Part shown: piece by piece, positions 1 to 59,669 of the stretch | Layout of the letters: the number at the start of each line of letters is the position of its first letter | How positions within the stretch are numbered: position 1 is the first letter of the stretch | DNA from: a virus | Lineage: Duplodnaviria > Caudoviricetes | IMG/VR virus record: IMGVR_UViG_3300027112_000002 | Location: 1 to 59,669 of that record | DNA length: 59,669 nt | Reading direction: 5' to 3' (one strand) | Program-made: the position numbers and the translations under genes | Notes under the pieces: model-generated | Database searches by the model: none | What the model was told of the DNA's origin: nothing | What the model saw: only the letters and a program-made list of their open reading frames with translations

Positions 1-99
1 CTTGGCCTTAGGGGTGGTCTCCCCATCGGCTTGTGCTTCGGCCAGTGCCAGTGCTTCGGCTTCTTGGGTGTCCACTGCTTCGGCTTCGGTCTTGCGGTT
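1..99 (+). repeat. Terminal direct repeat, copy 1 (identical to 59571-59669); most likely circular-assembly overlap
   Basis: First 99 nt equal last 99 nt; an ORF reads across the join. Confidence 0.95.
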
Positions 100-111
100 C
101 TTCTTGCTCAT
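1..111 (-). CDS. 5' part of origin-spanning early gene (MSKKNRKTEAEAVDTQ...), continuing into 59570-59217
   Basis: ATG at 111 preceded by GGAGTAAACCG; in frame with ORF 59217-59645. Confidence 0.8.
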   Translation of the reverse strand, partial: MSKKNRKTEAEAVDTQEAEALALAEAQADGETTPKAK

Positions 112-223
112 CGGTTTACTCCTTGTGTAGTCCGTGCGGGTCCACGGCGACGGGCGGTTTACGGGTTAGGCTAGGCCGGCCCAGCCAGACCACGACTACG
201 GGGGTCGTGGGCTGGTGCGGGGT

Positions 224-418
224 CTAGGCGGGGTAGTGGTTCTGGACCACTCCGGGTAGGTCGTCTGCGTCTTCTATTCCTGCCAGTGCGGTGAGGAGGG
301 AGTCGGTCTGCTCCTCACTCCATCCGTGCTCCTCACTCCACGCGAGTACCACGGCTTCCATTCCTCCCCACTCCTCGGTGTTAAGGAGGGCTTCGGTTAG
401 TGCTTCGTGATCGCTCAT
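224..418 (-). CDS. Small acidic early protein
   Basis: 64 aa, GAGG RBS, co-oriented with neighbours. Confidence 0.7.
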   Translation of the reverse strand: MSDHEALTEALLNTEEWGGMEAVVLAWSEEHGWSEEQTDSLLTALAGIEDADDLPGVVQNHYPA

Positions 419-422
419 CGCT

Positions 423-581
423 CTATTCCTCGGTCAGCCATGCCCATAAGCGGGCGATGAAGGAGGGACGGGGGGCGGGGGCCACGCGGACGGTAACCCA
501 TCCGTTGCTGGTCTTGCGTGCGGCTGTGGCCGGCTGGTACTGGCCATTCGTGCTCTTGGTGGTGTGGGCGTTCGGTGTCAT
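423..581 (-). CDS. First gene after the early promoter, 52-aa protein (MTPNAH...)
   Basis: AAGGAG RBS before ATG 581; downstream of promoter 646-674. Confidence 0.6.
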   Translation of the reverse strand: MTPNAHTTKSTNGQYQPATAARKTSNGWVTVRVAPAPRPSFIARLWAWLTEE

Positions 582-645
582 CGGCTTGCTCCTTGGTGCT
601 CCAGCCGGCCCGCTGGTGGGTGGGAGTGCGCTCTCCCATACCCCC

Positions 646-674
646 ATTGTACCATGCCGGGAGTCCCGTGTCAA
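646..674 (-). promoter_or_regulatory. Near-consensus sigma70-type early promoter
   Basis: TTGACA-17 bp-TACAAT with extended -10 TG. Confidence 0.85.
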
Positions 675-706
675 GGGTTCTTGGCCTTACAGCTACCTTA
701 CAGGCC

Positions 707-797
707 AGAACAGGCGTTCTATGGTCGAATAGGGGGTATGGGGGGAGGGGGATAGGGGGAGGAATAGAACAGGCGTTCATAGAACGAGCGTTCTATG
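707..797. promoter_or_regulatory. Three LexA/SOS-type boxes GAAC-N4-GTTC (708-719, 767-778, 782-793)
   Basis: GAACAGGCGTTC twice and GAACGAGCGTTC; matches the Gram-positive/Chloroflexota LexA box. Confidence 0.75.
732..759 (+). other. G-tract with G-quadruplex potential
   Basis: G5-TAT-G6-A-G5-ATA-G5. Confidence 0.55.
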
Positions 798-880
798 GTC
801 CTCGCACTGGGGTCCCTTCTTGCACTGCTCAAGGTAGGATATCAGAAAACTTTCCCCCTATTTGCCGATGATCTATTCCG

Positions 881-1150
881 TTAAACTTTTGACAAAGGAT
901 AAAATTTTCCATCTATATTGTATCCACACACTATACAATCATTTCTCCCTTTATTGTGGGTGTTACAGTGGCTGCATGCCCAGAAATCCTTATCAGAAGT
1001 CACGTCTTTTGCTTCCTCAAATTTGGGGTTGACCAATACTATATCAAAGCAATACCAGCTAATTTGAAGTTTGCCTTTCTCCTCTAATATCTGGGCCCAG
1101 TGTCTTAGAGAGGAAGGAAACTCATTTAAAACTATCCTGGTGTGCTTCAC
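881..1150 (-). CDS. Hypothetical protein with RanBP2-like zinc finger
   Basis: WACSHC...N...CIVC. Confidence 0.65.
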   Translation of the reverse strand: MKHTRIVLNEFPSSLRHWAQILEEKGKLQISWYCFDIVLVNPKFEEAKDVTSDKDFWACSHCNTHNKGRNDCIVCGYNIDGKFYPLSKV

Positions 1151-1464
1151 GTTGCCTTCCTTTCGCTATAGCATTCTTTCAGCCTATCCAGATTATAGTA
1201 TCTGGCGTCATAAATGCCGTTTTGAGAAGGATTGTCCCCCGAAAGCCTACATGCGGGACAGAGGCGCTGGGGCATCACGTGGCCCGCAAAAGCCACAAAA
1301 ACGGGGCGGCAGCAGTGTCCACAATACATGCCGAAATCATCCCCACATCCATCACATTTGAACCTGCCCTTATACCTACGGCAAGTAGCACATTCTCCTT
1401 CCCTGGGGATAATGGGTGGCTCCACAGGTGGGTCGTCTGACCAAATCTTCCCAGATGTATTCAT
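1147..1464 (-). CDS. Cys-rich zinc-finger protein
   Basis: Several CxxC pairs; start/stop overlaps with neighbours. Confidence 0.65.
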   Translation of the reverse strand: MNTSGKIWSDDPPVEPPIIPREGECATCRRYKGRFKCDGCGDDFGMYCGHCCRPVFVAFAGHVMPQRLCPACRLSGDNPSQNGIYDARYYNLDRLKECYSERKAT

Positions 1465-1811
1465 ACTGGCCCTCCTCCAGGCACTTCTGGCTTGTCCATC
1501 CAGGCAACAATATCATGTCGCTCAAAACCCATCTGACTTACCCAATATTTCTTTTCGGGGTCATAATACATCATATCTACTATCCCCCCTTCACAACACA
1601 CCAGCTTCCCAACCCGATTCTCGGGCAGCCCATCTTGTATTGGTATCCATCTGGATTTGCTGTTTTGTATCTCGCAAAACATGGCGAAAATTAAATTGTC
1701 CCCAGTTAAATCCATCCATTCCTCCCCATAGCGCAAGGCACGCATGGTACCTGCATCCCTATCATAGATCAAGGTATATTTTCCTTCACCAACATTTATG
1801 ACTTCATCCAT
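1461..1811 (-). CDS. DUF551-like protein
   Basis: WIPIQDGLPE...IVAWMDKPEVP pattern; GGAG RBS. Confidence 0.7.
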   Translation of the reverse strand: MDEVINVGEGKYTLIYDRDAGTMRALRYGEEWMDLTGDNLIFAMFCEIQNSKSRWIPIQDGLPENRVGKLVCCEGGIVDMMYYDPEKKYWVSQMGFERHDIVAWMDKPEVPGGGPV

Positions 1812-2034
1812 CCCATACTCCTTTCTTGAATATGACTCTTTTTCCGCATCGGGGGCAACGGCCCCAGGGGCTGGCTTCATCCATATGAATTACATGGGGG
1901 CGTCTATGAGAGTGCAGACGGCACCCGAAAAATCCATCGATTATGGCCCATATCCATAGTAATATGATCAACATGGTCAATACCATGAATATGGCGAAGG
2001 TTAACACAGGAAAATTGACTGTTAAACTATTCAT
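1804..2034 (-). CDS. Small membrane protein with C-terminal CxxC
   Basis: Hydrophobic stretch followed by CPRCG. Confidence 0.55.
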   Translation of the reverse strand: MNSLTVNFPVLTFAIFMVLTMLIILLWIWAIIDGFFGCRLHSHRRPHVIHMDEASPWGRCPRCGKRVIFKKGVWDG

Positions 2035-2228
2035 GAGCTCTCTGGTAAATATTTGGAGGTTATTACACAGTTCTCTGGTGTTTCCCCTAATTCTTTGGGC
2101 ACCCATTCGCCTTCATTATTTAAATACCATGCTCCCACCATAGTATTGGTGTCTGTATTCATTGTTATTTTTATGACGTGAAAATCTTTCTCACCCTCCC
2201 GGTGTACGGAAATTTTGGTAGATATCAT
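2031..2228 (-). CDS. Hypothetical protein
   Basis: Tiled with overlapping stop/start. Confidence 0.6.
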   Translation of the reverse strand: MISTKISVHREGEKDFHVIKITMNTDTNTMVGAWYLNNEGEWVPKELGETPENCVITSKYLPESS

Positions 2229-2479
2229 ATCCTTCTCTTGCCTCCTTCTTCGGCATAATAACTTCTGGCTTCCTTCAATATGGCGGACAATATATCATAC
2301 TGGGCCTGTCGCAACTCCACCATACTCTTGTGAATGGTACAGTATATACTATCCTCCCACCATTCAAATCTAAATATTATTACATCCCCATGGCACATCA
2401 TGGATGCCTGATCACAATCTATATATAACTCCTGCATCTGGAGGAGGAAATTGGCTACCAATAAAACATCATCATTCAT
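2225..2479 (-). CDS. Hypothetical protein
   Basis: Tiled leftward ORF. Confidence 0.6.
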   Translation of the reverse strand: MNDDVLLVANFLLQMQELYIDCDQASMMCHGDVIIFRFEWWEDSIYCTIHKSMVELRQAQYDILSAILKEARSYYAEEGGKRRI

Positions 2480-2522
2480 AATATCTGACCAAATGGGAGG
2501 CAGCGAGGCATGACATAGGGGC

Positions 2523-2858
2523 TTATTTGTCTATTATATCGACTATCTCTAATTCATCCTTCTTATTTCTTCGAAGGAGAACGGGAGTGCGGGAAACCAT
2601 TACTCTGAGCATTCCCTTGAGTACCAAACGCTCATTCCCTGCCATGGTGGTTACCCATATATAATTGGGATTTATCGAAGTCATCCTGCCGTCCTTCTTT
2701 CCCACTATAGCCCTGATGCCGGAATTTCTATTATTGCTAGGTACGGATAGGTCGTCAGGGATGATGGTAGACACTACTATTCTATCTCCATCCTTGCTAT
2801 ATTGGACTATTTCTACAATAACCGCCCGATCATCAATTTCTATGGTATATTTGCGCAT
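2523..2858 (-). CDS. Hypothetical protein
   Basis: AAGGAG RBS before MRKYTIEID. Confidence 0.6.
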   Translation of the reverse strand: MRKYTIEIDDRAVIVEIVQYSKDGDRIVVSTIIPDDLSVPSNNRNSGIRAIVGKKDGRMTSINPNYIWVTTMAGNERLVLKGMLRVMVSRTPVLLRRNKKDELEIVDIIDK

Positions 2859-3138
2859 CGTCTGCTCCTTTAAGTCTTTCCTTAATTTCGACAATTAGCA
2901 TCATTCCCTTTTCAGTCAGATGGTAGAAGGCCCTTTTACTTCCCCTTCCACCACTCCATTCCTTCCTTTCGCTGCCTACGTACCCGCTGTCCTTTAGGCG
3001 TTGCATATAGGGAGAGGAATCGTGAACCTGGAGAAAATCACTCATCTCCCTGTGAGTTTTGTCCGACTGGTATAGAATCATCAATATTTCCAGTTCGGTT
3101 ATGCTGACTTTCTTGCGCAATATAAGTTTATTGGACAT
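2833..3138 (-). CDS. Winged-helix (PadR-like) DNA-binding protein
   Basis: LKDSGYV...RAFYHLTEKG wing signature. Confidence 0.75.
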   Translation of the reverse strand: MSNKLILRKKVSITELEILMILYQSDKTHREMSDFLQVHDSSPYMQRLKDSGYVGSERKEWSGGRGSKRAFYHLTEKGMMLIVEIKERLKGADDAQIYHRN

Positions 3139-3523
3139 GGGACACCAAACAACGGCAATCCGGACAAAAATCGTTGCCCTCGGTGGAGAATTTGTCAGGA
3201 TGATTACATTCGGGAGCAGGCTCTTCCTTTTTGGTTATGTAAGGTGTGATAATATTGATTATGGCCTGGGTCAGCATGATCTGGCCAGCGGGAGTATTAA
3301 TTTCAATGTGCTCCTCCCTTACCAAATCCAGTATCTTGGAACGTAATTCGACCATAATGTTACCAGTAGGAGCAGGTAACCCTATGGCCCCCATCACCTG
3401 GGACCTGATCATCAGAAAAACACGGCCATCGGGTGTCACCAGCTTTATCCCGTCCTTAGATGTTTGACCAATTTCGAACCATTGGCGTTTGCGGTCCTTA
3501 TCGAGCGCTTGACATCTTGTCAT
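3128..3523 (-). CDS. Hypothetical protein with C-terminal Cys motif
   Basis: CNH...CPDC. Confidence 0.55.
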   Translation of the reverse strand: MTRCQALDKDRKRQWFEIGQTSKDGIKLVTPDGRVFLMIRSQVMGAIGLPAPTGNIMVELRSKILDLVREEHIEINTPAGQIMLTQAIINIITPYITKKEEPAPECNHPDKFSTEGNDFCPDCRCLVSHVQ

Positions 3524-3689
3524 TTTTCCTCTTTTCTCTAATCTCAATCAGGTTACGTTTGACGTCCTTACACTTTTTGATGACTTCTGAATTCCCCAGG
3601 GCTGCGAATAGCTCTATTTCCTCAATCGACCGTTTAGTGTTGCGAGCTACCTCACGCAATACTTCGTGGGTAAATCCACTGGTATTCAT
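3498..3689 (-). CDS. Hypothetical protein
   Basis: Start overlaps upstream stop (ATGA). Confidence 0.5.
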   Translation of the reverse strand: MNTSGFTHEVLREVARNTKRSIEEIELFAALGNSEVIKKCKDVKRNLIEIREKRKNDKMSSAR

Positions 3690-3913
3690 CTGTTTATGCG
3701 GTTCTCTATATCTTGAACACTGATGTTGTCTTCCATGACGCTGCCCCTGCAACCCACACCGGAAATGCCCACATCCCCCATATGGCAATCGTAGCACTTG
3801 TCGGGGCTGTTTTTCTGCATCCAAGTCCAGGTGCTTTTGGAAACGGGAAACTTGCAAGTTGGGCACACTCTGCCCTCCTCTCGGGCCTTCTTCATCCAGT
3901 TATTATAACTCAT
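3686..3913 (-). CDS. Zinc-finger protein
   Basis: CPTC...CYDC. Confidence 0.55.
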   Translation of the reverse strand: MSYNNWMKKAREEGRVCPTCKFPVSKSTWTWMQKNSPDKCYDCHMGDVGISGVGCRGSVMEDNISVQDIENRINR

Positions 3914-4077
3914 GGCCACACCTATCACAAAAAATCTTTTTATTGGCAGGGGCGTAAACCTCCCAAACAATTCTGCAGTTGTGGCAGTGCAAGGTGCGCA
4001 TTTGGGCTGCAGGGCCGGAAAATATGATCATGTATACAAGTATAAGCCATAAAACGGTTATAATCATAGCATTGCCT

Positions 4078-4869
4078 CTAGTATAGGTAGTTTTGAGAAA
4101 GACTGTTCAAAAATTCCTGCACTCCGGGCCCATAAACATTTGGCTTACCGTTGATATCCTGGCAAATGAACATCTGGCCACGCAGCACAAACTCCATTAG
4201 ATAGGAGACCAGTCCTTCCTCCGGAACAATCACGGTACCAATCGTGGGGAATGTTCCGCCACCCCTGACCATTATATTTGATATCGCTGAGGCAGGGAGC
4301 TCTATAGTTTCCGAATTTGGTCCATCCAGTAATGATGCTTCTACTGCCATCTCCCAGGTTACAAATGGCATGGGTAGTGGGGCTGGGCAAATTTCCGCGG
4401 ACCCGGACGGTACTATTTGTGGAGTAGCAACTGCATCCCAAAGATCATCAATGTCGGGAGCGGCCTGTAATGGATACGCTTCGGAAGTTAAGATATCGGG
4501 GACCGGCGTGCCAATCCATGCCGTCCATTCCGGGGTGAAGGTGGGTTCATAAGTATTGGTGGCAGTGGCACTGATAAATTCGAATGGTTCAGTCTCAGTT
4601 ACTTCAACGATATTGACGGGAAGGGAAGTGTCGGCAGCAACCACCATGATGGGTTGATCGATCACTGGGGCTGGTGTGTCAACAAGTATCACTACTTCCG
4701 CCACTTGCCCCTCAGGGTGCCCCGTTGTCTCTGTGTAAGTCGGCTGGGGGGTTTCTGTGGGGACAACAAGGGTAGGCATAAACACCCGTTGCTCTACCGG
4801 TGCCGGCTTGGGAAATAAACCAAATATCATTGTCATTATTAACGGTACCAGTACATAAAAATTTTTCAT
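4078..4869 (-). CDS. Membrane-anchored/secreted Pro/Thr-rich acidic protein
   Basis: N-terminal hydrophobic helix, PTETPQPT/ATATNTYEPTFTP linkers, AAGGAGATG RBS. Confidence 0.75.
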   Translation of the reverse strand: MKNFYVLVPLIMTMIFGLFPKPAPVEQRVFMPTLVVPTETPQPTYTETTGHPEGQVAEVVILVDTPAPVIDQPIMVVAADTSLPVNIVEVTETEPFEFISATATNTYEPTFTPEWTAWIGTPVPDILTSEAYPLQAAPDIDDLWDAVATPQIVPSGSAEICPAPLPMPFVTWEMAVEASLLDGPNSETIELPASAISNIMVRGGGTFPTIGTVIVPEEGLVSYLMEFVLRGQMFICQDINGKPNVYGPGVQEFLNSLSQNYLY

Positions 4870-4883
4870 CTCATCTCCTTTTC

Positions 4884-5207
4884 TTAATCGTATATGCTGG
4901 ATTCCTGCTCTAACCGCAGGTTTTTGTTCCTCTCCCTGGCCGTATTGGCCATTTCCAAGGCTATCTGGGTGCTGCAGGCTTTGCAATAACCGACGAATTT
5001 GGTATCCACAAGGAATGGGGACAGAGTTTTTTCCTTGTCACAACGCAAACATTTGCCCTTTTGTATGTCCTTGATGGTTTGCCAATCGTCATGAGTGAGC
5101 ACCACTCCAACGTGCGAGTGGCGCTTGTTTATGCGACGGAGGGCTATCTCCTCGCGGTGTTTCCGGTAATATTGTTTGTTATATTCGCTTACGTGGTTTT
5201 CATCCAT
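4884..5207 (-). CDS. Degenerate HNH-like zinc-finger protein
   Basis: YNKQYYRKH...DWQTIKDIQKGKCLRC...YCKAC; catalytic DH not evident. Confidence 0.55.
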   Translation of the reverse strand: MDENHVSEYNKQYYRKHREEIALRRINKRHSHVGVVLTHDDWQTIKDIQKGKCLRCDKEKTLSPFLVDTKFVGYCKACSTQIALEMANTARERNKNLRLEQESSIYD

Positions 5208-5238
5208 TATCCGCGGCCTCCGATACCGCCATACGACA

Positions 5239-5267
5239 ATTATACCATGACACGGGACGGGTTGCAA
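5239..5267 (-). promoter_or_regulatory. Sigma70-type promoter
   Basis: TTGCAA-17 bp-TATAAT, extended -10. Confidence 0.7.
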
Positions 5268-5273
5268 GGTACT

Positions 5274-5648
5274 TTATCGCGTGTGTGCACATATGCCGGT
5301 TGGGGAAATGGCTATCGATTGATTACAGTTGGCGCATAAAAGTCGTACTTTGTGTTCAATGGTTCCTTTAATGATTTGATAATATAACTTTGATGTGGAA
5401 TACTTTTTTTCCCTCCTGTGCTTGCCGCCTCCTCCATCTATATGATCAATCTGTAGAAATTCCGGATTTTTCTCTCCACAACATGTACATACCCCACCCA
5501 GTGCCTCTATGGCAGCCATTTTACGATTAAAATTGCGCATTCTGGCTTTAGATAGGTGTTTTTGGCAATACTTGTGGTCAGGGGCCGATGGTGAATTGCA
5601 ACGGGTGCAAATTCCTTCCTGCTGGTGCTTTCCTCTTAATAGTGGCAT
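5274..5648 (-). CDS. HNH endonuclease
   Basis: CTCCGE...LQIDHIDGGG...LLCANCN; next to terminase genes. Confidence 0.85.
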   Translation of the reverse strand: MPLLRGKHQQEGICTRCNSPSAPDHKYCQKHLSKARMRNFNRKMAAIEALGGVCTCCGEKNPEFLQIDHIDGGGGKHRREKKYSTSKLYYQIIKGTIEHKVRLLCANCNQSIAISPTGICAHTR

Positions 5649-5849
5649 AATTATCTCCTTGTGTATTATTGTATCACGACGGGGCGCGTACCACAAGGTA
5701 CCTGTCTCATCGCTACGGCTAGGTATGTCTCGTCTTGAGACAATATGTATATATACAAGATAAAGAAAAAAAAAATAAAAAATCGGATACTATAATGAAT
5801 AAGATCAAGGGCCAACGGGGCACACCCTATTAAATCCATTGTCAGGGGA

Positions 5850-5878
5850 TTGTGTCCTGGCATTGGATGTGATATAAT
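5850..5878 (+). promoter_or_regulatory. Promoter for the packaging/late arm
   Basis: TTGTGT-17 bp-TATAAT with TG; hairpin-rich leader at about 5925-5957. Confidence 0.6.
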
Positions 5879-5974
5879 GTGGGGGTGGGAGTCATCGCCC
5901 ATATCTCATCTCCATAGGTTTGCTGCGGGAGGCTGCTGGTACCAGTCTCCCGTAGGAGCCCCTTCCGGGAAACA

Positions 5975-6565
5975 ATGACTAAAACTGGACAACCAAGATC
6001 AGAATCACAAAAGGAACGGGATTTACGGCGTGAAGCCGATATGTATTTCCGTGGCAAATCCCAGCAGGAGATTTGTGCGGAATTAGAATTAAGCCCTGCC
6101 ACGGTGTCTAGAGATTTGAAATCCTTGCAGCAAGAATGGAGGGAGTCAAGACTCTACGACATGAACGCTGCCAAGAATAAGGAACTGGCGCGTATAGACG
6201 CTTTAGAACGGACATATTGGGAGGGATGGGAGAAATCTTTGCAGATGGCCCATTCCACATCCGAGGGAATCTCAGGGCCGGGTTCCACGGTTACACTAAA
6301 TTCAGAACGGGAACAATTTGGTGACCCCCGTTTCCTGAATGGAGTTATGTCATGTATCGAAAAGCGTTGCGCAATCCTGGGATTGAATGCCCCTAAAGAG
6401 GTAGTCCCGGGCGGCCCTGGGCAGTTGACATGGGCCCAATTTATCGGAGCTAATATTACCATAAACAACAATAATTCTTCCCCGCAAGAACTGTTTGCGG
6501 GCGCACAACAGAACAATTCTGTGATAGATGTGGTGCCCACGAATGTCGATCAGCCCCAGCCCTAG
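5975..6565 (+). CDS. terS: Terminase small subunit
   Basis: N-terminal HTH (SQQEICAELELSPATVSRDL), ILGLNAP tail, directly before terL. Confidence 0.8.
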   Translation: MTKTGQPRSESQKERDLRREADMYFRGKSQQEICAELELSPATVSRDLKSLQQEWRESRLYDMNAAKNKELARIDALERTYWEGWEKSLQMAHSTSEGISGPGSTVTLNSEREQFGDPRFLNGVMSCIEKRCAILGLNAPKEVVPGGPGQLTWAQFIGANITINNNNSSPQELFAGAQQNNSVIDVVPTNVDQPQP

Positions 6566-8093
6566 CCAAATATCGCAAGACCCCGAATTATTCGCATCCG
6601 TATTCCTTAAAATAACAGACAAGGAAAGACGGCTTGTTCCGTTTTACTGGAACCGCGCCCAAAAACACTTCCATGCTAATCGTACTGGAAGGGACTTAAT
6701 ACTTAAATCCAGGCAATTGGGCTTTTCTACACAAATACAGGGGGAAATGTACAGGCGTACTGTTACCTCCTCCAGATCAACCATCACGTTGGCACACGAT
6801 GCAGACACTACCACCAAACTTAGGCTTATGGCCGACACGTTTTGGATGAATGGCAAATTCAATGGTATTCAACCTCTTCGCAAATATGCCAATGCATCTC
6901 TTACCACCTATCCCGAATTAAACTCCATAGCTACCATCGCCACTGCGGGTACAGTGGAAACTGGTCGTGGTGGTACGTACACAGATTTCCATGGGTCGGA
7001 AGTGGCCTTCTGGCCGGATGCGAGAAAACTTGTGGCCGGCGCTATGCAGGGCGGTAGTCCTGATGTAGTACTGGAATCCACCCCCAACGGAGCCCAGGGC
7101 CATTTTTATGATCTTTGCATGGAGGCGCTGCATGGAGTAGGCGTATGGCGTCTCCATTTTTATGCTTGGTGGTGGGACGTTGGATATCAAATCCCGCTGG
7201 ACCCCGAGGAAAAACTGGAGTATGATGATGATGAGATAAGACTGGTCCAGGCCAATAATCTTACTCCACAGCAGATTAAGTGGCGTCGCAATAAAATAAA
7301 CGAATTAAAAGACCTTTTTCCACAAGAATATCCGGAAGACCCCGTTACCTGCTTTCTCACCAGCGGTAAAGGATATTTTGGTGATCTAAGCAAATCCTTT
7401 AATGCACCAATGAACGCAGCATATACTCCTGGCCACAAATATGCTGCGGGATTGGACTTCGGACAGGCCAATGACTTCACAGCCATGCCCGTATTGGATT
7501 TTACCGACAAGGTTCAGGTTGACCTTCTCCATTTAAGAGGGATGGAGTGGGCAGAAATACGAAGGCGCATCAAACAGAAAAATGATAAATGGCACCTGGA
7601 TGTAATACTGGGGGAGAAAAACTCCATAGGAAATATTAATATCGAAATGTTGCGCAAAATGAATGTCAATGTTCGCCCCTTCGAAATGACCAATACGGAG
7701 AAGGCGGGCATAATGTCAGATTGGAATGAGGCCCTCCATGAGGGAGGCTGGCAAATGCAGAATTATCTAGTACAAAAGAATGAATACAACATATTCGTAG
7801 CCACTCAATTGCCCGTTTCCGGGGCCTGGAGATTGGCTGCATCTGGTGATGGCCATGACGATACTGTCATTGGAGGGGCCCTGGCCTTCCGTGCCGGCAG
7901 ATATGCCGTAACGGACGAAGAAATGGAGGCCTACGGCAAGGGAGAAATGAACGAGGAAGATATTGACGATGATATGATTGAATATCATGCGGAAATAACT
8001 GGAATGACCTTTGAAGAATCTAAAGCTGATCTAATAAAGGAAGCTAAAATATCTAAAGCTATGGCCTCTGCCATAGATGGAAAAAGGAGATAA
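6543..8093 (+). CDS. terL: Terminase large subunit
   Basis: Walker A ILKSRQLGFST, HGSEVAFW, ESTPNG, nuclease GLDFGQAND and GHDDTV. Confidence 0.95.
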   Translation: MSISPSPSQISQDPELFASVFLKITDKERRLVPFYWNRAQKHFHANRTGRDLILKSRQLGFSTQIQGEMYRRTVTSSRSTITLAHDADTTTKLRLMADTFWMNGKFNGIQPLRKYANASLTTYPELNSIATIATAGTVETGRGGTYTDFHGSEVAFWPDARKLVAGAMQGGSPDVVLESTPNGAQGHFYDLCMEALHGVGVWRLHFYAWWWDVGYQIPLDPEEKLEYDDDEIRLVQANNLTPQQIKWRRNKINELKDLFPQEYPEDPVTCFLTSGKGYFGDLSKSFNAPMNAAYTPGHKYAAGLDFGQANDFTAMPVLDFTDKVQVDLLHLRGMEWAEIRRRIKQKNDKWHLDVILGEKNSIGNINIEMLRKMNVNVRPFEMTNTEKAGIMSDWNEALHEGGWQMQNYLVQKNEYNIFVATQLPVSGAWRLAASGDGHDDTVIGGALAFRAGRYAVTDEEMEAYGKGEMNEEDIDDDMIEYHAEITGMTFEESKADLIKEAKISKAMASAIDGKRR

Positions 8094-8095
8094 AT

Positions 8096-8311
8096 ATGGA
8101 CTATCTTGGAAAGTGCCCCCTCTGCAGCGGTCAATTGATAGACGAGGGAGAGTTTTTGTCCTGCACCCCCGTTGGAGAGGACAAGCACTATTTAGTAAAC
8201 AAGGTGTATTTTGAAGAGACCTGGGCCAGATTTGAGGGCGGCCACATCACCGCGTCTGGATTAATGAAAAGATTGGAGGATAACAATGTCGTCTATTCCA
8301 AATCAACCTGA
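8096..8311 (+). CDS. Small zinc-ribbon protein
   Basis: CPLC...C; AGGAG RBS. Confidence 0.65.
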   Translation: MDYLGKCPLCSGQLIDEGEFLSCTPVGEDKHYLVNKVYFEETWARFEGGHITASGLMKRLEDNNVVYSKST

Positions 8312-8540
8312 AATAGAGCAAGTGGGAGCACGGGAGAAGTCCTATAGTGAGATGACTGACGAGGATAAGCGGGCTCTGGGGTTCATGCTGGATTGGAAAG
8401 GGAAACCGCTTAATGAGTGTAGTGATCTGGAACTTATAGACTGCATAATATTCATGACCGCCCAAACCGTTATGCTCAATCAGAAACTTAGGGACCAGGC
8501 TAAGGTGAGTGCCAAGTCTAAAATAGCGAGGTTGCCATAA
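8286..8540 (+). CDS. Hypothetical protein
   Basis: GGAGG RBS, tiled. Confidence 0.65.
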   Translation: MSSIPNQPEIEQVGAREKSYSEMTDEDKRALGFMLDWKGKPLNECSDLELIDCIIFMTAQTVMLNQKLRDQAKVSAKSKIARLP

Positions 8541-8776
8541 TGTGGCCATTCAAACCCACTCAACAGCCCGACGCATTTGAAGAGCACCATATAGTAATGC
8601 CGGGACTTGAAATATCATTCAACCACGCCACCCGCACTGTGTTTGTGATCGATCAGACGGGCTCGGTTGATACGGTAGCACTATCCGAATTGGAAGATTG
8701 GTATAAGTCAAAGGGGTGGTTCATGCATGCTGTGATGGTTGAACCCCCCAAAACCGAAACAGATAAAAGGCAGTAG
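8540..8776 (+). CDS. Hypothetical protein
   Basis: TAATG coupling with upstream gene. Confidence 0.6.
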   Translation: MWPFKPTQQPDAFEEHHIVMPGLEISFNHATRTVFVIDQTGSVDTVALSELEDWYKSKGWFMHAVMVEPPKTETDKRQ

Positions 8777-8793
8777 GCGAGAAGAGAAAAGTA

Positions 8794-11700
8794 ATGGCTA
8801 TTATTAGAGTACCCCAAGACAATTTTCACAAATACACGGTAGTGACCGGCTCAGGTGCGTATAACCTCCCAAAGGATGACGTAGATACCATGTATGGCCC
8901 TGGATGGCCCATTGCCCCCATCGCCCGCCCGGAAGACAACAATATACCCAGAGAAATTGATTATCCCGTGGCCATCAATGCCACACTGCAACCCAGGATT
9001 GGGTATGAGGGATTAATGCCCACTGCAGCGCTAAAAGCTGCATACACTAATGTCACCGAAGTGTCCACTCCCGTTAATCTCCTAATACGAGAATTGTCGG
9101 GGTTCGTGCCAATGTTGAAGAACAAGAAGACCAAACAAAAAATATCCAATGATCATCCATATAATTGGATGACTTTATATCCGGATAGAGTCACCCCATT
9201 TAATGTGTGGCTATCCAGATATAAGAAAAGCGCCAAAATATATGCTGCCCCCGCTTTCTTCAAACGAAAGAACAGCAAGGGGGAGACGGACGCCATGGAG
9301 TATATTGATGGGTCCACGTTGTTTTTGATAGTCAATTCGAGGGGCAAGCTGCCCGAGCCCGGAGAAGTGGACCCGGAAGTATTGATGCATATTGAAGCCA
9401 TAAGGCATGGTATAAAAAATGTTGGGGATGACAGATTTTTATCTGCCATGCCACAAGTGGCCAGAAATTATCTGGACAGGGCGAGGAAGCGAATAATTGA
9501 GGGGAAGGAATTACCAATAACTACCCCTGCGTTCACTCAGATAATTAAGGGTATACCTTTCTCATTTTGGGATAAATCACAAATATATTTCGTTCCTGAG
9601 CCCCCTGCCCCTGCTGTAGATAGTCCGTATGGCGAAGTTTATATAGAGAGATCATGGCCATGGATTCAGCTGGTGGCTCTGCTTACCGCTTTTGAGTTGG
9701 GCCATTATAGAACGGGGAATATGCCCGAGGGGTTTGCGGCCATGCCCAAGGAATGGTTCCCCACTATGACTAAGTTGGCGCTGGCTGAAAAGGAATTCAA
9801 TGCTCGCATGGCATCTGGTTCCCAGACCCAACACTCCAGAATTCGTTTTGGTCCTGAGGGTATGAAGTACATACCCACCAAAAAGCCCGATTTCCCCGAC
9901 AAATTGTATGCCACTGCTCGCCACAACATATATTATGCCCTGGGTGTTCCGACTTCCGAAATTGGGGAAAGGTCATCCCGTGGGTTGGGTGGAAAGGGGT
10001 TCGAACAAGGGGCTGCGCACGACATGACCCGCCAAATTCTTGAGGCCGAGAAGACATCCGTGGAAGGAGCCTTTAATAGTGTATTGGAGGACAATGGTGT
10101 AGACGATGCCGAATTTTATCTGGACTATCCCCAGGAAGAAATCGACCCCTCCATGCAACAGGAAGCCCTATGGAATCAGCTGATTCATGGCAGTATGACT
10201 CTAAACGATGTATTGACTGCACAAAATAAGGAAGTAATTGGAACAATAGAGGACAAGGATAATATTGCCAACATGCATTTGATCGTAACCGGGTCTTCGG
10301 TATATGTTCTGGAGAAAGTGGTAGCGGATGACACTGGGTTGGTGGCTCCATCTAACAAGCAGTCCGCGGAAGCCGGTGGCAGCCCCGTTGGCCCCGAGGA
10401 TGGAATTACCGAAGGAAAGGAACACACACCTGAGGATGTAAAAACAGTTAAGAAATTGATGTCCCAACTGGAACTATCAAATGGGAAAAACCTGGGGTCG
10501 GTCCATTATTCACTCCCTGCAATGGAAAAGTCGCACCCCAAGAATAAATGTTTTAATTGCAATAAGCCCCCCACAAAAGACGTATCTTATGCGATGGCTT
10601 TTGGACGAATATGGTTGTGCGATGAGCACTTTAAGGAATTCAAATCCAAAACCAAAAGCAAAATATATGTGCACGACATAAATGGGGTAGCTCCCGATAA
10701 ATGGAAGAAGTTGGAAAAAAGTGAAGAATATGAGCCAGTTGAACCGCCCCATGGGGTAGAATTGGAACAGTGGCGTATGGGTATGGAGGAGGAACAGAAG
10801 CATGCCACCACCTTTAATGGGGACCAACAAGTAATATCCCGTTTGGTAGTCAATAATTTGAAGACTGACCCGGCATACTATACCCATCAAGAGGTAAAAA
10901 GAGCCAGACAGGAGCCACTTGTAAAACATGCTGGCCCAACTGTGGCTGGACTGGCTGTCTTAGCAGCAGATACCAATAGAGTATTGATGTTGCAGCGAGC
11001 CCTGGGAGTTGAAGATGACCCAGCTGCGGGCACCTGGGAATTTCCGGGAGGGCACGTAGAAGGTAGTGAAACACCCTTCGATGCGGCTAAACGGGAGTGG
11101 ACCGAGGAAACCGGCCTGTCCCTTCCAGATGGCCAATGTGTTTGCGAATGGAACACTTTTGATGGAGTGTATAGGGGATATGTATATTTAATAGAGTCGG
11201 AAGATAAATTGGATATACATGATGATAGGAAATCCATTAATCCTGATGACCCGGATGGTGATAACACTGAATCCATTGCATGGTGGCAAATATCCCAGCT
11301 TAGGAATAACTCATCCCTAAGGCGAGAGTTGTCTGCAGATATATTCCATGTGGAAGAGGCCCTATCACGAGCCACAGAGAAAATGGAAAAAATAGACTGG
11401 GTCGAATATTTCAAGCATTGTGGTGTGTGCCCAGGGGATGAGCAATATTTCAACTCTCCCATATCTAGAATAGCTACTTCTTCTGCCCCCTTTGATGAGC
11501 ATTATGGGATGTCGGAATTGGTGCACATGAGTCCACCTGGACTGGAACCCATGCCCGCCTTGTGGATGGCTGAGGGGGAGGAGACAGCTTCGGATATGTT
11601 GGGTCCCCGATATTTAAGGGAGGAGGCTGCGTGGTTATTATCCCAGTCTCTCGATTTCCCGTTGGTTCCCCTAGCCTTTGTATCAGAAATTGACCACGAG

Positions 11701-12135
11701 CAGGGGGCAGCGGTATGGGCTGTACATGGAACCGGCATCACTCCCCATAAGGATATATCCAAATATGGAGAGGGATATTTGGAACAAGCGGGCATTCTGG
11801 ACCACATCATGGGACAGAGGGGAAGAGACATAATTCAAAATTATGTGACTCACCCTGACGATAATTCCAGGATGGTCTTAATAAACAACGGTCAAAGTTT
11901 TTCCGGAGATGGACAGGATAGAGTGTTATCCGTATTCTGCCAGAACATGATCGGTAAACCAATATCGGAGGCATCTTTGGCTTCCGTGGAAATGTGCTTG
12001 GGAGACGCTGCAACATGGAGTGATATTTTGGAAGTATTGTCCTCTGGAGACAATGCTGCCAATGCCGAATTGGCTGTTGCCGCTGCCAAAGCACGCGCAC
12101 AATCCATATTGGACAATAAATCTTTGAATCTATAG
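8794..12135 (+). CDS. Portal protein fused to Zn-finger, DUF5661-like, Nudix hydrolase and PI3/4-kinase-like pseudokinase domains
   Basis: Position after terL; portal motifs (YIDGSTL, YGEVYIE, GNMPEG, GVPTSEIG, MTLNDV); intact Nudix box GGHVEGSETPFDAAKREWTEETGL; REEAAWLLSQSLDFPLVP. Confidence 0.85.
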   Translation: MAIIRVPQDNFHKYTVVTGSGAYNLPKDDVDTMYGPGWPIAPIARPEDNNIPREIDYPVAINATLQPRIGYEGLMPTAALKAAYTNVTEVSTPVNLLIRELSGFVPMLKNKKTKQKISNDHPYNWMTLYPDRVTPFNVWLSRYKKSAKIYAAPAFFKRKNSKGETDAMEYIDGSTLFLIVNSRGKLPEPGEVDPEVLMHIEAIRHGIKNVGDDRFLSAMPQVARNYLDRARKRIIEGKELPITTPAFTQIIKGIPFSFWDKSQIYFVPEPPAPAVDSPYGEVYIERSWPWIQLVALLTAFELGHYRTGNMPEGFAAMPKEWFPTMTKLALAEKEFNARMASGSQTQHSRIRFGPEGMKYIPTKKPDFPDKLYATARHNIYYALGVPTSEIGERSSRGLGGKGFEQGAAHDMTRQILEAEKTSVEGAFNSVLEDNGVDDAEFYLDYPQEEIDPSMQQEALWNQLIHGSMTLNDVLTAQNKEVIGTIEDKDNIANMHLIVTGSSVYVLEKVVADDTGLVAPSNKQSAEAGGSPVGPEDGITEGKEHTPEDVKTVKKLMSQLELSNGKNLGSVHYSLPAMEKSHPKNKCFNCNKPPTKDVSYAMAFGRIWLCDEHFKEFKSKTKSKIYVHDINGVAPDKWKKLEKSEEYEPVEPPHGVELEQWRMGMEEEQKHATTFNGDQQVISRLVVNNLKTDPAYYTHQEVKRARQEPLVKHAGPTVAGLAVLAADTNRVLMLQRALGVEDDPAAGTWEFPGGHVEGSETPFDAAKREWTEETGLSLPDGQCVCEWNTFDGVYRGYVYLIESEDKLDIHDDRKSINPDDPDGDNTESIAWWQISQLRNNSSLRRELSADIFHVEEALSRATEKMEKIDWVEYFKHCGVCPGDEQYFNSPISRIATSSAPFDEHYGMSELVHMSPPGLEPMPALWMAEGEETASDMLGPRYLREEAAWLLSQSLDFPLVPLAFVSEIDHEQGAAVWAVHGTGITPHKDISKYGEGYLEQAGILDHIMGQRGRDIIQNYVTHPDDNSRMVLINNGQSFSGDGQDRVLSVFCQNMIGKPISEASLASVEMCLGDAATWSDILEVLSSGDNAANAELAVAAAKARAQSILDNKSLNL

Positions 12136-12153
12136 GAGAAAAAGGAGTAGGCA

Positions 12154-12993
12154 ATGAATTACAAGAATGAGCAAGTGTCTCCCCCCGGGGAGACGGACTT
12201 TGATCTGGCGGGTAGCCTTGCATGGGTGGTGGAAAACTTAACCTTTGCCCTAGGCATGGCCCTCATGTTTTCCAAGACTGTTGATTTGATGGCCGCTTTT
12301 GCCCCTGCTACCATATTTGGGTATTCAGGGGTCGCCCTGTTCTATGGGTTAGCTGTTGGGGTGCTTATTGAAGGAGCGCTGTTTGTTATGAAACTCACTC
12401 TGCCCAGAGCCAAGAATGTAGTTGACTGGCTGTGGACGGTGGTGGTTATAGTTACTCCATTTTTGATAAGCGCCCTGGCTCAGGTGTTCGATTCATTCAG
12501 GGTGGGAGATGCCTTGAAGGAACAACCGCAAGAAATCCAGACATTTATCAGCTGGTTCGTTCCATCGATTCCCACGATTATTATGGCATTGTTGTTAGGG
12601 AAATCCATATTCTCTTCAATACCTAAGGAGTTGATGCAACAAAAGCCCACGTCTGCTATTGCTCCCTCTCTTACCCCTGTCACATTATCGTCACCTAAAC
12701 CTGATCATGGCGACCAACTGATGAAGAGGTTAAAGAATTCCAGATTCGTAGGCAGATTCATGTCACCTCCCAAGAAACAAAAGGTGGCACAGGCTACAGA
12801 CTCACCTATACATCCACCTACATTGTGTGCTGTGTGTCGTGCTGAATTGCCTTTCATTGAATATGGTAGCAAGATAGGCAAGGACAGTAAGCCAGCCAAA
12901 TGGCCAATTTATGAGAAATGTGTCAATCCGAAATGTACAACTGGGCGCAAAAATTTGGGGCTGCCAAAAGCGTTGCCCGGGAGCCAAGTATGA
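12154..12993 (+). CDS. Multi-pass membrane protein with C-terminal zinc ribbon
   Basis: About 4 hydrophobic helices; CAVC...CVNPKC domain shared with gene 45355-45945. Confidence 0.75.
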   Translation: MNYKNEQVSPPGETDFDLAGSLAWVVENLTFALGMALMFSKTVDLMAAFAPATIFGYSGVALFYGLAVGVLIEGALFVMKLTLPRAKNVVDWLWTVVVIVTPFLISALAQVFDSFRVGDALKEQPQEIQTFISWFVPSIPTIIMALLLGKSIFSSIPKELMQQKPTSAIAPSLTPVTLSSPKPDHGDQLMKRLKNSRFVGRFMSPPKKQKVAQATDSPIHPPTLCAVCRAELPFIEYGSKIGKDSKPAKWPIYEKCVNPKCTTGRKNLGLPKALPGSQV

Positions 12994-13397
12994 GAAAGAT
13001 ACTGGCGACACTGTTGTTAATAATGGCTTCCCTGGCCTGTCAAAAAACCCCGGACTACGTTGTTAGAGGGTGGACTGAAACCCCTTCGGCTGTAGTGGGC
13101 ACCAGCACTCTTCCCGTTGGTCCTACCATTATACTTGTTACAGCTACTCCTGCCCAATATGAGGCTTCTGTAATAGCGGATATATTGGAGATACGTAAGG
13201 GACCGGGCACCAAATACCCCTCCAGTCCTGACTATCTTTCTAAGGGGGAGACAATATTGGTTATGGAGTGCCAGTATGACCAACTAGGCGAAGCATGGGT
13301 TAGATTTGTCAGGATTAGAGACAATCTGACTGGGTGGTCCGCTGTGACCCAGCGCAACTCAATATTTATTAGGCCCATGCCGGGTAGGTGTGAATGA
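12990..13397 (+). CDS. Lipoprotein with SH3b-like domain
   Basis: Signal peptide ending SLAC; LEIRKGPGTKY...LSKGE...W...GW SH3b pattern. Confidence 0.75.
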   Translation: MRKILATLLLIMASLACQKTPDYVVRGWTETPSAVVGTSTLPVGPTIILVTATPAQYEASVIADILEIRKGPGTKYPSSPDYLSKGETILVMECQYDQLGEAWVRFVRIRDNLTGWSAVTQRNSIFIRPMPGRCE

Positions 13398-15187
13398 ACC
13401 AGATAGACTTTTTTTGTAGAAGTGCATATTATCTGGACCATATGATACCTGTATGGGATGCCATACATCCAGATAATAGGGGGGATTTCTATCTGTCCTC
13501 CCACTGTGCAGAGGAAGCCAGGAAGTATCCTCACATACAATTCATGGCCTATATGGAGGGGGGCCAATGTGGAGACGGCCCCATATTGACAGCTTCCTAT
13601 GGGGACGCTACCCGTGCTTTAGAATGTAATGACAGGCGGCCTGTTATACTTATAGAACATGGAGCGGGTTTGACTTTTGGAAAGGCAGCATATGCCGACG
13701 GGTTGGGGCAGAGAACCAAAATGTCCCTGCTGCCCGTTCAAAACAGTTATATATTGAACAAGGTACACCCCGAGTTGAAGCACATACCCCACCCTATAGT
13801 GGGTATGCCTAAATTGGACCCCTGGGCGGGAAAATTTGCCAAACATATTATGGGCAAGAACCCCACTGTGGCCATATCGTTCCATCATGGTACCAAAAAT
13901 TCCAGGCCGGCAGAGATAGGCAGTGCTGGAGAGCATTATATTGGAGTGCTGCCTGAGTTGGCTGGTAAATTTAATCTAATAGTACATGCCCACCCCATCA
14001 TATCCAGAGACATGAAGGAATATTGTAGGTCCATGGGATTGCCCTTTGTGGCTGACTTCAATGAGGTAATGCGCAGGGCGGACATTTACATAAATGATGC
14101 CAGTTCCACCCTGTATGAATTTATGGTAACGGGAAAGCCGGTGATTATATTGAATGCCCCGTGGTTCGACAGGAAAGCCAATTGGGGCCTTAGATTTTGG
14201 GATTTTACTGACATTGGTCCCCAGGTGGATTATCCGGACCAGCTTATCGAAACTGTAGAAAGGGTAGTAACTGGCCCCGACACTTTTAGACCCAATCGAT
14301 CGAAAGCAGTATCCAGGCTGTTCCCCTATTTGGGTTCCTCTGCGCAGCGAATGGCCGATGAAATAAGCAAACATTTAAAATTTAAGAAATCTACCACTCA
14401 TATACCGTCTATTCAGCCTAAAACCACCTTCATATCTAAAATGCTGCCAATAAAGGCCTCCATGGACCAGGGTATACTATATATGGCTTTTGGCGATAAG
14501 GCAAGGGAGGAGATGGAGAACAGCATTACCACTCTAAGGAACACCAACAATGTACTGCCTGTGTGTGTCCTTGGGGACGAGGCGGGTATGTCCTCAGACC
14601 CGAGTGTATATGGAATTTCTACCCATATTCCCTGGAAGGGAGAGTCGCCTTTTGATAAAGATAAGGCCAACGGGTTCCAATTTAGAGCCGGCAGAGTAAA
14701 GCCCTTCATATATGGCCTTTCTCCCTTTAAAGAAACACTGTACATGGATTCGGATACCCGTTTTCTGAAAAGGCCAGACAAAATATTTGGGTTTCTCAAC
14801 TCCTGGGATTTCGTGATAGCCCAGGAACGCCTATCAGTGTCTCAGTTGTACAATAAACCCAGGGCCGGATGGGCACATAATTTGGAAGAGAGGGATGCTA
14901 CTGTGGAAGAATTTGGGGGCGATGGAAATTTCCCATTTTGGAATTCCGGGGTTTTCCTATTTAAGAAAAATAAGGCTGTTGAAGACCTGTTTAAACACTG
15001 GCACAGAGAATGGATGAGATGGCAGCAATGGGATGAGCAATTGTCTCTAATGCGAGCCGCCAATCGATCTAAAGTGAGGGTGTTCGTATTATCTGAGATA
15101 TGGAATTTTCCACATGAACAGGGAGCCGAAATAATACTTCATCTATATGGCCGTGGTGCGGCCCGAATCCAAAAGGAGAAAATATGA
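13394..15187 (+). CDS. Two-domain glycosyltransferase (CDP-glycerol glycerophosphotransferase-like GT-B plus GT-A)
   Basis: EHG, GMPKLD, HAHP, ADIYINDASSTLYEF..TGKPVI; then LYMDSD (DxD), NSGVFLF, DEQLSL. Confidence 0.85.
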   Translation: MNQIDFFCRSAYYLDHMIPVWDAIHPDNRGDFYLSSHCAEEARKYPHIQFMAYMEGGQCGDGPILTASYGDATRALECNDRRPVILIEHGAGLTFGKAAYADGLGQRTKMSLLPVQNSYILNKVHPELKHIPHPIVGMPKLDPWAGKFAKHIMGKNPTVAISFHHGTKNSRPAEIGSAGEHYIGVLPELAGKFNLIVHAHPIISRDMKEYCRSMGLPFVADFNEVMRRADIYINDASSTLYEFMVTGKPVIILNAPWFDRKANWGLRFWDFTDIGPQVDYPDQLIETVERVVTGPDTFRPNRSKAVSRLFPYLGSSAQRMADEISKHLKFKKSTTHIPSIQPKTTFISKMLPIKASMDQGILYMAFGDKAREEMENSITTLRNTNNVLPVCVLGDEAGMSSDPSVYGISTHIPWKGESPFDKDKANGFQFRAGRVKPFIYGLSPFKETLYMDSDTRFLKRPDKIFGFLNSWDFVIAQERLSVSQLYNKPRAGWAHNLEERDATVEEFGGDGNFPFWNSGVFLFKKNKAVEDLFKHWHREWMRWQQWDEQLSLMRAANRSKVRVFVLSEIWNFPHEQGAEIILHLYGRGAARIQKEKI

Positions 15188-15753
15188 AAAAGAGCATTGA
15201 AGAAATAATTAAGATGGCAGAGCCTGTGCGTCCGTTGACCGAGATAATAGAACGGGAGTGTTTAGCCCGTCTGGCTCAGGAGGTTGATCACAACGGGAAG
15301 TCCATCGTGGAAATTGGGTGTTTATATGGAGGAATGACTGCAGTTTTAGGTATTGCTGCTCCTAATTCTCAAATAACCACCATCGACGATTTCAGCTGGC
15401 ACCCGGAAGATGACGTACCAACCAGCGCTGATCTTTTGCTTAGCAACATGAAGAAAGTGGGGGTATCCAACGTCCAGGTATTGGAAGGAGACAGTCGGCG
15501 GATTGGTATAAACTGGTTCTCCCCCATCGATCTTCTATGGGTGGATGGTGGACACAGCTACGACTATGTATTCATGGATTTGATGTTGTTCGGAGTACGA
15601 GCTAAGACTATAGCCTTGCATGATTTTGGTAATCCTTTTTGGGCCACTATCAAACAGGCCATTGAAGATTTCTTGCGTCTGACAGATGGAATGTTCATAC
15701 TATCAGAGGTCGCAGGAACTGTAGCTGTGCTGCGAAGAACAGAGGGCAGATAA
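15184..15753 (+). CDS. Class I SAM methyltransferase (Methyltransf_24-like)
   Basis: VEIGCLYGG, IDLLWVDGGHSY, IALHD. Confidence 0.9.
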   Translation: MKKSIEEIIKMAEPVRPLTEIIERECLARLAQEVDHNGKSIVEIGCLYGGMTAVLGIAAPNSQITTIDDFSWHPEDDVPTSADLLLSNMKKVGVSNVQVLEGDSRRIGINWFSPIDLLWVDGGHSYDYVFMDLMLFGVRAKTIALHDFGNPFWATIKQAIEDFLRLTDGMFILSEVAGTVAVLRRTEGR

Positions 15754-15763
15754 CAGGACCAGA

Positions 15764-16579
15764 ATGGCAAAAATGAGGTCTACCCAAAGAAGGAACAAAA
15801 TTATCACGGCCAGGGGCAAAGCCGAGGAAGAGGTAGCGCTTGCATTGGCCCCCGTTTTCAGGTCCCAGCATAAGAAATTGGAAAGGTTTCTTAGGAAGGC
15901 CAACTTAAAAAAGCGGATGAACAAAATAACTACGGTGGCTATTGTTGATAATCCGAATATTTCCATGGATGAGATTTCGAGTATAAAGGCTGTAGCCATA
16001 ATGAAGGCGGACATGGGGCCCAGTGATTGGGAAGAATGGCGAAGAGTGGCAATGGTTGCCATGGCAGCCGCTCTGGCTGGAATAGTGGCAGCCATGTTGA
16101 ATATAGAAAATGAGATGCTTCTATCCAGAGGATTAACCCCCATAGAATTAACTGTTCCCGAATTGATAGCTGCTTATGAGCAATATACTAATTCATCCTT
16201 TGGCGATGCATTGGATTCCACAATGAGGGGCATTGAGAGAGAGTTGGCTCAATGGTATGCCATGGAAGAACCTTTTCCAATGCTAATGACCAGAATGAAT
16301 AAATGGTTTGACAGGAATAGAATAGAATTGATAGCCCAAATGGTGGTGGGGCGAATAATAAATCAGGCCACTTTGAAAACGATGCGGGTTAATGGGTGGT
16401 CCCAATGGTATTGGGATGCAACGGGAGAGAAACCCTGTTCAGTACCCCTGGCAATAAATGGACAACAGTATGAGGGATGCATAGATTTGCATGGAAGAAA
16501 GTTTTCCATTGGGGACCCAATGCCTCCTGACGCAGCCCATGCTCATTGCCATTGCCTTCCCTCCCCGGTCATGCAATGA
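15764..16579 (+). CDS. MuF-like head morphogenesis (minor capsid) protein
   Basis: RIELIA...WYWDA...C..LHG...PP..AHAHCHC (HPNCRC-like). Confidence 0.75.
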   Translation: MAKMRSTQRRNKIITARGKAEEEVALALAPVFRSQHKKLERFLRKANLKKRMNKITTVAIVDNPNISMDEISSIKAVAIMKADMGPSDWEEWRRVAMVAMAAALAGIVAAMLNIENEMLLSRGLTPIELTVPELIAAYEQYTNSSFGDALDSTMRGIERELAQWYAMEEPFPMLMTRMNKWFDRNRIELIAQMVVGRIINQATLKTMRVNGWSQWYWDATGEKPCSVPLAINGQQYEGCIDLHGRKFSIGDPMPPDAAHAHCHCLPSPVMQ

Positions 16580-16583
16580 GAAA

Positions 16584-16612
16584 TTTACAAGAAAATAAAA
16601 CTGTAGTATACT
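16584..16612 (+). promoter_or_regulatory. Sigma70-type promoter
   Basis: TTTACA-17 bp-TATACT. Confidence 0.5.
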
Positions 16613-16633
16613 TGGCATTAAAGGAGATTTAAA

Positions 16634-17032
16634 ATGAAAATCAATAAAGTACTGTTTTGGGTTATGTTTCTGTTGGCAGTGTTGTTTGTCGTTCCTGTTG
16701 CCTTTGCTCAGGACACCACCCCTCCCCGCGTCGAGGATTTCAGTCTGGTTGCCCAGTTCATCATTGGCCTGGTTACCATCGTTGTTACTTTCGGCATCAA
16801 GCATGCTGCCAAGGAATGGGGCATCGATTTTTCAGGTAAAATCACTCAACTTGTAGCCACTATTGTTGGATTGATCTTTGAAACCTCAGACTCTCTGTTG
16901 GCCCTTATTCCTCCACAATATTATGGCATTGCGGTTGCGGTCTTCGGTGTGATCACTTCGGTATTACTTGCCTTTGGTGGTGCCTCCCTGTTGAAACGCG
17001 CAATCCCTTCCCTGTCGGCACCCAAAAAATAA
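16634..17032 (+). CDS. Membrane protein, holin-like
   Basis: Signal peptide (AFA) plus about 3 hydrophobic helices and a basic C-terminus. Confidence 0.6.
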   Translation: MKINKVLFWVMFLLAVLFVVPVAFAQDTTPPRVEDFSLVAQFIIGLVTIVVTFGIKHAAKEWGIDFSGKITQLVATIVGLIFETSDSLLALIPPQYYGIAVAVFGVITSVLLAFGGASLLKRAIPSLSAPKK

Positions 17033-17041
17033 TTCCATATC

Positions 17042-17070
17042 TTGTGCTTACCATCAAGGTATGGTAAAAT
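17042..17070 (+). promoter_or_regulatory. Promoter for protease/capsid genes
   Basis: TTGTGC-17 bp-TAAAAT with TG. Confidence 0.5.
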
Positions 17071-17133
17071 GTAGTATGTTTGGAGAGGCGGTTTCAGACT
17101 CCTGGGCCGCCTCCCAGCATATTACGGAGCATA

Positions 17134-18771
17134 ATGCCTGATCAAATATTCTCGATTTACCTGCCCTTAGAGAAAACTGAATTACAGCCAGATGGCACCA
17201 TGCTAGTATGGGGGAGAGCCACTCAGGAAACTCCTGATTCTGATGGTGAAATTTGCGATTTCGAAACTTCCGCCCCGCTTTTCCAACGTCGATCACAAAT
17301 GATGAAGGACGCAAGCGAGGGCAAAAATTTATTCCCTTTGCGATCAATGCACCAACCAATAGCCGCCGGCAAAATAGTTGAAATGAATTATTTATCTGAG
17401 GATAAGGCTATAGATGTTTGTGCTAAAGTAATCGATGAAAACGAAGTAAAAAAGGTAAAAGAGGGGGTATATACTGGATTCAGTGTTGCAGGAAGATATG
17501 CCAGACGATGGCGGGACCCGACTTCCCAATATATGCGATACACTGCGGACCCCAGAGAAATAAGCCTGGTAGACGTGCCGGCTGTTCCCACTGCTAGATT
17601 TACGATGTTTAAACTGGAGGGGGACGATGATATTGACCCTCTTATTTCATCCTCTGTTGCTCCTGAATGGGTGGCTGATTTCATAAAAGCAGTCAGTAAG
17701 CTGGAAGAGTTGAATCTTCTGGAAAAGGCCGAAAAGCAGCAACAGGAAAATAAATTAAAAGCTCTCGGAGAGCGAATCGGAATTCCAAGACGAGACGGCT
17801 CCCCGTTAAGTGCACCAAAAGAATATCCAAGTGATGCCAATGAGTATGGCGACCCGGCTAATTGGGCCTATCCAGTAGATTCTTCAAGGTCTACGGTGGC
17901 CGTGGGTCGTTTCAATGGCGGGATAGGTGCTGAGCAATACTCGCCTCGCAGTCGCCATGTTCTAGGGCGCAGAATAGCGAGATTGGCGAGCCGTTCTGGT
18001 ACTAAATATAAGTATGACCCCGCATCCAAGAAAATAATTAATGATAAGGTAGGTAAAACTATGAGCGATTCAGAACATGATCAGTTATTGCAGTTAAAGG
18101 CTGCAATAGACAATGCTGTGGAGTCTGTTGAAGGCAATCCGACTTTGGCTAAAGATGCTCTTGGAACCATCGTCAACCAAGTTAGAGGATTGGCCAATAC
18201 CAGCACTCCGGTTGGTGCAAACCCATCTGGTCCGACTTTGAATACGGGAGTCCCCATCAAGGCTGCCGAGGATAAGAAGGAGGATGAAGACGCCGAGGAC
18301 AAGAAAGACAACAAGGCCCCCGAAGCGGAAATCAAGGAAAAACTCCCCCCTGCCGTCGAAAAGACAGCTGCAGCCGTGGATGTCAAGGAATCTCCCGAGT
18401 ATAAGGCTTTGATGGCCAAACTTGAGGAGCAGGTGGGCATCAATGCGAAGATCAGTGCAACATTGGAGAAATCCAATGTAGTATTGGAAAAATTCGCAAA
18501 GATCACGGACAGTCCATTGGGTGACCTTAACTCATTGGTTAAGGAAAAGAAGAACGACACTGACCCAATTGTGGCTGCCCTGATGGAAGGCGGCCCATAT
18601 GCCATGGCTAAAGCTTTGAAATTGGCGGGCGGTGATGATGAATTCACCGGCGCTATGGCTTTTTCCAAGGTAAATGACGCCATTCGTAGGGAAACCTACC
18701 GCACACTTGAAGAAGGTGGTGTGGTAACATCTGCTCGCTACGCTGGCCGGATTTACTCTCCCGCTAGCTAA
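17134..18771 (+). CDS. HK97-type prohead protease fused to a DUF6582-like domain and a scaffold
   Basis: LRSMHQ, YTGFSVAG, EISLVDVPAVP; YGDPANWAYPVD...RRIARLA; coiled acidic C-terminus. Confidence 0.9.
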   Translation: MPDQIFSIYLPLEKTELQPDGTMLVWGRATQETPDSDGEICDFETSAPLFQRRSQMMKDASEGKNLFPLRSMHQPIAAGKIVEMNYLSEDKAIDVCAKVIDENEVKKVKEGVYTGFSVAGRYARRWRDPTSQYMRYTADPREISLVDVPAVPTARFTMFKLEGDDDIDPLISSSVAPEWVADFIKAVSKLEELNLLEKAEKQQQENKLKALGERIGIPRRDGSPLSAPKEYPSDANEYGDPANWAYPVDSSRSTVAVGRFNGGIGAEQYSPRSRHVLGRRIARLASRSGTKYKYDPASKKIINDKVGKTMSDSEHDQLLQLKAAIDNAVESVEGNPTLAKDALGTIVNQVRGLANTSTPVGANPSGPTLNTGVPIKAAEDKKEDEDAEDKKDNKAPEAEIKEKLPPAVEKTAAAVDVKESPEYKALMAKLEEQVGINAKISATLEKSNVVLEKFAKITDSPLGDLNSLVKEKKNDTDPIVAALMEGGPYAMAKALKLAGGDDEFTGAMAFSKVNDAIRRETYRTLEEGGVVTSARYAGRIYSPAS

Positions 18772-18817
18772 GCTAGCTGATGTGATCGATCAAATATTAT
18801 AAGGATAAGGTGAAAAA

Positions 18818-20377
18818 ATGCCAGGATTAACTGATACTGATGGCTTGATCTTAGCCCTCAATCAAATGAGCGGATTTGGAGATTTCAATGCCAATCAACT
18901 CGATTCTTTCAAAAAGGCGCTGACTGCAACCTCAGGTTATACTGGATATAACCTCGAACGTGAAGTCAAAATGCGTCTGCCCGCGTATACGGTTCTTCGC
19001 AATCGTGTGGCGGTTGACCCAGGCCCCGTAGGGGCTATGGCTGGCCCTCAGGCCAACTACAAAATGCAATTGGGCTATAATGGCTTCGATTTCGGTGCTG
19101 CAATGGGCACTGCATTTGGTGGTAATGGTGCCGAGGGAAATCCCAATGCAGTGAACATTGGGGCGGATTATAAATCCCAATCAATTCATGGCTCCGTGCA
19201 ACTTGAAGCCATCGATTTCGCCCGTCAGTTTACTGACCCGGTGAAAGATCAAAGCATGTTTAACCTGCAAACCTTGATGCGCATCGAGGAATTGGTGGTC
19301 ACCGGCGGCAACGAGTTTGCTATTGATGCCCCCGTTCCCGTTGGGTCCCAGGGTGCCGCGGGGGCTCTGTTCGCAAACGGCGTTTGGACGGTAAAGGTAA
19401 CAGCGATTACCTTGGAGGGCAAACTTCGTAATGATACCGGCGCTGCCACTCCTGTAAGCGCCCACACCCCTGGAGAAAGTGTCCCGGGAACTGTGGCCAT
19501 TACCGTAAGTGGTGGCACGAAAGGCTATTTGAACGTCAGCTGGCCCGTGGTTGAAGGCGCTGTAGGTTATAAGGTTTACTGTTCCGATGAATATGGGGAT
19601 TCCACGGATGTTTACCTGTTGGACCCCGCCACAGAAATTGCTTATAAGGATGGGGCCGCTTTTGTCCCGACCTCCACTGGTCAAAAATGGATTGGGGTCA
19701 ATAATATTCGTATTATTGCTCCTCCTGCTGGTTCGGTGGCTTGTCCTTCCGTTGATGGTTCTGCGAACGACAACCAGTTCGAAGGTTTCGTAGCGTGGTC
19801 AACCAAATCGACCATGTACGGTGTTGATCTTGTGGGTGCTGGAGAGCGTGTCTTCCTCGATATGGATGGCGGGCTTTTCACCACGGATACTGCTGGTGGT
19901 GTTAAGGAAATTAACACCGTTCTGCAGCGTTTGTGGGTTATGTATCACACAGCCCCAACCCTTATCGTTGGGTCCCCGGCTACGGTCAGTTCTTTGACTG
20001 CCCGTATTGCCTCCCAGTCCATGATGCGTTTGGACTTAACTCAAAAGCAGAACAAAATTGTTGGTGGCATTATGATCGGCGGGTATTTGAACCGCTTTGC
20101 TCAGAATGCCGGCATGTCAACGGATATTGACATCATTGCCCATCCTTATCTTCCGGATGGTTTGGTGTTGTTGCTGTCCGAAACCCTGCCTCCCGACACC
20201 TATCGCTTCGCCCAGGATAGCCGCTGTTTTGCCCTCGATGTCCTTCGCCCGTATAACTATTTCCCGCTCGCTTCTTCCGATCGCAATGTAAACTTTGACA
20301 TTTGGTATCTTGAGACTCTCAAGTGTTATTACCCAACTGCCCAAGCTGCCATTGGTGGAGCCCGCGTCGATTCCTAA
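18818..20377 (+). CDS. Major capsid protein with internal Fn3/Ig-like insertion
   Basis: Follows protease; FKKALT processing-type N-terminus; NVSWPVVEGAVGYKVY; IIAHPYLPDG. Confidence 0.85.
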   Translation: MPGLTDTDGLILALNQMSGFGDFNANQLDSFKKALTATSGYTGYNLEREVKMRLPAYTVLRNRVAVDPGPVGAMAGPQANYKMQLGYNGFDFGAAMGTAFGGNGAEGNPNAVNIGADYKSQSIHGSVQLEAIDFARQFTDPVKDQSMFNLQTLMRIEELVVTGGNEFAIDAPVPVGSQGAAGALFANGVWTVKVTAITLEGKLRNDTGAATPVSAHTPGESVPGTVAITVSGGTKGYLNVSWPVVEGAVGYKVYCSDEYGDSTDVYLLDPATEIAYKDGAAFVPTSTGQKWIGVNNIRIIAPPAGSVACPSVDGSANDNQFEGFVAWSTKSTMYGVDLVGAGERVFLDMDGGLFTTDTAGGVKEINTVLQRLWVMYHTAPTLIVGSPATVSSLTARIASQSMMRLDLTQKQNKIVGGIMIGGYLNRFAQNAGMSTDIDIIAHPYLPDGLVLLLSETLPPDTYRFAQDSRCFALDVLRPYNYFPLASSDRNVNFDIWYLETLKCYYPTAQAAIGGARVDS

Positions 20378-20432
20378 TCTTTGGCGTTCCTGCGTCCTAG
20401 TCGCCTACTCCTACGCGGGGCGCAAGTAATAA

Positions 20433-20466
20433 ATTGGAACGGCAGAATACTCTCTGCCGTTCCAAT
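20433..20466 (+). terminator. 14-bp hairpin after the capsid gene
   Basis: ATTGGAACGGCAGA-ATACTC-TCTGCCGTTCCAAT. Confidence 0.6.
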
Positions 20467-20480
20467 ACTTAAAGGACCAA

Positions 20481-21110
20481 ATGCCCGAAATAGAGGTAAT
20501 TATCTCATCCGAAGACCAGAGATTCTTCAATGCTTTAGAGCATCCGGAAGGTCTCTTCCCTCTATTAGCGTACAAGTCCGAGGAGATAGGCGGGGCATTA
20601 GTTACAGAGTTACAATTCTATCCTCCGGAAACGGAGGCTAATGCTCCGGGCAGGTTTAATCCAGATACGCATAAGCCGATGGGTTTTTATGAACGTGGCC
20701 GCGGTTGGTGGTATCCAGTCATGGGGGAAGTCGATAAGGCACTGTCCCGCATAATTGCCCCGGGACAGAGTGTATCCCGCATGAAGATCAAGACCATGAC
20801 CATGACTACCCGTGGTGCGGGCAAGAAAATGCTGTCTGCTTCGGGATATAAACTTCGCCCCACTTCCCAGCAGTTGGGAGAAAATTGGTCCTTCATTGTT
20901 GATCAGGGCAGAAATGCCGTTACATTAACTGTCGGAAATTTGGCCACCTATTCCAGTTATGTCCAGGGAGAGGACCAGACCGAATTGCTGCGTAAATATG
21001 ATTGGCAAACCATTGAGGATGTGCTAATAAGCCCGTTCTTTATGGAGGTAGTAAGAGCCAAGGAATTGGAAGCCATAACCATGTACTATCATCTGGGAGG
21101 GCTGGGATAA
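20481..21110 (+). CDS. Virion morphogenesis/neck protein (HK97 gp10-like)
   Basis: Position; LGENW...VGNLATYSSYVQG. Confidence 0.6.
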   Translation: MPEIEVIISSEDQRFFNALEHPEGLFPLLAYKSEEIGGALVTELQFYPPETEANAPGRFNPDTHKPMGFYERGRGWWYPVMGEVDKALSRIIAPGQSVSRMKIKTMTMTTRGAGKKMLSASGYKLRPTSQQLGENWSFIVDQGRNAVTLTVGNLATYSSYVQGEDQTELLRKYDWQTIEDVLISPFFMEVVRAKELEAITMYYHLGGLG

Positions 21111-21706
21111 TGGACTATACAGACCTTGCCAGGCTTAAGAATGCTATGGACAGTACTAAGGATACTAAAGACGACGTTCTGCTTGACTACATTGGCCAGG
21201 CTAGCAGGTCCATAGATTTAATGGTTACAGGCATGCCCGGAGTGGCTAACTATTTTCAGATGGAAGATGTAGTTGGAGAGATTTTAACCAATGGAGTAGT
21301 AGATTCTGAGGGGCGATTAACCGTTTTTCCCCACAAGCCGGTTACCGTCTCCGTTGCTTCTTTGGAATATCGCGCTGCTTTGAAAGACACTTGGAAGGTT
21401 GCTGACCCAAACCTCATATCGGTTGAATATGAATCGGTGGTGTTTGAAGGTGGTTTGGTGTGGTCCGACAAAATGTACACCAGAATATCATATACTGGTG
21501 GGTTCGCCCTTACAGAGCCGGAATTGCCCCTGGATATATTGGAATTGGGTACTTTGTTGTCTCTACGGTTGTACAAGGAAGACCGATCAGGCGCTGGAGA
21601 TTCCATAGGTGTAGCCGAATTGGGTACTATGGTATATACCAAGGCCTTCCCTAGCAGAGCTACTGAAATACTTAGGCACTATGCCAGAGTGGCTCCATGG
21701 ACATAG
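21110..21706 (+). CDS. Head-tail adaptor (HK97 gp6/SPP1 gp15-like)
   Basis: YTDLARLK...ASRSID...ISYTGGF...LPLDI...EILRHY. Confidence 0.8.
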   Translation: MDYTDLARLKNAMDSTKDTKDDVLLDYIGQASRSIDLMVTGMPGVANYFQMEDVVGEILTNGVVDSEGRLTVFPHKPVTVSVASLEYRAALKDTWKVADPNLISVEYESVVFEGGLVWSDKMYTRISYTGGFALTEPELPLDILELGTLLSLRLYKEDRSGAGDSIGVAELGTMVYTKAFPSRATEILRHYARVAPWT

Positions 21707-22230
21707 TAGGAATCAAAAAGGCCTTTGCTGGCATGCTGGGCTCCATGCTCATGTTGGACCCAAACACTGGGGAACCTTATGCTCCTCCATCTTACGATGT
21801 GGGAGAACTGGTCAAGGCTTATGCTGCTGCCCCAATGTCCCTGGCCGAGATAGACCTACCACTGTGGATAGTTTTCTCTGGTGCGGCGGCTTACCCTAAT
21901 CCCCCGGACGCCACCGTTGGTCGTTTTCAAAAGGAAACGCGAGATTTTTCCTGCTGTCTATATGTGACCATAGCCGAGACTGGAATAGACGGAGAAGCCG
22001 AACAAAAGGTAGAACCCTACATCGAGGTGTCTAGAAATTTAATCCAGTCTCACCCTCTCATATATGATGGTAACATATCTGATATAGTGCCTGGAATAAA
22101 CAGGGCTTATTTAATAAGGGATGAAGGTATTACTACTTTGAGGTTTGGTAAGGACCCAGCGCCCTATTTGGGGCTAAGGTATACAGTTAGAGTGGAAGGA
22201 GTAAATCTGGTGCAATATGGTAATGAATAA
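21697..22230 (+). CDS. Tail terminator/completion protein
   Basis: Position between adaptor and tail tube. Confidence 0.55.
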   Translation: MDIVGIKKAFAGMLGSMLMLDPNTGEPYAPPSYDVGELVKAYAAAPMSLAEIDLPLWIVFSGAAAYPNPPDATVGRFQKETRDFSCCLYVTIAETGIDGEAEQKVEPYIEVSRNLIQSHPLIYDGNISDIVPGINRAYLIRDEGITTLRFGKDPAPYLGLRYTVRVEGVNLVQYGNE

Positions 22231-22441
22231 AACCCCCAACTGCCCTGCATGTGGCAGGGAATTAAAATATGTAATCAAGAAGGATGACCCCAAAAGGTTG
22301 CAGGCTTTTTGTAACTGTGGGGGCATTCGAAGGGTCGTTTTAGAAACTGATAACCGCGATTACGCGAAAAATCAGAAATTGTTGCCTGTCGATCAAGAGC
22401 CCGTACAGGTGTCACCCAAATATTTGAGGAGTAAAAAATAA
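22223..22441 (+). CDS. Small zinc-ribbon protein
   Basis: CPAC...CNC. Confidence 0.6.
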   Translation: MNKTPNCPACGRELKYVIKKDDPKRLQAFCNCGGIRRVVLETDNRDYAKNQKLLPVDQEPVQVSPKYLRSKK

Positions 22442-23250
22442 TGCCACAATCTACTGGAATTCAATATGGCTCTGGCTTTAGGTTTGGTTGTCTTTACGAG
22501 CTTAATGCTAGTGGTCGAATTAAAGGAAATTCTGCCTCTGTGGCCTATCAAGGGTTGCCCTTCGTAGGAAACAAAGCTTGGACCCTGACCATACCCAAGC
22601 AGCGCAGAATTAACCACATCAATGCTGATCGCGTCGGTGCGGCTGACTTTCTGCCCCCCACAGAGGCTGCCAGCGGTAGCATTTCCGTTGGTGCAGATAA
22701 TCAAGTGATGGATGCTGTGATCACGGGCAACAAACAGGTGATCATGGGCCAGGCAGCCACCATTGCAGATTTGTCCAGCAATCAGGGGTTTGAACCTATG
22801 ATAGCTCTGCTTTTATGGCAACAGGCCCTGGATAGTGTTACCCGCCTTCGCTGTTGGAGGTCCTTCTTGATTCCCCGGGCCAAGGCCATCCCAATGTCTT
22901 ATGGCTTCGCTGATCGTGAAGTAGACGGGAGTTATGATGTATTGATGACTCCTTCTTCCACCAACATCCTCGGTGCTGCTTTGACCAACTTGATAGATGG
23001 TGCCACTGATGCCCAGTTGTTCCGGGCAATGACTGCGGGACGCCCGGCCATCAATGCCTGGGTTGGTGACGGATATACGGTTGAATTCCTGTTCCCAGAT
23101 GGATTAACCCCCACTGTGGATGTAGCCAGTGTGACTGTTTGGCTCGACGGGGTTAAACAAACCACCGGGTTCACGGTCTCCACCACTGGAGTTACTTTCG
23201 ATGCGGCCCCCGCCGTTGATGTCGATGTAGATTTTTTCTGGGAATATTAA
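22441..23250 (+). CDS. Major tail (tube) protein with C-terminal Ig-like domain
   Basis: Position before chaperones; VWLDGVKQ...VTFDAAPA. Confidence 0.8.
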   Translation: MPQSTGIQYGSGFRFGCLYELNASGRIKGNSASVAYQGLPFVGNKAWTLTIPKQRRINHINADRVGAADFLPPTEAASGSISVGADNQVMDAVITGNKQVIMGQAATIADLSSNQGFEPMIALLLWQQALDSVTRLRCWRSFLIPRAKAIPMSYGFADREVDGSYDVLMTPSSTNILGAALTNLIDGATDAQLFRAMTAGRPAINAWVGDGYTVEFLFPDGLTPTVDVASVTVWLDGVKQTTGFTVSTTGVTFDAAPAVDVDVDFFWEY

Positions 23251-23256
23251 GGAGTT

Positions 23257-23285
23257 GGACCAACCTAATAAGTTGGTCTGTTTTT
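23257..23285 (+). terminator. Rho-independent terminator
   Basis: GACCAAC-loop-GTTGGTC followed by TGTTTTT. Confidence 0.6.
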
Positions 23286-23289
23286 AAAA

Positions 23290-23718
23290 ATGGCGACTAA
23301 GAGTATAACTGTAAACATCGATGACGTTCCTACCACTATCATTATCGGCCCGGCAAGAAAAGAAGACGGGATACGCCGGGCCGAAATGATGTTGGAAGCG
23401 GTGAAGATGAGTGATAAAGAGTTGAGAAAGCAAGTTGCTTTCTATCAATATCCTTCATGCGTCAATTCGGTAAAATCCCCCGTTGAATTAAAAAGCATGT
23501 CTTTTGAAGACTTTTTAAATAAAGTTGACGAAGCCAGCATGGATGAATGGACTATTACTGCTTATGAATTAAATCCTCAATGGAAAAAGGCCATGGAAAC
23601 TCTGGCCGGCATGAGTGAGGAAGATGAAAAAAAAACTGGGATGCCTTCGACTGGCTCTCTGCAGCCTACGGAAGGTCAGGAGACGAATCAGGAGACCTCC
23701 CAGTCTTCGAAGAGTTAG
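23290..23718 (+). CDS. Tail assembly chaperone (G)
   Basis: Between tail tube and tape measure; A9 slippery run at 23627-23635. Confidence 0.85.
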   Translation: MATKSITVNIDDVPTTIIIGPARKEDGIRRAEMMLEAVKMSDKELRKQVAFYQYPSCVNSVKSPVELKSMSFEDFLNKVDEASMDEWTITAYELNPQWKKAMETLAGMSEEDEKKTGMPSTGSLQPTEGQETNQETSQSSKS

Positions 23719-23927
23719 GGTTCCATAAAATACCGGACGACATATTAGAGCGGGCTAAGGAAATCTTAATAGTATTGGAAATGACCGAATGGAAGTGGAC
23801 AATACTGGATGTGTTGGAACAGCCTGAACAGGAGCTAGCAGCAGTGATGGCTCTCAAATATGTTGGTAACCAGATGCATAAACAATCTGGTAAACAAAAC
23901 CAATCTGATGGTATGGAGACATACTAG
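23290..23927 (+). CDS. Tail assembly chaperone GT via programmed -1 frameshift
   Basis: The -1 frame after the A9 run is open (KNWDAFDWLS...GMETY) to TAG 23925-23927, which overlaps the tape-measure GTG. Confidence 0.8.
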
Positions 23928-26353
23928 TGTCTGATGAAGACAAGGTAATTAATGTAAAATTCAAATATACTCAGGAGGGGGCTGAGCAGGTTGCCGCCCA
24001 GGCCAAGGCGGCCCGTGAGCCTTTATGGGGTAAGTCTGCGGATGACTTTTACGCTAAGCAGGCTCAAGGTTGGGATGCACTAGGAAAAGATTTCCTAGAT
24101 TTCCAGAAGCAATATGAAAATGGCACCCAAAATATGGAGGCCAGGACCAAACAATTCAAGAAGGAAATGAATGAATTGTATGGGGAGATGCGCGGCCTAA
24201 GATATGCCGCCATGGGCATAGGTCAGTTAGGCAGCTTACTTACCATAGGTGGGGGTCTTCTAACTGCTGGCATTGTGGCCGAAGCTGGCAGCTACGTAAA
24301 AATAGTCGGCAACATCACAGATGAATCCGCTAAGTGGCTCGGATATCAGAGGGACATAAAGGAGTCCAACCTGGAGATAGGGAAAACGGCCACCCAGGCC
24401 CTTTTACCCGCCATGAGTATGGCAGCATCCCTAATGGAGAGGATAGCTGGTATAGTAAAGGCCAACCCGTGGATAGTCACTGCAGCGCTTGGAGTTGGTT
24501 CAGCAATGCTGGTGCTAGGAACGGCAGCCACCATTATATCTAAAATGATGACCGTTGTGGCCGATCTTGGGTTGGCTATAAGCAAAATCGCCACTACACA
24601 ACTTGGGCAGGCCTTGGGTATGGGCCCCCTAGCAGAGGGAGCGGGCATCAGGGACACTATGGCCGGCATAGCCTCTATGCCGGCATCGGGGTTATCAACC
24701 GGGGCAATAGCTACCCTTACCGTTGGCTCTTTGGTGGTGGGCTCCATTATAGGTGTTGGAGTAGGCAATTTTGTCGGTGACCTCATGGAGAAACTGGGGG
24801 TTAAGGGATTTGAGAATTATAAGCATCAAAATTTGGCAGATGCTTTTGTTACTATGCATAAAATAATTGAATTGCCTTGGCTTGGGCTTGCTCACGTTAT
24901 AGGCAGCTTGGTTCCCGCCTTGGATGGTTCCATGACGGCGTTTACTAAGTGGATTATAGGGTTAAATACGGGGCTAGCTGAATTGCTGGGAGCTACCAGT
25001 GCTCAGAAACCTGAGGGCAAGGATAGTACTACTACCCAGGCCGAAGTGGAAGCCTATATAAACTTTGAAAAGCAAATGAATGACGCTACGAATAAGTACT
25101 CTCAGCAGCGTCTTGATATAATTAAGGATTATGAAAAACAGGTGGCAGAGGCTACCGCCCAATATGAACGTCAGCGTGTCCAAGTAATAGAGGATGCTGG
25201 AAAACAGGCTGCAAGGGCATCCGAAGATTTTGCCCTAGCCCAGGCTCGGGCCCTGGAGTCTTATAACAATGCAGTGGATAAATCCAATGCCCAGTACGCG
25301 CTGAATGAAGATAAGGCACGTGAGAATTTCCAGCGCCAACAGGAAAAGGCCACTGCTGACTTTAATCGTAGTCAGACCCAAATGGCCAAGGACCACAGCA
25401 AGGAATTAATGCGTCTGGCCATGCAGCATGAGATGCGCATGAGCGATCTGATTGGTCAACGCGACGCCCTCGGCATAGTTAAGGAAAACCGTAAATACCA
25501 AATGGACTTGGCCTTAAAAACTGCAGATCAGCAGGAGGCCCGCCAACAGGCTAGAAACAATTTCCGAATCCAAAGGGCAGAGGCGGAACAAGCTTACAAT
25601 CAACAAAGAGCCGACGCCAAGAAAGCCCACGAATTGCAACTTGCGGAACTACGTAAAGATTACGATAAGAGAAGGGAAGAAGCGGAACAGAACTACAACA
25701 TCCAGAGAGAACGCGCTGCAGAAGATTTGCGTCAGCGTTTGGAACAAATGGCCAGCGCCCATAAGTTGCAGATGGAGGCTATGGCCAAGCAGGAACAAGA
25801 GAAGCTTGATAAGCTGGATGAAGCTTATGACAAGCAAATCAGCCAAATAAAAACCGCCTTCATAGATAGGCTCCGTGCCCTGGATGCCGCCATCTTGGGA
25901 GATACAGTTGCTTTTAATAATTATATGAAACGGGAAGCGGCCAATTTCCAAAACTGGTTGAATAATTATAAGGCTCAAACCCTAACCAATTTGGCCAACA
26001 CAGGCGGGGCTAAAGCCGGTGGCTCGGTGCATACTATGACCCCGTTGCAGCAGTATCACGCAGCCACGGGACACCAATATGGTGGATATGGAGAGTTTTC
26101 CGGTCCGGGAGAAATGGGCAACCCGGAATTCGTGTTCGATGATAAATCGACCAGGATGGCGGAATCCTTGATCGGGTCCCGACTAACACAGGCCAATGTA
26201 TTGTCTGCCATTATGGCTGGCAAGGGGAACGTGAGCGGCTCGGGCAAAACGGTGCAGATAACTGTAAAAAGCCAGACATTGACCGTATCCCAAATATTAA
26301 AGCACATAGATAGCGCCTTGGATATGAAGCTGGGCGAGATATTGGCGGTATAA
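23927..26353 (+). CDS. Tape measure protein
   Basis: 808 aa, Gly/Ala hydrophobic segments plus long coiled-coil. Confidence 0.9.
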   Translation: MSDEDKVINVKFKYTQEGAEQVAAQAKAAREPLWGKSADDFYAKQAQGWDALGKDFLDFQKQYENGTQNMEARTKQFKKEMNELYGEMRGLRYAAMGIGQLGSLLTIGGGLLTAGIVAEAGSYVKIVGNITDESAKWLGYQRDIKESNLEIGKTATQALLPAMSMAASLMERIAGIVKANPWIVTAALGVGSAMLVLGTAATIISKMMTVVADLGLAISKIATTQLGQALGMGPLAEGAGIRDTMAGIASMPASGLSTGAIATLTVGSLVVGSIIGVGVGNFVGDLMEKLGVKGFENYKHQNLADAFVTMHKIIELPWLGLAHVIGSLVPALDGSMTAFTKWIIGLNTGLAELLGATSAQKPEGKDSTTTQAEVEAYINFEKQMNDATNKYSQQRLDIIKDYEKQVAEATAQYERQRVQVIEDAGKQAARASEDFALAQARALESYNNAVDKSNAQYALNEDKARENFQRQQEKATADFNRSQTQMAKDHSKELMRLAMQHEMRMSDLIGQRDALGIVKENRKYQMDLALKTADQQEARQQARNNFRIQRAEAEQAYNQQRADAKKAHELQLAELRKDYDKRREEAEQNYNIQRERAAEDLRQRLEQMASAHKLQMEAMAKQEQEKLDKLDEAYDKQISQIKTAFIDRLRALDAAILGDTVAFNNYMKREAANFQNWLNNYKAQTLTNLANTGGAKAGGSVHTMTPLQQYHAATGHQYGGYGEFSGPGEMGNPEFVFDDKSTRMAESLIGSRLTQANVLSAIMAGKGNVSGSGKTVQITVKSQTLTVSQILKHIDSALDMKLGEILAV

Positions 26354-26775
26354 TGGCGAATCCTGCTGTAGACATCGATTTTAGAATAGCCACTTTGGAT
26401 GCGGGGCTGGGGGCATTAGCCACCTTGGCTAGCCTTGGTATACCAAATCCAAGACCTATATATTTGCCTGGGGTGGAGTCCATAGATTTAGGAAACTATG
26501 GGGTACGAATAATGGGGGCCCCATATTTAACCTGGACCTGGGGATTTTTAAGCCAGACTAATAGAGACATTCTTCGAACCTATTGCCCCGGGGGCAGTGC
26601 TGATGTATATATCACTTCAATTACAACGGAAAACATCGGTAGTGTGCCCAATGCAGCACAGGATTTTCTAAGTAAAATGATATGGCCGCCCCCCTCCTCT
26701 CCCGAAAGTCCGCAAGCGGGAAGACGCCTTGAGTTTTCCTTGGTATTTAGACAGCTGGTGGTGCAGAGTGGCTAG
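26353..26775 (+). CDS. Distal tail/minor tail protein
   Basis: Position after tape measure; LTWTWGFLS. Confidence 0.65.
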   Translation: MANPAVDIDFRIATLDAGLGALATLASLGIPNPRPIYLPGVESIDLGNYGVRIMGAPYLTWTWGFLSQTNRDILRTYCPGGSADVYITSITTENIGSVPNAAQDFLSKMIWPPPSSPESPQAGRRLEFSLVFRQLVVQSG

Positions 26776-26779
26776 AGCA

Positions 26780-29737
26780 ATGACTGAGGAGGAACTGACA
26801 AATGTCAGGTCCGATGGCCAGTTTTCGACTATATATGCAGCCATACACAACCCTTCCGTTGTGTTTACCTGCCAGGTTAACCAGACGTTTGTAAATTCAG
26901 ATCGTGTACTTGAAGTCATATACGACAATGTTGTAGAGGGTGCGTATACTGATGTCATCCCTAATATGACCGCATGGATAGGCTCCGAAGCTGGCATGTA
27001 CGATTTGGGGCAAGTCAGAATACGTAAAGACCCAACTTCCGACACCCTATATGTTGGTGAAAATTCGGAAGTGTTTTGGGACGACGATGTATGGATAACC
27101 GTAGTGGATGAGTTTGGTCTGTGGCCCAGGCATCTAGCTATGGATGCTGACGGCACCCCTTTTATGGACGCCGATATAGCATACACAGATCAACATACTA
27201 ATATGGTGCCTACTGTGGTTATGGGCCCACCCGCTGTTTTGTGGCTGCGTGATGATACAGTTTCCCTAACCTTGGATTTGTCCCACAGTAAGTGTTTGTC
27301 GCCCGGCGCGAAGACCTATTCGTCTGTAGCTCCGGGGGCCTCCGGGACCTCCGATATGGATACGGACGCCCCGACTGTGACATATGACACCCCCGGCACA
27401 TATCGTGTAACGTCAGAAGTGACTGTGGCCGGGGTTACTGGCATTGGCCATCGATACATTTTTGTATTTTCGGATGATTCTCCTCCAGCACAATTTAATC
27501 TTAAATCCGCGGGTGGCGATTATTCTGAGGGTGGATGGGATTTCTCAGGAGAAGTGTTTGCTCCGGATGCTGCCTATACAAATTTGAGAGACCGGGCAAT
27601 GATAGTATTGTTTGCTATAGATTATTACGGTCAAGTTCAAATGAGCATTGGTCCCATACCTGGATATGAAAATGTGGTGGTGTGGGGGTGGGTTGTGGAG
27701 GAGCCCTGGGATTTGAACCCCATTAATGGCAGGGTTAATTTGAATGTCAAAGGCCCCAACAGATGGTTGGATATGGAGGAAGGGTTTCCATTGGGGGTTG
27801 AAAATAACACCGAAGAGGCTGATGCTTGGACCAACTTCAATGCCCTTACCACGGACAAGGCGGTGTATCATTGGGTTACTTGGAGAACCACGGTTTCCCA
27901 AGTGGTTGATGTATACTACTCGGACGATTCAAGGCAGGCTCCTTTACTAGAAGCCCCCGTTGGGACTTTGTGGCAACAATTGGTCGAAATATGTGACCCA
28001 ATAATGGCTCGCCCCTGTTTCGATCGGTATGGGCGGATGTTTGTCGAGATAAATTCCCAATACTTGCCCGAGGACGAGAGATTGGGCCCTGACGTTTTGA
28101 CCATAACTAAATATGACTGGCAGGGCAATATTACCCCTGTAAGGAAAATAACCCCACAGACATCAAAAGTGGACCTATCCGGAATTAGCTTTACTTCCGG
28201 CGCTGGTGCAATAGCCATATTCTCCCTGGCCCCAGGTCATATATTTGGACGATATGGCAGAACCATGATTATAGATAGGCGTCTGTTGATCGATCAAACA
28301 CAGGCCAACACTCTGGCTGGGTTGGTATTGGGCAATGAGAACAGAGATTTTGATTTTGAATTATTGGGTGCTGGCAATAACAGGATGTTGGATATTTGCC
28401 CGCAGCAATATGCTCCATTTACGATACTACCCGAAGATACTCCTCGTGAGATAGAGTTTGATGGTAGATTGGTAGTTAGAACCGTTGAATATACTCAAGA
28501 GGAAAGTAAATATATTCTTCCCAGATGGACTGCAGAGCCTGAGACCTTTCCAGAGAATAATGTGGATGGTGACATTATTAAAAGTGATGGGATAGATACA
28601 ATAGATTTCTCAGTACCGCCAACCCCCAGAATGCCGGTGTTAGAAACATACCCTGCCCCTCCAATAGACCCCTCGGTTCCAGGGGCCCCTCCTAAGAAAG
28701 TCATATTGGGGTCTGCTTCCAGCGGATTGGTTTATTCCAAAAATTTCGACGTACTGCCAGCCAATGTGATCTGGTCGGCAATGAATTCGGGTTTGGATAC
28801 AGTATCCAAAACACAAATAATGGATGTTGTGGCCACTCCAGATGGCACCCTGTTTCTAATAACGGGCACCAACCCTCACGGCCCAGGGTTGGGCAGGAAA
28901 TATATATATACAGCTTCGGGGCTCGGAGCTCCATGGAGATTGTATTATAACGCTGATTCCTTCTCTCCAGCCGAGTACGTAACGGGTATCGGGGTAAACC
29001 CAAACAAACAGCAGGAAATAGCCTTTCACACCTGTATATATCTGGATGTATTTGGGACTGGATATACCGGGTCCAAACTCAATATAGGTGATAGTAGTGG
29101 ATACTCCGTCACTTTTTGGCCGGGTACTGGTGTAGGCAATGTGTCGGGAGATGATCGCTGGTCATGTGTTCGTTTGGCCGGTGGGAAATGGTATGTAATG
29201 ACCAATAAAGGTGGTGGTGGCATTCATACTCCCTTGATAGGTCAGTTCTCTGGTGGTGGTACTTTATTAGCCCATTCTACCGTAAATGTTGATTTTGGGT
29301 CATCGGGTGTGCCTAGATTTGGTGTGGTACCGGGAGGTAGTGATCAACTGATTACCTGGGATTCTGGGCATCCTGGATTTACCATTATATCCAGTGCAGA
29401 TTTGCCGGGGGTGTACGTTGACCCCGGCCCTACCTTCAATTTAATTCAAGGTATGGCTATATCTCCTAGCGGACAATATGCGATGGGCCAAGATGGTAGT
29501 GGGTTACATACTTCTCAGTTTTCTACTGACTTTCTAGCCACTTGGGGGGTTCCTGCGGGGTCCATGGTTGGCCAGGATGTTTGGGAGTGTTTTAATAATG
29601 ATTTCATCTATGTTTTTGGTGGAGGGACCACCATACGATTAACAATCGATCAAGGCATCACTTACGAAGATAAAACGGGCAATCTAGGCTCCGTTGCCCC
29701 GTTGATAGATATAACCAATATTAGGATACTTGGATAA
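26780..29737 (+). CDS. Tail tip/hub protein with C-terminal beta-propeller-like region
   Basis: About 985 aa; PKD-like segment; Asp-box-like STDFLATW/TIDQGITY. Confidence 0.7.
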   Translation: MTEEELTNVRSDGQFSTIYAAIHNPSVVFTCQVNQTFVNSDRVLEVIYDNVVEGAYTDVIPNMTAWIGSEAGMYDLGQVRIRKDPTSDTLYVGENSEVFWDDDVWITVVDEFGLWPRHLAMDADGTPFMDADIAYTDQHTNMVPTVVMGPPAVLWLRDDTVSLTLDLSHSKCLSPGAKTYSSVAPGASGTSDMDTDAPTVTYDTPGTYRVTSEVTVAGVTGIGHRYIFVFSDDSPPAQFNLKSAGGDYSEGGWDFSGEVFAPDAAYTNLRDRAMIVLFAIDYYGQVQMSIGPIPGYENVVVWGWVVEEPWDLNPINGRVNLNVKGPNRWLDMEEGFPLGVENNTEEADAWTNFNALTTDKAVYHWVTWRTTVSQVVDVYYSDDSRQAPLLEAPVGTLWQQLVEICDPIMARPCFDRYGRMFVEINSQYLPEDERLGPDVLTITKYDWQGNITPVRKITPQTSKVDLSGISFTSGAGAIAIFSLAPGHIFGRYGRTMIIDRRLLIDQTQANTLAGLVLGNENRDFDFELLGAGNNRMLDICPQQYAPFTILPEDTPREIEFDGRLVVRTVEYTQEESKYILPRWTAEPETFPENNVDGDIIKSDGIDTIDFSVPPTPRMPVLETYPAPPIDPSVPGAPPKKVILGSASSGLVYSKNFDVLPANVIWSAMNSGLDTVSKTQIMDVVATPDGTLFLITGTNPHGPGLGRKYIYTASGLGAPWRLYYNADSFSPAEYVTGIGVNPNKQQEIAFHTCIYLDVFGTGYTGSKLNIGDSSGYSVTFWPGTGVGNVSGDDRWSCVRLAGGKWYVMTNKGGGGIHTPLIGQFSGGGTLLAHSTVNVDFGSSGVPRFGVVPGGSDQLITWDSGHPGFTIISSADLPGVYVDPGPTFNLIQGMAISPSGQYAMGQDGSGLHTSQFSTDFLATWGVPAGSMVGQDVWECFNNDFIYVFGGGTTIRLTIDQGITYEDKTGNLGSVAPLIDITNIRILG

Positions 29738-32700
29738 TGCCAAATAACAGTCGTGTCCTAAAAAAGAAATACAGGGACAGCCAAGCCCAAATACAGACCC
29801 CTCAAACCAGAGAGTTTGCTGCTTTCCTGGGGAATTCGTCCGGCATAGTCCAACAGGACGATGAAGGACACGTGTATGTAATACTACAAACTGGGGTAGT
29901 GCTAATAGTCCACAATGAAGTGGTTCCATTAATACCCAGGCTGCCAGTTATATGTGGATATACTGCAGATAAACCAAAATTGCTGCAGGTGCTGCGTGCC
30001 CGGGACGTATACGTTGGCAGCCCCCTTCCCGTCCTTCCTAACCATGGAACCTTGCATACATGGCCAAAGTTAGATACTACATACGTAGCGGCTCAGCAAA
30101 TCCTGCCGGGATTGGCATTTGGGGGCTCGGCGGTATCCTTGCGCATGGTTGGGTTCATATATTATTTGGACGGGTGGAAATCGGTATCCAATTATGACGA
30201 AGACAACGAAATTGACTTATCTTCATATATACCAACTGTTGGGGCTAATTGGTTATTGCTGGAGATAGATAGCAGTGGGGTAATATCCTATACTGCTGGT
30301 GCGGTTGTGGGGTCCAGACTATCTCTGACTATAGCCGACATACCCGAACCAACCCCAGGGAAGAAGCCCTTGGTAGCCGTCAAAGTATATGCTGGTCAAA
30401 CAGAGATAATTAATACAGCCACCGATACAGATATTGCGGATATAAGATTTGGTGGGTTCGCCTCCGGTGGTGGTGTTCCTCTGTTGGACCCGAATAGAGT
30501 TGTATTTACAGATGATGATGGAGTGCTGGCTACAGGTAGCTTTTGGTACAATAGGTACAATGTAGACTATCTAGGTCAAAGCTATCATGGGTTCGATACC
30601 CCTCGCGTTTCTGGTAACAATGCAGAAGTGCAGACAAATCATGATGAGAGCACAACTAAAACAGTAATAGTGTTGTCGGACAACATAGCTCACTTCCCAG
30701 GATTTGTATCCATTCGTGGTGGTTGGGACGGTGCTGACCCCACCAAAGTATTGGATGGAATGTTGCTCAACACATTTCGTGGGGCTGGGTTCTATCACGA
30801 AGCTGGTGACCCGGCGGCACAGGGAAATTCAACAGCCGTTATTAATCTGATTGCAACCGGCGATTGGGACGCAACTAGCCGACCTGCTGAAATATGGTTC
30901 TATACCACTCCTGTTGGAGGAACAACTAGGCAATTACGCGGAAGGTTCACTGACGGTGGAGACCTGGACCTTGAGCCGGGTGGCCAATTTACCATTGGCG
31001 GAGTTCCCTTACCTACGGGTACAGTCTGGGGGGATATAACCGGCACCATTTCTGATCAGACGGATTTATGGTTTGCATTGAACAACATTGATCTGACTAC
31101 CCAGGTTACTGGAGTATTGCCCCCTGCTAATGGGGGCACAGGAGTTAGCAATGCTGGAACCATAGATAATGATACCAACTTGACCATAGATGGTGGAGGA
31201 ACAATTAATCTAGGTGGGTTCAGCCTAACCATTCCCGCCACCTTGACGGCTGCAGGGTTGGGTATAGCCAATGTATTTACTCGTGGCCAGTTTATTGACG
31301 GTTCAGCAGACGAAATCCAGTTACGAGTTCAAGGACACAGTTCTCAGACGACAAGTCTTATTACTGTTGAGAATAGTGTTGGGACTGTAGTGGCTGGTGT
31401 AGATTCCTCAGGGCGCCTATTCTCTTACGGCAAGGCTGCTATAACGTCCGATCTGTTTATGCAGGGTGCTGGAAATATTACTCTCACTGGAACCAATACT
31501 ATTGGTATAGGTTCCACTGCATTCGCTGCACTGACTAGTGGATCGGAAAATGTAGGCATTGGGTCTGGTGTGTTGAATGCCCTCCTAACTGGAAACAACA
31601 ATGTTGCCATTGGGTATTTGGCTTCTAGAAAAGAATTAGGAAGTTCAAATACGGCTGTTGGTAGCAATGCTGGGGGTTCTGGAACAAACCATACGAGTTC
31701 GTTCTCAACCTATATAGGCCAAGGAGCAGGACTTAATGCTAGGGCTGATTCCAATACCTTTTTGGGTGCTCAAACGGGAGCTACCAAGACCACAGGGGCC
31801 AGAAATGTGTTAATAGGGGCGTTTACTGGTTTTAATCAGACCACCGGGTCAGATATATTATTGATCGATGCCAGAGATTCTCAACGGGCAAGCGCTGCAG
31901 CGGAATTAACAGATTCCATCATCTATGGTGTGATGGGCACCACTCCAGACGTTCAGGCTTTGACTATTAATGCTGCAATAATAATGGCGAGCAGCAAACA
32001 AAAGGCAAGTGCGGCAGGGGCAGTATGGGATTCAATAAATCAAACAGCGGCAACGGTTACGGTATCCGGCTCCACCAATATAACGACGGCCACAGGTTTC
32101 AACTATCACACTATAGCCCGCCCAACAATATCCGCCGCGTCGGCTCTTACTGTCACCAATTCGGCAACTTTATATATAGCCAATTCCCCACTCGGTGCTG
32201 GGGCTGGACCTGCAACCATAACCAACGCCTATGCCATCTGGGTAGATGATGGTAATGTACGTTTTGATGGGTTTTTAGGGGTTGGGGCATCTCCAAGCGC
32301 TAACGCATCACTTACAGTAAGGAAAACTTCTGCAGGGGCTTCGAATATAGCAATCGATTCTAGGCTTACCGTCTCCACCAACTCTTCTGGAACAACAGGT
32401 CTTTATTCTGCAATAACTCCAACTGTTACTCAAACAGGTTCAGGTTCAGGTGCTCCTACTGCGATTCAGGCTGCAGTATCGGCTACTTTGGTTGGTGGTG
32501 GTAGTTCGGAATTAATCTCATTAGCATCTGTTTTGTCCATGGATAATGGGGTAGCCATAACCAATTGGTATGGTTTGAGGGTATTTAATCCCATCAATGG
32601 GGGCATTCCTGGAGTTCTTACAAATTCTTATGGTGTTTACGTGGAAGATCAATCCATAGGAACAACCCTGAATTACGCTATTTATACTAATATAGGAAAG

Positions 32701-33540
32701 GTCTCATTTATTGGAAGTCAGAGCATTGCATCAGGAGCAAGTGCTGTTTGGAATGGTGTGGAATTGCGTGCAGCCACAGCCACCATTACTGGCTCTACGA
32801 ATATTACTACTGCAACGGGTTTCAATTATCATACAATAGCTCGTCCTACTTTATCTGCAGCCTCTGCCCTTACCATTACTAATGCAGCAACTTTATACAT
32901 CGCTAATTCTCCCCTTGGGGCGGGGGCGGGCCCGGCTACAATTACAAATGCGTATGCAATTTGGGTAGATGATGGTACTGTAAGATTAGATGGTAAAGTG
33001 ACTACCTTGGGCTCTGCTACCATAGCTTCTGCAGCAGGAGCAATATGGGACGCAGTAGAGTTTAGAGCAGCTACAGCTACGCTCTCGGGCAATACAAATA
33101 TTACCACCGCCACAGGGTTTAATTATCAAACTATTGCAGCACCCACCATTACCTCCCCGTTGGCCGTTACAATTACCAATGCAGCAACGTTGTATATTGC
33201 AGGAGCTCCAGCGGGTGCAGGTGCAGGACCTGCAACTATTACAAATGCCTATTCCTTATGGATATATGCCGGTGTAAGCAGATTTGATGGAAACTTTGAT
33301 CTATCAAATGCAGCTGTGAACTTTGTTTTAGATTCAACTACAGGCACCAAATGGGGTACGGCTACCTCTCAAAAACAATCCTTCTGGAACGCAACCCCCA
33401 TAGTTCAACCAACTACGGCTATTGCGGCGGCCACTTTTGTGGCCAATACATCTGGCATAGTAAATGACACTGCAACCTTTGATGGATATACTGTTGGTCA
33501 GATTGTGAAGGCGCTTAGGAACCTGGGCCTGCTGGCTTAA
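29737..33540 (+). CDS. Tail fibre/receptor-binding protein with internal repeats
   Basis: Gly/Asn beta-helix repeats (NVGIG, NVAIG, NTAVG), three ~90-aa repeats, C-terminal ALRNLGLLA. Confidence 0.85.
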   Translation: MPNNSRVLKKKYRDSQAQIQTPQTREFAAFLGNSSGIVQQDDEGHVYVILQTGVVLIVHNEVVPLIPRLPVICGYTADKPKLLQVLRARDVYVGSPLPVLPNHGTLHTWPKLDTTYVAAQQILPGLAFGGSAVSLRMVGFIYYLDGWKSVSNYDEDNEIDLSSYIPTVGANWLLLEIDSSGVISYTAGAVVGSRLSLTIADIPEPTPGKKPLVAVKVYAGQTEIINTATDTDIADIRFGGFASGGGVPLLDPNRVVFTDDDGVLATGSFWYNRYNVDYLGQSYHGFDTPRVSGNNAEVQTNHDESTTKTVIVLSDNIAHFPGFVSIRGGWDGADPTKVLDGMLLNTFRGAGFYHEAGDPAAQGNSTAVINLIATGDWDATSRPAEIWFYTTPVGGTTRQLRGRFTDGGDLDLEPGGQFTIGGVPLPTGTVWGDITGTISDQTDLWFALNNIDLTTQVTGVLPPANGGTGVSNAGTIDNDTNLTIDGGGTINLGGFSLTIPATLTAAGLGIANVFTRGQFIDGSADEIQLRVQGHSSQTTSLITVENSVGTVVAGVDSSGRLFSYGKAAITSDLFMQGAGNITLTGTNTIGIGSTAFAALTSGSENVGIGSGVLNALLTGNNNVAIGYLASRKELGSSNTAVGSNAGGSGTNHTSSFSTYIGQGAGLNARADSNTFLGAQTGATKTTGARNVLIGAFTGFNQTTGSDILLIDARDSQRASAAAELTDSIIYGVMGTTPDVQALTINAAIIMASSKQKASAAGAVWDSINQTAATVTVSGSTNITTATGFNYHTIARPTISAASALTVTNSATLYIANSPLGAGAGPATITNAYAIWVDDGNVRFDGFLGVGASPSANASLTVRKTSAGASNIAIDSRLTVSTNSSGTTGLYSAITPTVTQTGSGSGAPTAIQAAVSATLVGGGSSELISLASVLSMDNGVAITNWYGLRVFNPINGGIPGVLTNSYGVYVEDQSIGTTLNYAIYTNIGKVSFIGSQSIASGASAVWNGVELRAATATITGSTNITTATGFNYHTIARPTLSAASALTITNAATLYIANSPLGAGAGPATITNAYAIWVDDGTVRLDGKVTTLGSATIASAAGAIWDAVEFRAATATLSGNTNITTATGFNYQTIAAPTITSPLAVTITNAATLYIAGAPAGAGAGPATITNAYSLWIYAGVSRFDGNFDLSNAAVNFVLDSTTGTKWGTATSQKQSFWNATPIVQPTTAIAAATFVANTSGIVNDTATFDGYTVGQIVKALRNLGLLA

Positions 33541-33544
33541 GGGG

Positions 33545-33573
33545 TTGCGCTTGAAGCTTTTTTGTGATATCAT
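33545..33573 (+). promoter_or_regulatory. Possible promoter
   Basis: TTGCGC-17 bp-TATCAT with TG. Confidence 0.4.
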
Positions 33574-33599
33574 TGAATTACTAGGAAAAGGAGTATATT

Positions 33600-33830
33600 A
33601 TGACTGAAAATGAAAGAAAACTTGAGATTGCAAAGATGGAAAGGCAGGGATGGGAAAATAATCTGCTGCTTCTGGAGATGCGGCATCGTGTCCAAAAGAA
33701 ATTGGATAATAAAGAGGCCATGACCCAGATCGAAGCGGAAATGGTTAAGTCTCATTTGGCCTTAAGTGAACTTGATACCATCGAAAAAGAAATCGTTGCA
33801 GAAATGAAGAAACTCCCCAAGAAGACATAA
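33600..33830 (+). CDS. Coiled-coil protein (possible fibre chaperone)
   Basis: AGGAG RBS; helical composition. Confidence 0.6.
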   Translation: MTENERKLEIAKMERQGWENNLLLLEMRHRVQKKLDNKEAMTQIEAEMVKSHLALSELDTIEKEIVAEMKKLPKKT

Positions 33831-34001
33831 ATGCCAATCACCGGTAAATTGACTAAGAGGAATGAATTTAAGACCCTGTTGTACATAAATGTATTGTTTT
33901 TAATATTTATGTCCATTATATTCCTGGGCTGCATGGCGTGGGCAATTTATCGTCTCAATCAGATAAACCTGCAAATCCAGTGTATAGCTCAATATCTATA
34001 G
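33831..34001 (+). CDS. 56-aa single-pass membrane protein (below ORF-track cutoff)
   Basis: Manual translation MPITGK...LLYINVLFLIFMSIIFLGCMAWAIY... Confidence 0.55.
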   Translation: MPITGKLTKRNEFKTLLYINVLFLIFMSIIFLGCMAWAIYRLNQINLQIQCIAQYL

Positions 34002-34016
34002 CACAATGAGGAACGA

Positions 34017-34316
34017 ATGAATATCTTACTATCCCCCTATTTGTTGTCCTTTTTGGGGTTTGTTTTGAGTGTATTCATTTTGATAGTGGCAATAGACACT
34101 AGGAATAGGTCCTTGGCCACTTCACTATTTGGGTCCTTTATCTTCGGTGTATTCTATCTGTACCTGGGTATTTCAGGCATAAACAGCGAAGAATCTCGGG
34201 TTATTGCTAGGCAGGTTTTCGTGTTCATCATGGCCCTTTTAATAGGGGACCTATTCCCAGATGTTTACAAGGCGGTTAAGAATTGGAGAGGGCATGGATT
34301 TAAAAGAATTCAATAA
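34017..34316 (+). CDS. Three-helix membrane protein, holin candidate
   Basis: Three hydrophobic stretches, basic C-terminus. Confidence 0.6.
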   Translation: MNILLSPYLLSFLGFVLSVFILIVAIDTRNRSLATSLFGSFIFGVFYLYLGISGINSEESRVIARQVFVFIMALLIGDLFPDVYKAVKNWRGHGFKRIQ

Positions 34317-34644
34317 ATGGTTTCAGGACAATTCATCGTGGGTGATATCTCTGGTATTAGGTTTATCTGCCTCTCCGTTGATTAATCGTTTGGTTACTAA
34401 GTATTTTCCCACCTCCGTTGAGAAGACAGAGGGTACCGGCAATATAGTAAGTGCAGCTAATGAAGCTGTAGACACAATGAAAAAAGTTATGGACCAGATG
34501 GAGGTAAGATATAATAGTGAAATAAGCATGTTGAATGATAGAATAAATAAACTCGATGAAAAAGTCAGAATGGAATCAGCCACCAGAGTTAAATGTGAAG
34601 CTCTGTTAAAGAAAATAGCACGAAAATATAAAATAAAATACTAA
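34294..34644 (+). CDS. Membrane-anchored coiled-coil protein (lysis-cassette type)
   Basis: N-terminal hydrophobic helix then coiled coil. Confidence 0.6.
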   Translation: MDLKEFNKWFQDNSSWVISLVLGLSASPLINRLVTKYFPTSVEKTEGTGNIVSAANEAVDTMKKVMDQMEVRYNSEISMLNDRINKLDEKVRMESATRVKCEALLKKIARKYKIKY

Positions 34645-34653
34645 TGTAGGTCC

Positions 34654-34682
34654 TTGTTAAGAAACGTCTCCTGTGTTATAAT
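34654..34682 (+). promoter_or_regulatory. Promoter of the LexA-like gene
   Basis: TTGTTA-17 bp-TATAAT with TG. Confidence 0.6.
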
Positions 34683-34701
34683 GCTAGCACAGGAGATTAC
34701 C

Positions 34702-35091
34702 ATGTCAAGAAAAGCCCCCCTTACCCTAACCCCCGCCACCAAACCCTTTTTGTTGGCCATATACAAATATCAGATCGACCATGGCGGGGTGTCCCCGTCA
34801 TTTAAAGAGTTGGCTGTACTAGCCTCCCCCCGAAATTCTGTGCCTCTATCCACAAGTGTGGTGGGGTATTATTTAGACCAATTGAATAGGCTAGGGTATA
34901 TAGATCGCACCCCCTGGCTTGCCCGCGCCATCGTGATCACATCTAAGGGATATGGTGCTTTAGGGCTTGCTCCCGTAGTTGTGTCCCAATGCCCTAACTG
35001 TGGACATGTTTATGACCCATCTCAAGTTCAGGTGGGCCATAAGGAAACACTTAAAAAGTTTAAAAACTCTGCTATATCACAAACACACTAA
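34702..35091 (+). CDS. LexA-type DNA-binding domain plus zinc ribbon, lacking the S24 autopeptidase domain
   Basis: SPSFKELA...STSVVGYYLDQL..LGYIDR...ARAI; CPNCG; AGGAG RBS. Confidence 0.85.
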   Translation: MSRKAPLTLTPATKPFLLAIYKYQIDHGGVSPSFKELAVLASPRNSVPLSTSVVGYYLDQLNRLGYIDRTPWLARAIVITSKGYGALGLAPVVVSQCPNCGHVYDPSQVQVGHKETLKKFKNSAISQTH

Positions 35092-35362
35092 CTTTTCTTT
35101 TCCTGTCTTTTCCCTCACCCTCCCAGTTGCTATAGGCTTTAAACACCACATCATGCCCCAATACTATTTTCATTTCATATAGTATTGGGGCAATGCTCTT
35201 TTTCACCTGTTCGCTGACTAATAACATACGCAAGGCTATAGATGGCCTCTCATTCAATTCCTTAGTAAGTCTGGCAGCCAACTTCATTTCCAGCTTGGCC
35301 ATTTTGTTATCTTGGGGGGTCCACTTAAAATTTGGGTCAGGCTCAATGTTCGCGTCCGTCAT
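35072..35362 (-). CDS. Hypothetical protein
   Basis: Last gene of leftward arm, GAGG RBS. Confidence 0.6.
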   Translation of the reverse strand: MTDANIEPDPNFKWTPQDNKMAKLEMKLAARLTKELNERPSIALRMLLVSEQVKKSIAPILYEMKIVLGHDVVFKAYSNWEGEGKDRKRKVSVFVI

Positions 35363-35810
35363 AATTTCCTCTCGTGGCCCGAGGGCCTGGAATTGAAGGG
35401 GGCAAACTCATATAATCACAGAAATATTTAAAGGCAAAGTCCGCCCCTACTCCGAGAATGTAAAATGCCCCAGCTGTCTCCGATTCCTTTTTGAATTCCT
35501 GTTGATCTTCGCTCAAATCCATATTAGCATGGTTGGAGGCATTAATCCTCTTCATTTCGATGGCCAAGTAAGGCCATGCTCCCCTGGGCTGCAGGTATAC
35601 TAAATCCGGTAACCCAGTGTTTAATCCTTCGGCTTTTAATTTGGCCATGACTAGGTGGCGGCCTCCCCTAGACCCCCCTCCCAAGAAGGCCCCGTTCGGT
35701 ATGGAACCAAATAAACGGGGAATGAAACTATTGTCTAGGCGAAATTCATATTTTATACGGGCCACCAATTCGACTTGCTCATCGTGTTCCTTGGGTATAA
35801 TTTTAACCAT
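35343..35810 (-). CDS. VRR-NUC (PD-(D/E)xK) nuclease
   Basis: EHDEQ...IPNG...GLPDL...IEMK...SEDQ. Confidence 0.9.
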   Translation of the reverse strand: MVKIIPKEHDEQVELVARIKYEFRLDNSFIPRLFGSIPNGAFLGGGSRGGRHLVMAKLKAEGLNTGLPDLVYLQPRGAWPYLAIEMKRINASNHANMDLSEDQQEFKKESETAGAFYILGVGADFAFKYFCDYMSLPPSIPGPRATRGNYDGREH

Positions 35811-36391
35811 TAGACCAGTCCCAGCTTTCGTAATTCCAGATAGCAATCTGCTGTTGATCGGACGTCTCCCAGGGCGTTGTGTGCATCGACTATTTCCTTA
35901 TCTGGGAAAAGTTTGGCATATAACTCACCAAGTTTTGGCCATTTGTATCCGCCGCGGGTGTTGGGAATTTTGCAAAAGTCCGTGCCAACCATCATGGTGT
36001 CCACTATCTTGGCTGGAGACCCTGACCAGATGGCTCCCATGCGCACTATTTCACAATCAATGACGTTCTGATCGAAACGAATGTTGTGACCAGTAATAAT
36101 GTTGCAAGATTCGATGGCCAACACCAGATTGGTGATGACTTCAACTATGCCGTTGCCTTCGGCCAGGGCTTTTTCAGTGGTGATACCATGAATTTTGCTG
36201 GCTTCCTCGGGAATGACAAATCCTTCTGGTTTGATCAGGGTGTAGTGTTCATCCAGCACTACACCCTCTTCATCAAAAATTACCCAGGCCACCGAAATAA
36301 TGCGGGGCCAATTGTTTATGTCGGTTACCGGAGCCTTGTAATTTTTAGGTAAACCACTAGTCTCGGTGTCGAAACAGATAATGCGGTCCAT
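35810..36391 (-). CDS. DEDDh 3'-5' exonuclease (DnaQ-like)
   Basis: FDTETSG, GHNIRFD, AHNALGDV. Confidence 0.92.
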   Translation of the reverse strand: MDRIICFDTETSGLPKNYKAPVTDINNWPRIISVAWVIFDEEGVVLDEHYTLIKPEGFVIPEEASKIHGITTEKALAEGNGIVEVITNLVLAIESCNIITGHNIRFDQNVIDCEIVRMGAIWSGSPAKIVDTMMVGTDFCKIPNTRGGYKWPKLGELYAKLFPDKEIVDAHNALGDVRSTADCYLELRKLGLV

Positions 36392-36470
36392 GCCTTCTCC
36401 TTTTGCCCTCCGGTGACCACCGGAGGGCATTCTTTTTTGTGATATGACTATTATACGGGGAGTGTGATGA

Positions 36471-37379
36471 TTAGAATGGGATGTCGTCTTCGGAGGGCAT
36501 TTCGGCAGCCGAAGGAACGCTCCCGGAACCGGCCACTGGCTCTGCAGCAGAACGACTTTGCAGTATGCTGTTGGCAATTTCCGTAATATATTCAGGGGTG
36601 GCCTGTTTGGCTAGGCCGATGGTGGGAACGAAATATTTCTTGGCTCCCTTGCCCAGCACTGAACCCAACTGGAGAACCTGTGAATGCTTGAATTGCGTGT
36701 ACAGGAAATTCAGCTTGCGGGCTGCAGTCATGGCAGTACCCTTTAGGCGCATGGAGAAGGGCATACCAGAGTCTGCTTCGATGCCTGTGTACACGTACAT
36801 CAGGGTGCAGCGGGGCGGTTTGCCTTTTCCAGTGATCGGGTCGGCCTCGGTCCATTCTGCCAGAGGACATTCATTGCATCCCCCGTTGATGGTTACTCCA
36901 TCGATCATCTTATTAACATACTCTGCATAAGGGGTGATCGCGTCACGGCTTGCGCAAAGAATGGGGAGGCTGGCATCATAAGGCTCAGGAAACACTGCCC
37001 TTTGAATTACAACTCGAACGATCACAATATTCAAGTTTTCGTAAAACTCACCGGTGACGGAATTGAACCATTTGCCCATATTTTGATCTGCACCCTCGAA
37101 CACACTGGTTGGCTGGGCAAGAATAAGACGCGGAATGGCCATATCACTGATACCCAATACTGCCTCTTCCGGGCTTGTTTCGCCCATCACCTTCAACTGG
37201 CCGTCGGCCACGTTGGGGATGGCAAGTTCTTCGATCGGTTGAGGGGCGGGAGCAGGGGGTTCTTCCATTTGACGGGGAAGAGGGGCGTGCACAGCTACCT
37301 TGGGTGCGGGTTCGACCACAGCCGGTTTCTGTGTGAGGGGTGGTACCTTTGCTGGTTTTGGTGCTTGTTGAAGTGGCAT
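36471..37379 (-). CDS. Single-stranded DNA-binding protein (putative)
   Basis: IPRLILAQ, CxxC..W..G..PPxC, C-terminal EDDIPF tail. Confidence 0.7.
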   Translation of the reverse strand: MPLQQAPKPAKVPPLTQKPAVVEPAPKVAVHAPLPRQMEEPPAPAPQPIEELAIPNVADGQLKVMGETSPEEAVLGISDMAIPRLILAQPTSVFEGADQNMGKWFNSVTGEFYENLNIVIVRVVIQRAVFPEPYDASLPILCASRDAITPYAEYVNKMIDGVTINGGCNECPLAEWTEADPITGKGKPPRCTLMYVYTGIEADSGMPFSMRLKGTAMTAARKLNFLYTQFKHSQVLQLGSVLGKGAKKYFVPTIGLAKQATPEYITEIANSILQSRSAAEPVAGSGSVPSAAEMPSEDDIPF

Positions 37380-37446
37380 TATATTTTCTCCTATTTTTTA
37401 TGTTTGATTATTGTTCCTATCGCGCTTAACGATTCCTAAAGCAATA

Positions 37447-38388
37447 TCACCTGCCTTCCCTTCTAGCGAATTTTAGTGCCTGTTCAAACGTGCTTCGTCC
37501 TATCGCACCTGCTATTATAGCATCATCGATTTTTGTTGGCAAGGTTACTTGCCTGGCCGCGGGGCCAATCGCTTTGGATAGTCTTTTGGACCAAATCCAT
37601 GCGTTAGGGTCTAGTATTACATAGGCCAGACTAGCGCCTCTTACCATATCGGGCACTCCGGCCCAGGAATTAGCAGATGGTACACCAATTATCTGAATCT
37701 GGTCCAGAAATATACTGGTGACCATAGCTTTTTTGGCTCCTTCAACTATGAAGGCTATCCCATCTTGATTAATGGGTCCATCCAAATCCGGCCTGGATAA
37801 AAACGGAGTAGGAGGGGCTCCGGGAAATGGGCGATATTTTCCTTCTGCCTCTGGTGGGTCAATCAATCTAAAGTCTACATTTCGAATGTGCCATTTGGGG
37901 GCGTACTTAGGGATGCTATATGCATCCAATACCAGATACCCATCATCTGCAGCCTTTTTGAAGGGGCGGCCTTGTACATGTCCAAGTTTATAAAAATCCT
38001 GCATGCTATCTGGTATTCCCATCTTGCGCCATTGTTCACGCATAATGGGTGTCAAATTATCATGTAGTACTTCATCGATGTTTGATCTTTCGAGTGCGGT
38101 TAAGGCCCTGGTATAGTCCTTTTGTTCCGGTGTGGGTAGCTCTCCGATTGGGCCGTCTGGCCATTTGACTCCTGGATATAAATGAGGGGCCCACCCCTCA
38201 AATCCGCATAAATCGCAGCGCATAAACCATTTGGGGAATTGACCATTTAGAAATACTACCATCCTACGATTGCCACCGCATTTGGTGCAGGGCCCACGCA
38301 GGGCCTTTGACCCGCTGCCGGTAAATAGTGCGGGTAGGAGACCACATTGGAGGAGACCTTCTGTTAAGTTTGGGTCCGAAATTGGCAT
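37447..38388 (-). CDS. DNA primase-like protein (zinc ribbon plus TOPRIM)
   Basis: GPCTKCGG...CDLC; IVEGAKKA; ILDP; KIDD. Confidence 0.75.
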   Translation of the reverse strand: MPISDPNLTEGLLQCGLLPALFTGSGSKALRGPCTKCGGNRRMVVFLNGQFPKWFMRCDLCGFEGWAPHLYPGVKWPDGPIGELPTPEQKDYTRALTALERSNIDEVLHDNLTPIMREQWRKMGIPDSMQDFYKLGHVQGRPFKKAADDGYLVLDAYSIPKYAPKWHIRNVDFRLIDPPEAEGKYRPFPGAPPTPFLSRPDLDGPINQDGIAFIVEGAKKAMVTSIFLDQIQIIGVPSANSWAGVPDMVRGASLAYVILDPNAWIWSKRLSKAIGPAARQVTLPTKIDDAIIAGAIGRSTFEQALKFARREGR

Positions 38389-38396
38389 ATTATCTC

Positions 38397-39443
38397 CTAT
38401 AAGGATGCTGGTATCAACAAACCAGTATCGAAATCCACATTGAATAAATAAGATTTTCCAGCCGGCAGCATGCCGCGCTGCTTTACCACTTTTACCAGAA
38501 ATTGAGTGTCTTCAATAGTCAGCGCTTCCCCTGGGTTGGGCCCCAATTGAGCGGTGGTTCCTACTGGATAAACCCTGGCGGGAATACATACAGATAATAT
38601 TCGGTCCGACCTCTGCCCTATGGCTGAGCTCTCTTCGCCATCATTCATCCCTGGAAGTTGAACCACTGGTGGACCATCTTTGCGGATGTATCCGCCAAGT
38701 GTCTGCTTGGCTTGAACGCCAAGGAATATTGGACACCCAAAGAACAGGCTGGCCCGCCTACAGAAGTAGACATCTGCCCTAACTTGTAACCTGCGTTGAT
38801 TTATGGGCTCCGTTGACTTGGCTAGACGGGGGTCAATCGGCAAAGCCTGTAGATAGTCTATCACTATGGCTGCTGGGGTGTACCCCGTTTGTCTGCATAT
38901 ATCACGAATGGCATTGAATATGTTGGTTAAGGTTAATGCATCTATGAGACCGGAAGTGTTTCTGCGTGAAGCTATGGATTCTGCAATGTATATAATCGGT
39001 GTGGCTGCCAGTTCATTAGCAGCCCTTTCCAGTCCGCTCATATCGGATACCTGGCCCCGGGACAATAACGCTACGCTTTGGCCCGAAGCCCTAGCCAGGG
39101 AAAGCATGGCCATATCTTCGAGGGGCTCTTCCACTGAAACATGGAATACTGCCTCCATGCTTCTCTCCTCCTTAACTATTTGTTTAGCTATCTGGGAGTT
39201 TAGATAGTGCATTAACAAACTTTTGCCCATGCTGGGTTGGCCTATTATCGATATGAGTTGACCTGCCCGAACCGGGGCGAAATATCCTTTCATTACGGGT
39301 ACATTAATATCTAGCCATTTAGTTCCATCCTTCTGGGCTAAGGCTATGTCTTCCATGCCCGCTGCAGCAAATTCGCCCGGCAGCCAGGCTAAATTTCTTA
39401 GGTCTTCAATGTCGCCTTCCGGAACTTCCAGCCATTCAGACAT
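38397..39443 (-). CDS. DnaB-like replicative helicase
   Basis: GQPSMGKS, SVEE, IVIDYLQ, SSAIGQRSD. Confidence 0.9.
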   Translation of the reverse strand: MSEWLEVPEGDIEDLRNLAWLPGEFAAAGMEDIALAQKDGTKWLDINVPVMKGYFAPVRAGQLISIIGQPSMGKSLLMHYLNSQIAKQIVKEERSMEAVFHVSVEEPLEDMAMLSLARASGQSVALLSRGQVSDMSGLERAANELAATPIIYIAESIASRRNTSGLIDALTLTNIFNAIRDICRQTGYTPAAIVIDYLQALPIDPRLAKSTEPINQRRLQVRADVYFCRRASLFFGCPIFLGVQAKQTLGGYIRKDGPPVVQLPGMNDGEESSAIGQRSDRILSVCIPARVYPVGTTAQLGPNPGEALTIEDTQFLVKVVKQRGMLPAGKSYLFNVDFDTGLLIPASL

Positions 39444-40159
39444 TAGATATTAAGTCCCCCATCTTCCGCTCTGATTCTGGTATTAGCCATTGGTTTATGA
39501 CTTTCCATTTGGTCCCAGGTTAATTTAACCTGGGAGGGAGCGGGCGGACTGCCCTGTTTCCCTCGAAAATCGTAGTGATACCATGGGGAGTTAGGTCCGA
39601 ATAACTGGAGTATTTGGTCAGGGGTTTTACCCGCCAACTCTTTTGCTTCCTTCAACATCCGACCCTTATTCATGTTGAAATCGATCTTACACACCGAGGC
39701 TAAGGCTACGGCCAGATCATAGATTGAGGGGTCTTTCGCCTCCCCGGGTTTGGTGGGCTTCTTTTTGGGTGAGGGTTTTCCTGAATAAGACAACTCGCTA
39801 TTAATCAGTTTAGCGGACACCAAATTGTCACATTCGGGTCCATATGCATACCATAAGGTAGTGTCGGACGGTTCTGCAGCACTGCGAGTAATCAAATATC
39901 CTCGCTCTACCAGATCAGATAAGGTCCTCCCTATAGTAGCTGTGGACCAAAAGGGGAAGAATTTGGATTGCATATCCCGAATGGATTGTCTTACCCACCG
40001 AATGCCGGTGTCATCGAGGACTTCTCCCTTGATGGACAATAGATAATCAGTTTGTAGCAAGACTGCGCTTTCGGGCAATCCAATTTCGACGGCCAATTCG
40101 GGTACCAATCGAATAGTGATTAACCCGTTGGCCACATATAGTCTACGATTGTCAGACAT
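39443..40159 (-). CDS. Replication initiator/helicase-loader-like wHTH protein
   Basis: LAVEIGLPESAVL...W...FPFWSTATIGRTL..L...GY. Confidence 0.75.
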   Translation of the reverse strand: MSDNRRLYVANGLITIRLVPELAVEIGLPESAVLLQTDYLLSIKGEVLDDTGIRWVRQSIRDMQSKFFPFWSTATIGRTLSDLVERGYLITRSAAEPSDTTLWYAYGPECDNLVSAKLINSELSYSGKPSPKKKPTKPGEAKDPSIYDLAVALASVCKIDFNMNKGRMLKEAKELAGKTPDQILQLFGPNSPWYHYDFRGKQGSPPAPSQVKLTWDQMESHKPMANTRIRAEDGGLNI

Positions 40160-40622
40160 TGTGCCACTCCTTTACCTCCTCGGTTGGTTCTAATCCCCCT
40201 CCGCTGCTATTAAATCCTTTCGTTCCTCTCGGGCTATCCGGCAATGCCGCCATCTCCTGTAACACTACTTCGGAATGATTGTCTATGAGCAATATCTGGG
40301 CTATACTCACACCTTCTGCCAAATACACTTCCTCTTCGCCCACATTCATAACGAACAGGAACAGAGGCCCCCGATACCCTGAATCTATCAGAGATGGTAG
40401 CACAAACAATCCTTTTCCTATAGCTCCGGACCGGGTGATGAAGGTAAAGGCCAAATGCTCCGGTATGGCCACGGATATACCCAAACTAACCCGGGTAAGT
40501 TTGCCGGGAGGAATTACAACATCATGGCATACAAATACGTTCAATCCCGCATCGCCCGGATACGAGGGGGGAGCTATATCCCGTGCTCCGTGTGAATTTT
40601 TGGTGAACAAAATCTTATTCAT
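40152..40622 (-). CDS. Trimeric dUTPase-fold nucleotidohydrolase with altered motifs
   Basis: DAGLNV, RSG, LIDSGYRGPL, IAQ, RGTKGFNSSG. Confidence 0.88.
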   Translation of the reverse strand: MNKILFTKNSHGARDIAPPSYPGDAGLNVFVCHDVVIPPGKLTRVSLGISVAIPEHLAFTFITRSGAIGKGLFVLPSLIDSGYRGPLFLFVMNVGEEEVYLAEGVSIAQILLIDNHSEVVLQEMAALPDSPRGTKGFNSSGGGLEPTEEVKEWHNV

Positions 40623-41034
40623 GGGCAGCCTCAATAAATGGCATGGCATCCTTCCAGGAGTTAACCACTTGATCTTCACGCAAGTTCGATCTAAGGTATA
40701 TGGACAAATCCACATACCGCATGGTGGGGGGAATTACCATAATCATCGGTATATCGTTGTCCTTGCAAAAAACCACTTCCTGAGGCATGCCCCAGGACTC
40801 AATGTCCGGCACGTAATCGATCACCATTATATCGCTATTTAATAAAGCGGCCATATTGGTATTTACCAAGGATAAGACGTCATCCGGCCCGGTGGTTGTG
40901 GGCAGGATATTAAAGGCCGAGGAAGGAACATATATGGCCCCACCATATCCAAATTGCCTCAACGCGCCAATTACTGTGGCTACCCGTTTTCCTGTGTTCT
41001 TACTGCGGTCAATTGCGTGTGCGAAATATATCAT
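40615..41034 (-). CDS. Nucleoside 2-deoxyribosyltransferase/deoxynucleotide N-glycosidase family protein
   Basis: IYFAH...P...ALLNSD...SWGMPQEV...IP. Confidence 0.75.
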   Translation of the reverse strand: MIYFAHAIDRSKNTGKRVATVIGALRQFGYGGAIYVPSSAFNILPTTTGPDDVLSLVNTNMAALLNSDIMVIDYVPDIESWGMPQEVVFCKDNDIPMIMVIPPTMRYVDLSIYLRSNLREDQVVNSWKDAMPFIEAAHE

Positions 41035-41035
41035 A

Positions 41036-41401
41036 TCATTCCTCTCCTGGCAGTTTTTGTCTGCCACTAGCCTCGATCATGAAGATTAACAACAGCATGT
41101 ATACGATGATGTCAAATATGCGCTGTATAACTTCTTGATTTATTACATCCAACGGATTACCAAATCGGGACCATTTGCTAATCACGAACCACTGCTTGGT
41201 GGCCTGGGTGATTAGGTAATGGCTGGGGGTGTCATCGGATAGTTTGGCTCCCTCGTAGAAGTTAACTAAAGCCACATCATTGCCTTTTGCGTATTGGTCC
41301 CCCTTGTATCCCAGTAGTTTGGACACTGCTGGAAGATACCGGTAGTAGACAGCATTGGCGAATTCCTCTTGAGAGCGATTGTCTACAATTTTGATAGCCA
41401 T
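41036..41401 (-). CDS. Nmad1 (DUF1599)/MazG-fold-like protein
   Basis: LL..KGDQYA...ALVNF...KQ...IFDIIVY..LL. Confidence 0.65.
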   Translation of the reverse strand: MAIKIVDNRSQEEFANAVYYRYLPAVSKLLGYKGDQYAKGNDVALVNFYEGAKLSDDTPSHYLITQATKQWFVISKWSRFGNPLDVINQEVIQRIFDIIVYMLLLIFMIEASGRQKLPGEE

Positions 41402-42489
41402 CACGACCTCCACTCATCTGAAATACCCGGCCCCCAGGATACGTACTTGATGGGCACGCCAAGGTCGCTTTCGAACTTGGATAACCACTTATTGACTTCG
41501 GTAGGAAACTGCTGGGTGCTATTGCAGTTTGATAGATCGGGGAATAGGTAGTCCAGGAAATTCAGCGCGATGCTGGTGGGGCCACACTGTTCAATAGCCC
41601 GAAGTACTAGGGAGGGGTCGAAACGGGCAATGCGACGTACCTTTTTGGTGACTGTAGTCCGCTCGGGAGTTGATACATACCCGTTGGTTTCCTTGTTTAA
41701 TGTCTCCCAATTGATTTCCTTGGCGAGAGGGCCCGAATTGCCGCCAACGCGAATGGGGAAAGTCCGCAGCACCATGATACTTTCAAAGTCATCAGTCAGA
41801 TGCATGCCGAGCCCAGTTTCGGCCATCAAAGATTGGGGGGTACATTCACGGCTGGTGCAGAAGGGATAAAACCCACCTGTGTGCAGGGACAACCCATATC
41901 CTTGCGTTCCCTCGATCATTACATTTTTTCCCTCTCGAATCGCATCCCTGGCTGTTTGTGAAGTTGGGCCTATTGACACCCCGCGAGCCCATTCATAGTT
42001 TTCCGCCATATCTTCGAAAACCTTTCGGTTATAGTCCACAGTAATGGTGGGTTTGCGCCAAATCTTATCTGCTGTAGCCGCCCCAACCCCCTCTCCTGTG
42101 GAACCGATCGTTTCCTTAATTACGGATTCCTTCTCCATCTGGTCAATGGAAATTATCACTGCCATTGGGTCAATCATCAGACGAAGAGGTCTGCCGGTTA
42201 CTTCATATCCCCGCTGCAATTCTTGTATGAGGAGGTCCAGGATAATATATCCCGCTGGACCGATCAACCCCAATGAGCCAAAATAGGTGGCTACTGGAAT
42301 TGATTGCACTACCACCTTGGTGGTAATATTATCTTTTGATAGCAGATAGAAGGTGTGCCCTGCATTTGGCCCTCCAATGCGCATGGCCACAGGATAACTG
42401 TCGTGCAATAACATCTCCGCAGCAATTTGGCCCTTGCCCTCGGACCCGAATTGCCCGCCCCATACAATAGATAACTTGCCTTTAGTCAT
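41401..42489 (-). CDS. purZ: PurZ0-like 2-aminodeoxyadenylosuccinate synthetase (PurA paralogue)
   Basis: GGQFGSEGKG (Ser for the PurA Asp), GPNAGHT, GSTGEG, EGTQG, FPIRVGGNSGP, TTVTKKVRR, NFLD. Confidence 0.85.
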   Translation of the reverse strand: MTKGKLSIVWGGQFGSEGKGQIAAEMLLHDSYPVAMRIGGPNAGHTFYLLSKDNITTKVVVQSIPVATYFGSLGLIGPAGYIILDLLIQELQRGYEVTGRPLRLMIDPMAVIISIDQMEKESVIKETIGSTGEGVGAATADKIWRKPTITVDYNRKVFEDMAENYEWARGVSIGPTSQTARDAIREGKNVMIEGTQGYGLSLHTGGFYPFCTSRECTPQSLMAETGLGMHLTDDFESIMVLRTFPIRVGGNSGPLAKEINWETLNKETNGYVSTPERTTVTKKVRRIARFDPSLVLRAIEQCGPTSIALNFLDYLFPDLSNCNSTQQFPTEVNKWLSKFESDLGVPIKYVSWGPGISDEWRS

Positions 42490-42493
42490 TTTA

Positions 42494-42931
42494 TTACTCC
42501 TTATTGGAATATAGTCCTACACGCTCCACTTTTAGAGCACTTTGTAACGCCGATACTACATGCTTTAGAGTATCGTATTGTACATCAAGTTGGTTTCGTA
42601 TTGCGGTGGCTTCCGCTAACTCTATTGGGTCTCCCTTTACGCCTTTAATGCGGGCGTAGTTGGCCTGGGCCAATGCAGCATCATATCCGATTATCAACAT
42701 TTCGGCCCCCAATAATTCCAGTAGATATATCTTGTTTGACCCGGCCAGTTCCATGAATTCGGCTCTATCCAAATCTGCGAAGCTGACAGGCTCTTTTACT
42801 GGCTGAGTTGAAGGAATGGATGGTACCTCATTGAGGGGTCTGCTACCTGATATGTTTACATACGTGGGCTCGGGGCGTTCAGGAAGTGGCAGCCGGGAGG
42901 GTACAGTATTATTTAGTGGGAATGGTTCCAT
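42494..42931 (-). CDS. Hypothetical coiled-coil protein
   Basis: AGGAG RBS; helical C-terminus. Confidence 0.65.
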   Translation of the reverse strand: MEPFPLNNTVPSRLPLPERPEPTYVNISGSRPLNEVPSIPSTQPVKEPVSFADLDRAEFMELAGSNKIYLLELLGAEMLIIGYDAALAQANYARIKGVKGDPIELAEATAIRNQLDVQYDTLKHVVSALQSALKVERVGLYSNKE

Positions 42932-43154
42932 GTGTTCTCCTAAAATAAGAAATTAAAGCGCCTATCAATAGAAGGGCGCTTGAAAAAGCCAGGTATCTGA
43001 CTATAAAATCCCAGTCAACGGACAAATTACTCACTGCAGCCACATATAGGATTACGGGCAGTAAAATACCCATAAGCATGAGCATTGCGCCCCCAATTAG
43101 GAAGGCCAGGCCTTGTATTACTTTTAGAATTTGAATAAAGGGAGTTGGTGTCAT
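42909..43154 (-). CDS. Two-helix membrane protein
   Basis: Two hydrophobic stretches; AGGAGATG RBS. Confidence 0.7.
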   Translation of the reverse strand: MTPTPFIQILKVIQGLAFLIGGAMLMLMGILLPVILYVAAVSNLSVDWDFIVRYLAFSSALLLIGALISYFRRTHGTIPTK

Positions 43155-43171
43155 CGGTCATCTCCTTGTCT

Positions 43172-43201
43172 ATTATACACCCGATTTTGGGTGTCTGTAA
43201 A
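43172..43201 (-). promoter_or_regulatory. Promoter upstream of the purZ operon with near-palindromic spacer
   Basis: TTTACA-18 bp-TATAAT; ACACCCG-ATTT-TGGGTGT inverted repeat. Confidence 0.55.
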
Positions 43202-43210
43202 GATTTTTGC

Positions 43211-44950
43211 TTAAGAGTCTACAAATTGATAGGGCTTAGGGTCGATTGGAAAGGGAGCAGGGTCGTATTTCTTTCCTAGAATATCTTGCACTGTGCTGGT
43301 TAGGCACTCCTGCACTATGGCAAATTGCTTCTCCCGAGCGTCCTTGTCTGCATCCAATAACATGGCCACACTGTCATGGACTTGGAGTATTAATCGATTG
43401 GGCAGTCTATCCTCAATGCGCAGCATTGCCTCCCGCATCACTTCTGCCAGGTTTCCTTGAACGTACTGGTTAAATGCTTTGTATTCATGTCCTTTTTCAT
43501 CTTGTTGAATCCAACGGGGGCGGTTCGTTGCCAGCATGACCATGCCCGTTTGTTCAGTGGCCCTGGCCATGGCCTTAGCGGTGCTCATAGCGGTGGGAAA
43601 TCTCTTTCTAATGGTAGTCAAAATGCTTAGGGCTTCGTTTTCCGATATGCCGTTTGTGGCTGCGAATTTTACCTTGCCCACTTCATAAATGGCGGATAGA
43701 AGGGCTCGTTTGGCCATATAGCGTTTGGCAGTATCGTTCCAAATGACACGGGCCAAATTGTTGTATGGGTCATCCGTGGAGTCGGATACGGCTGCCAACA
43801 GGCTTTCATCACGGGATACTGTGGCGGCCAATCTTAATTCGGCCTGTTTGATATCCAGGGCCCATATTTGCACCGATGGGTCTGGACTTTTGAATATTCC
43901 GAACATAGACCCGAAGGCTCGATTTCCTCTTGCTTCCATGGGGATGCCTTGTGCATTTGGGTCCTCCGAAGACATTCGATATGATCTGGTGCCAAATGGA
44001 TTTAGCAAGGAGTGTAGGCGCTGGTCCCATTCTCCATGTTTTTCCATCACCTCCAGCCATGAACCTAGGGCCTTGCTAAGTTGCCTATATTCGATAACTG
44101 CAGACAAGTCTGGGTATCGGTCCAGGTCCAATTCTTCCAAAGTCTCTGCTTGGGTATTGGCTAGAGGTATGCCCTTGCTTATGGCATATCCCATAACATC
44201 CTTGGCGTAATTAGGATTGGATATACCCTGGGACACCAAGTGGGTGCCCAATTCAATCATGCGCCTACGATATGTCTTAATTCGGTTTTTGATGTGGTCC
44301 AGATCGAGAGGTATTCCACGTTCGACCAGCTGCATGATCAGATACATAAATCGCTGGTCCCATATATGGTTGCGCTTATAAAGGGATAGAGCAGGAACAT
44401 TCTTGAAATTGTCATATATCTGGAGTGTGCCCAGTGCGTCCTCTCTGGCATATTGGGCCACTATTTCTGCATCCATTTTGGCCAGGGACCCCCGCTTAGA
44501 TTTCATGTCTGCATAATCTTTGGGTACTGTGCCGACATACTTTCCCCGAAGGGTTTCTAAGGATACTCCAAGCGGTTGGGGAGCCAGATGGCGTGCGACG
44601 TGTTGAATTTCAACCACGTTAGCCATTGGTCGAAGGCCGTATTGCTTCATTAGGAAACGAAAGTCGAAGGAATGGTTAGCCATGGCTACTACCCTGGCCT
44701 TGGGTATAGCCCGTATCACATCATCTGATGATATAGTGCCAGCCACTCCCCACATAGGTATCTGTCCAGTTCCATAAGCGTCTAATAAATAGCAGGATTT
44801 ATATGCACCACTCTCTTGCCATCCCAGGGAAATACCAATGACCCTATCTTCCCATCTAAGACCAGTAGTTTCACTATCCAAGCCTATGGCCTCTACTTCA
44901 CCTGCCAGCATCTTGGCCGGATGGTCACCCATGAGCAGCAAATCAGACAT
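43211..44950 (-). CDS. polA: Family A DNA polymerase with 3'-5' exonuclease (DpoZ candidate)
   Basis: LDSETTG, NHSFD, YAREDA; motif A DIKQAELR, motif B RYMAKRALLSAIYE, motif C VHDS. Confidence 0.92.
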   Translation of the reverse strand: MSDLLLMGDHPAKMLAGEVEAIGLDSETTGLRWEDRVIGISLGWQESGAYKSCYLLDAYGTGQIPMWGVAGTISSDDVIRAIPKARVVAMANHSFDFRFLMKQYGLRPMANVVEIQHVARHLAPQPLGVSLETLRGKYVGTVPKDYADMKSKRGSLAKMDAEIVAQYAREDALGTLQIYDNFKNVPALSLYKRNHIWDQRFMYLIMQLVERGIPLDLDHIKNRIKTYRRRMIELGTHLVSQGISNPNYAKDVMGYAISKGIPLANTQAETLEELDLDRYPDLSAVIEYRQLSKALGSWLEVMEKHGEWDQRLHSLLNPFGTRSYRMSSEDPNAQGIPMEARGNRAFGSMFGIFKSPDPSVQIWALDIKQAELRLAATVSRDESLLAAVSDSTDDPYNNLARVIWNDTAKRYMAKRALLSAIYEVGKVKFAATNGISENEALSILTTIRKRFPTAMSTAKAMARATEQTGMVMLATNRPRWIQQDEKGHEYKAFNQYVQGNLAEVMREAMLRIEDRLPNRLILQVHDSVAMLLDADKDAREKQFAIVQECLTSTVQDILGKKYDPAPFPIDPKPYQFVDS

Positions 44951-45164
44951 CATCACCTTTCCAATCCGGTAAACTATGGACATATGCTGCTTTGGTTCGC
45001 CAAGTGGCCATACACCCAAGGCAGGTTATGCAGGAGTAGTCACTGGGTGTGTATTTATATCCATTGAAAGCTGAATAATTGCAGTTACGATTGATGACCG
45101 CCCAACGGCGAATATCGATCGGTTTAATACTTTCGGGACATTGGCATGCTGCGCCCTGTGACAT
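44943..45164 (-). CDS. Cys-rich hypothetical protein
   Basis: CxC, CxxC; tiled. Confidence 0.6.
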   Translation of the reverse strand: MSQGAACQCPESIKPIDIRRWAVINRNCNYSAFNGYKYTPSDYSCITCLGCMATWRTKAAYVHSLPDWKGDDV

Positions 45165-45358
45165 TAGCACTTGACCCTTTCGTCCTTAGGGGGAGCATCC
45201 TCCTCCAAGACAAGCCGCAAGGTATCAGCTACTGACTTAAGGTTGACCTGAATTAAAGCCAAGGGAGCATTGATCTGAATAAGTGCCGGCTTGTCATGGA
45301 GACGATCATCGTTCTCAATAGACTTTAGCATTATGATCAATTCCTCTTTGGTCTTCAT
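45164..45358 (-). CDS. Hypothetical protein
   Basis: AGGAG RBS; INAPLALIQ. Confidence 0.65.
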   Translation of the reverse strand: MKTKEELIIMLKSIENDDRLHDKPALIQINAPLALIQVNLKSVADTLRLVLEEDAPPKDERVKC

Positions 45359-45945
45359 GCCTTCTCCTTAATCGTGTAATAGCCATATCCCTTGGTTACA
45401 TCCCAATTGGTCATTGAGATGACAATAGTCCTTTTCCCCTGGGTGAGTTTGAGTCCATCCTCTGTTTTAATGGCGGTGATTGGTCCTCCTGTTGCAATGC
45501 ATATCTCAAAGATTTTGTTTATGTCCGCAGAATGCATGCATATGGATGCTCGAATAGCAAACTTCTCATCGGGTTCCTTTGCATCCACTTTGCGGCTCAT
45601 AATGGCGTCCCACATATCATCAAAGAATATGGCGGGCACTTTGCGGTTTGTCATCTGGAATAAAGCAATAATAGGTTTGGGGTCGGGAAGATTTAAGGGC
45701 TTTCCTTGAAATTCTTCTTCCCGTTCTTCGACAATGGGGGGTAAATTGAGGTTTTTTCTGCCCAAGGAACATTCTGAATTTCTGCATTTTTCGTAGATCG
45801 GCCATTTAGCGGGCTTGCCGTTCTTGCCCGTTTTGTGTCCATATTCCAAAAATGGCAGAATAGCATGACATTTGGGGCAGGGCATCCCTCTGTGGCCAAG
45901 TGCCCCTGCTTCATATATATTACCATCATGTGGATTTAAACTCAT
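45355..45945 (-). CDS. Protein with N-terminal zinc ribbon shared with gene 12154-12993
   Basis: CPKC..LPFLEYG.K.GK..KPAKWPIYEKC.N..C..GRKNL.LP. Confidence 0.75.
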   Translation of the reverse strand: MSLNPHDGNIYEAGALGHRGMPCPKCHAILPFLEYGHKTGKNGKPAKWPIYEKCRNSECSLGRKNLNLPPIVEEREEEFQGKPLNLPDPKPIIALFQMTNRKVPAIFFDDMWDAIMSRKVDAKEPDEKFAIRASICMHSADINKIFEICIATGGPITAIKTEDGLKLTQGKRTIVISMTNWDVTKGYGYYTIKEKA

Positions 45946-46141
45946 AGGTTCTCCTTATAATCGTTTTACATACACATTTCTATTTAAAGCAAAAGTGAAT
46001 TGCTTACGTAAGTCCTTCACTGGGATGGTGGGGTCAGTTCTATTGACAGTCAAGTCTATGACCAACTCTCCGCATACGGATATTACCATAGTCCGAACAT
46101 GATCAATCCTTATAAATTCATAAGGGCTATAGGCAATTATT

Positions 46142-46540
46142 TCAATTGACAAATAAGAGAGTGATGGCAAGGTCGTGATATCCTTCGCGAATACGTTTAA
46201 TAACGGGAGCGTGTGGAGTGATGGTGGCCTTGGAATTATAAAGTGATATCAATTCCAGGATTAGGGAATGCACATCTGATGGTCGATCATCAAGAGAGGG
46301 ACACGACACTCCGTTGTAGGAATGAGCACAGGCTACGGCCTCCACTATAAGCACTGTCTCCCTGGGTTTCAATTCAAGTGCCAATCCCAGAATGATGCGT
46401 ACCAAATATTCAAGCATAAAGGTGGGGTTGGCATTAGGTTCTTCGATCATGGTGCCGGCAGAAGGATAACGAATGGCAATTTCCTTATGTGGGGGCGGAC
46501 AGGGTACATAGGATTTTAGATACTTTGTGTGATGTGTCAT
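46142..46540 (-). CDS. Hypothetical protein
   Basis: ATGA coupling to the upstream DUF932 gene. Confidence 0.5.
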   Translation of the reverse strand: MTHHTKYLKSYVPCPPPHKEIAIRYPSAGTMIEEPNANPTFMLEYLVRIILGLALELKPRETVLIVEAVACAHSYNGVSCPSLDDRPSDVHSLILELISLYNSKATITPHAPVIKRIREGYHDLAITLLFVN

Positions 46541-47646
46541 TTCATTCCTTCCAGAACGTGAGCCATGGCTCGGGCTTTTGTCTTTGCGCGATTGCCCCAT
46601 AGGGTGCTTTCGAACATACCTTCCGGGCCGTCCCGGAAGTCTTCCGACTCCACTACGGCGTTCACGACGGCCCATCCGGTACGGGCTACCGCGGGCTGCT
46701 CGTCGTTGAAACGTTTGTAAAGATCAAACGTCTGGGAGCGCAGGGTTTCGATGCGAGCGCTGTCTCGTTCCCACACCTGGCCCACAGTGGCCAGACTGTC
46801 TGTGGCCCATGCCACGGATAGATTGAGACCGGCAAAGGAAGTAGTGTCGCTTGCGAATCCTGGGTCCACGGCCACAATCTCTTCGGCATCACGCAGCCGC
46901 TTTGGTTTTATCGGTTTGGGGTAGGACGCTGCAATAGTGGCAAGAGCCTGTTTGTCGGTAATGCCGTAAGCAGCAAGTTTGTCGAACAGTCCAAGAGTGT
47001 CTTTGACGGATTTGTCGATGCCCGCCATCAACTTGGCTCGATCAGCTACCTGGGCTTGCATTCCTTTGACATGCGACACCTTGACCGTGGTAATAGCCTG
47101 GGCCAGACCAAGGTTGAGTGTATTTTGACAGACAATGCGAACGGGAGTGAACACCAGCTTGAAGGCGGTTTTGCCATCACGACTTTCGATCAAAGAGAAG
47201 TAGAGCAGCAATTTCTCGCTCTCAATTCCCAGCACGTCATGCTCCCCATCCAGAAAGGCCACAAAGATGGTCTCGCCGCTGCCAAGGGCCCCCACGGTTT
47301 CAACCTTCCACTTATCTGCAATGCCGATTTCATCCAGGATGCGGGCCACATCCATATTTTGCAGGATTTCATACTTATCGGACACCAAGCCCAGGGGGGC
47401 CCATTCTTTGTCGTCCCCCGTCGGCTCCCGCATTAGAATATTCTGACCGGCGATCTGGAAGGATTGTGGGCGTCCGCCCGTGGGAATGTGGGCATAGATA
47501 GGTTGGGCATGGATTTTGTAGTCCAACCCCGCCAATTTGAAGGCCTCGGTCACAGAAGCGGGGCGATCTGCCAGGACCTTACCAATGTTGTGCCATGCTG
47601 GAACACGGACACTTAAGAACCGTCCACCAAAAATGTTTGCGCTCAT
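46537..47646 (-). CDS. DUF932 family phage/plasmid protein
   Basis: PAWH..G, AGLDY, VSDKYEILQN, ETVGAL, TPVRIVCQNTL, W...NAV.E. Confidence 0.9.
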   Translation of the reverse strand: MSANIFGGRFLSVRVPAWHNIGKVLADRPASVTEAFKLAGLDYKIHAQPIYAHIPTGGRPQSFQIAGQNILMREPTGDDKEWAPLGLVSDKYEILQNMDVARILDEIGIADKWKVETVGALGSGETIFVAFLDGEHDVLGIESEKLLLYFSLIESRDGKTAFKLVFTPVRIVCQNTLNLGLAQAITTVKVSHVKGMQAQVADRAKLMAGIDKSVKDTLGLFDKLAAYGITDKQALATIAASYPKPIKPKRLRDAEEIVAVDPGFASDTTSFAGLNLSVAWATDSLATVGQVWERDSARIETLRSQTFDLYKRFNDEQPAVARTGWAVVNAVVESEDFRDGPEGMFESTLWGNRAKTKARAMAHVLEGMK

Positions 47647-47684
47647 ATCATCTCCTTAATACTAGACTGTTTTGCGATACTCCA

Positions 47685-47713
47685 ATTATACCACTGCTCC
47701 TGTCCCTGGTCAA
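47685..47713 (-). promoter_or_regulatory. Sigma70-type promoter
   Basis: TTGACC-17 bp-TATAAT with TG. Confidence 0.75.
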
Positions 47714-48126
47714 GACCCTGAATAGTACAAGATGGCCCTATATACTTGATATGCAACTGTGAAAATTGCGGCAGCGACGGCCATAATTGAAAGCCAGTCT
47801 GTGTTTTGATGGGGAAGCTGATTGTGGATAGGCGAACCTACTGGGTCGGGGGGTTCCACTTCATGGGGCTGCAGCATTAAATTGTAGTCGTCGTCTTCTC
47901 CGGAAATATAACCCATTTCGTTCAGTAACTTAATACCTTCTTCCAGGCTGTCACATGGATAACCATTTTCCCCTTCCGTTCCTGTCTCGATCATTTCCAT
48001 TTCAGCTAAGACCATGCAAATAGTGCCAAATTCATGATATCCCTTTTTTGCATTGGCTTCTCTCTCCTCCTTATAAAACCATGCATGCCCCAGGTCATCA
48101 CGAATATATATAGTGTCTTTATCCAT
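47710..48126 (-). CDS. Hypothetical protein with C-terminal membrane anchor
   Basis: GGAG RBS; hydrophobic tail. Confidence 0.6.
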   Translation of the reverse strand: MDKDTIYIRDDLGHAWFYKEEREANAKKGYHEFGTICMVLAEMEMIETGTEGENGYPCDSLEEGIKLLNEMGYISGEDDDYNLMLQPHEVEPPDPVGSPIHNQLPHQNTDWLSIMAVAAAIFTVAYQVYRAILYYSGS

Positions 48127-48439
48127 TTTGTTTCTCCAATACTTCAATGAGCTTTAAGTGATCATGGCAGTGCATGCCCTTGTCATATTTGTGATTTTTG
48201 ACCAACTTGGCGCTGGAGGGCCACCACTCAATGAATAACTTGCCCTTACGGAAAATCCAATGGTGGTCATCACTGTTTACTTCCATAGACCACAGATTGT
48301 CTCGACACCACTGGCGGACAACCTCTTTATTGTCTATGGCTATTTGCTTCCTGCGCCGGTGCCTCTGCTTTGGGTCCTCCCCATGAATATAGGGAGCAAT
48401 TTCACTTTTACCCAGAGTTTGAATATCGGGTTTACCCAT
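48119..48439 (-). CDS. Hypothetical protein
   Basis: Tiled ORF. Confidence 0.65.
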   Translation of the reverse strand: MGKPDIQTLGKSEIAPYIHGEDPKQRHRRRKQIAIDNKEVVRQWCRDNLWSMEVNSDDHHWIFRKGKLFIEWWPSSAKLVKNHKYDKGMHCHDHLKLIEVLEKQNG

Positions 48440-48444
48440 AAAAA

Positions 48445-48849
48445 CTAATCCTCCGTGTCAATACTCACTGTGACAGATGGTTCAGATGTTGTGCCCTGAA
48501 CCTCAAGTTTGTATTCCTTGGCAATGGCCGTGTATTGGGGGGATGGCAAAATATCAATCGCGATAGAATCTGCCTGTGTTATCAACGCGACCTTTGCCTC
48601 AGCCACACGGCGGAACAATTCGTCAGTGATATTGGGGTCACCCCGTTTGTGGGCAGCCATGACTGCTTCCTTATAATTATAGGAAGTGGAGCCTTTGGAG
48701 TATTTGGCGCGGACCCCGGCTATTACCACGGTTTTGCCCTCTGCTAGGACCTGCTCTTTGATGGAGTATTCGACCCCTTCCAATGCTTGCTTTAGCTCCA
48801 GCCATTTCAACATTTGCTTAGCCAAAAATACCTGATCTATGTTACTCAT
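48445..48849 (-). CDS. Hypothetical protein
   Basis: Tiled ORF, AGGAG RBS. Confidence 0.65.
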   Translation of the reverse strand: MSNIDQVFLAKQMLKWLELKQALEGVEYSIKEQVLAEGKTVVIAGVRAKYSKGSTSYNYKEAVMAAHKRGDPNITDELFRRVAEAKVALITQADSIAIDILPSPQYTAIAKEYKLEVQGTTSEPSVTVSIDTED

Positions 48850-49739
48850 TTGTGCTCCTTTTTATATTGTTTTGCATATTTTAGGAGGGCGGCTCTGCCT
48901 TCCTCTTCCTTATTGACAGATTCATCCCACAGGTCTTCATCGCGCCATTTTAGCACTTCCTGAGCTACCAAATTGGCTAGGTCCGTAGGGCTTATAGCAT
49001 CTAACTCCCAGCAGCGTTTACCGAATTGAGACACATACCCTGCATGTCGCGAGTCAGTTTGCTTGGCCGTATTGGGAGGTGGGTTCCATCGCTCCACTTG
49101 GTCCATATTAAGGGCCAGACGCACCACATTGATGGATGAGCTATGACTGAACATTGCGATACGATCTTCTATATCGCGGGTCATATCCATGCCGGACGGG
49201 TCGTGGTCCCCCAAGTAGATTATGGTCACGTCCTTGCCATCTTCCTCAATTTTTGTGTTTATCCGTTGCCCCACTTCATACAATAGGGATATCGACCCAT
49301 ACCCCTTGTTGGCGGTGAACCGGACGTCCAATTCCCGGCAGACGGGTAACAGCACGCCCTCTAAAGCTTGCTTTTCCACCATTACCTCAATATGCACAGG
49401 CTGGGCGTCCCACTTATCCTCCCTGTACTGGCGGGCAGCTTGCTGCAGAATGTCTGCAGGGTCATCGAAGTGGGATAGGAAATGTGTCTCCCTGCCTCGA
49501 TCTTTGATCATGTCCCAGTCCAACAAGCCAGCCAGGCGAGCATCCGACACAAGCGATCCAAGGTTTTTATAGTCGCGCTGTGTGTTCGGTAACCAATCCT
49601 TGGCCACCATTTGATAGAAAAGCTGACGCAAGGACAGGTCATATCCCTGTTCCTGATAAGAGGTCATGATTAGATTAACTTGACCAATTATGGCTATACT
49701 CTTATCAGTGAATTTTTTGCGTATGAATGCTTCTTTCAT
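48846..49739 (-). CDS. wHTH-TOPRIM protein (TopoVI-A/Spo11-like fold)
   Basis: LRQLFYQ, VEKQAL, YLGDHDPSG, WELDA. Confidence 0.8.
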   Translation of the reverse strand: MKEAFIRKKFTDKSIAIIGQVNLIMTSYQEQGYDLSLRQLFYQMVAKDWLPNTQRDYKNLGSLVSDARLAGLLDWDMIKDRGRETHFLSHFDDPADILQQAARQYREDKWDAQPVHIEVMVEKQALEGVLLPVCRELDVRFTANKGYGSISLLYEVGQRINTKIEEDGKDVTIIYLGDHDPSGMDMTRDIEDRIAMFSHSSSINVVRLALNMDQVERWNPPPNTAKQTDSRHAGYVSQFGKRCWELDAISPTDLANLVAQEVLKWRDEDLWDESVNKEEEGRAALLKYAKQYKKEHK

Positions 49740-49751
49740 TGTGATTGTCCT

Positions 49752-49976
49752 TTATGTTTTTAACCTGGGAAAGTCCGGGTCCAGTTTAGCCAATTTATCC
49801 AAGGTTATATCCAGTTTCTCCCTTAATTCCTTTATTTGTGGAGATAAATATTCAGACAATTGGATGCCCGCAGCTTCATACGGCTTGCAAGCTTCCTGCC
49901 ATCTGGCATATTGAACCTTGGCCAAAGCCTTTAATTGATTAATGTCCCGTTGTGTTCTTTCTTCCTTTGTTGACAT
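49752..49976 (-). CDS. Hypothetical protein
   Basis: Tiled ORF. Confidence 0.6.
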   Translation of the reverse strand: MSTKEERTQRDINQLKALAKVQYARWQEACKPYEAAGIQLSEYLSPQIKELREKLDITLDKLAKLDPDFPRLKT

Positions 49977-49977
49977 G

Positions 49978-50265
49978 TTATCCTTCCGCGTTTGTGCCAG
50001 TGGTTATGTGGCAGGATGAATGGATGATCTTAACTTCGACCCGCTTGTGTTTCCAATTTCTATATTGGTGTTCAAGGCCATCCTGAATGTTAGCAGCCTT
50101 GGTCCAGATATCACACCAAGCATGTACTTTCCAGTGGTTGCGGTGCCCATTGATAGTCCATCTTACGACCACCACATAAGGCTTGCACCCAATGGCTCGC
50201 GTCTTTTTTACCAAGCCATTGGGCAGTTTTACAGTCACAAGGTGATATAATTTGGTCCTACTCAT
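49978..50265 (-). CDS. Hypothetical basic protein
   Basis: Tiled ORF. Confidence 0.5.
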   Translation of the reverse strand: MSRTKLYHLVTVKLPNGLVKKTRAIGCKPYVVVVRWTINGHRNHWKVHAWCDIWTKAANIQDGLEHQYRNWKHKRVEVKIIHSSCHITTGTNAEG

Positions 50266-50267
50266 GG

Positions 50268-50588
50268 TTATTGTCCACAAAGACGGCAGGGGGCATTATT
50301 GTCAATGGCTGGGCGGTTACGCGCTTCATGGACCTCGAAGCAGTGGTCCTTGTCGCTTCGTGCCAGTTCCAATTCCTTCTCGAAACCCGACTGGTGGTGG
50401 TATGTGGGGTTTCCGGACCCGTACGATGTCACGGAGTGGCAAACCGGGCATTCCAATTCGTCCACCCATCGGACCAGATAGGGGGCTTCCGGCTCAAAGG
50501 CCCATTCAATTATGGCTGAACCGACTTTCCTAACTCGCAATTCTGCGCAACAGGTGAGACAGGTGGGTTTTCCTATAAAGGCGCTCAT
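50268..50588 (-). CDS. Zinc-ribbon protein
   Basis: CLTC...CPVC. Confidence 0.6.
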   Translation of the reverse strand: MSAFIGKPTCLTCCAELRVRKVGSAIIEWAFEPEAPYLVRWVDELECPVCHSVTSYGSGNPTYHHQSGFEKELELARSDKDHCFEVHEARNRPAIDNNAPCRLCGQ

Positions 50589-50839
50589 AGGTTCTCGTAT
50601 GTCCTTCCTGAATTGGCTAGCGTAGGGAACAATTCCCTGGCCACTTGATGGCTTATCTCATCGCCATTTTGGGCTATTTGTTCATCCGACCATTCGGTAT
50701 TGCCCCGATAAGCGCACCAGCTTTGATCGCTGTGGATTACGGCCATGACCTTATATCCAAATCGGTCTCCGTTGCGTATTTCGTCCGGAGTGACCATATA
50801 AGAGCTAAGAGTGCCGTTTGCATTGGTTACACGGGTCAT
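50585..50839 (-). CDS. Hypothetical protein
   Basis: ATGA coupling. Confidence 0.65.
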   Translation of the reverse strand: MTRVTNANGTLSSYMVTPDEIRNGDRFGYKVMAVIHSDQSWCAYRGNTEWSDEQIAQNGDEISHQVARELFPTLANSGRTYENL

Positions 50840-51246
50840 GAGCGTCTCCCAGTCAGGAAGGCAACGCGTATTACTTCATCCCTTTTTAGAGGCTTTGCCT
50901 GTTCCATGAAGGCATCAAACCATAGTTGGAAGACTATATCTGGGTCCTCCTCTTCCTTTTCCTCTGCAAAATCGGAGATGTTGAACCCATCCTCATCTTC
51001 GTATTCGCACCATTCCCTGCCATCGAATTGTTCAAGGCCCCCCGCGTTGGAGAAATCGAGTTTTATGCGCTCATCCAACTGGTACAGGTCGTATTGAGCC
51101 AGGGCTGCGTAAAGGGTGACGGCGTGTGATACGCTTTGAACGGGGAAAAGGAAAGGGTTGTCTGATGGTACTTGCGGCATCCACCAAATCCGCAAGTCTC
51201 CCTTCTTGGCGTCTTCGAAAAAACTTTTGTCCTTATAACTATACAT
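50836..51246 (-). CDS. P22 gp17-like superinfection-exclusion family protein
   Basis: LRIWWMPQVP..PF...V......ALAQYDLYQL...IK.DFSNAGGL. Confidence 0.75.
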   Translation of the reverse strand: MYSYKDKSFFEDAKKGDLRIWWMPQVPSDNPFLFPVQSVSHAVTLYAALAQYDLYQLDERIKLDFSNAGGLEQFDGREWCEYEDEDGFNISDFAEEKEEEDPDIVFQLWFDAFMEQAKPLKRDEVIRVAFLTGRRS

Positions 51247-51583
51247 AATTCGCTCCTTTCGGAAATTTGTGTCCATATGGACGAAGGGTACGACCATCCT
51301 TTAATTGTAAAGTGATGTGGCCATGAGTTAATATATGGTGTTCCCGGCACAGATAAATCATTTTGTCTAGAAATAGCCACTCTAGGAATAGAATGCTGAA
51401 AAACCAAATTTTATAGGTGGTGTGGTGCACATCCATGTATCCTGTATTGGCATCGCATCCTTCAATTTGGCATTGGAAATCGGCTCGTATTTTGACACAT
51501 GCCTTTATCCATCTCCAATAACGGGTTCGTAGGTACCACTTTCTGTATATCAATACCTTTATGCTATGAAGCCAGGCTTTCAT
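51239..51583 (-). CDS. HNH endonuclease
   Basis: CQIEGC...DVHH..Y...LCREHH...H. Confidence 0.75.
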   Translation of the reverse strand: MKAWLHSIKVLIYRKWYLRTRYWRWIKACVKIRADFQCQIEGCDANTGYMDVHHTTYKIWFFSILFLEWLFLDKMIYLCREHHILTHGHITLQLKDGRTLRPYGHKFPKGANYV

Positions 51584-51789
51584 TAGAACCCCAACTCCTT
51601 TACCCGGATGGCATGCCTTACATGGGCGATGGCATTTTCCAGTTCGGCTATGTGGACCTGCTGGTCTGAATGTTTCAGGTCCGAAGCAAGCCCAGCTACA
51701 TTCAATTCATTGACCAATTCAACCAGATGTTCCCTCAATTGGTACAGGGACATATGAGAAAGGTCGTAGGTGCGGGGGGAGTTGGTCAT
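51583..51789 (-). CDS. Hypothetical protein
   Basis: Tiled ORF. Confidence 0.6.
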   Translation of the reverse strand: MTNSPRTYDLSHMSLYQLREHLVELVNELNVAGLASDLKHSDQQVHIAELENAIAHVRHAIRVKELGF

Positions 51790-52109
51790 TTGCTCTCCTT
51801 CTCCTCAAACACAAAGGTAATTTCCTTGTGCTGGCCATTGTTGAATGAATAAATCGTGTCGGGCTTATGTATAATGCGCAGGACTTTTTGGTAATATTTC
51901 TCAATGATTACCCTCATATCGATTTTATCCAAATTGGTCAACACCATACGGGTGGGATAGGAGACGGTCAAATGCATTCCAATCTCGTCGTCCCCTCCAA
52001 CCACCCCAGTATAAAGCTGGGCAGTGGCTCCCCAAGGTTCCAATTTGGCATTGAATTCATTTTGAAGTTGCAAAATGGTGGGTGATGGAGGTGTGTTTGA
52101 CTTACCCAT
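51786..52109 (-). CDS. Hypothetical protein
   Basis: Tiled ORF. Confidence 0.6.
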   Translation of the reverse strand: MGKSNTPPSPTILQLQNEFNAKLEPWGATAQLYTGVVGGDDEIGMHLTVSYPTRMVLTNLDKIDMRVIIEKYYQKVLRIIHKPDTIYSFNNGQHKEITFVFEEKESK

Positions 52110-52437
52110 GTTGTCTCTCCTGGAGTTTAAACTCGTGGTGCATGATGGTTTGACAGGCGTTGCACCATACCCCCTCGTCCAACACGCGATTTGCGTAGGT
52201 GATGTGGATGGCAGGCTCCTCTATATCCTTCACTCCACATAGACGGTTTGTGCCGTTGGTGGTGATATGCCAAACGCGCATCATCTTCGGAAAAACCTCG
52301 TCTGCATGACTATTCAAGTATTCAACGGCCAGCACGGCCAACTCTTCATCACTATATTCCCTTATCCATGAGTCCATGGACATTTTACCGATCTTTTCCC
52401 TCAACCTATCAACTGCCTTTTGAAGTTGTTGGTTCAT
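52102..52437 (-). CDS. Hypothetical protein with H..C..CxxC zinc motif
   Basis: WH...LCG...CNAC. Confidence 0.6.
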   Translation of the reverse strand: MNQQLQKAVDRLREKIGKMSMDSWIREYSDEELAVLAVEYLNSHADEVFPKMMRVWHITTNGTNRLCGVKDIEEPAIHITYANRVLDEGVWCNACQTIMHHEFKLQERQHG

Positions 52438-52660
52438 CCTTCCTCCTTTCCTTTTCTATCGCAGCCTCATAGCAGGAGGCGTGCACCAAAATCTCTCCAT
52501 CCAATTGATAAAAACGGCGGCCATACCCTATTTCCTCATGGCAGTATGGGCATTCGCTACCGGCCATGGTGCGAGTCTTGTCGCAATCGATATGACCACA
52601 CAGCAAATTTGTACAGGGGCCTATTGCAGACCCTGGCTGTGCTATGACGCCGGCGGCCAT
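52409..52660 (-). CDS. Zinc-finger protein
   Basis: CxxxxCxHxxC...CPYC...HASC. Confidence 0.65.
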   Translation of the reverse strand: MAAGVIAQPGSAIGPCTNLLCGHIDCDKTRTMAGSECPYCHEEIGYGRRFYQLDGEILVHASCYEAAIEKERRKDEPTTSKGS

Positions 52661-53046
52661 TAAGCCTCCGTTGATGGTAATTCGTCAACCAGCATGGACA
52701 TTTCTGCAGGTGTGGGATTGATTTCGTATGGCAGGGGGTTCGGGTCCGTCTGGAATAGAATTTCCAGATTATCGGAATTGAAGGCATCCTTGAATTCCTT
52801 CAACAGGTCGGGGAAATCAGCCTGTTGTGGAATTTTGGTGAATACCTCATTATTTTCCTTCTCCGTCCATGGTAAGTCACCTATCACCATGTCACACAAA
52901 AGGTCATGCACGGTGCTCTTGATCTGATACCATGGGATTTCTTCACGGAATTTGGCCACCCAGGTTTTGGCCCAGGCATCCGTGCTTGAGCTATCGATCT
53001 TGGTCTTTGCAAAATCCTCGGTAAGTCTGCTGGTTATGTTGGTCAT
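52660..53046 (-). CDS. Hypothetical acidic protein
   Basis: AAGGAGATGAACCG-ATG. Confidence 0.65.
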   Translation of the reverse strand: MTNITSRLTEDFAKTKIDSSSTDAWAKTWVAKFREEIPWYQIKSTVHDLLCDMVIGDLPWTEKENNEVFTKIPQQADFPDLLKEFKDAFNSDNLEILFQTDPNPLPYEINPTPAEMSMLVDELPSTEA

Positions 53047-53153
53047 CGGTTCATCTCCTTTTAATTGGTTGGCGCGTACGGATGGCGGGTGAGTTAGGCT
53101 AGGACTCACTTTACCTTTCCCGGCTAGCACGGCACACCATCCGCACCACGCCC

Positions 53154-53183
53154 ATTATACCATAGTCTTTCATCCCCTGTCAA
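53154..53183 (-). promoter_or_regulatory. Sigma70-type promoter followed by a structured leader
   Basis: TTGACA-18 bp-TATAAT with TG. Confidence 0.75.
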
Positions 53184-53622
53184 TGTCCTTGGTGTCAAAT
53201 ATGGCGGAAGTCCATGGGCCGGTGCGTGTTCTTAATTCGTATCCTTCAAGGTACTCCGTCATGAGCCTAAATATGTAAGGGACCTGTTCGTCTACTAATT
53301 CAGGGTGGGCTGGTTCCTGGGTTTCATTGTCTATTACTGGCATTACAACCAAGGCCAGGCCATTTGTCTCCAAATTCTTAACGCATACCTGCGTCACCCC
53401 ATTCTCAGCCCAAACATTCATGTCACCCTGCCATTTAAGGGAGTCGTATCTAACCCCATAAAAGGCAGGAGGAAGGGAGGCCAGCACGTTCTCATATAAA
53501 TTGTTGGCCCAGTCCTCGATGGCATCCTGAAAGTTGCCCTCGTTCTCTTCAATTGGGCAACCCACATACACCATTCTGTATTCGACCCCGCCTATGTGGG
53601 GGAAAAAGTTTCCTGCTCCCAT
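53170..53622 (-). CDS. Hypothetical acidic protein
   Basis: Tiled ORF. Confidence 0.65.
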   Translation of the reverse strand: MGAGNFFPHIGGVEYRMVYVGCPIEENEGNFQDAIEDWANNLYENVLASLPPAFYGVRYDSLKWQGDMNVWAENGVTQVCVKNLETNGLALVVMPVIDNETQEPAHPELVDEQVPYIFRLMTEYLEGYELRTRTGPWTSAIFDTKDIDRG

Positions 53623-53623
53623 T

Positions 53624-53875
53624 TTATGTTCCTTTCTGGTGTTCGATGGTTTCGGCCACGTCTATATCCCAACCGCGAGCCACCATCTCTTCTCCATCTG
53701 ACTTATAGTGCCCAGTCAAACGGGAGCCTGCAGCAAAGGGGTGCATACCTGGGCCTCCTTCTACTACGAAAATACGTTCGTCCAACTCCTGAAACATCCC
53801 AAAATGTGCGGATTTGGATATAACCACTTCCTCTCCGGGTTCAATTACTCTGCACAAATTATTCATTTTCACCAA
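53624..53875 (-). CDS. Hypothetical protein
   Basis: Tiled ORF. Confidence 0.6.
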   Translation of the reverse strand: MVKMNNLCRVIEPGEEVVISKSAHFGMFQELDERIFVVEGGPGMHPFAAGSRLTGHYKSDGEEMVARGWDIDVAETIEHQKGT

Positions 53876-54405
53876 GCCATGTAGTTTGATCGAAGCGCCA
53901 CAAATCCGCTGCCCAAGGTTTTCTTATCTGACAGATTGCCCCCTCCATGAACATATGTGAGCCAATACATCACTTCCTCCAGCCGGTCAATGGTGCATAT
54001 TACTGTTACGGATTTATACGGCAGTGCATCGTGCCATACCGGACACGTCGTAGGGTAGTCCCCGGCCACCGGGACGGTCCCGGAGGGCAGTCCGCGGGCC
54101 ACCACCATACCCCACGATGTACGTTCCATTTTGTCCAAATCAAACGTGCCCCACACATCCTCCTTGGTTAACTCCTCTCCCAAGGGAGGCAATAAGGGTT
54201 GGGCCGGGCGAGCATATTCCGCCTCGATGATCTTTTGCATTTCGGGAGTGGTTGACTCCTCACCATTTATCATACCAAGAACATTGAAACTGGAAATGGG
54301 AGTGAGGTTAGATGTTAGCACACTCCGAAAATATAGGACATTGTTGTGTCTCCATATTTCAGTCTCACATTGGGCTTCACATTCACATTTTGCTATTGGT
54401 CTCAT
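53869..54405 (-). CDS. Hypothetical protein
   Basis: AAGGAGGACCC RBS. Confidence 0.7.
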   Translation of the reverse strand: MRPIAKCECEAQCETEIWRHNNVLYFRSVLTSNLTPISSFNVLGMINGEESTTPEMQKIIEAEYARPAQPLLPPLGEELTKEDVWGTFDLDKMERTSWGMVVARGLPSGTVPVAGDYPTTCPVWHDALPYKSVTVICTIDRLEEVMYWLTYVHGGGNLSDKKTLGSGFVALRSNYMAW

Positions 54406-54688
54406 TATTGGGTCCTCCTTTAAAGGGATATATGATAAACAGGCTCACTGGGACCGGCTCGGTTTGGCGCTGGTCATTTACCACTTTGAACATAGCGAAG
54501 TTTATTTTATCGGAAAGAATTTCGATATGGATATCCCATTCTTCGCCATCCGCAGTTTCCATGGTCAACCATTCATCGTCATTTACCAGAGTAAAATAAC
54601 TCTCGGATATACCCTTTTGAATGGTCAACTTTCGCTCGGCCACTATGTAGGTAGCTTCGAATTTAGATTGCGACATACTCGTCTCCAT
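54383..54688 (-). CDS. Hypothetical protein, paralogous to the C-terminus of 57895-58581
   Basis: DDEW...GE.WD.H motif. Confidence 0.65.
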   Translation of the reverse strand: METSMSQSKFEATYIVAERKLTIQKGISESYFTLVNDDEWLTMETADGEEWDIHIEILSDKINFAMFKVVNDQRQTEPVPVSLFIIYPFKGGPNNETNSKM

Positions 54689-55130
54689 CCCGCAGATATC
54701 GGAGAAGGTTAATCACATCGCAACCGGCAGAGTCCGCCTCCCTGTCTTCAACGGCATCTTCCAACCACTGCAGACACTTGGTAAGATCAACAACGGGCAC
54801 GCGCACCGGCCACATGTCTGAGCCTACTTCCGGCCTACCGCTTTGTACCCACTGCCATAGACGGTTTCCGATTTCCTTATCTGTGCATTGTTCATCCTTG
54901 AGCATCTGGATGGCATCGGTCAAAGGGGCGGTCAATCGTCCGCGCAGGGCATCAAGCAGCAGATAGTTTCTTACCAGCCCGGTGACCACTTCTTCATATC
55001 CATCTGAATGGACGTTATCGGCATCCTCGATGGCAATGCCTATGAGTAATGATTGCTCTGCCACTATGGGGTCCAGACCATAGGTGTTGACCACATAATC
55101 GATAGCCTCCTGTGCAGTATTAATGGGCAT
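54663..55130 (-). CDS. Hypothetical acidic protein
   Basis: GAGGAGGACCC RBS. Confidence 0.65.
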   Translation of the reverse strand: MPINTAQEAIDYVVNTYGLDPIVAEQSLLIGIAIEDADNVHSDGYEEVVTGLVRNYLLLDALRGRLTAPLTDAIQMLKDEQCTDKEIGNRLWQWVQSGRPEVGSDMWPVRVPVVDLTKCLQWLEDAVEDREADSAGCDVINLLRYLRDGDEYVAI

Positions 55131-55491
55131 TTGGGTCCTCCTCTTTACCATATCCGAATTCTGCGCCAAGGTTGGGAAGGTGGACGGTTATCTCTCCTTC
55201 AACCGGCTCCAGTGAGGGAAGGATATCGTCAGGCACGACCAACTCGCCTTCTTCAATGGGCGTGCCGGACAGCAGGTTGACCAGCCAATTCTGATATTCC
55301 TCGACCCGCTTGTCCTTCACGCCTTGCGCAATATTCAGGGCGGCGGTTTTTTGTCGTACGCCTTCTCCCACTTGCTCCACTCCCAGCATGGGGATGTAGG
55401 TCTTCTTGGTGTGGGCCGCATTCCAGTACTTATTGGCCCACACTTCGGCCTTAGCCGGGTTCAAACGGATGTTTTGCTTGGGTGTATCCAT
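55120..55491 (-). CDS. Hypothetical protein
   Basis: TAATG coupling. Confidence 0.65.
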   Translation of the reverse strand: MDTPKQNIRLNPAKAEVWANKYWNAAHTKKTYIPMLGVEQVGEGVRQKTAALNIAQGVKDKRVEEYQNWLVNLLSGTPIEEGELVVPDDILPSLEPVEGEITVHLPNLGAEFGYGKEEDPNAH

Positions 55492-55946
55492 TAATCTTCC
55501 TCCTCTTCAATAAAACCCATAATCTGGGTATCGATTAAATATTCTCCGAATGTGAATATGCCTTCATGGTAGCTCACGGTAAACGGTTCGAGGAAGTCAA
55601 ATACCTGTCCTCCGCTTAGGTAGTCCCCATCGCAGACTTCAAACGGCATGATGGAAAGCTGCCCTGTATCCACTCCGTAGGTGTTCCCGTGCTGGTCGTG
55701 GTATGTACCGTCTCCGTGGAGCGTGCCATGCACAAACCCCACTCGTCCGTTGTAGATGAATAGGCCGTCGTTGAAGTTGCGTTCATTCATGGGCAGACTT
55801 TCAAACTCTTCAAAATCTCCCATCATGTATCCAGTTGTTACAATCAGCCTATCCCAGTTTTCATCCTTCACGGCATAGCAGGGGTCGCCTATCCAGTACT
55901 TGCCAGCAGGAAAGGGGTGGTCATTGGTGTGATCATTTGGTCTCAT
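55491..55946 (-). CDS. DUF4241-like protein
   Basis: YWIGDPCY...GDGTY...GVDTGQL. Confidence 0.6.
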   Translation of the reverse strand: MRPNDHTNDHPFPAGKYWIGDPCYAVKDENWDRLIVTTGYMMGDFEEFESLPMNERNFNDGLFIYNGRVGFVHGTLHGDGTYHDQHGNTYGVDTGQLSIMPFEVCDGDYLSGGQVFDFLEPFTVSYHEGIFTFGEYLIDTQIMGFIEEEED

Positions 55947-56598
55947 TGTTGCCTCCTCGTTCCGGCATCCAAAGTCTGCGAGCCTTCTTGCCTGGGTCCT
56001 CCTGTGGGGGTTCTGCCAGTTTTGCTTTACGTTTGTCGTATTTAACTATCCTGTCCCCATATGTCTGCACATGTTCTGGATTATCCTTATCAAACAGGAA
56101 GACGGATATGTCACCATAGTAAATACCGTCATAGTAGATAAGGTCACCTTTGGTTGTGAGGAAGTCTATGGCCCCACCCACATTAGGGTCACTTAGATAT
56201 GCCATATGGAAGTATTCAATATCCAGGAATACTGGTCCCTGACTACCCCAATCTTCCAGATTTTGATCTGGGTCCTCCCTGCCATGATATAGCTCAATGG
56301 CCAGGCAGACGCGGGGCTTTTTGGCTTCCTGCTCTGCTAGAAATTCCTCATATTTGGCCATTATCTTGGGTTCCGCCTTGGCATAATCCATATCAACGAT
56401 ACGACTAGTTCCAAATAATGGAACGAATTCGCCCATGGTGGCGTCCTCCTGTCCTTCTTCGTGCAGGTAGTCTCCGTCCATGTCGTGCATGGGCAGCCCT
56501 ATGTCGTCCCCGTTTGACTCGTCATCAAACTCGTCACACACGTGGCCTTCGAGGTCCTCGAAAAACTTCTTACACCAACCGCACTGTTCCTCACTCAT
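55933..56598 (-). CDS. Acidic early protein
   Basis: GGAGGACCC RBS; LYHGREDPDQNLEDWG...YYGD. Confidence 0.7.
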   Translation of the reverse strand: MSEEQCGWCKKFFEDLEGHVCDEFDDESNGDDIGLPMHDMDGDYLHEEGQEDATMGEFVPLFGTSRIVDMDYAKAEPKIMAKYEEFLAEQEAKKPRVCLAIELYHGREDPDQNLEDWGSQGPVFLDIEYFHMAYLSDPNVGGAIDFLTTKGDLIYYDGIYYGDISVFLFDKDNPEHVQTYGDRIVKYDKRKAKLAEPPQEDPGKKARRLWMPERGGNNETK

Positions 56599-56849
56599 TT
56601 GGGTCCTCCTTCCTGTTTTCTGTACTCTGGTAACATAAACCATCTTTTCTTAAGTCCATAGACGCTTATGTAGCCGGGGATGGAAATACCGATTGTCCGA
56701 AGTCCCTTAAGCCTCCAATAGGTGAAATCGGGGCGGGAGCTAACGTGTACGTCCAGCTGGCCAATGGTGGAGAAGAATTCCTCCTTCTCCACTTCGACCA
56801 TTCCTCTGGTGACGGGATTGATGGGTTGGGGAATATCAGAATTTTCCAT
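56595..56849 (-). CDS. Hypothetical protein
   Basis: Tiled ORF. Confidence 0.6.
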   Translation of the reverse strand: MENSDIPQPINPVTRGMVEVEKEEFFSTIGQLDVHVSSRPDFTYWRLKGLRTIGISIPGYISVYGLKKRWFMLPEYRKQEGGPK

Positions 56850-57390
56850 AGTACCCCATCAGATGCCAAAATTCGGCCCAGGCCTTTTTACAGAAACCGC
56901 ACACGACCACTCGCTCCACCTTCCCATTAATATCGCTTCCGAAGGGGGAGTAGATCAAATTTTTATTCTGGCAGTAAGGACATTCGGTTTCGTCAATGTT
57001 TTGCAGGATGTACTGTTCATTGCTCATGGCGGGAGGGTCAAGCGGGGTTGGTTCCCCGTTTTCGTCCACTGCCCAGTCAAGCTGCTTGGTGGGGAGTTTG
57101 CCGGTTGGTAGACCCTCTTCCAATGTCAAGCTTTCCACCCATGCATGCCAGCTTTCGAAGGTTTTAGAAGCCAAAATCCATCCTTCGAGATTGGAGGTCA
57201 TCAGGGCGAATTGTCTAAGCGCCTGGGTCTTGGTCATCACATGCTGTCCGCTTGAGGGAGAGTTAAGGGGAGTGCGGAAGTGGACCATCACTTGATCTTC
57301 GTGGGTGTACCACTGCTCAACTCCCAGGGTTGCTTCATGAAGCAGCATGGCAATCAGTTGGGGAGAATTGGCCTTTGGTTCCTTATTCAT
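56836..57390 (-). CDS. Early protein with C-terminal zinc ribbon
   Basis: GGAGGACCC RBS; CPYC...CGFC. Confidence 0.7.
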   Translation of the reverse strand: MNKEPKANSPQLIAMLLHEATLGVEQWYTHEDQVMVHFRTPLNSPSSGQHVMTKTQALRQFALMTSNLEGWILASKTFESWHAWVESLTLEEGLPTGKLPTKQLDWAVDENGEPTPLDPPAMSNEQYILQNIDETECPYCQNKNLIYSPFGSDINGKVERVVVCGFCKKAWAEFWHLMGYYGKF

Positions 57391-57898
57391 CGGGTCCTCC
57401 TTGTTTAATCCATTCTGCCCATCGGATTTGGCTCCATCGAGACATAATCCAATCAATGCTCGCATTAAGGAATACATGCTTCTCTATGGCACTGGTGCGG
57501 TCCAAGATCGTGGGAGCAAGGGGTCGGGACATGAGTGGCTCATCTGTGTAGATAGCTACATGGTCATCAAGGGTTGGCCACCATGTTTGCTTTACACCCG
57601 TTTTCGTATTAAAGAATATGGCTACAGGCATCATCGATGCATCGTCTTCCTTAATTTCAGCTTCTTCGTCCATAGAGGCAAAGGCGTTAAAGTTTGGGTC
57701 CTCCTGTGCAGTTTCCTCGTCCAGTTCGTTCCTGTCCTCTGCATCGATTTCCTTAAATAGGCGGTTTTCCCAGTCCTTGTGCATGGTTTGCCAGTCACGG
57801 CCATCGGGAATATGAGGATGAAGGGCGTTTGGGTCCTCCCGTTCGGCATCCTTGTCCCTAAAGGAGTCAAACCTGTGGTGTGAACGTCCTACGCTCAT
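57383..57898 (-). CDS. Acidic early protein
   Basis: GGAGGACCC RBS. Confidence 0.7.
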   Translation of the reverse strand: MSVGRSHHRFDSFRDKDAEREDPNALHPHIPDGRDWQTMHKDWENRLFKEIDAEDRNELDEETAQEDPNFNAFASMDEEAEIKEDDASMMPVAIFFNTKTGVKQTWWPTLDDHVAIYTDEPLMSRPLAPTILDRTSAIEKHVFLNASIDWIMSRWSQIRWAEWIKQGGPDE

Positions 57899-58581
57899 CG
57901 GGTCCTCCTGCTGTGAATGGTGAGGATAAGGGGAGTGCTGATGGAAGTAAGGCTTTCCCCGTCCTTAACTGGGTAGACTGAAACCTCCACACAGCCGTCT
58001 TCAATCAGAAGATGGACATCCCAAACCTCTCCGTTGTCAAGCGTGACCGCGGACCACTCATCGTCCTCCATGAATTCAATGTCAAACCTCTCTGCAATCA
58101 AAGTCCCGCTTTTATAGGTGACATCGATAAAGAGTGACAAAACCCTCTGATGAACAAAGTACACAGCCCTAAAATCCCGCCGCAAGATGGCGTCCAGATA
58201 CGGCTCTGGGTCCTCCTGATAGACGTCCGTTTTAGCTACCACTGCCGTTTCCGGTCCGCGGTTAAGCAGAGCACACAATAGCTGAATTGACTCGTACAGG
58301 CTATTGAGATTGTCCGCTCCCTCTTCCATATCCGAAGGGCGGGGAGGAAAGATGTCCAGTGTCTTGCTGTCCGTCCGCCACTGGATGTCGAAAGGAGTGG
58401 TCTGGTCCAAAAAGTCACTTACCCTTTGCTGAGTAGAAAGGGAAACGCCCAGATTAAAGACCATCGTAACCTTGGCTTCCCGCGTCGGATAGGCTTGCCC
58501 TGGGTCCTCCTGCGGGGGATGGGAAGGAGAAGGAAGAACGGGTCCTCCTGTACTCCCTTTGTCCGTGCTTTTGTTTTTCAT
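57895..58581 (-). CDS. Early protein, first gene after promoter 58637-58666
   Basis: GGAGGACCC RBS. Confidence 0.7.
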   Translation of the reverse strand: MKNKSTDKGSTGGPVLPSPSHPPQEDPGQAYPTREAKVTMVFNLGVSLSTQQRVSDFLDQTTPFDIQWRTDSKTLDIFPPRPSDMEEGADNLNSLYESIQLLCALLNRGPETAVVAKTDVYQEDPEPYLDAILRRDFRAVYFVHQRVLSLFIDVTYKSGTLIAERFDIEFMEDDEWSAVTLDNGEVWDVHLLIEDGCVEVSVYPVKDGESLTSISTPLILTIHSRRTR

Positions 58582-58636
58582 TGGGTCCTCCTGTTTGACC
58601 AAAAAACGAATGGGGGCGTAGAATGCGCCATACCCG

Positions 58637-58666
58637 ATTATACCACGGGATTTAATGCGGTGTCAA
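58637..58666 (-). promoter_or_regulatory. Consensus sigma70-type early promoter
   Basis: TTGACA-18 bp-TATAAT with TG. Confidence 0.85.
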
Positions 58667-58703
58667 GGGGCTGGATGTCCGCATAGGAAAGGAGTCTTGA
58701 CTG

Positions 58704-58846
58704 GAAAAAAGAGTAAAAAACGGGGGATTGAACCCAAGGATGCCTCGATGGTTGCGCAGGGGCGCAAGCGAATGTCCGCTTGGTTTTCCCCGGTTTCTCC
58801 TTCGCAGCTTACCTAAGCGAAGAGCCGGTTTTAGGCCGGCTCTTCG
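58704..58846 (-). terminator. Hairpin (CGAAGAGCCGG/CCGGCTCTTCG) then a long irregular stem with U-runs; terminator and possible small RNA
   Basis: Inverted repeats by eye; poly-T on the minus strand at about 58704-58720. Confidence 0.5.
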
Positions 58847-58858
58847 TCCATTCCCCTT

Positions 58859-59059
58859 TTAGCTGTTTTCGTGCTCTTTGTCTTCCAGTAGGTCAACTAA
58901 GCGCGTCCTGTCCACTCTGGTGGTTTGTCGCTTGAACAAACCGCTTTCCTCTCGCATTCGTCGGGGAAGGGGTTTGCTGTCCTTCTCTTCGATTGCTTCT
59001 ACCAGTGCGTCTAACTCGTCGTCGCTTATTCGTTGTCCTTTGACCAGAATCCTTGCCAT
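58859..59059 (-). CDS. Small charged early protein
   Basis: AAGGAG RBS. Confidence 0.7.
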   Translation of the reverse strand: MARILVKGQRISDDELDALVEAIEEKDSKPLPRRMREESGLFKRQTTRVDRTRLVDLLEDKEHENS

Positions 59060-59216
59060 TGCCTACTCCTTTTGTCCGTCCGCTTCTTAGCGTCCGCGTC
59101 CGTGCGTGTCCACGGGGACGGGTATTCCTTACGGGTCCTCCCGTTGGGGGTTGTCGTTGGCGTACCCGAACCGCCTTCCTCTGGTCTTTCCCCGCTGTGA
59201 GGAAGGCGGATGCGCG

Positions 59217-59669
59217 TCAGCTAACGGCTGTGGCTAGGTCGGCCAGTGCTTCTTCGCTGGGCTGGAAGGAGACGGGGACGAATGTCGGCTTGTTGTAGTG
59301 GGCTGGGTCGATTGCCTTCTTCGCCTTGGGGGCTTTCTCTTTCGGCTCTTTGGCGACGCGGGGGAGGGGTTTCTTGCACTCCTTGCAACGCTTCACCTGA
59401 AATAGGTCGCTGGTCGCTACGCGCTCTTCGTGCCCGCAGTCCAGCAGGGCGACGATGGTCTGCTTGCCTTTGTGGTGGCCTTCGGTCTCGAAGACGAGCG
59501 TGCCGGCCTGTGCGTGCGGGTACTTAGCGACGATGGCTTCCTCGGTCAGGCGAGTGGGCTTCTTCTCGCGCTTGGCCTTAGGGGTGGTCTCCCCATCGGC
59601 TTGTGCTTCGGCCAGTGCCAGTGCTTCGGCTTCTTGGGTGTCCACTGCTTCGGCTTCGGTCTTGCGGTT
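59217..59669 (-). CDS. Origin-spanning Lys/Glu/Ala-rich early protein with CxH...CxxC zinc motif
   Basis: ORF track; LDCGH...RCKEC motif; true start at position 111 on the circle. Confidence 0.75.
   Translation of the reverse strand, partial: NRKTEAEAVDTQEAEALALAEAQADGETTPKAKREKKPTRLTEEAIVAKYPHAQAGTLVFETEGHHKGKQTIVALLDCGHEERVATSDLFQVKRCKECKKPLPRVAKEPKEKAPKAKKAIDPAHYNKPTFVPVSFQPSEEALADLATAVS
59571..59669 (+). repeat. Terminal direct repeat, copy 2
   Basis: Identical to 1-99. Confidence 0.95.

Follow-up and report, generated by a model that had tools for sequence, protein, structure and literature searches.

A portal protein from an uncultured phage carrying Nudix and kinase-like domains behind candidate lysine cleavage sites

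The window analyzed here, a DNA stretch of 59,669 nucleotides, represents the complete, ∼60-kb genome of an uncultured siphovirus-like phage. The head module lies on the plus strand and includes the gene for the large terminase (positions 6528 to 8093; phrog_2, E value of 1.1e-20), which is separated by three small ORFs from the portal-fusion ORF P0001 (positions 8794 to 12135). P0001 encodes 1113 residues in one unbroken frame, with the module order portal fold, conserved linker, CxxC..CxxH motif, DUF5661-like helices, Nudix domain, and type-II-PI4-kinase-like domain. Downstream follow the genes for a MuF-like head protein, a prohead protease, and the major capsid protein, and related loci show the same head-module gene order. 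The MuF-like protein of 271 aa (positions 15764 to 16579, plus strand; phrog_2662) gives a weak Phage_Mu_F match at residues 176 to 264 with nothing beyond this region, consistent with an earlier note made from the DNA alone, which had described the gene as free of any extension. No MuF domain was found in P0001 by Pfam and phrog profile searches.

The protease (positions 17080 to 18771, plus strand) combines a probable N-terminal S78/HK97-type domain of ∼180 aa with a scaffold-like tail. Residues H91, S135, and K178 are invariant, the first two in 16/16 homologous sequences. The profile Peptidase_S78_2 matches 9 of these 16 homologues and Peptidase_S78 matches 2, while the product itself matches only TIGR01543, below the cutoff (E value of 4.5e-4). 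The sequence comparison supports its assignment to the HK97/S78 type.

The portal core of P0001 comprises residues 1 to ∼520 (positions 8794 to 10353, plus strand) and is defined by the AF2 model, Foldseek matches, and the position of the gene between that of the large terminase and those of the MuF-like, protease, and capsid proteins. The model reaches pLDDT values of mostly 85 to 97 across residues 70 to 510. Foldseek relates it to the portal of phage 812 (8qem; E value of 6e-9 over 445 columns) and to the HK97 portal (8fql; TMt of 0.67), with further matches to the T5 and GTA portals. The proposed N-terminal portal of ∼500 aa is thus borne out by its fold, although the PF04860 (Phage_portal) profile gives no match to P0001 at an E value of ≤1. 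Among 44 scanned homologues, 9 match this profile at an E value of ≤1e-3, and P0072 lies above the cutoff (53.3 bits versus 39.1). The core is followed by a linker conserved throughout the family (residues 521 to 576; positions 10354 to 10521, plus strand), which contains a modeled helix at residues 546 to 561 and ends in a Y-S-L-P anchor.

A homologue search returned 83 proteins including the query, and the other 82 share the portal; as the sequences are related, counts within this set are not independent. The kinase-like domain is found at the C terminus of 69 of the 83 portal proteins, and conversely, of 74 proteins with this domain and a length of 600 aa or more, 66 include the portal. The search for shorter portals yielded no close homologue without the extension, its nine matches being seven fragments (111 to 334 aa) and two distant portals with 22 to 31% identity.

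This distribution bears on whether the fusion could result from an assembly or sequencing error that wrongly joined a portal gene to downstream genes. The sole contig spanning the entire ORF, from run X1, is identical to it but possibly derives from the source sample; positive support for such an error was not found. In run X2, a second sample, seven contig pieces cover positions 8794 to 9460, 9603 to 10763, and 11358 to 12135 with 0 differences and 0 gaps, which includes the portal-to-linker junction and the C-terminal domain. Furthermore, the portal recurs in the 82 other proteins from many assemblies, 68 of them also with the kinase-like domain, and every one of the 78 proteins in the A1 alignment has at least 692 aa. 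Arthrobacter phage Mufasa8, which is in culture, carries a gene annotated as a 1000-aa portal-Nudix-MuF fusion. A joining error is extremely improbable. The frame continues from portal to cargo with no stop or frameshift, and the contigs of X1 and X2 contain no indels where they cover it. The portal-cargo fusion is genuine and conserved and is no artifact.

Three modules lie between the linker and the kinase-like domain, all encoded on the plus strand. The zinc-ribbon-like motif CxxC-x20-CxxH (residues 586 to 612; positions 10549 to 10629) coincides with a phrog_11291 match at residues 588 to 624 and is retained in all four proteins that have the segment (P0001, P0002, P0003, and P0026), in line with the Cys/His zinc finger first read from the sequence. 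The DUF5661-like helical domain (Pfam span of residues 655 to 698; positions 10756 to 10887) is suggested by profile and model, with pLDDT values of 85 to 96 at residues 650 to 705. Its naming holds for the homologues, with P0002 reaching 41.8 bits at the aligned place, above the threshold, but not formally for P0001, whose PF18905 match (E value of 2e-4; 22.1 bits) stays below the gathering score of 27. PF18905 matches 17 of the 44 scanned homologues, and DUF5661 is present in 29 of the 83 returned portal proteins, query counted. The Nudix hydrolase domain (residues 720 to 837; positions 10951 to 11304) is clearly assigned by Pfam (PF00293; E value of 1.2e-16; 61.3 bits with a cutoff of 21.1) and by phrog_1198 (E value of 2.3e-20). 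The Nudix box GX5EX7REUXEEXGU, located by regular expression at residues 753 to 775 (positions 11050 to 11118), had been called perfect; it is intact with every Glu present but has Trp at one U position and is therefore near-perfect. An NCBIfam search for the substrate subfamily retrieved MutT-, RppH-, and NadM-type models, all with scores well short of the threshold.

A survey of the portal homologues for variable cargo, as the earlier note had suggested, revealed exchangeable inserts. A 2H phosphoesterase is inserted in 28 of the 44 scanned homologues and a Nudix domain in 3 of the 83 portal proteins, and single homologues carry an ADP-ribosyltransferase or a zeta-toxin-like kinase/AAA_33 insert. 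By sequence comparison, the middle region is swappable within the family, holding mostly 2H and rarely Nudix domains. In most relatives, the equivalent cargo consists of a 2H phosphoesterase together with an apparently active kinase.

The C-terminal type-II-PI4-kinase-like domain (residues 874 to 1113; positions 11413 to 12132, plus strand) was assigned by fold comparison. A separate model of the domain has a pLDDT of 89.1 and aligns with PI4KIIα (4pla) over 226 residues (VIA-align Z score of 17.6; rmsd of 3.8), which Foldseek also retrieves (E value of 4.7e-5; TMq of 0.57). Fam20C gives a Z score of 14.7. The fold matches PI4KIIα/β and the atypical kinases Fam20, CtkA, and HipA at an identity of 16 to 19%. 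In contrast to type II PI4 kinases, the domain is much smaller (∼240 aa), occurs in a phage without a phosphoinositide context, and, in the P0001 copy, lacks the PI4K Lys and both Asp residues. The PF00454 profile does not match the domain in P0001 and gives subthreshold matches in 5 of the 44 homologues, the best being P0056 with 25.4 bits against a cutoff of 27.1.

The family consensus contains DR...N and IDNG motifs, and the K/D/D columns presumably correspond to the PI4K catalytic residues, an assignment made from motif resemblance. In P0001, the ATP-binding Lys and the two catalytic Asp residues are replaced by M925, G1010, and N1031, and the domain is predicted from its sequence to be a catalytically dead pseudokinase. 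Catalysis appears to be under selection in most homologues, since 62 of the 66 aligned sequences keep the triad. Of the kinase-like cargo originally proposed, the kinase-like nature stands by fold, but the triad is lost here, and judged from its presence in 69/83 proteins, the domain is a conserved C-terminal hallmark of the portal clade and not a swappable cargo. Its retention in P0001 probably reflects a function in structure or assembly. The dead kinase domain and its strict coupling to the portal equally fit a permanent structural role, an observation that speaks against the cargo reading.

The borders of the modules are marked by hydrophobic-x-Lys motifs on the plus strand, all five of which lie exactly at the coordinates originally given for them. 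MEKS (residues 577 to 580; positions 10522 to 10533), with a candidate site after K579, lies in a segment with a pLDDT of <50 (residues 569 to 581). LEKS (residues 640 to 643; positions 10711 to 10722) and LVKH (residues 709 to 712; positions 10918 to 10929) are candidate sites in the low-confidence segments 635 to 647 and 706 to 716, respectively. MEKI (residues 864 to 867) and YFKH (residues 872 to 875, starting at position 11407) form the border before the kinase-like domain (positions 11383 to 11418); MEKI is contained within the pLDDT<50 segment 846 to 873, and YFKH straddles the end of this segment. Structure prediction thus places every motif in or at the end of a predicted disordered linker. 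The linkers with a pLDDT of <50 make up 104 of the 1113 residues and contain 3 of the 4 h-E-K occurrences (Fisher P value of 0.003), a P value that is post hoc because the motif was defined after viewing the same sequences.

Comparison with the homologues extends this pattern. Of 76 homologues, 57 have a Lys residue no more than 6 aa from the S-x-P anchor, compared to 23.5% in the null, and in many of them, it lies within P-S-G-K with no hydrophobic residue at P3. The KHCGVC anchor is preceded at a distance of 5 to 16 aa by an h-x-K motif in 32 of 65 homologues, compared to 16% in the null. K874 may itself be structural, because KHCGVC is far more conserved than a cleavage site requires. In the whole proteome, [LIVMF]EK[AST] is observed 7 times against 3.5 expected, with 6 of the 7 occurrences falling in the protease/scaffold or the portal. 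No enrichment across the proteome is seen for the less restrictive h-x-K-[AS] (46 observed and 40 expected).

The similar motifs reported for the protease/scaffold (LEKT, LEKA, VEKT, and LEKS) and the capsid protein (FKKA) are all present. LEKT holds K32, an invariant residue within the protease fold that is probably structural. The invariant K178 lies at the end of the protease domain at the scaffold junction. The scaffold regions, when compared across homologues, are too divergent for conserved sites to be visible. The major capsid protein (positions 18818 to 20377, plus strand) has a candidate maturation site in F-K-K-A after K33 (positions 18908 to 18919). Its motif, [LIFV]-x-K followed by [ASGTN], occurs in 15 of 17 sequences as aligned, the other two being off by one register. 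In the capsid proteins of four relatives (L017, L021, L025, and L028), it comes after an N-terminal extension of ∼180 to 240 aa, a delta-like domain. Indirect comparative support for the putative Lys sites thus comes from three places, namely the capsid protein, the junction of protease and scaffold, and the linker of the portal. The maturation of HK97 likewise involves an S78-type protease, and here, h-x-K followed by A or S is conserved at the start of the mature capsid part; unlike in HK97, the predicted scaffold is fused to the protease and not to the capsid protein, and the cleavage site is a sequence candidate. The premise that HK97-type proteases cut after Lys agrees with the cleavage of the HK97 capsid protein at K103/S104, for which the gp4 protease is responsible (PMC10275583).

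Taken as a whole, the reading of a packaged, Lys-cleaved, and ejected portal cargo is given a probability of about 50%. The extended C terminus of the portal would place four modules inside the procapsid, and twelve portal subunits, the covalent link, and the topology of the portal would lead to twelve copies of the extension. From motif placement and comparative conservation, the S78 prohead protease most likely cuts after K579, K642, K711, and K866 and possibly after K874, and cleavage in the disordered linkers would turn the modules into separate proteins within the head. The freed Nudix domain would exit with the DNA and act at the very start of infection, as suggested by analogy with published predictions. 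Its target would be a host molecule derived from nucleotides. Examples are RNA ends bearing a cap or triphosphate and signals derived from NAD, ADP-ribose among them. In solved portals, the C terminus on the crown side faces the capsid interior. Passage through the portal and tail channel requires protein unfolding, which counts against ejection. Ejected head proteins of the T4 and phiKZ/SPN3US kind are targeted by propeptides and cut after Glu by a T4 gp21-type protease.

Alternatively, the extension may be a permanent, uncleaved part of the portal, in which the twelve kinase-like domains with their tethers build a structure on the inside, below the crown (for example, a holder of the DNA end, a headful sensor, or a plug), and the enzymes are vestigial or act only on substrates in or near the head. 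This is rather unlikely, though the coupling of kinase-like domain and portal (69/83 proteins; 66/74 long matches), the lack of a close extensionless portal among the shorter matches, the retention of the domain despite M925, G1010, and N1031, and the very strong conservation of the KHCGVC border speak in its favor. It is at odds with the intact Nudix box, the K/D/D triad kept in 62/66 homologues, and the 2H, ADP-ribosyltransferase, and zeta-toxin-like inserts, which have no obvious structural use, and a rigid structure needs no long disordered linkers with positionally conserved Lys residues.

The cargo reading has precedents. According to the compared text of Iyer, Burroughs, Anand, de Souza, and Aravind 2017 (PMC5512222) and Iyer et al. 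2022 (PMC9503650), MuF or portal proteins occur in fusions with 2H and PBECR domains, and T4-NudE-like Nudix domains in fusions with MuF, portal, and capsid-processing serine peptidase; packaging into the head and injection are inferred for such fusions. In its domain make-up, P0001 agrees with the polyvalent proteins of Iyer et al. 2017, with at least two effector-type domains (Nudix, kinase-like, and further modules) on a head protein, the portal. Neither a portal-linked PI4KII-like kinase nor Lys cleavage by an S78 enzyme is mentioned in the compared text of either paper, and the literature searches returned no case of a conserved kinase of this kind joined to a portal. In the Arthrobacter phages Mufasa8 and Sonali, gene 3 is annotated as "portal protein" or "portal and MuF-like fusion protein"; like P0001, it is a long portal ORF (here 1000 aa) that adjoins the terminase and continues from the portal into a Nudix domain, and the Nudix parts are 46 to 47% identical. 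However, its portal belongs to another clade, with a clear PF04860 match and a similarity to the N terminus of P0001 undetectable by tblastn. Its last domain is MuF, where P0001 has the PI4KII-like domain, and Pfam finds neither a Zn ribbon nor DUF5661. Portal-Nudix/2H fusions have thus been published before, with the interpretation as effectors that are packaged in the head and injected, and Arthrobacter phages contain annotated examples; the general idea is not new.

Other systems share parts of the scheme. MuF polymorphic toxins of temperate phages, as described in the compared part of PMC5576092, likewise consist of a conserved head-internal carrier whose C-terminal enzyme or toxin varies, but the carrier is MuF, in contrast to the portal here, where the MuF-like protein ends after the MuF region. 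In the compared text of PMC9503650 and PMC10052503, T4 Alt and internal proteins and the ejection proteins of phiKZ and SPN3US enter the procapsid, where the morphogenetic protease trims them, and leave together with the DNA, as proposed here. Those proteins are separate polypeptides, whereas here, the carrier is the portal and the protease is of the S78 type with a presumed Lys preference.

Fusions to other head proteins also raise the question of whether the enzymes act in the producing cell, late in infection, on unassembled or assembling portals, destroying immune signals or repairing RNA, so that the fusion ensures coexpression with late genes and no delivery to the next host. Other phages fuse Nudix or 2H domains to MuF and prohead protease (Pam4 gp13 and a protease with Nudix and Acb1 at locus L003), and therefore, fusion to any late head protein seems to serve. 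Countering immunity that targets the packaging apparatus is offered as an alternative by Iyer et al. in the compared sections (PMC9503650/PMC5512222). Nevertheless, all fusion partners seen (portal, MuF, and protease) end inside the head, with no tail or lysis protein among them, and a cytoplasmic enzyme gains nothing from a 12-copy structural carrier, which makes action in the producing cell improbable.

A more specific form of the cargo reading is put forward tentatively and is doubtful as a whole. In this rare environmental phage clade, the portal would serve as a stoichiometric cargo loader bearing, per subunit, a family-defining PI4KII-like kinase and one or two exchangeable anti-defense or RNA-end enzymes (2H, Nudix, ADP-ribosyltransferase, or zeta-like kinase). 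Because the Lys sites of the linkers match the phage's own capsid maturation site, the S78 protease would free exactly twelve copies of each for coejection, and in the Nudix lineages, the kinase would have degenerated to a mere scaffold.

Swapped cargo domains on a single portal carrier make the published hypothesis of head-packaged effectors directly testable, by three-gene procapsid expression. If the extension is cut and ejected, it would represent a countable preloading of enzymes, twelve copies per virion, addressed covalently and released by the normal maturation protease. These enzymes would be active before any phage gene expression, when host immune signaling begins. The conserved PI4KII-like kinase on the portal hints that a class of kinases delivered by virions may exist.

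The portal-fusion ORF (8794 to 12135, plus strand) is a single open frame encoding a protein of 1113 amino acids, P0001, and the gene order around it is that of a standard head module. The virus record, 59,669 bp long, is complete; it bears direct terminal repeats and has a G+C content of 47.8%. The large terminase gene (6528 to 8093) is adjoined upstream by an ORF of 196 amino acids (5975 to 6565) with weak HTH matches and a match to phrog_645, labeled "Rnase E"; judged by its position, the product is probably the small terminase. Three small ORFs lie between the large terminase and the portal fusion. Directly 3' of the portal, two ORFs of 279 and 159 amino acids (12154 to 13397), overlapping by ∼75 nucleotides and matching nothing in Pfam or PHROG, could encode further head-internal proteins. 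A glycosyltransferase of 597 amino acids (13394 to 15187), with the glycosyl/glycerophosphotransferase-type domains Glyphos_transf, Mannosyl_trans3, and Nucleotid_trans, and a methyltransferase of 189 amino acids (15184 to 15753) are encoded in this module after the portal gene and ahead of the MuF gene, and may act as modifiers of virion proteins. The module continues with a MuF-like protein (15764 to 16579), a protease-scaffold fusion (17080 to 18771), and the major capsid protein (18818 to 20377), followed by an adaptor and a tape-measure protein, which indicate a siphovirus-like tail. A scan of genome contigs returned three contigs from metagenome-assembled genomes (MAGs), binned as Lentisphaerae, Anaerolineales, and Rhodocyclaceae.

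A frame of this length could be an assembly artefact, and two sequencing runs bear on that explanation. A 59.6-kb contig from run X1 contains an identical ORF, which is not independent evidence, since X1 may be the source sample. Run X2, a second sample of the same study, yields seven contig pieces covering 8794 to 9460, 9603 to 10763, and 11358 to 12135, with 9461 to 9602 and 10764 to 11357 left uncovered; these pieces show no differences and no gaps and include the junction from the portal to the first cargo module. More telling for the frame is a protein search that recovers 82 other proteins of 692 to 1214 amino acids with the same N-terminal portal. The artefact is rejected on these grounds: no frameshift interrupts the X1 contig or the parts covered by X2, and the protein belongs to a family of fusions. 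The fusion of the portal with extra domains is therefore real with a probability of about 0.97.

The AF2 model of P0001, built from 78 sequences, has a mean pLDDT of 74, with well-folded parts at about residues 65 to 510, 546 to 561, 650 to 705, and 875 to 1113. Values below 50 are found at 521 to 533, 569 to 581, 597 to 605, 620 to 647, 706 to 716, and 846 to 873. The Nudix region is modeled poorly because few homologues carry it. With Foldseek, the N-terminal part matches solved portals, led by that of phage 812 (E value of 6e-9) and followed by those of T5, HK97, and the GTA. A CxxC-x20-CxxH motif at residues 586 to 612 is kept in all four proteins having this segment, DUF5661 matches residues 655 to 698 under the Pfam threshold, and Pfam NUDIX matches residues 720 to 837 (E value of 1.2e-16), with the Nudix box at 753 to 775. 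A separate model of residues 863 to 1113 reaches a pLDDT of 89.1 and a pTM of 0.89. Its closest solved structure is a type II PI 4-kinase (Z score of 17.6, rmsd of 3.8, 226 aligned residues; Foldseek E value of 4.7e-5), compared to Z scores of 14.7, 13.2, and 10.9 for the atypical kinases Fam20C, CtkA, and HipA. Profile searches of the PDB are uninformative, the best match being FAM20A (E value of 0.8) with A1, the alignment of 78 portal-fusion proteins, and only an irrelevant TatB (E value of 0.18) with alignment A3, so the folds were identified by structure prediction. Among 50,697 phage records, megablast finds no match to the ORF, and tblastn finds only distant portals (20% identity) and matches to the Nudix part alone. 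Pfam, fold, and motif evidence thus bears out the domain list of the earlier note: portal, zinc motif, DUF5661-like domain, Nudix, and kinase-like domain.

A survey of 83 proteins, P0001 included, with six segments of P0001 reveals three widespread elements and a variable middle. The portal and the C-terminal kinase-like domain (69 of 83) are widely shared, as is a conserved linker that follows the portal and terminates in [YI]-S-[IVL]-P. The middle stretch varies: DUF5661 is found in 29 proteins, the zinc motif in 4, and Nudix in 3 (P0001 and its homologues P0007 and P0008). Pfam assigns 2_5_RNA_ligase2 to 28 of 44 homologues, LigT to 27, an AKAP7-type 2H domain to 4, and Nudix to 2; Acb1 (PF23474) is absent from all 44. 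One homologue, P0070 (730 amino acids), carries an ADP-ribosyltransferase exoenzyme domain (E value of 5e-22) after the portal in place of the kinase-like domain, and another, P0073 (1214 amino acids), combines DUF5661 and LigT with a zeta-toxin/AAA_33 P-loop kinase. A search limited to shorter proteins finds no close portal without an extension; its nine matches are seven fragments (111 to 334 amino acids) and two distant full-length portals (22 to 31% identity). The kinase-like domain alone, searched against 1.84 billion representatives, matches 113 clusters, and 66 of the 74 matches of at least 600 amino acids bear a portal N terminus, which makes this domain a hallmark of the portal clade rather than exchangeable cargo. 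The expectation of variable C-terminal cargo consequently applies to the middle region and fails for the kinase-like domain.

About 20 Met-starting proteins of 230 to 450 amino acids (P0098, P0100, P0104, P0105, P0130, P0137, and others) contain the kinase-like domain without a portal and may be stand-alone forms, split forms, or fragments. Atlas neighbours of the domain are bacterial proteins of 220 to 250 amino acids, with PF00454 in 12 to 38% of cluster members. One cluster of these bacterial proteins is named "SCO1664 family."

The consensus of the kinase-like family contains A-L-W-K, Q-x-D-R-x3-H-N, and L-I-D-N-G, which resemble the ATP-binding lysine, the catalytic loop, and the metal-binding aspartate of PI3/PI4 kinases; this assignment is based on partial PF00454 matches and on the motifs of PI4KII. 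The K/D/D triad is kept in 62 of 66 aligned sequences. P0001 has M925, G1010, and N1031 at these positions, P0007 and P0008 each retain only one of the three residues, and a further homologue, P0020, retains none. Loss is confined to these four, and three of them are all the Nudix-bearing portals of the set. The domain of P0001 is thus a predicted pseudokinase, which we infer to be retained for a noncatalytic role. The association of Nudix with loss of kinase residues may reflect one lineage, the alternative being a functional trade-off.

The protease encoded nearby is probably of the HK97/S78 type, with H91 and S135 invariant in all 16 aligned homologues; Peptidase_S78_2 matches 9 of these and Peptidase_S78 matches 2, and the phage's own protease shows only a weak TIGR01543 match. 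The HK97 capsid protein is cut at K103/S104 (PMC10275583). Capsid proteins of this phage and of 16 related loci share [LIFV]-x-K followed by A, S, G, T, or N, usually then x-T; the phage's own motif is F-K-K followed by A-L-T, with K33 at the candidate cut. In four of the related loci (L017, L021, L025, and L028), an extra N-terminal scaffold-like extension of ∼180 to 240 amino acids precedes an h-x-K motif (h, hydrophobic) followed by S, G, or A, which would be the exact point of delta-domain removal. These four loci have shorter protease ORFs; the phage studied here has a scaffold-like region fused to the protease instead. Within the protease, LEKT at the N terminus is rejected as a cleavage site, its K32 being invariant and inside the fold. 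K178 is also invariant (consensus L-V-K-A-D-G) and lies just past the protease fold, ahead of an acidic variable stretch. The scaffold regions of 21 aligned protease/scaffold ORFs are too divergent and of too low complexity for conserved cleavage sites to be read.

The five lysine motifs proposed as cut sites in P0001 have exact coordinates (MEKS at 577 to 580, LEKS at 640 to 643, LVKH at 709 to 712, MEKI at 864 to 867, and YFKH at 872 to 875), and all lie within or at the end of predicted disordered linkers. Among the mutually related portal homologues, whose counts are not independent, a lysine follows the S-x-P anchor by at most six residues in 57 of 76 (23.5% at random positions), and in 32 of 65 (versus 16%) h-x-K stands 5 to 16 residues upstream of KHCGVC, with which the kinase-like domain begins. 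Three of the four h-E-K occurrences in P0001 fall in predicted disordered linkers (P of 0.003 for a motif picked post hoc). The 87 ORFs (18,965 amino acids) contain seven [LIVMF]-E-K-[AST] motifs against 3.5 expected, six of them in the portal (two) and the protease/scaffold (four); against shuffled sequences, the portal extension reaches a P of 0.01 and the scaffold part a P of 6e-4, with the motif having been picked after inspection of these proteins, which weighs against the evidence for cleavage. The broader [LIVMF]-x-K-[AS] is not enriched across the proteome (46 versus 40 expected) and is therefore unusable alone as a site predictor. Also counting against cleavage, many homologues have P-S-G-K, in which P3 is not hydrophobic, and the conservation of KHCGVC is too strong for a cleavage site only. 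Cleavage of the portal extension at the lysine linkers is an evenly balanced proposition.

Iyer et al. (2017, PMC5512222; 2022, PMC9503650) describe 2H, PBECR, and T4-NudE-like Nudix domains fused to MuF, to the portal, and to the capsid-processing serine peptidase and infer head packaging and injection of such fusions. An annotated portal-Nudix-MuF gene is present in two cultured Arthrobacter phages, Mufasa8 and Sonali; in Pseudanabaena phage Pam4, the protein annotated as the maturation protease is a MuF-Nudix fusion. A PHROG "portal protein" profile already includes a Nudix region. These published fusions and annotated genes mean that portal-loaded cargo, the central idea of the earlier note, is in print as a computational prediction and is not new; its interpretation holds for the genuine fusion and the variable middle region, and not for the kinase-like domain as swappable cargo. 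No relevant report of a portal-linked kinase or PI4K was found in the open-access literature searched, nor in the accessible text of PMC7824862, and no paper on DUF5661 was found in that literature. Three features seem to be undescribed there: a portal clade whose defining feature is a kinase domain resembling PI4KII, an architecture that the figures or supplements of Iyer et al. may list; the decay of this domain to a pseudokinase in the present phage; and the match of the portal-linker lysine sites to the site of capsid maturation.

The C-terminal crown of solved portals points into the capsid, so the extension should lie in the head in twelve copies, and we consider this location very probable. 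Cleavage of the linkers by the S78 protease would release four internal proteins (the pseudokinase, the Nudix enzyme, and the modules with the zinc motif and with DUF5661), which could then exit with the DNA. Nudix is the sole predicted active enzyme of the extension, and its NCBIfam matches, all far under threshold, point to no substrate class. By analogy with the published reasoning, the ejected enzyme might clear a host signal derived from nucleotides, or alter RNA ends, as infection begins; ejection with an early antidefence role is a tentative proposal, with the odds somewhat against it. On L003, a contig binned to a Rhodocyclaceae MAG, a prohead protease ORF (14630 to 17791) has Nudix at its N terminus together with the anti-CBASS domain Acb1 (Pfam E value of 6.5e-35), and Acb1 is found only in this fusion. 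The locus presents the same cargo idea, borne by the protease rather than by the portal, and supports an antidefence reading of head-protein fusions generally.

Follow-up and report, generated by a model that had tools for sequence, protein, structure and literature searches.

The genome of an uncultured phage (circular, 59.6 kb) carries 17 exact copies of the 9-nt word GGAGGACCC on the - strand and none on the + strand. The motif is a nucleotide signal rather than a peptide signal. It is placed both in Shine-Dalgarno (SD) sequences and inside genes, and most copies are confined behind a promoter of consensus sequence. Its extended form, A-GGAGGACCC-R, is most likely a cis-acting tag on the sense strand of an early operon. 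We favour, with a probability of about 0.4, the explanation that the tag is single-stranded, lies on immediate-early mRNA and would be read by a sequence-specific phage or host factor to switch the operon off, in the manner of RegB in phage T4. The window analysed is the whole stretch of 59,669 nucleotides.

Copy number, exactness and orientation of the motif

The + strand form of the word, GGGTCCTCC, is present at every one of the 17 positions that an earlier note on this DNA had reported, and the single orientation claimed there is borne out by a strand ratio of 17:0. All copies lie between positions 43959 and 59141, and the late arm, with its 29 kb of late genes, has none. The dense cluster described in the same note is real, 14 copies being found within 54410-59141 (4.7 kb). 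GGAGGACCC is the commonest 9-mer of the phage genome and the next unrelated 9-mer has 7 copies. Dinucleotide-preserving shuffles (n=100) yield a mean of 0.66 copies and a maximum of 3.

The ACCC that follows the GGAGG core is invariant in all copies. Preferences extend to the flanks: 12 of the 17 copies have A at -1, and all have a purine at +10 (13 A, 4 G). One-mismatch copies are at background level, 6 on the motif strand versus 3 on the opposite strand, and all nine positions are therefore likely to be read. A near-copy within the dense block, GGAGGACGC, is possibly a decayed or nascent copy of the motif. An antisense partner of the motif was sought and not found. No DNA-level match was found, and the best matches to the DNA polymerase in the phage database were 24-26% identical.

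A putative motif-loaded operon behind a predicted early promoter

The motif copies and the transcriptional signals around them are the following, in the direction of transcription.

59133..59141, - strand, intergenic copy, upstream of the predicted early promoter; the ATG of a 66-aa ORF (58859-59059) follows after 66 nt
58637..58666, - strand, predicted early promoter: TTGACA, 18-nt spacer, TG-extended TATAAT, 12/12 sigma-70 match, start predicted near 58630
53184..58630, - strand, motif-loaded transcription unit, predicted immediate-early, ~13 ORFs and 13 motif copies, extent deduced from the flanking promoter matches
58583..58591, - strand, SD copy of the first early gene (ATG 58581, 228 aa), at +39 from the predicted start
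58540..58548, - strand, intragenic copy, G-G-P, codons 12-14 of the 228-aa gene
58502..58510, - strand, intragenic copy, E-D-P
58208..58216, - strand, intragenic copy, E-D-P
57900..57908, - strand, SD copy (ATG 57898, 171 aa), overlaps the end of the upstream gene (ATGA)
57831..57839, - strand, intragenic copy, E-D-P
57696..57704, - strand, intragenic copy, E-D-P
57392..57400, - strand, SD copy (ATG 57390, 184 aa)
56601..56609, - strand, SD copy (ATG 56598, 221 aa)
56441..56449, - strand, one-mismatch copy GGAGGACGC with ACA prefix, in the frame of the E-D-P copies, reads Q-E-D-A
56270..56278, - strand, intragenic copy, E-D-P
55994..56002, - strand, intragenic copy, E-D-P
55133..55141, - strand, SD copy (ATG 55130, 155 aa), also E-D-P at the end of the upstream gene
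54410..54418, - strand, SD copy (ATG 54405, 178 aa)
53154..53183, - strand, second 12/12 sigma-70 promoter match, downstream limit of the motif-dense unit
50942..50950, - strand, intragenic copy, E-D-P, gene with a GP17 superinfection-exclusion-like domain, second transcription unit
48372..48380, - strand, intragenic copy, E-D-P, basic 106-aa ORF
43959..43967, - strand, intragenic copy, E-D-P, family A DNA polymerase, conserved S-S-x-D-P-N block

The two predicted promoters are the only 12/12 sigma-70 consensus matches in the whole genome, and 13 of the 17 motif copies fall in the 5.4 kb between them (binomial P 2e-7, calculated over 30.4 kb of - strand-coded territory). The signals suggest that this motif-rich block is one transcription unit behind the consensus promoter at 58637..58666, and it is probably immediate-early. 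Its copies are found 39, 82, 120, 414, 722, 791, 926, 1230, 2021, 2352, 2628, 3489 and 4212 nt from the predicted start, density falling with distance, and none overlaps the early promoter. The density gradient of the earlier note is better put as one loaded operon. The ORFs of the unit are mostly acidic ORFans (pI 4.1-5.2), for which Pfam and PHROG gave no function. Acidic ORFans are typical of transient host-takeover genes.

Placement of the copies relative to genes

Six copies are followed within 1-4 nt by an ATG opening an ORF of 155-228 aa (58583, 57900, 57392, 56601, 55133 and 54410), far more than expected by chance (binomial P about 3e-9). Gene starts are ORF-based calls made in this analysis; for the 228-aa gene, a gene call of equal length in the protein database agrees. 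Ten other copies are intragenic and lack a usable start, and one (59133) is intergenic; start-codon and ORF context therefore agree with the division into 6, 10 and 1 proposed earlier. No start codon is found within 10 nt of nine intragenic copies, while the ATG behind the tenth (43959), within the DNA polymerase gene, starts an ORF of just 40 aa in another frame. None of the ten precedes a usable internal translation start, and the previous statement that SD function does not suffice for the intragenic copies holds. The letters ACCC cannot pair with the 16S rRNA 3' end yet are invariant, which argues for a reader other than the ribosome.

These placements bear on the alternative of a specialised element, lacking a dedicated reader, that loads ribosomes or stabilises mRNA. 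Its strong SD-like words, near the 5' end and farther along the early transcript, would hold 30S subunits and so capture ribosomes early in infection or shield the RNA from 5'-end-dependent decay, and SD-like 5' stabilisers of mRNA are known in Bacillus. The GGAGG core, the six copies that are real SD sites, the peak of density near the 5' end and the richness of the operon in GGAGG (27 in 5.4 kb versus 38 in the 29-kb late block) are in line with such an element. The invariant ACCC and the purine that follows are, however, left unexplained, and there is no reason in such a model for 17 of the 55 sense GGAGG of the early block to carry one exact extension, that of GGAGGACCC. The late block, in which GGAGG is not rarer on the sense strand (38 sense versus 33 antisense), also bears no sign of special selection on internal SD-like words. 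We consider this explanation improbable. Simple ribosome sequestration, proposed earlier as a candidate, is likewise insufficient to account for the invariant ACCC.

A strand-specific site for DNA processing, be it a Chi-like signal, a nickase site or a cassette-exchange junction, would suit an exact word strictly confined to one strand. Strand-specific nickase sites occur in T5 or phiKMV-like phages. An HNH endonuclease gene adjoins the terminase genes in the genome studied here and a second HNH-like ORF was detected by a weak match (E 8e-4). A Chi-like signal should be frequent in one orientation throughout the genome, whichever way the genes are transcribed, whereas GGAGGACCC is concentrated in one 5.4-kb unit (13/17) and absent from the late genes, which speaks against a Chi-like function. 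The six precise SD placements would also have no explanation. The presence of 10 of the 17 copies in genes, and not at cassette borders, together with the lack of a similar array among the viral and bacterial records searched, makes the cassette-shuffling junctions suggested in the earlier note unlikely. DNA processing in any of these forms is very improbable. The Chi-like pattern is that of a different word here, TGGTGGTG (14:1) and GCTGGTGG (5:0) being biased genome-wide to the + strand.

Selection acts on nucleotides

Nine of the ten intragenic copies use the reading frame that gives E-D-P (P about 0.001) and the remaining one gives G-G-P, the peptides that had been noticed before. A by-product of an E-D-P peptide needed in the early proteins, all the more as these nine copies lie in acidic proteins, or an effect of chance and composition might thus be envisaged. 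The codons are decisive against it. All ten E-D-P tripeptides of the - strand genes are encoded identically, as G-GAG-GAC-CCA with a fixed preceding G, although GAG, GAC and CCA have shares of only 40%, 50% and 27% in their codon families; the single E-D-P of the late genes is encoded by other codons. The over-representation holds under a codon-preserving shuffle: synonymous shuffling of 58 - strand ORFs (n=500) gave a mean of 2.17 copies (sd 1.31, max 7) versus 15 observed in genes. These two results establish that the motif is a nucleotide signal. Six copies are moreover SD sites, one is intergenic, and 0 of the 100 dinucleotide shuffles reach 17, so that the peptide or chance origin is refuted and its probability is negligible.

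The copies arise in place, where the protein tolerates them, as judged from the frame, which is the same in nine of ten cases, and from the polymerase copy, which lies in S-S-x-D-[PIL]-N, where none of six relatives has E-D-P and other residues are found.

A target in RNA or in DNA

Every copy is sense-oriented in transcribed DNA, so that RNA and DNA targets are not told apart: the copies are compatible alike with recognition in RNA, in the non-template DNA strand or in duplex DNA. The main rival of an RNA tag is an oriented array of DNA operators or roadblocks, in which a phage protein made after the early phase would bind the asymmetric 9-10 bp duplex site and stop host RNA polymerase coming from the early promoter. 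In its favour, the copies are exact, asymmetric and all oriented alike with respect to transcription, a position inside genes is nothing unusual for DNA sites, and three copies are positioned at +39 to +128, where blocking would be most effective. Basic proteins are encoded upstream on the same strand, one of them (2833-3138) weakly matched by transcriptional regulators in PHROG (E 5e-4), and an SD-compatible word might allow sites to be fitted at little cost into an operon so densely packed. On the other hand, copies are absent from the promoter itself and from the late arm, no recognisable repressor, integrase or recombinase was found, and the full GGAGG core with precise SD spacing of six copies would have to be a coincidence or a secondary adaptation. 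We judge it unlikely, although less so than the ribosome-loading alternative.

Such an array would work like stoperators, although in a lytic phage and for a single operon. Stoperators are many asymmetric short sites, oriented with transcription and lying inside and between genes, which act negatively on expression. Temperate phages carry them in both genome arms as targets of their immunity repressor, and one site is the operator at the early promoter. The stoperators of Cluster A mycobacteriophages are named in PMC3203893. GGAGGACCC is similarly multi-copy, short, asymmetric, oriented with transcription and also intragenic, but here no lysogeny gene was found, and the late arm and the promoter have 0 copies. 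A six-frame search of the genome detected neither a tyrosine integrase nor a serine recombinase, and Pfam scans of 50 ORFs gave no repressor family. The stoperator-type immunity system considered in the earlier note is consequently weakened. The phage is apparently lytic and, as neither an integrase nor a serine recombinase was found, the biology to consider is a temporal switch in lytic growth.

A proposed tag on early mRNA

In the preferred explanation, one sequence-specific factor, encoded by the phage or by the host, would read A-GGAGGACCC-R as single-stranded RNA in order that the operon be switched off once the early phase ends. If the tag were cut or blocked at the six copies that form ribosome-binding sites, translation would cease. 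Decay would gain further entry points from the intragenic copies, whose density peaks in the first 1.2 kb of the mRNA. That the reader acts on RNA, not DNA, and that its effect is negative is presumed; the sign of the effect is a matter of conjecture between shut-off, protection and enhancement. Among the candidates listed earlier, an RNA processing or shut-off site or the binding site of a phage or host protein is the best remaining class, ahead of the cassette junctions, stoperators and ribosome sequestration dealt with above.

The logic of the proposed switch is that of T4 RegB with ribosomal protein S1, although the target here is much longer and different. The RegB/S1 target, as presented by Durand et al. 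2006 (PMC1702504), is a linear, unstructured RNA of ~11 nt starting with GGAG. The same account places RegB sites mostly in the SD sequences of early mRNAs, whose cleavage selectively inactivates early messages, and gives a degenerate target, A-rich in the 7 nt 3' of GGAG and with C almost excluded: GGAGAAUAAAA. Measured against that description, GGAGGACCC shares GGAG in SD sites (six copies) and the lack of a common structure, with 'early' deduced here from the promoter; it then continues G-A-C-C-C with the invariant ACCC, the opposite of the C-poor RegB context. No shared RNA fold was found, the unpaired probability of the motif being 0.40 versus 0.41 with shuffled flanks, in agreement with recognition of a linear, single-stranded site as by RegB/S1. 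T4 encodes RegB, whereas a six-frame search of this genome with PF10715 gave 0 matches at E <= 1. RNase or RNA-binding domains were not detected in Pfam scans of 50 ORFs or PHROG scans of 40 ORFs. A linear specificity of 9-10 nt would, moreover, exceed that of any bacterial or phage endoribonuclease known to us.

CsrA/Rsm sponge RNAs expose repeated GGA motifs in hairpin loops. This type of element was rejected: the motif has two GGA but no preferential loop or unpaired context, its invariant CCC lies outside the CsrA motif, and no csrA was found in the phage by six-frame search.

A bolder version of the RNA tag is that the phage uses a linear 'barcode' of 10-12 nt, written as ribosome-binding site and as in-frame codons. 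An unrecognised ORFan protein or a host factor would read it in RNA with nearly the exactness of a restriction enzyme and destroy or silence just that operon. We hold this version to be doubtful.

Relation to start-associated sequences

The closest described motif is the start-associated sequence (SAS), a 13-bp word, GGGATAGGAGCCC, of temperate Cluster K mycobacteriophages/actinobacteriophages (Pope et al. 2011, PMC3203893; PMC12699233). In these reports, nearly all copies are 3-7 bp before a start codon and only 6 of 125 are within ORFs (PMC12699233), and about half have an upstream inverted repeat, ESAS (PMC3203893; PMC12699233). The SAS has been known since 2011 and its function was still called unverified in 2025 (PMC3203893; PMC12699233).

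By these descriptions, both motifs occur in 11-19 copies per genome, in one orientation and only in the non-structural arm. Both are short asymmetric repeats made of an SD core and, behind it, conserved C residues for which 16S rRNA offers no pairing partner. An ATG typically follows the SAS by a few nt, as it does 6 of the 17 copies of GGAGGACCC; this near-universal proximity to start codons in the SAS reports contrasts with the 10 copies that are intragenic here with no usable start. GGAGGACCC also differs in that 13 copies are packed in one operon behind one promoter, in having no ESAS-like partner, and in being a different word in an apparently lytic phage unrelated to Cluster K.

Significance

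The phage provides a sharper case than the SAS, with an exact word, nucleotide-level selection inside coding sequence and concentration in one promoter-proximal operon. These features lead to a simple prediction: one reader, one operon and a temporal switch. The case further illustrates the way in which a regulatory word can be accommodated in the proteins of a compact phage genome, through a single frame (E-D-P), the same codons throughout and substitution in place. A reader that acted on RNA would have an unusually long linear specificity and be a potential tool. Were the barcode version true, it would represent a new family of sequence-specific RNA-targeting system and would suggest by what mechanism the SAS of mycobacteriophages, so far without an explanation, might work.

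Genome organisation and lifestyle

The window is an entire IMG/VR virus record, and its 99-nt exact terminal repeat shows that the assembly is circular, with a length of 59,570 nt. A public sequencing run contains a 59.6-kb contig whose end is joined to its start. The identical sequence is found, with zero variants, in three DNA runs of a single sediment/groundwater study; no RNA run is among the listed runs containing it. Late genes occupy the + strand from ~5975 to 35091 and include those coding for the small and large terminase, a protease-like protein and the tape-measure protein. The non-late genes, most of them on the - strand, cover 35072-59669 and continue across 1-5902. Many are ORFans; others code for the following products.

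43211-45019, - strand: family A DNA polymerase with 3'-5' exonuclease domain
41401-42489, - strand: PurA-like enzyme
Non-late gene block, mostly - strand: DnaB-like helicase and DnaD-like loader
Non-late gene block, mostly - strand: DUF932 protein
Non-late gene block, mostly - strand: topoisomerase-like protein

The phage looks lytic, since a six-frame search of the genome revealed neither a tyrosine integrase nor a serine recombinase. Scans for tRNA genes and Rfam families found none in the window. An HNH endonuclease gene (5274-5696, - strand) adjoins both terminase genes, small and large, as in HK97-like cos phages, and the physical genome ends may by analogy be near 5.9 kb. In the head-gene region, a 1113-aa protein (8794-12135, + strand) has a weak portal match and, next to it, a MutT/NUDIX-like segment at residues 698-850 (PHROG E 2e-20). 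The PurA-like gene is two genes away from the polymerase gene. The best solved-structure matches of its product include the phage PurZ-type 7vf6, the 6fm1/6fko set, which we take to be phiVC8 PurZ, and 7odx, titled PurZ and presumably from S-2L. Adenine may be replaced by 2-aminoadenine in this phage (Z-genome). The 145-aa ORF neighbouring the PurA-like gene had no PDB match, and DatZ and MazZ were not identified.

An oriented nine-nucleotide word

The word GGGTCCTCC is present on the + strand at all 17 positions between 43959 and 59141 where an earlier note had placed it, and the strict orientation described there extends to the whole window: GGAGGACCC, its sense reading on the - strand, is absent from the + strand. 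Among the genome's 9-mers it ranks first by a wide margin, the next unrelated one having 7 copies, and shuffled sequences contain on average 0.66 copies and at most 3. The word is sharply bounded, with six one-mismatch copies on the motif strand and three on the opposite one. Two of the six (56441 and 45481) keep the ACA prefix, the copy at 56441 being in the frame of most intragenic copies. A is found at position -1 of 12/17 copies and a purine at +10 of all 17. The matches listed from a full-text literature search for the 9-mer concern no phage motif, only unrelated subjects in eukaryotes or in animal and plant viruses.

Other words of the genome are also oriented. Across the whole window, TGGTGGTG has 14 copies on the + strand (e.g. 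557, 7167, 16341, 19894, 26756, 29212, 50392, 52257) against a single one on the - strand, and the octamer GCTGGTGG, which we take to be E. coli Chi, has five against none. Both are scattered across late and early regions alike, and their bias may reflect a Chi-like orientation or simply follow from Gly-Gly codons of the tail genes. A Chi-like signal was rejected for the motif: the bias of these words is genome-wide, whereas GGAGGACCC is concentrated in one operon. DNA processing sites are a very unlikely reading of the motif.

The loaded operon

The genome was scanned for sigma-70 promoter matches; promoters and operon borders are predictions. Only two 12/12 matches exist genome-wide.

58666-58637, - strand: perfect sigma-70 promoter match (12/12, TG-extended -10, 18-nt spacer)
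53183-53154, - strand: perfect sigma-70 promoter match (12/12, TG-extended -10, 18-nt spacer)
674-646, 47713-47685 and 37542-37514, - strand: three 11/12 matches with TG

The late (+) strand has no match of 11/12-with-TG quality. This pattern suggests that early and middle units on one strand would be driven by the host polymerase and that late genes would need another activator. Thirteen of the 17 copies are found between the two perfect matches (P ~2e-7), 39, 82, 120, 414, 722, 791, 926, 1230, 2021, 2352, 2628, 3489 and 4212 nt from the predicted transcript start, while the next two predicted units have two copies and one copy. The density is thus uneven, as previously claimed, and the gradient proposed at that time is replaced by a single heavily loaded promoter-proximal operon. 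The one intergenic copy reported does lie upstream of this operon, between two - strand ORFs.

Nearly every product of the loaded operon is acidic (pI 4.1-5.2), and no family assignment was found for these proteins. The 228-aa first early protein (57895-58581, - strand) has no homologue among 5.8 billion proteins. Its carboxyl-terminal half shares a domain with the 101-aa ORF at 54383-54688 (- strand; 26% identity over 72 aa, E 5e-8), which points to a paralogous ORFan domain inside the operon. The only basic product is an 84-aa protein, whose AlphaFold2 model has a pLDDT of 45; ESM Atlas look-ups of this protein and of a 66-aa ORF gave nothing of use. Other basic proteins of the phage are encoded upstream (2523-2894, 2833-3138, 3498-3866, 59217-59645) and in the middle region (48119-48439, 49978-50280, 51239-51583). 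The stretch from the 66-aa ORF to the early promoter (58700-58860, - strand) contains a perfect 10-bp hairpin (GAAGAGCCGG / CCGGCTCTTC); ~80 nt further on there is a tRNA T-arm-like segment and, behind it, a T-run. The region received no tRNA or Rfam call, and the upstream unit probably terminates here.

Placement at gene starts

The six copies previously assigned as ribosome-binding sites are found 1, 1, 1, 2, 2 and 4 nt before the predicted ATG of ORFs coding for 228, 171, 184, 221, 155 and 178 aa, with 5-8 nt between the GGAGG core and the ATG. One of these six starts agrees with an independent database gene call. The binomial P of six start-adjacent placements among 17 copies is ~3e-9, given the ~59 starts that 30.4 kb of - strand territory contain. 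The usual ribosome-binding site at the other genes of the phage is of the AAGGAG type. Sense-strand GGAGG is not avoided in genes: the late block contains 38 and the early block 55, 17 of the latter being the motif. An extended Shine-Dalgarno sequence was rejected on the basis of the ACCC of the motif, which presumably cannot pair with the 16S 3' end. A ribosome-loading or stabiliser role acting without a dedicated reader, i.e. a sequence-specific factor recognising the motif, is an improbable reading of the motif.

Selection on nucleotides inside genes

Ten of the 17 copies are intragenic, in agreement with the earlier note. Nine are read in the frame G GAG GAC CCA (x-E-D-P) and the remaining one codes for G-G-P. 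They are not explained as internal starts because nine of the ten have no ATG, GTG or TTG within 10 nt. All ten E-D-P tripeptides in 58 - strand ORFs use exactly the codons GAG GAC CCA, although their shares within the respective codon families are only 40%, 50% and 27%; the single E-D-P of the late genes uses other codons. In the codon-preserving shuffle proposed as a check, exchange of synonymous codons within each ORF left a mean of 2.17 copies (sd 1.31, maximum 7, 500 trials) versus 15 observed in ORFs. The motif is a nucleotide signal rather than a peptide signal.

The polymerase copy sits within a conserved S-S-x-D-P-N block. The six polymerase relatives in the protein database (44-61% identity) all read S-S-x-D-[PIL]-N at this block, E-D-P being absent from each, so this copy either came about by in-place substitution or is the one copy that chance could provide.

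Relatives and other arrays

A phage-database DNA search with 54000-59669 gave no match, and locus searches with one protein at a time, an early ORFan or the polymerase, were likewise empty. Searches by tblastn with the polymerase, the terminase, a PHROG-matched early protein and the topoisomerase-like protein hit remote phages only; the motif has no copy in two of these, NP1 and Pam3 (positions 1-50000 of Pam3). Alignment-based locus searching yielded a single metagenome contig of 2.4 kb, without motif copies, and nothing in viral and genome collections. Pseudomonas phage NP1 (NC_031058.1) is a distant relative, with 47% identity in the topoisomerase-like protein. It has strand-biased 9-mers of its own, CTGTGGTCA (12:4) and GTGTGGTCA (10:3), and oriented repeated words may be common in such siphoviruses.

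Pairs of the motif occur in at least 119 stretches of viral contigs; with the CA prefix included, there are 19 stretches. Among the matches listed, the viral loci with the highest counts have repeat spacings in multiples of three and are read as coding for Gly-Gly-Pro or collagen-like repeats. Four high-count viral loci are matched remotely by window ORFs (26-34% identity), none with a motif array. A scan with the 15-mer Shine-Dalgarno form identified 59 loci with one copy apiece. In bacterial genomes, motif pairs are found at 68 loci, many in Actinomycetota records; those with the highest counts are regular tandem repeats, and tblastn linked none of the 68 to the window. Recombination points for cassette shuffling had also been suggested earlier; a widespread cassette junction was rejected, as no other record with such an array is among the matches listed from these public viral and bacterial collections.

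A putative signal read on early messages

A structured RNA element was rejected, the unpaired probability of the motif being 0.40 versus 0.41 with shuffled flanks, with no common fold. Pairing with an antisense RNA of the phage was likewise rejected: GGGTYYTYY, the complement with wobble allowed, occurs 9 times outside the 17 sites versus ~10 expected. The data point to a sense-strand word whose whole length is read, and this specifically in the first operon. Reading on RNA is favoured by the functional ribosome-binding site at the heart of the word and by the density of copies, which is highest at the transcript 5' end. All copies lie in transcribed sense DNA, where RNA and DNA readings are indistinguishable from sequence alone, and the main rival is an oriented array of DNA roadblocks, which we consider unlikely, if less so than the other alternatives.

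The closest described motif is the start-associated sequence (SAS) of Cluster K mycobacteriophages. The two have in common a Shine-Dalgarno core with conserved non-pairing C residues, a single orientation in the non-structural arm only, a similar copy number and a function that is not known (PMC3203893, PMC12699233); the SAS authors used the same non-pairing argument for their own motif (PMC3203893). The intragenic share is 59% for the motif versus ~5% for SAS (PMC12699233). Unlike SAS as described there, the motif is concentrated in one operon and has no partner like ESAS, the inverted repeat upstream of SAS, and its phage is unrelated to the SAS phages. From stoperators, RegB targets, Chi sites and CsrA sponges the motif also departs in features that define them. 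It is related in kind to described systems and a member of none.

The best precedent for a reading on RNA is T4 RegB with S1, which cleaves an unstructured ~11-nt target beginning with GGAG, mainly in Shine-Dalgarno sequences of early mRNAs, and ends the early phase (PMC1702504); the target described there is unlike the C-rich extension of the motif. Domain-family scans and searches for RegB and CsrA homologues in the genome found neither homologue and identified no motif reader among the ORFs scanned. With this precedent and a full-length sense-strand word in the first operon, we tentatively propose, at a probability of about 0.4, that a sequence-specific factor acts through the motif on RNA. 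The figure reflects the searches that identified no reader, the C-rich extension and the equivalence of RNA and DNA readings at the level of sequence. Whether nuclease or tight RNA binder, such a factor would inactivate the messages of the loaded operon. The intragenic copies would provide it with further entry points, placed in the cheapest frame and in proteins that tolerate E-D-P.
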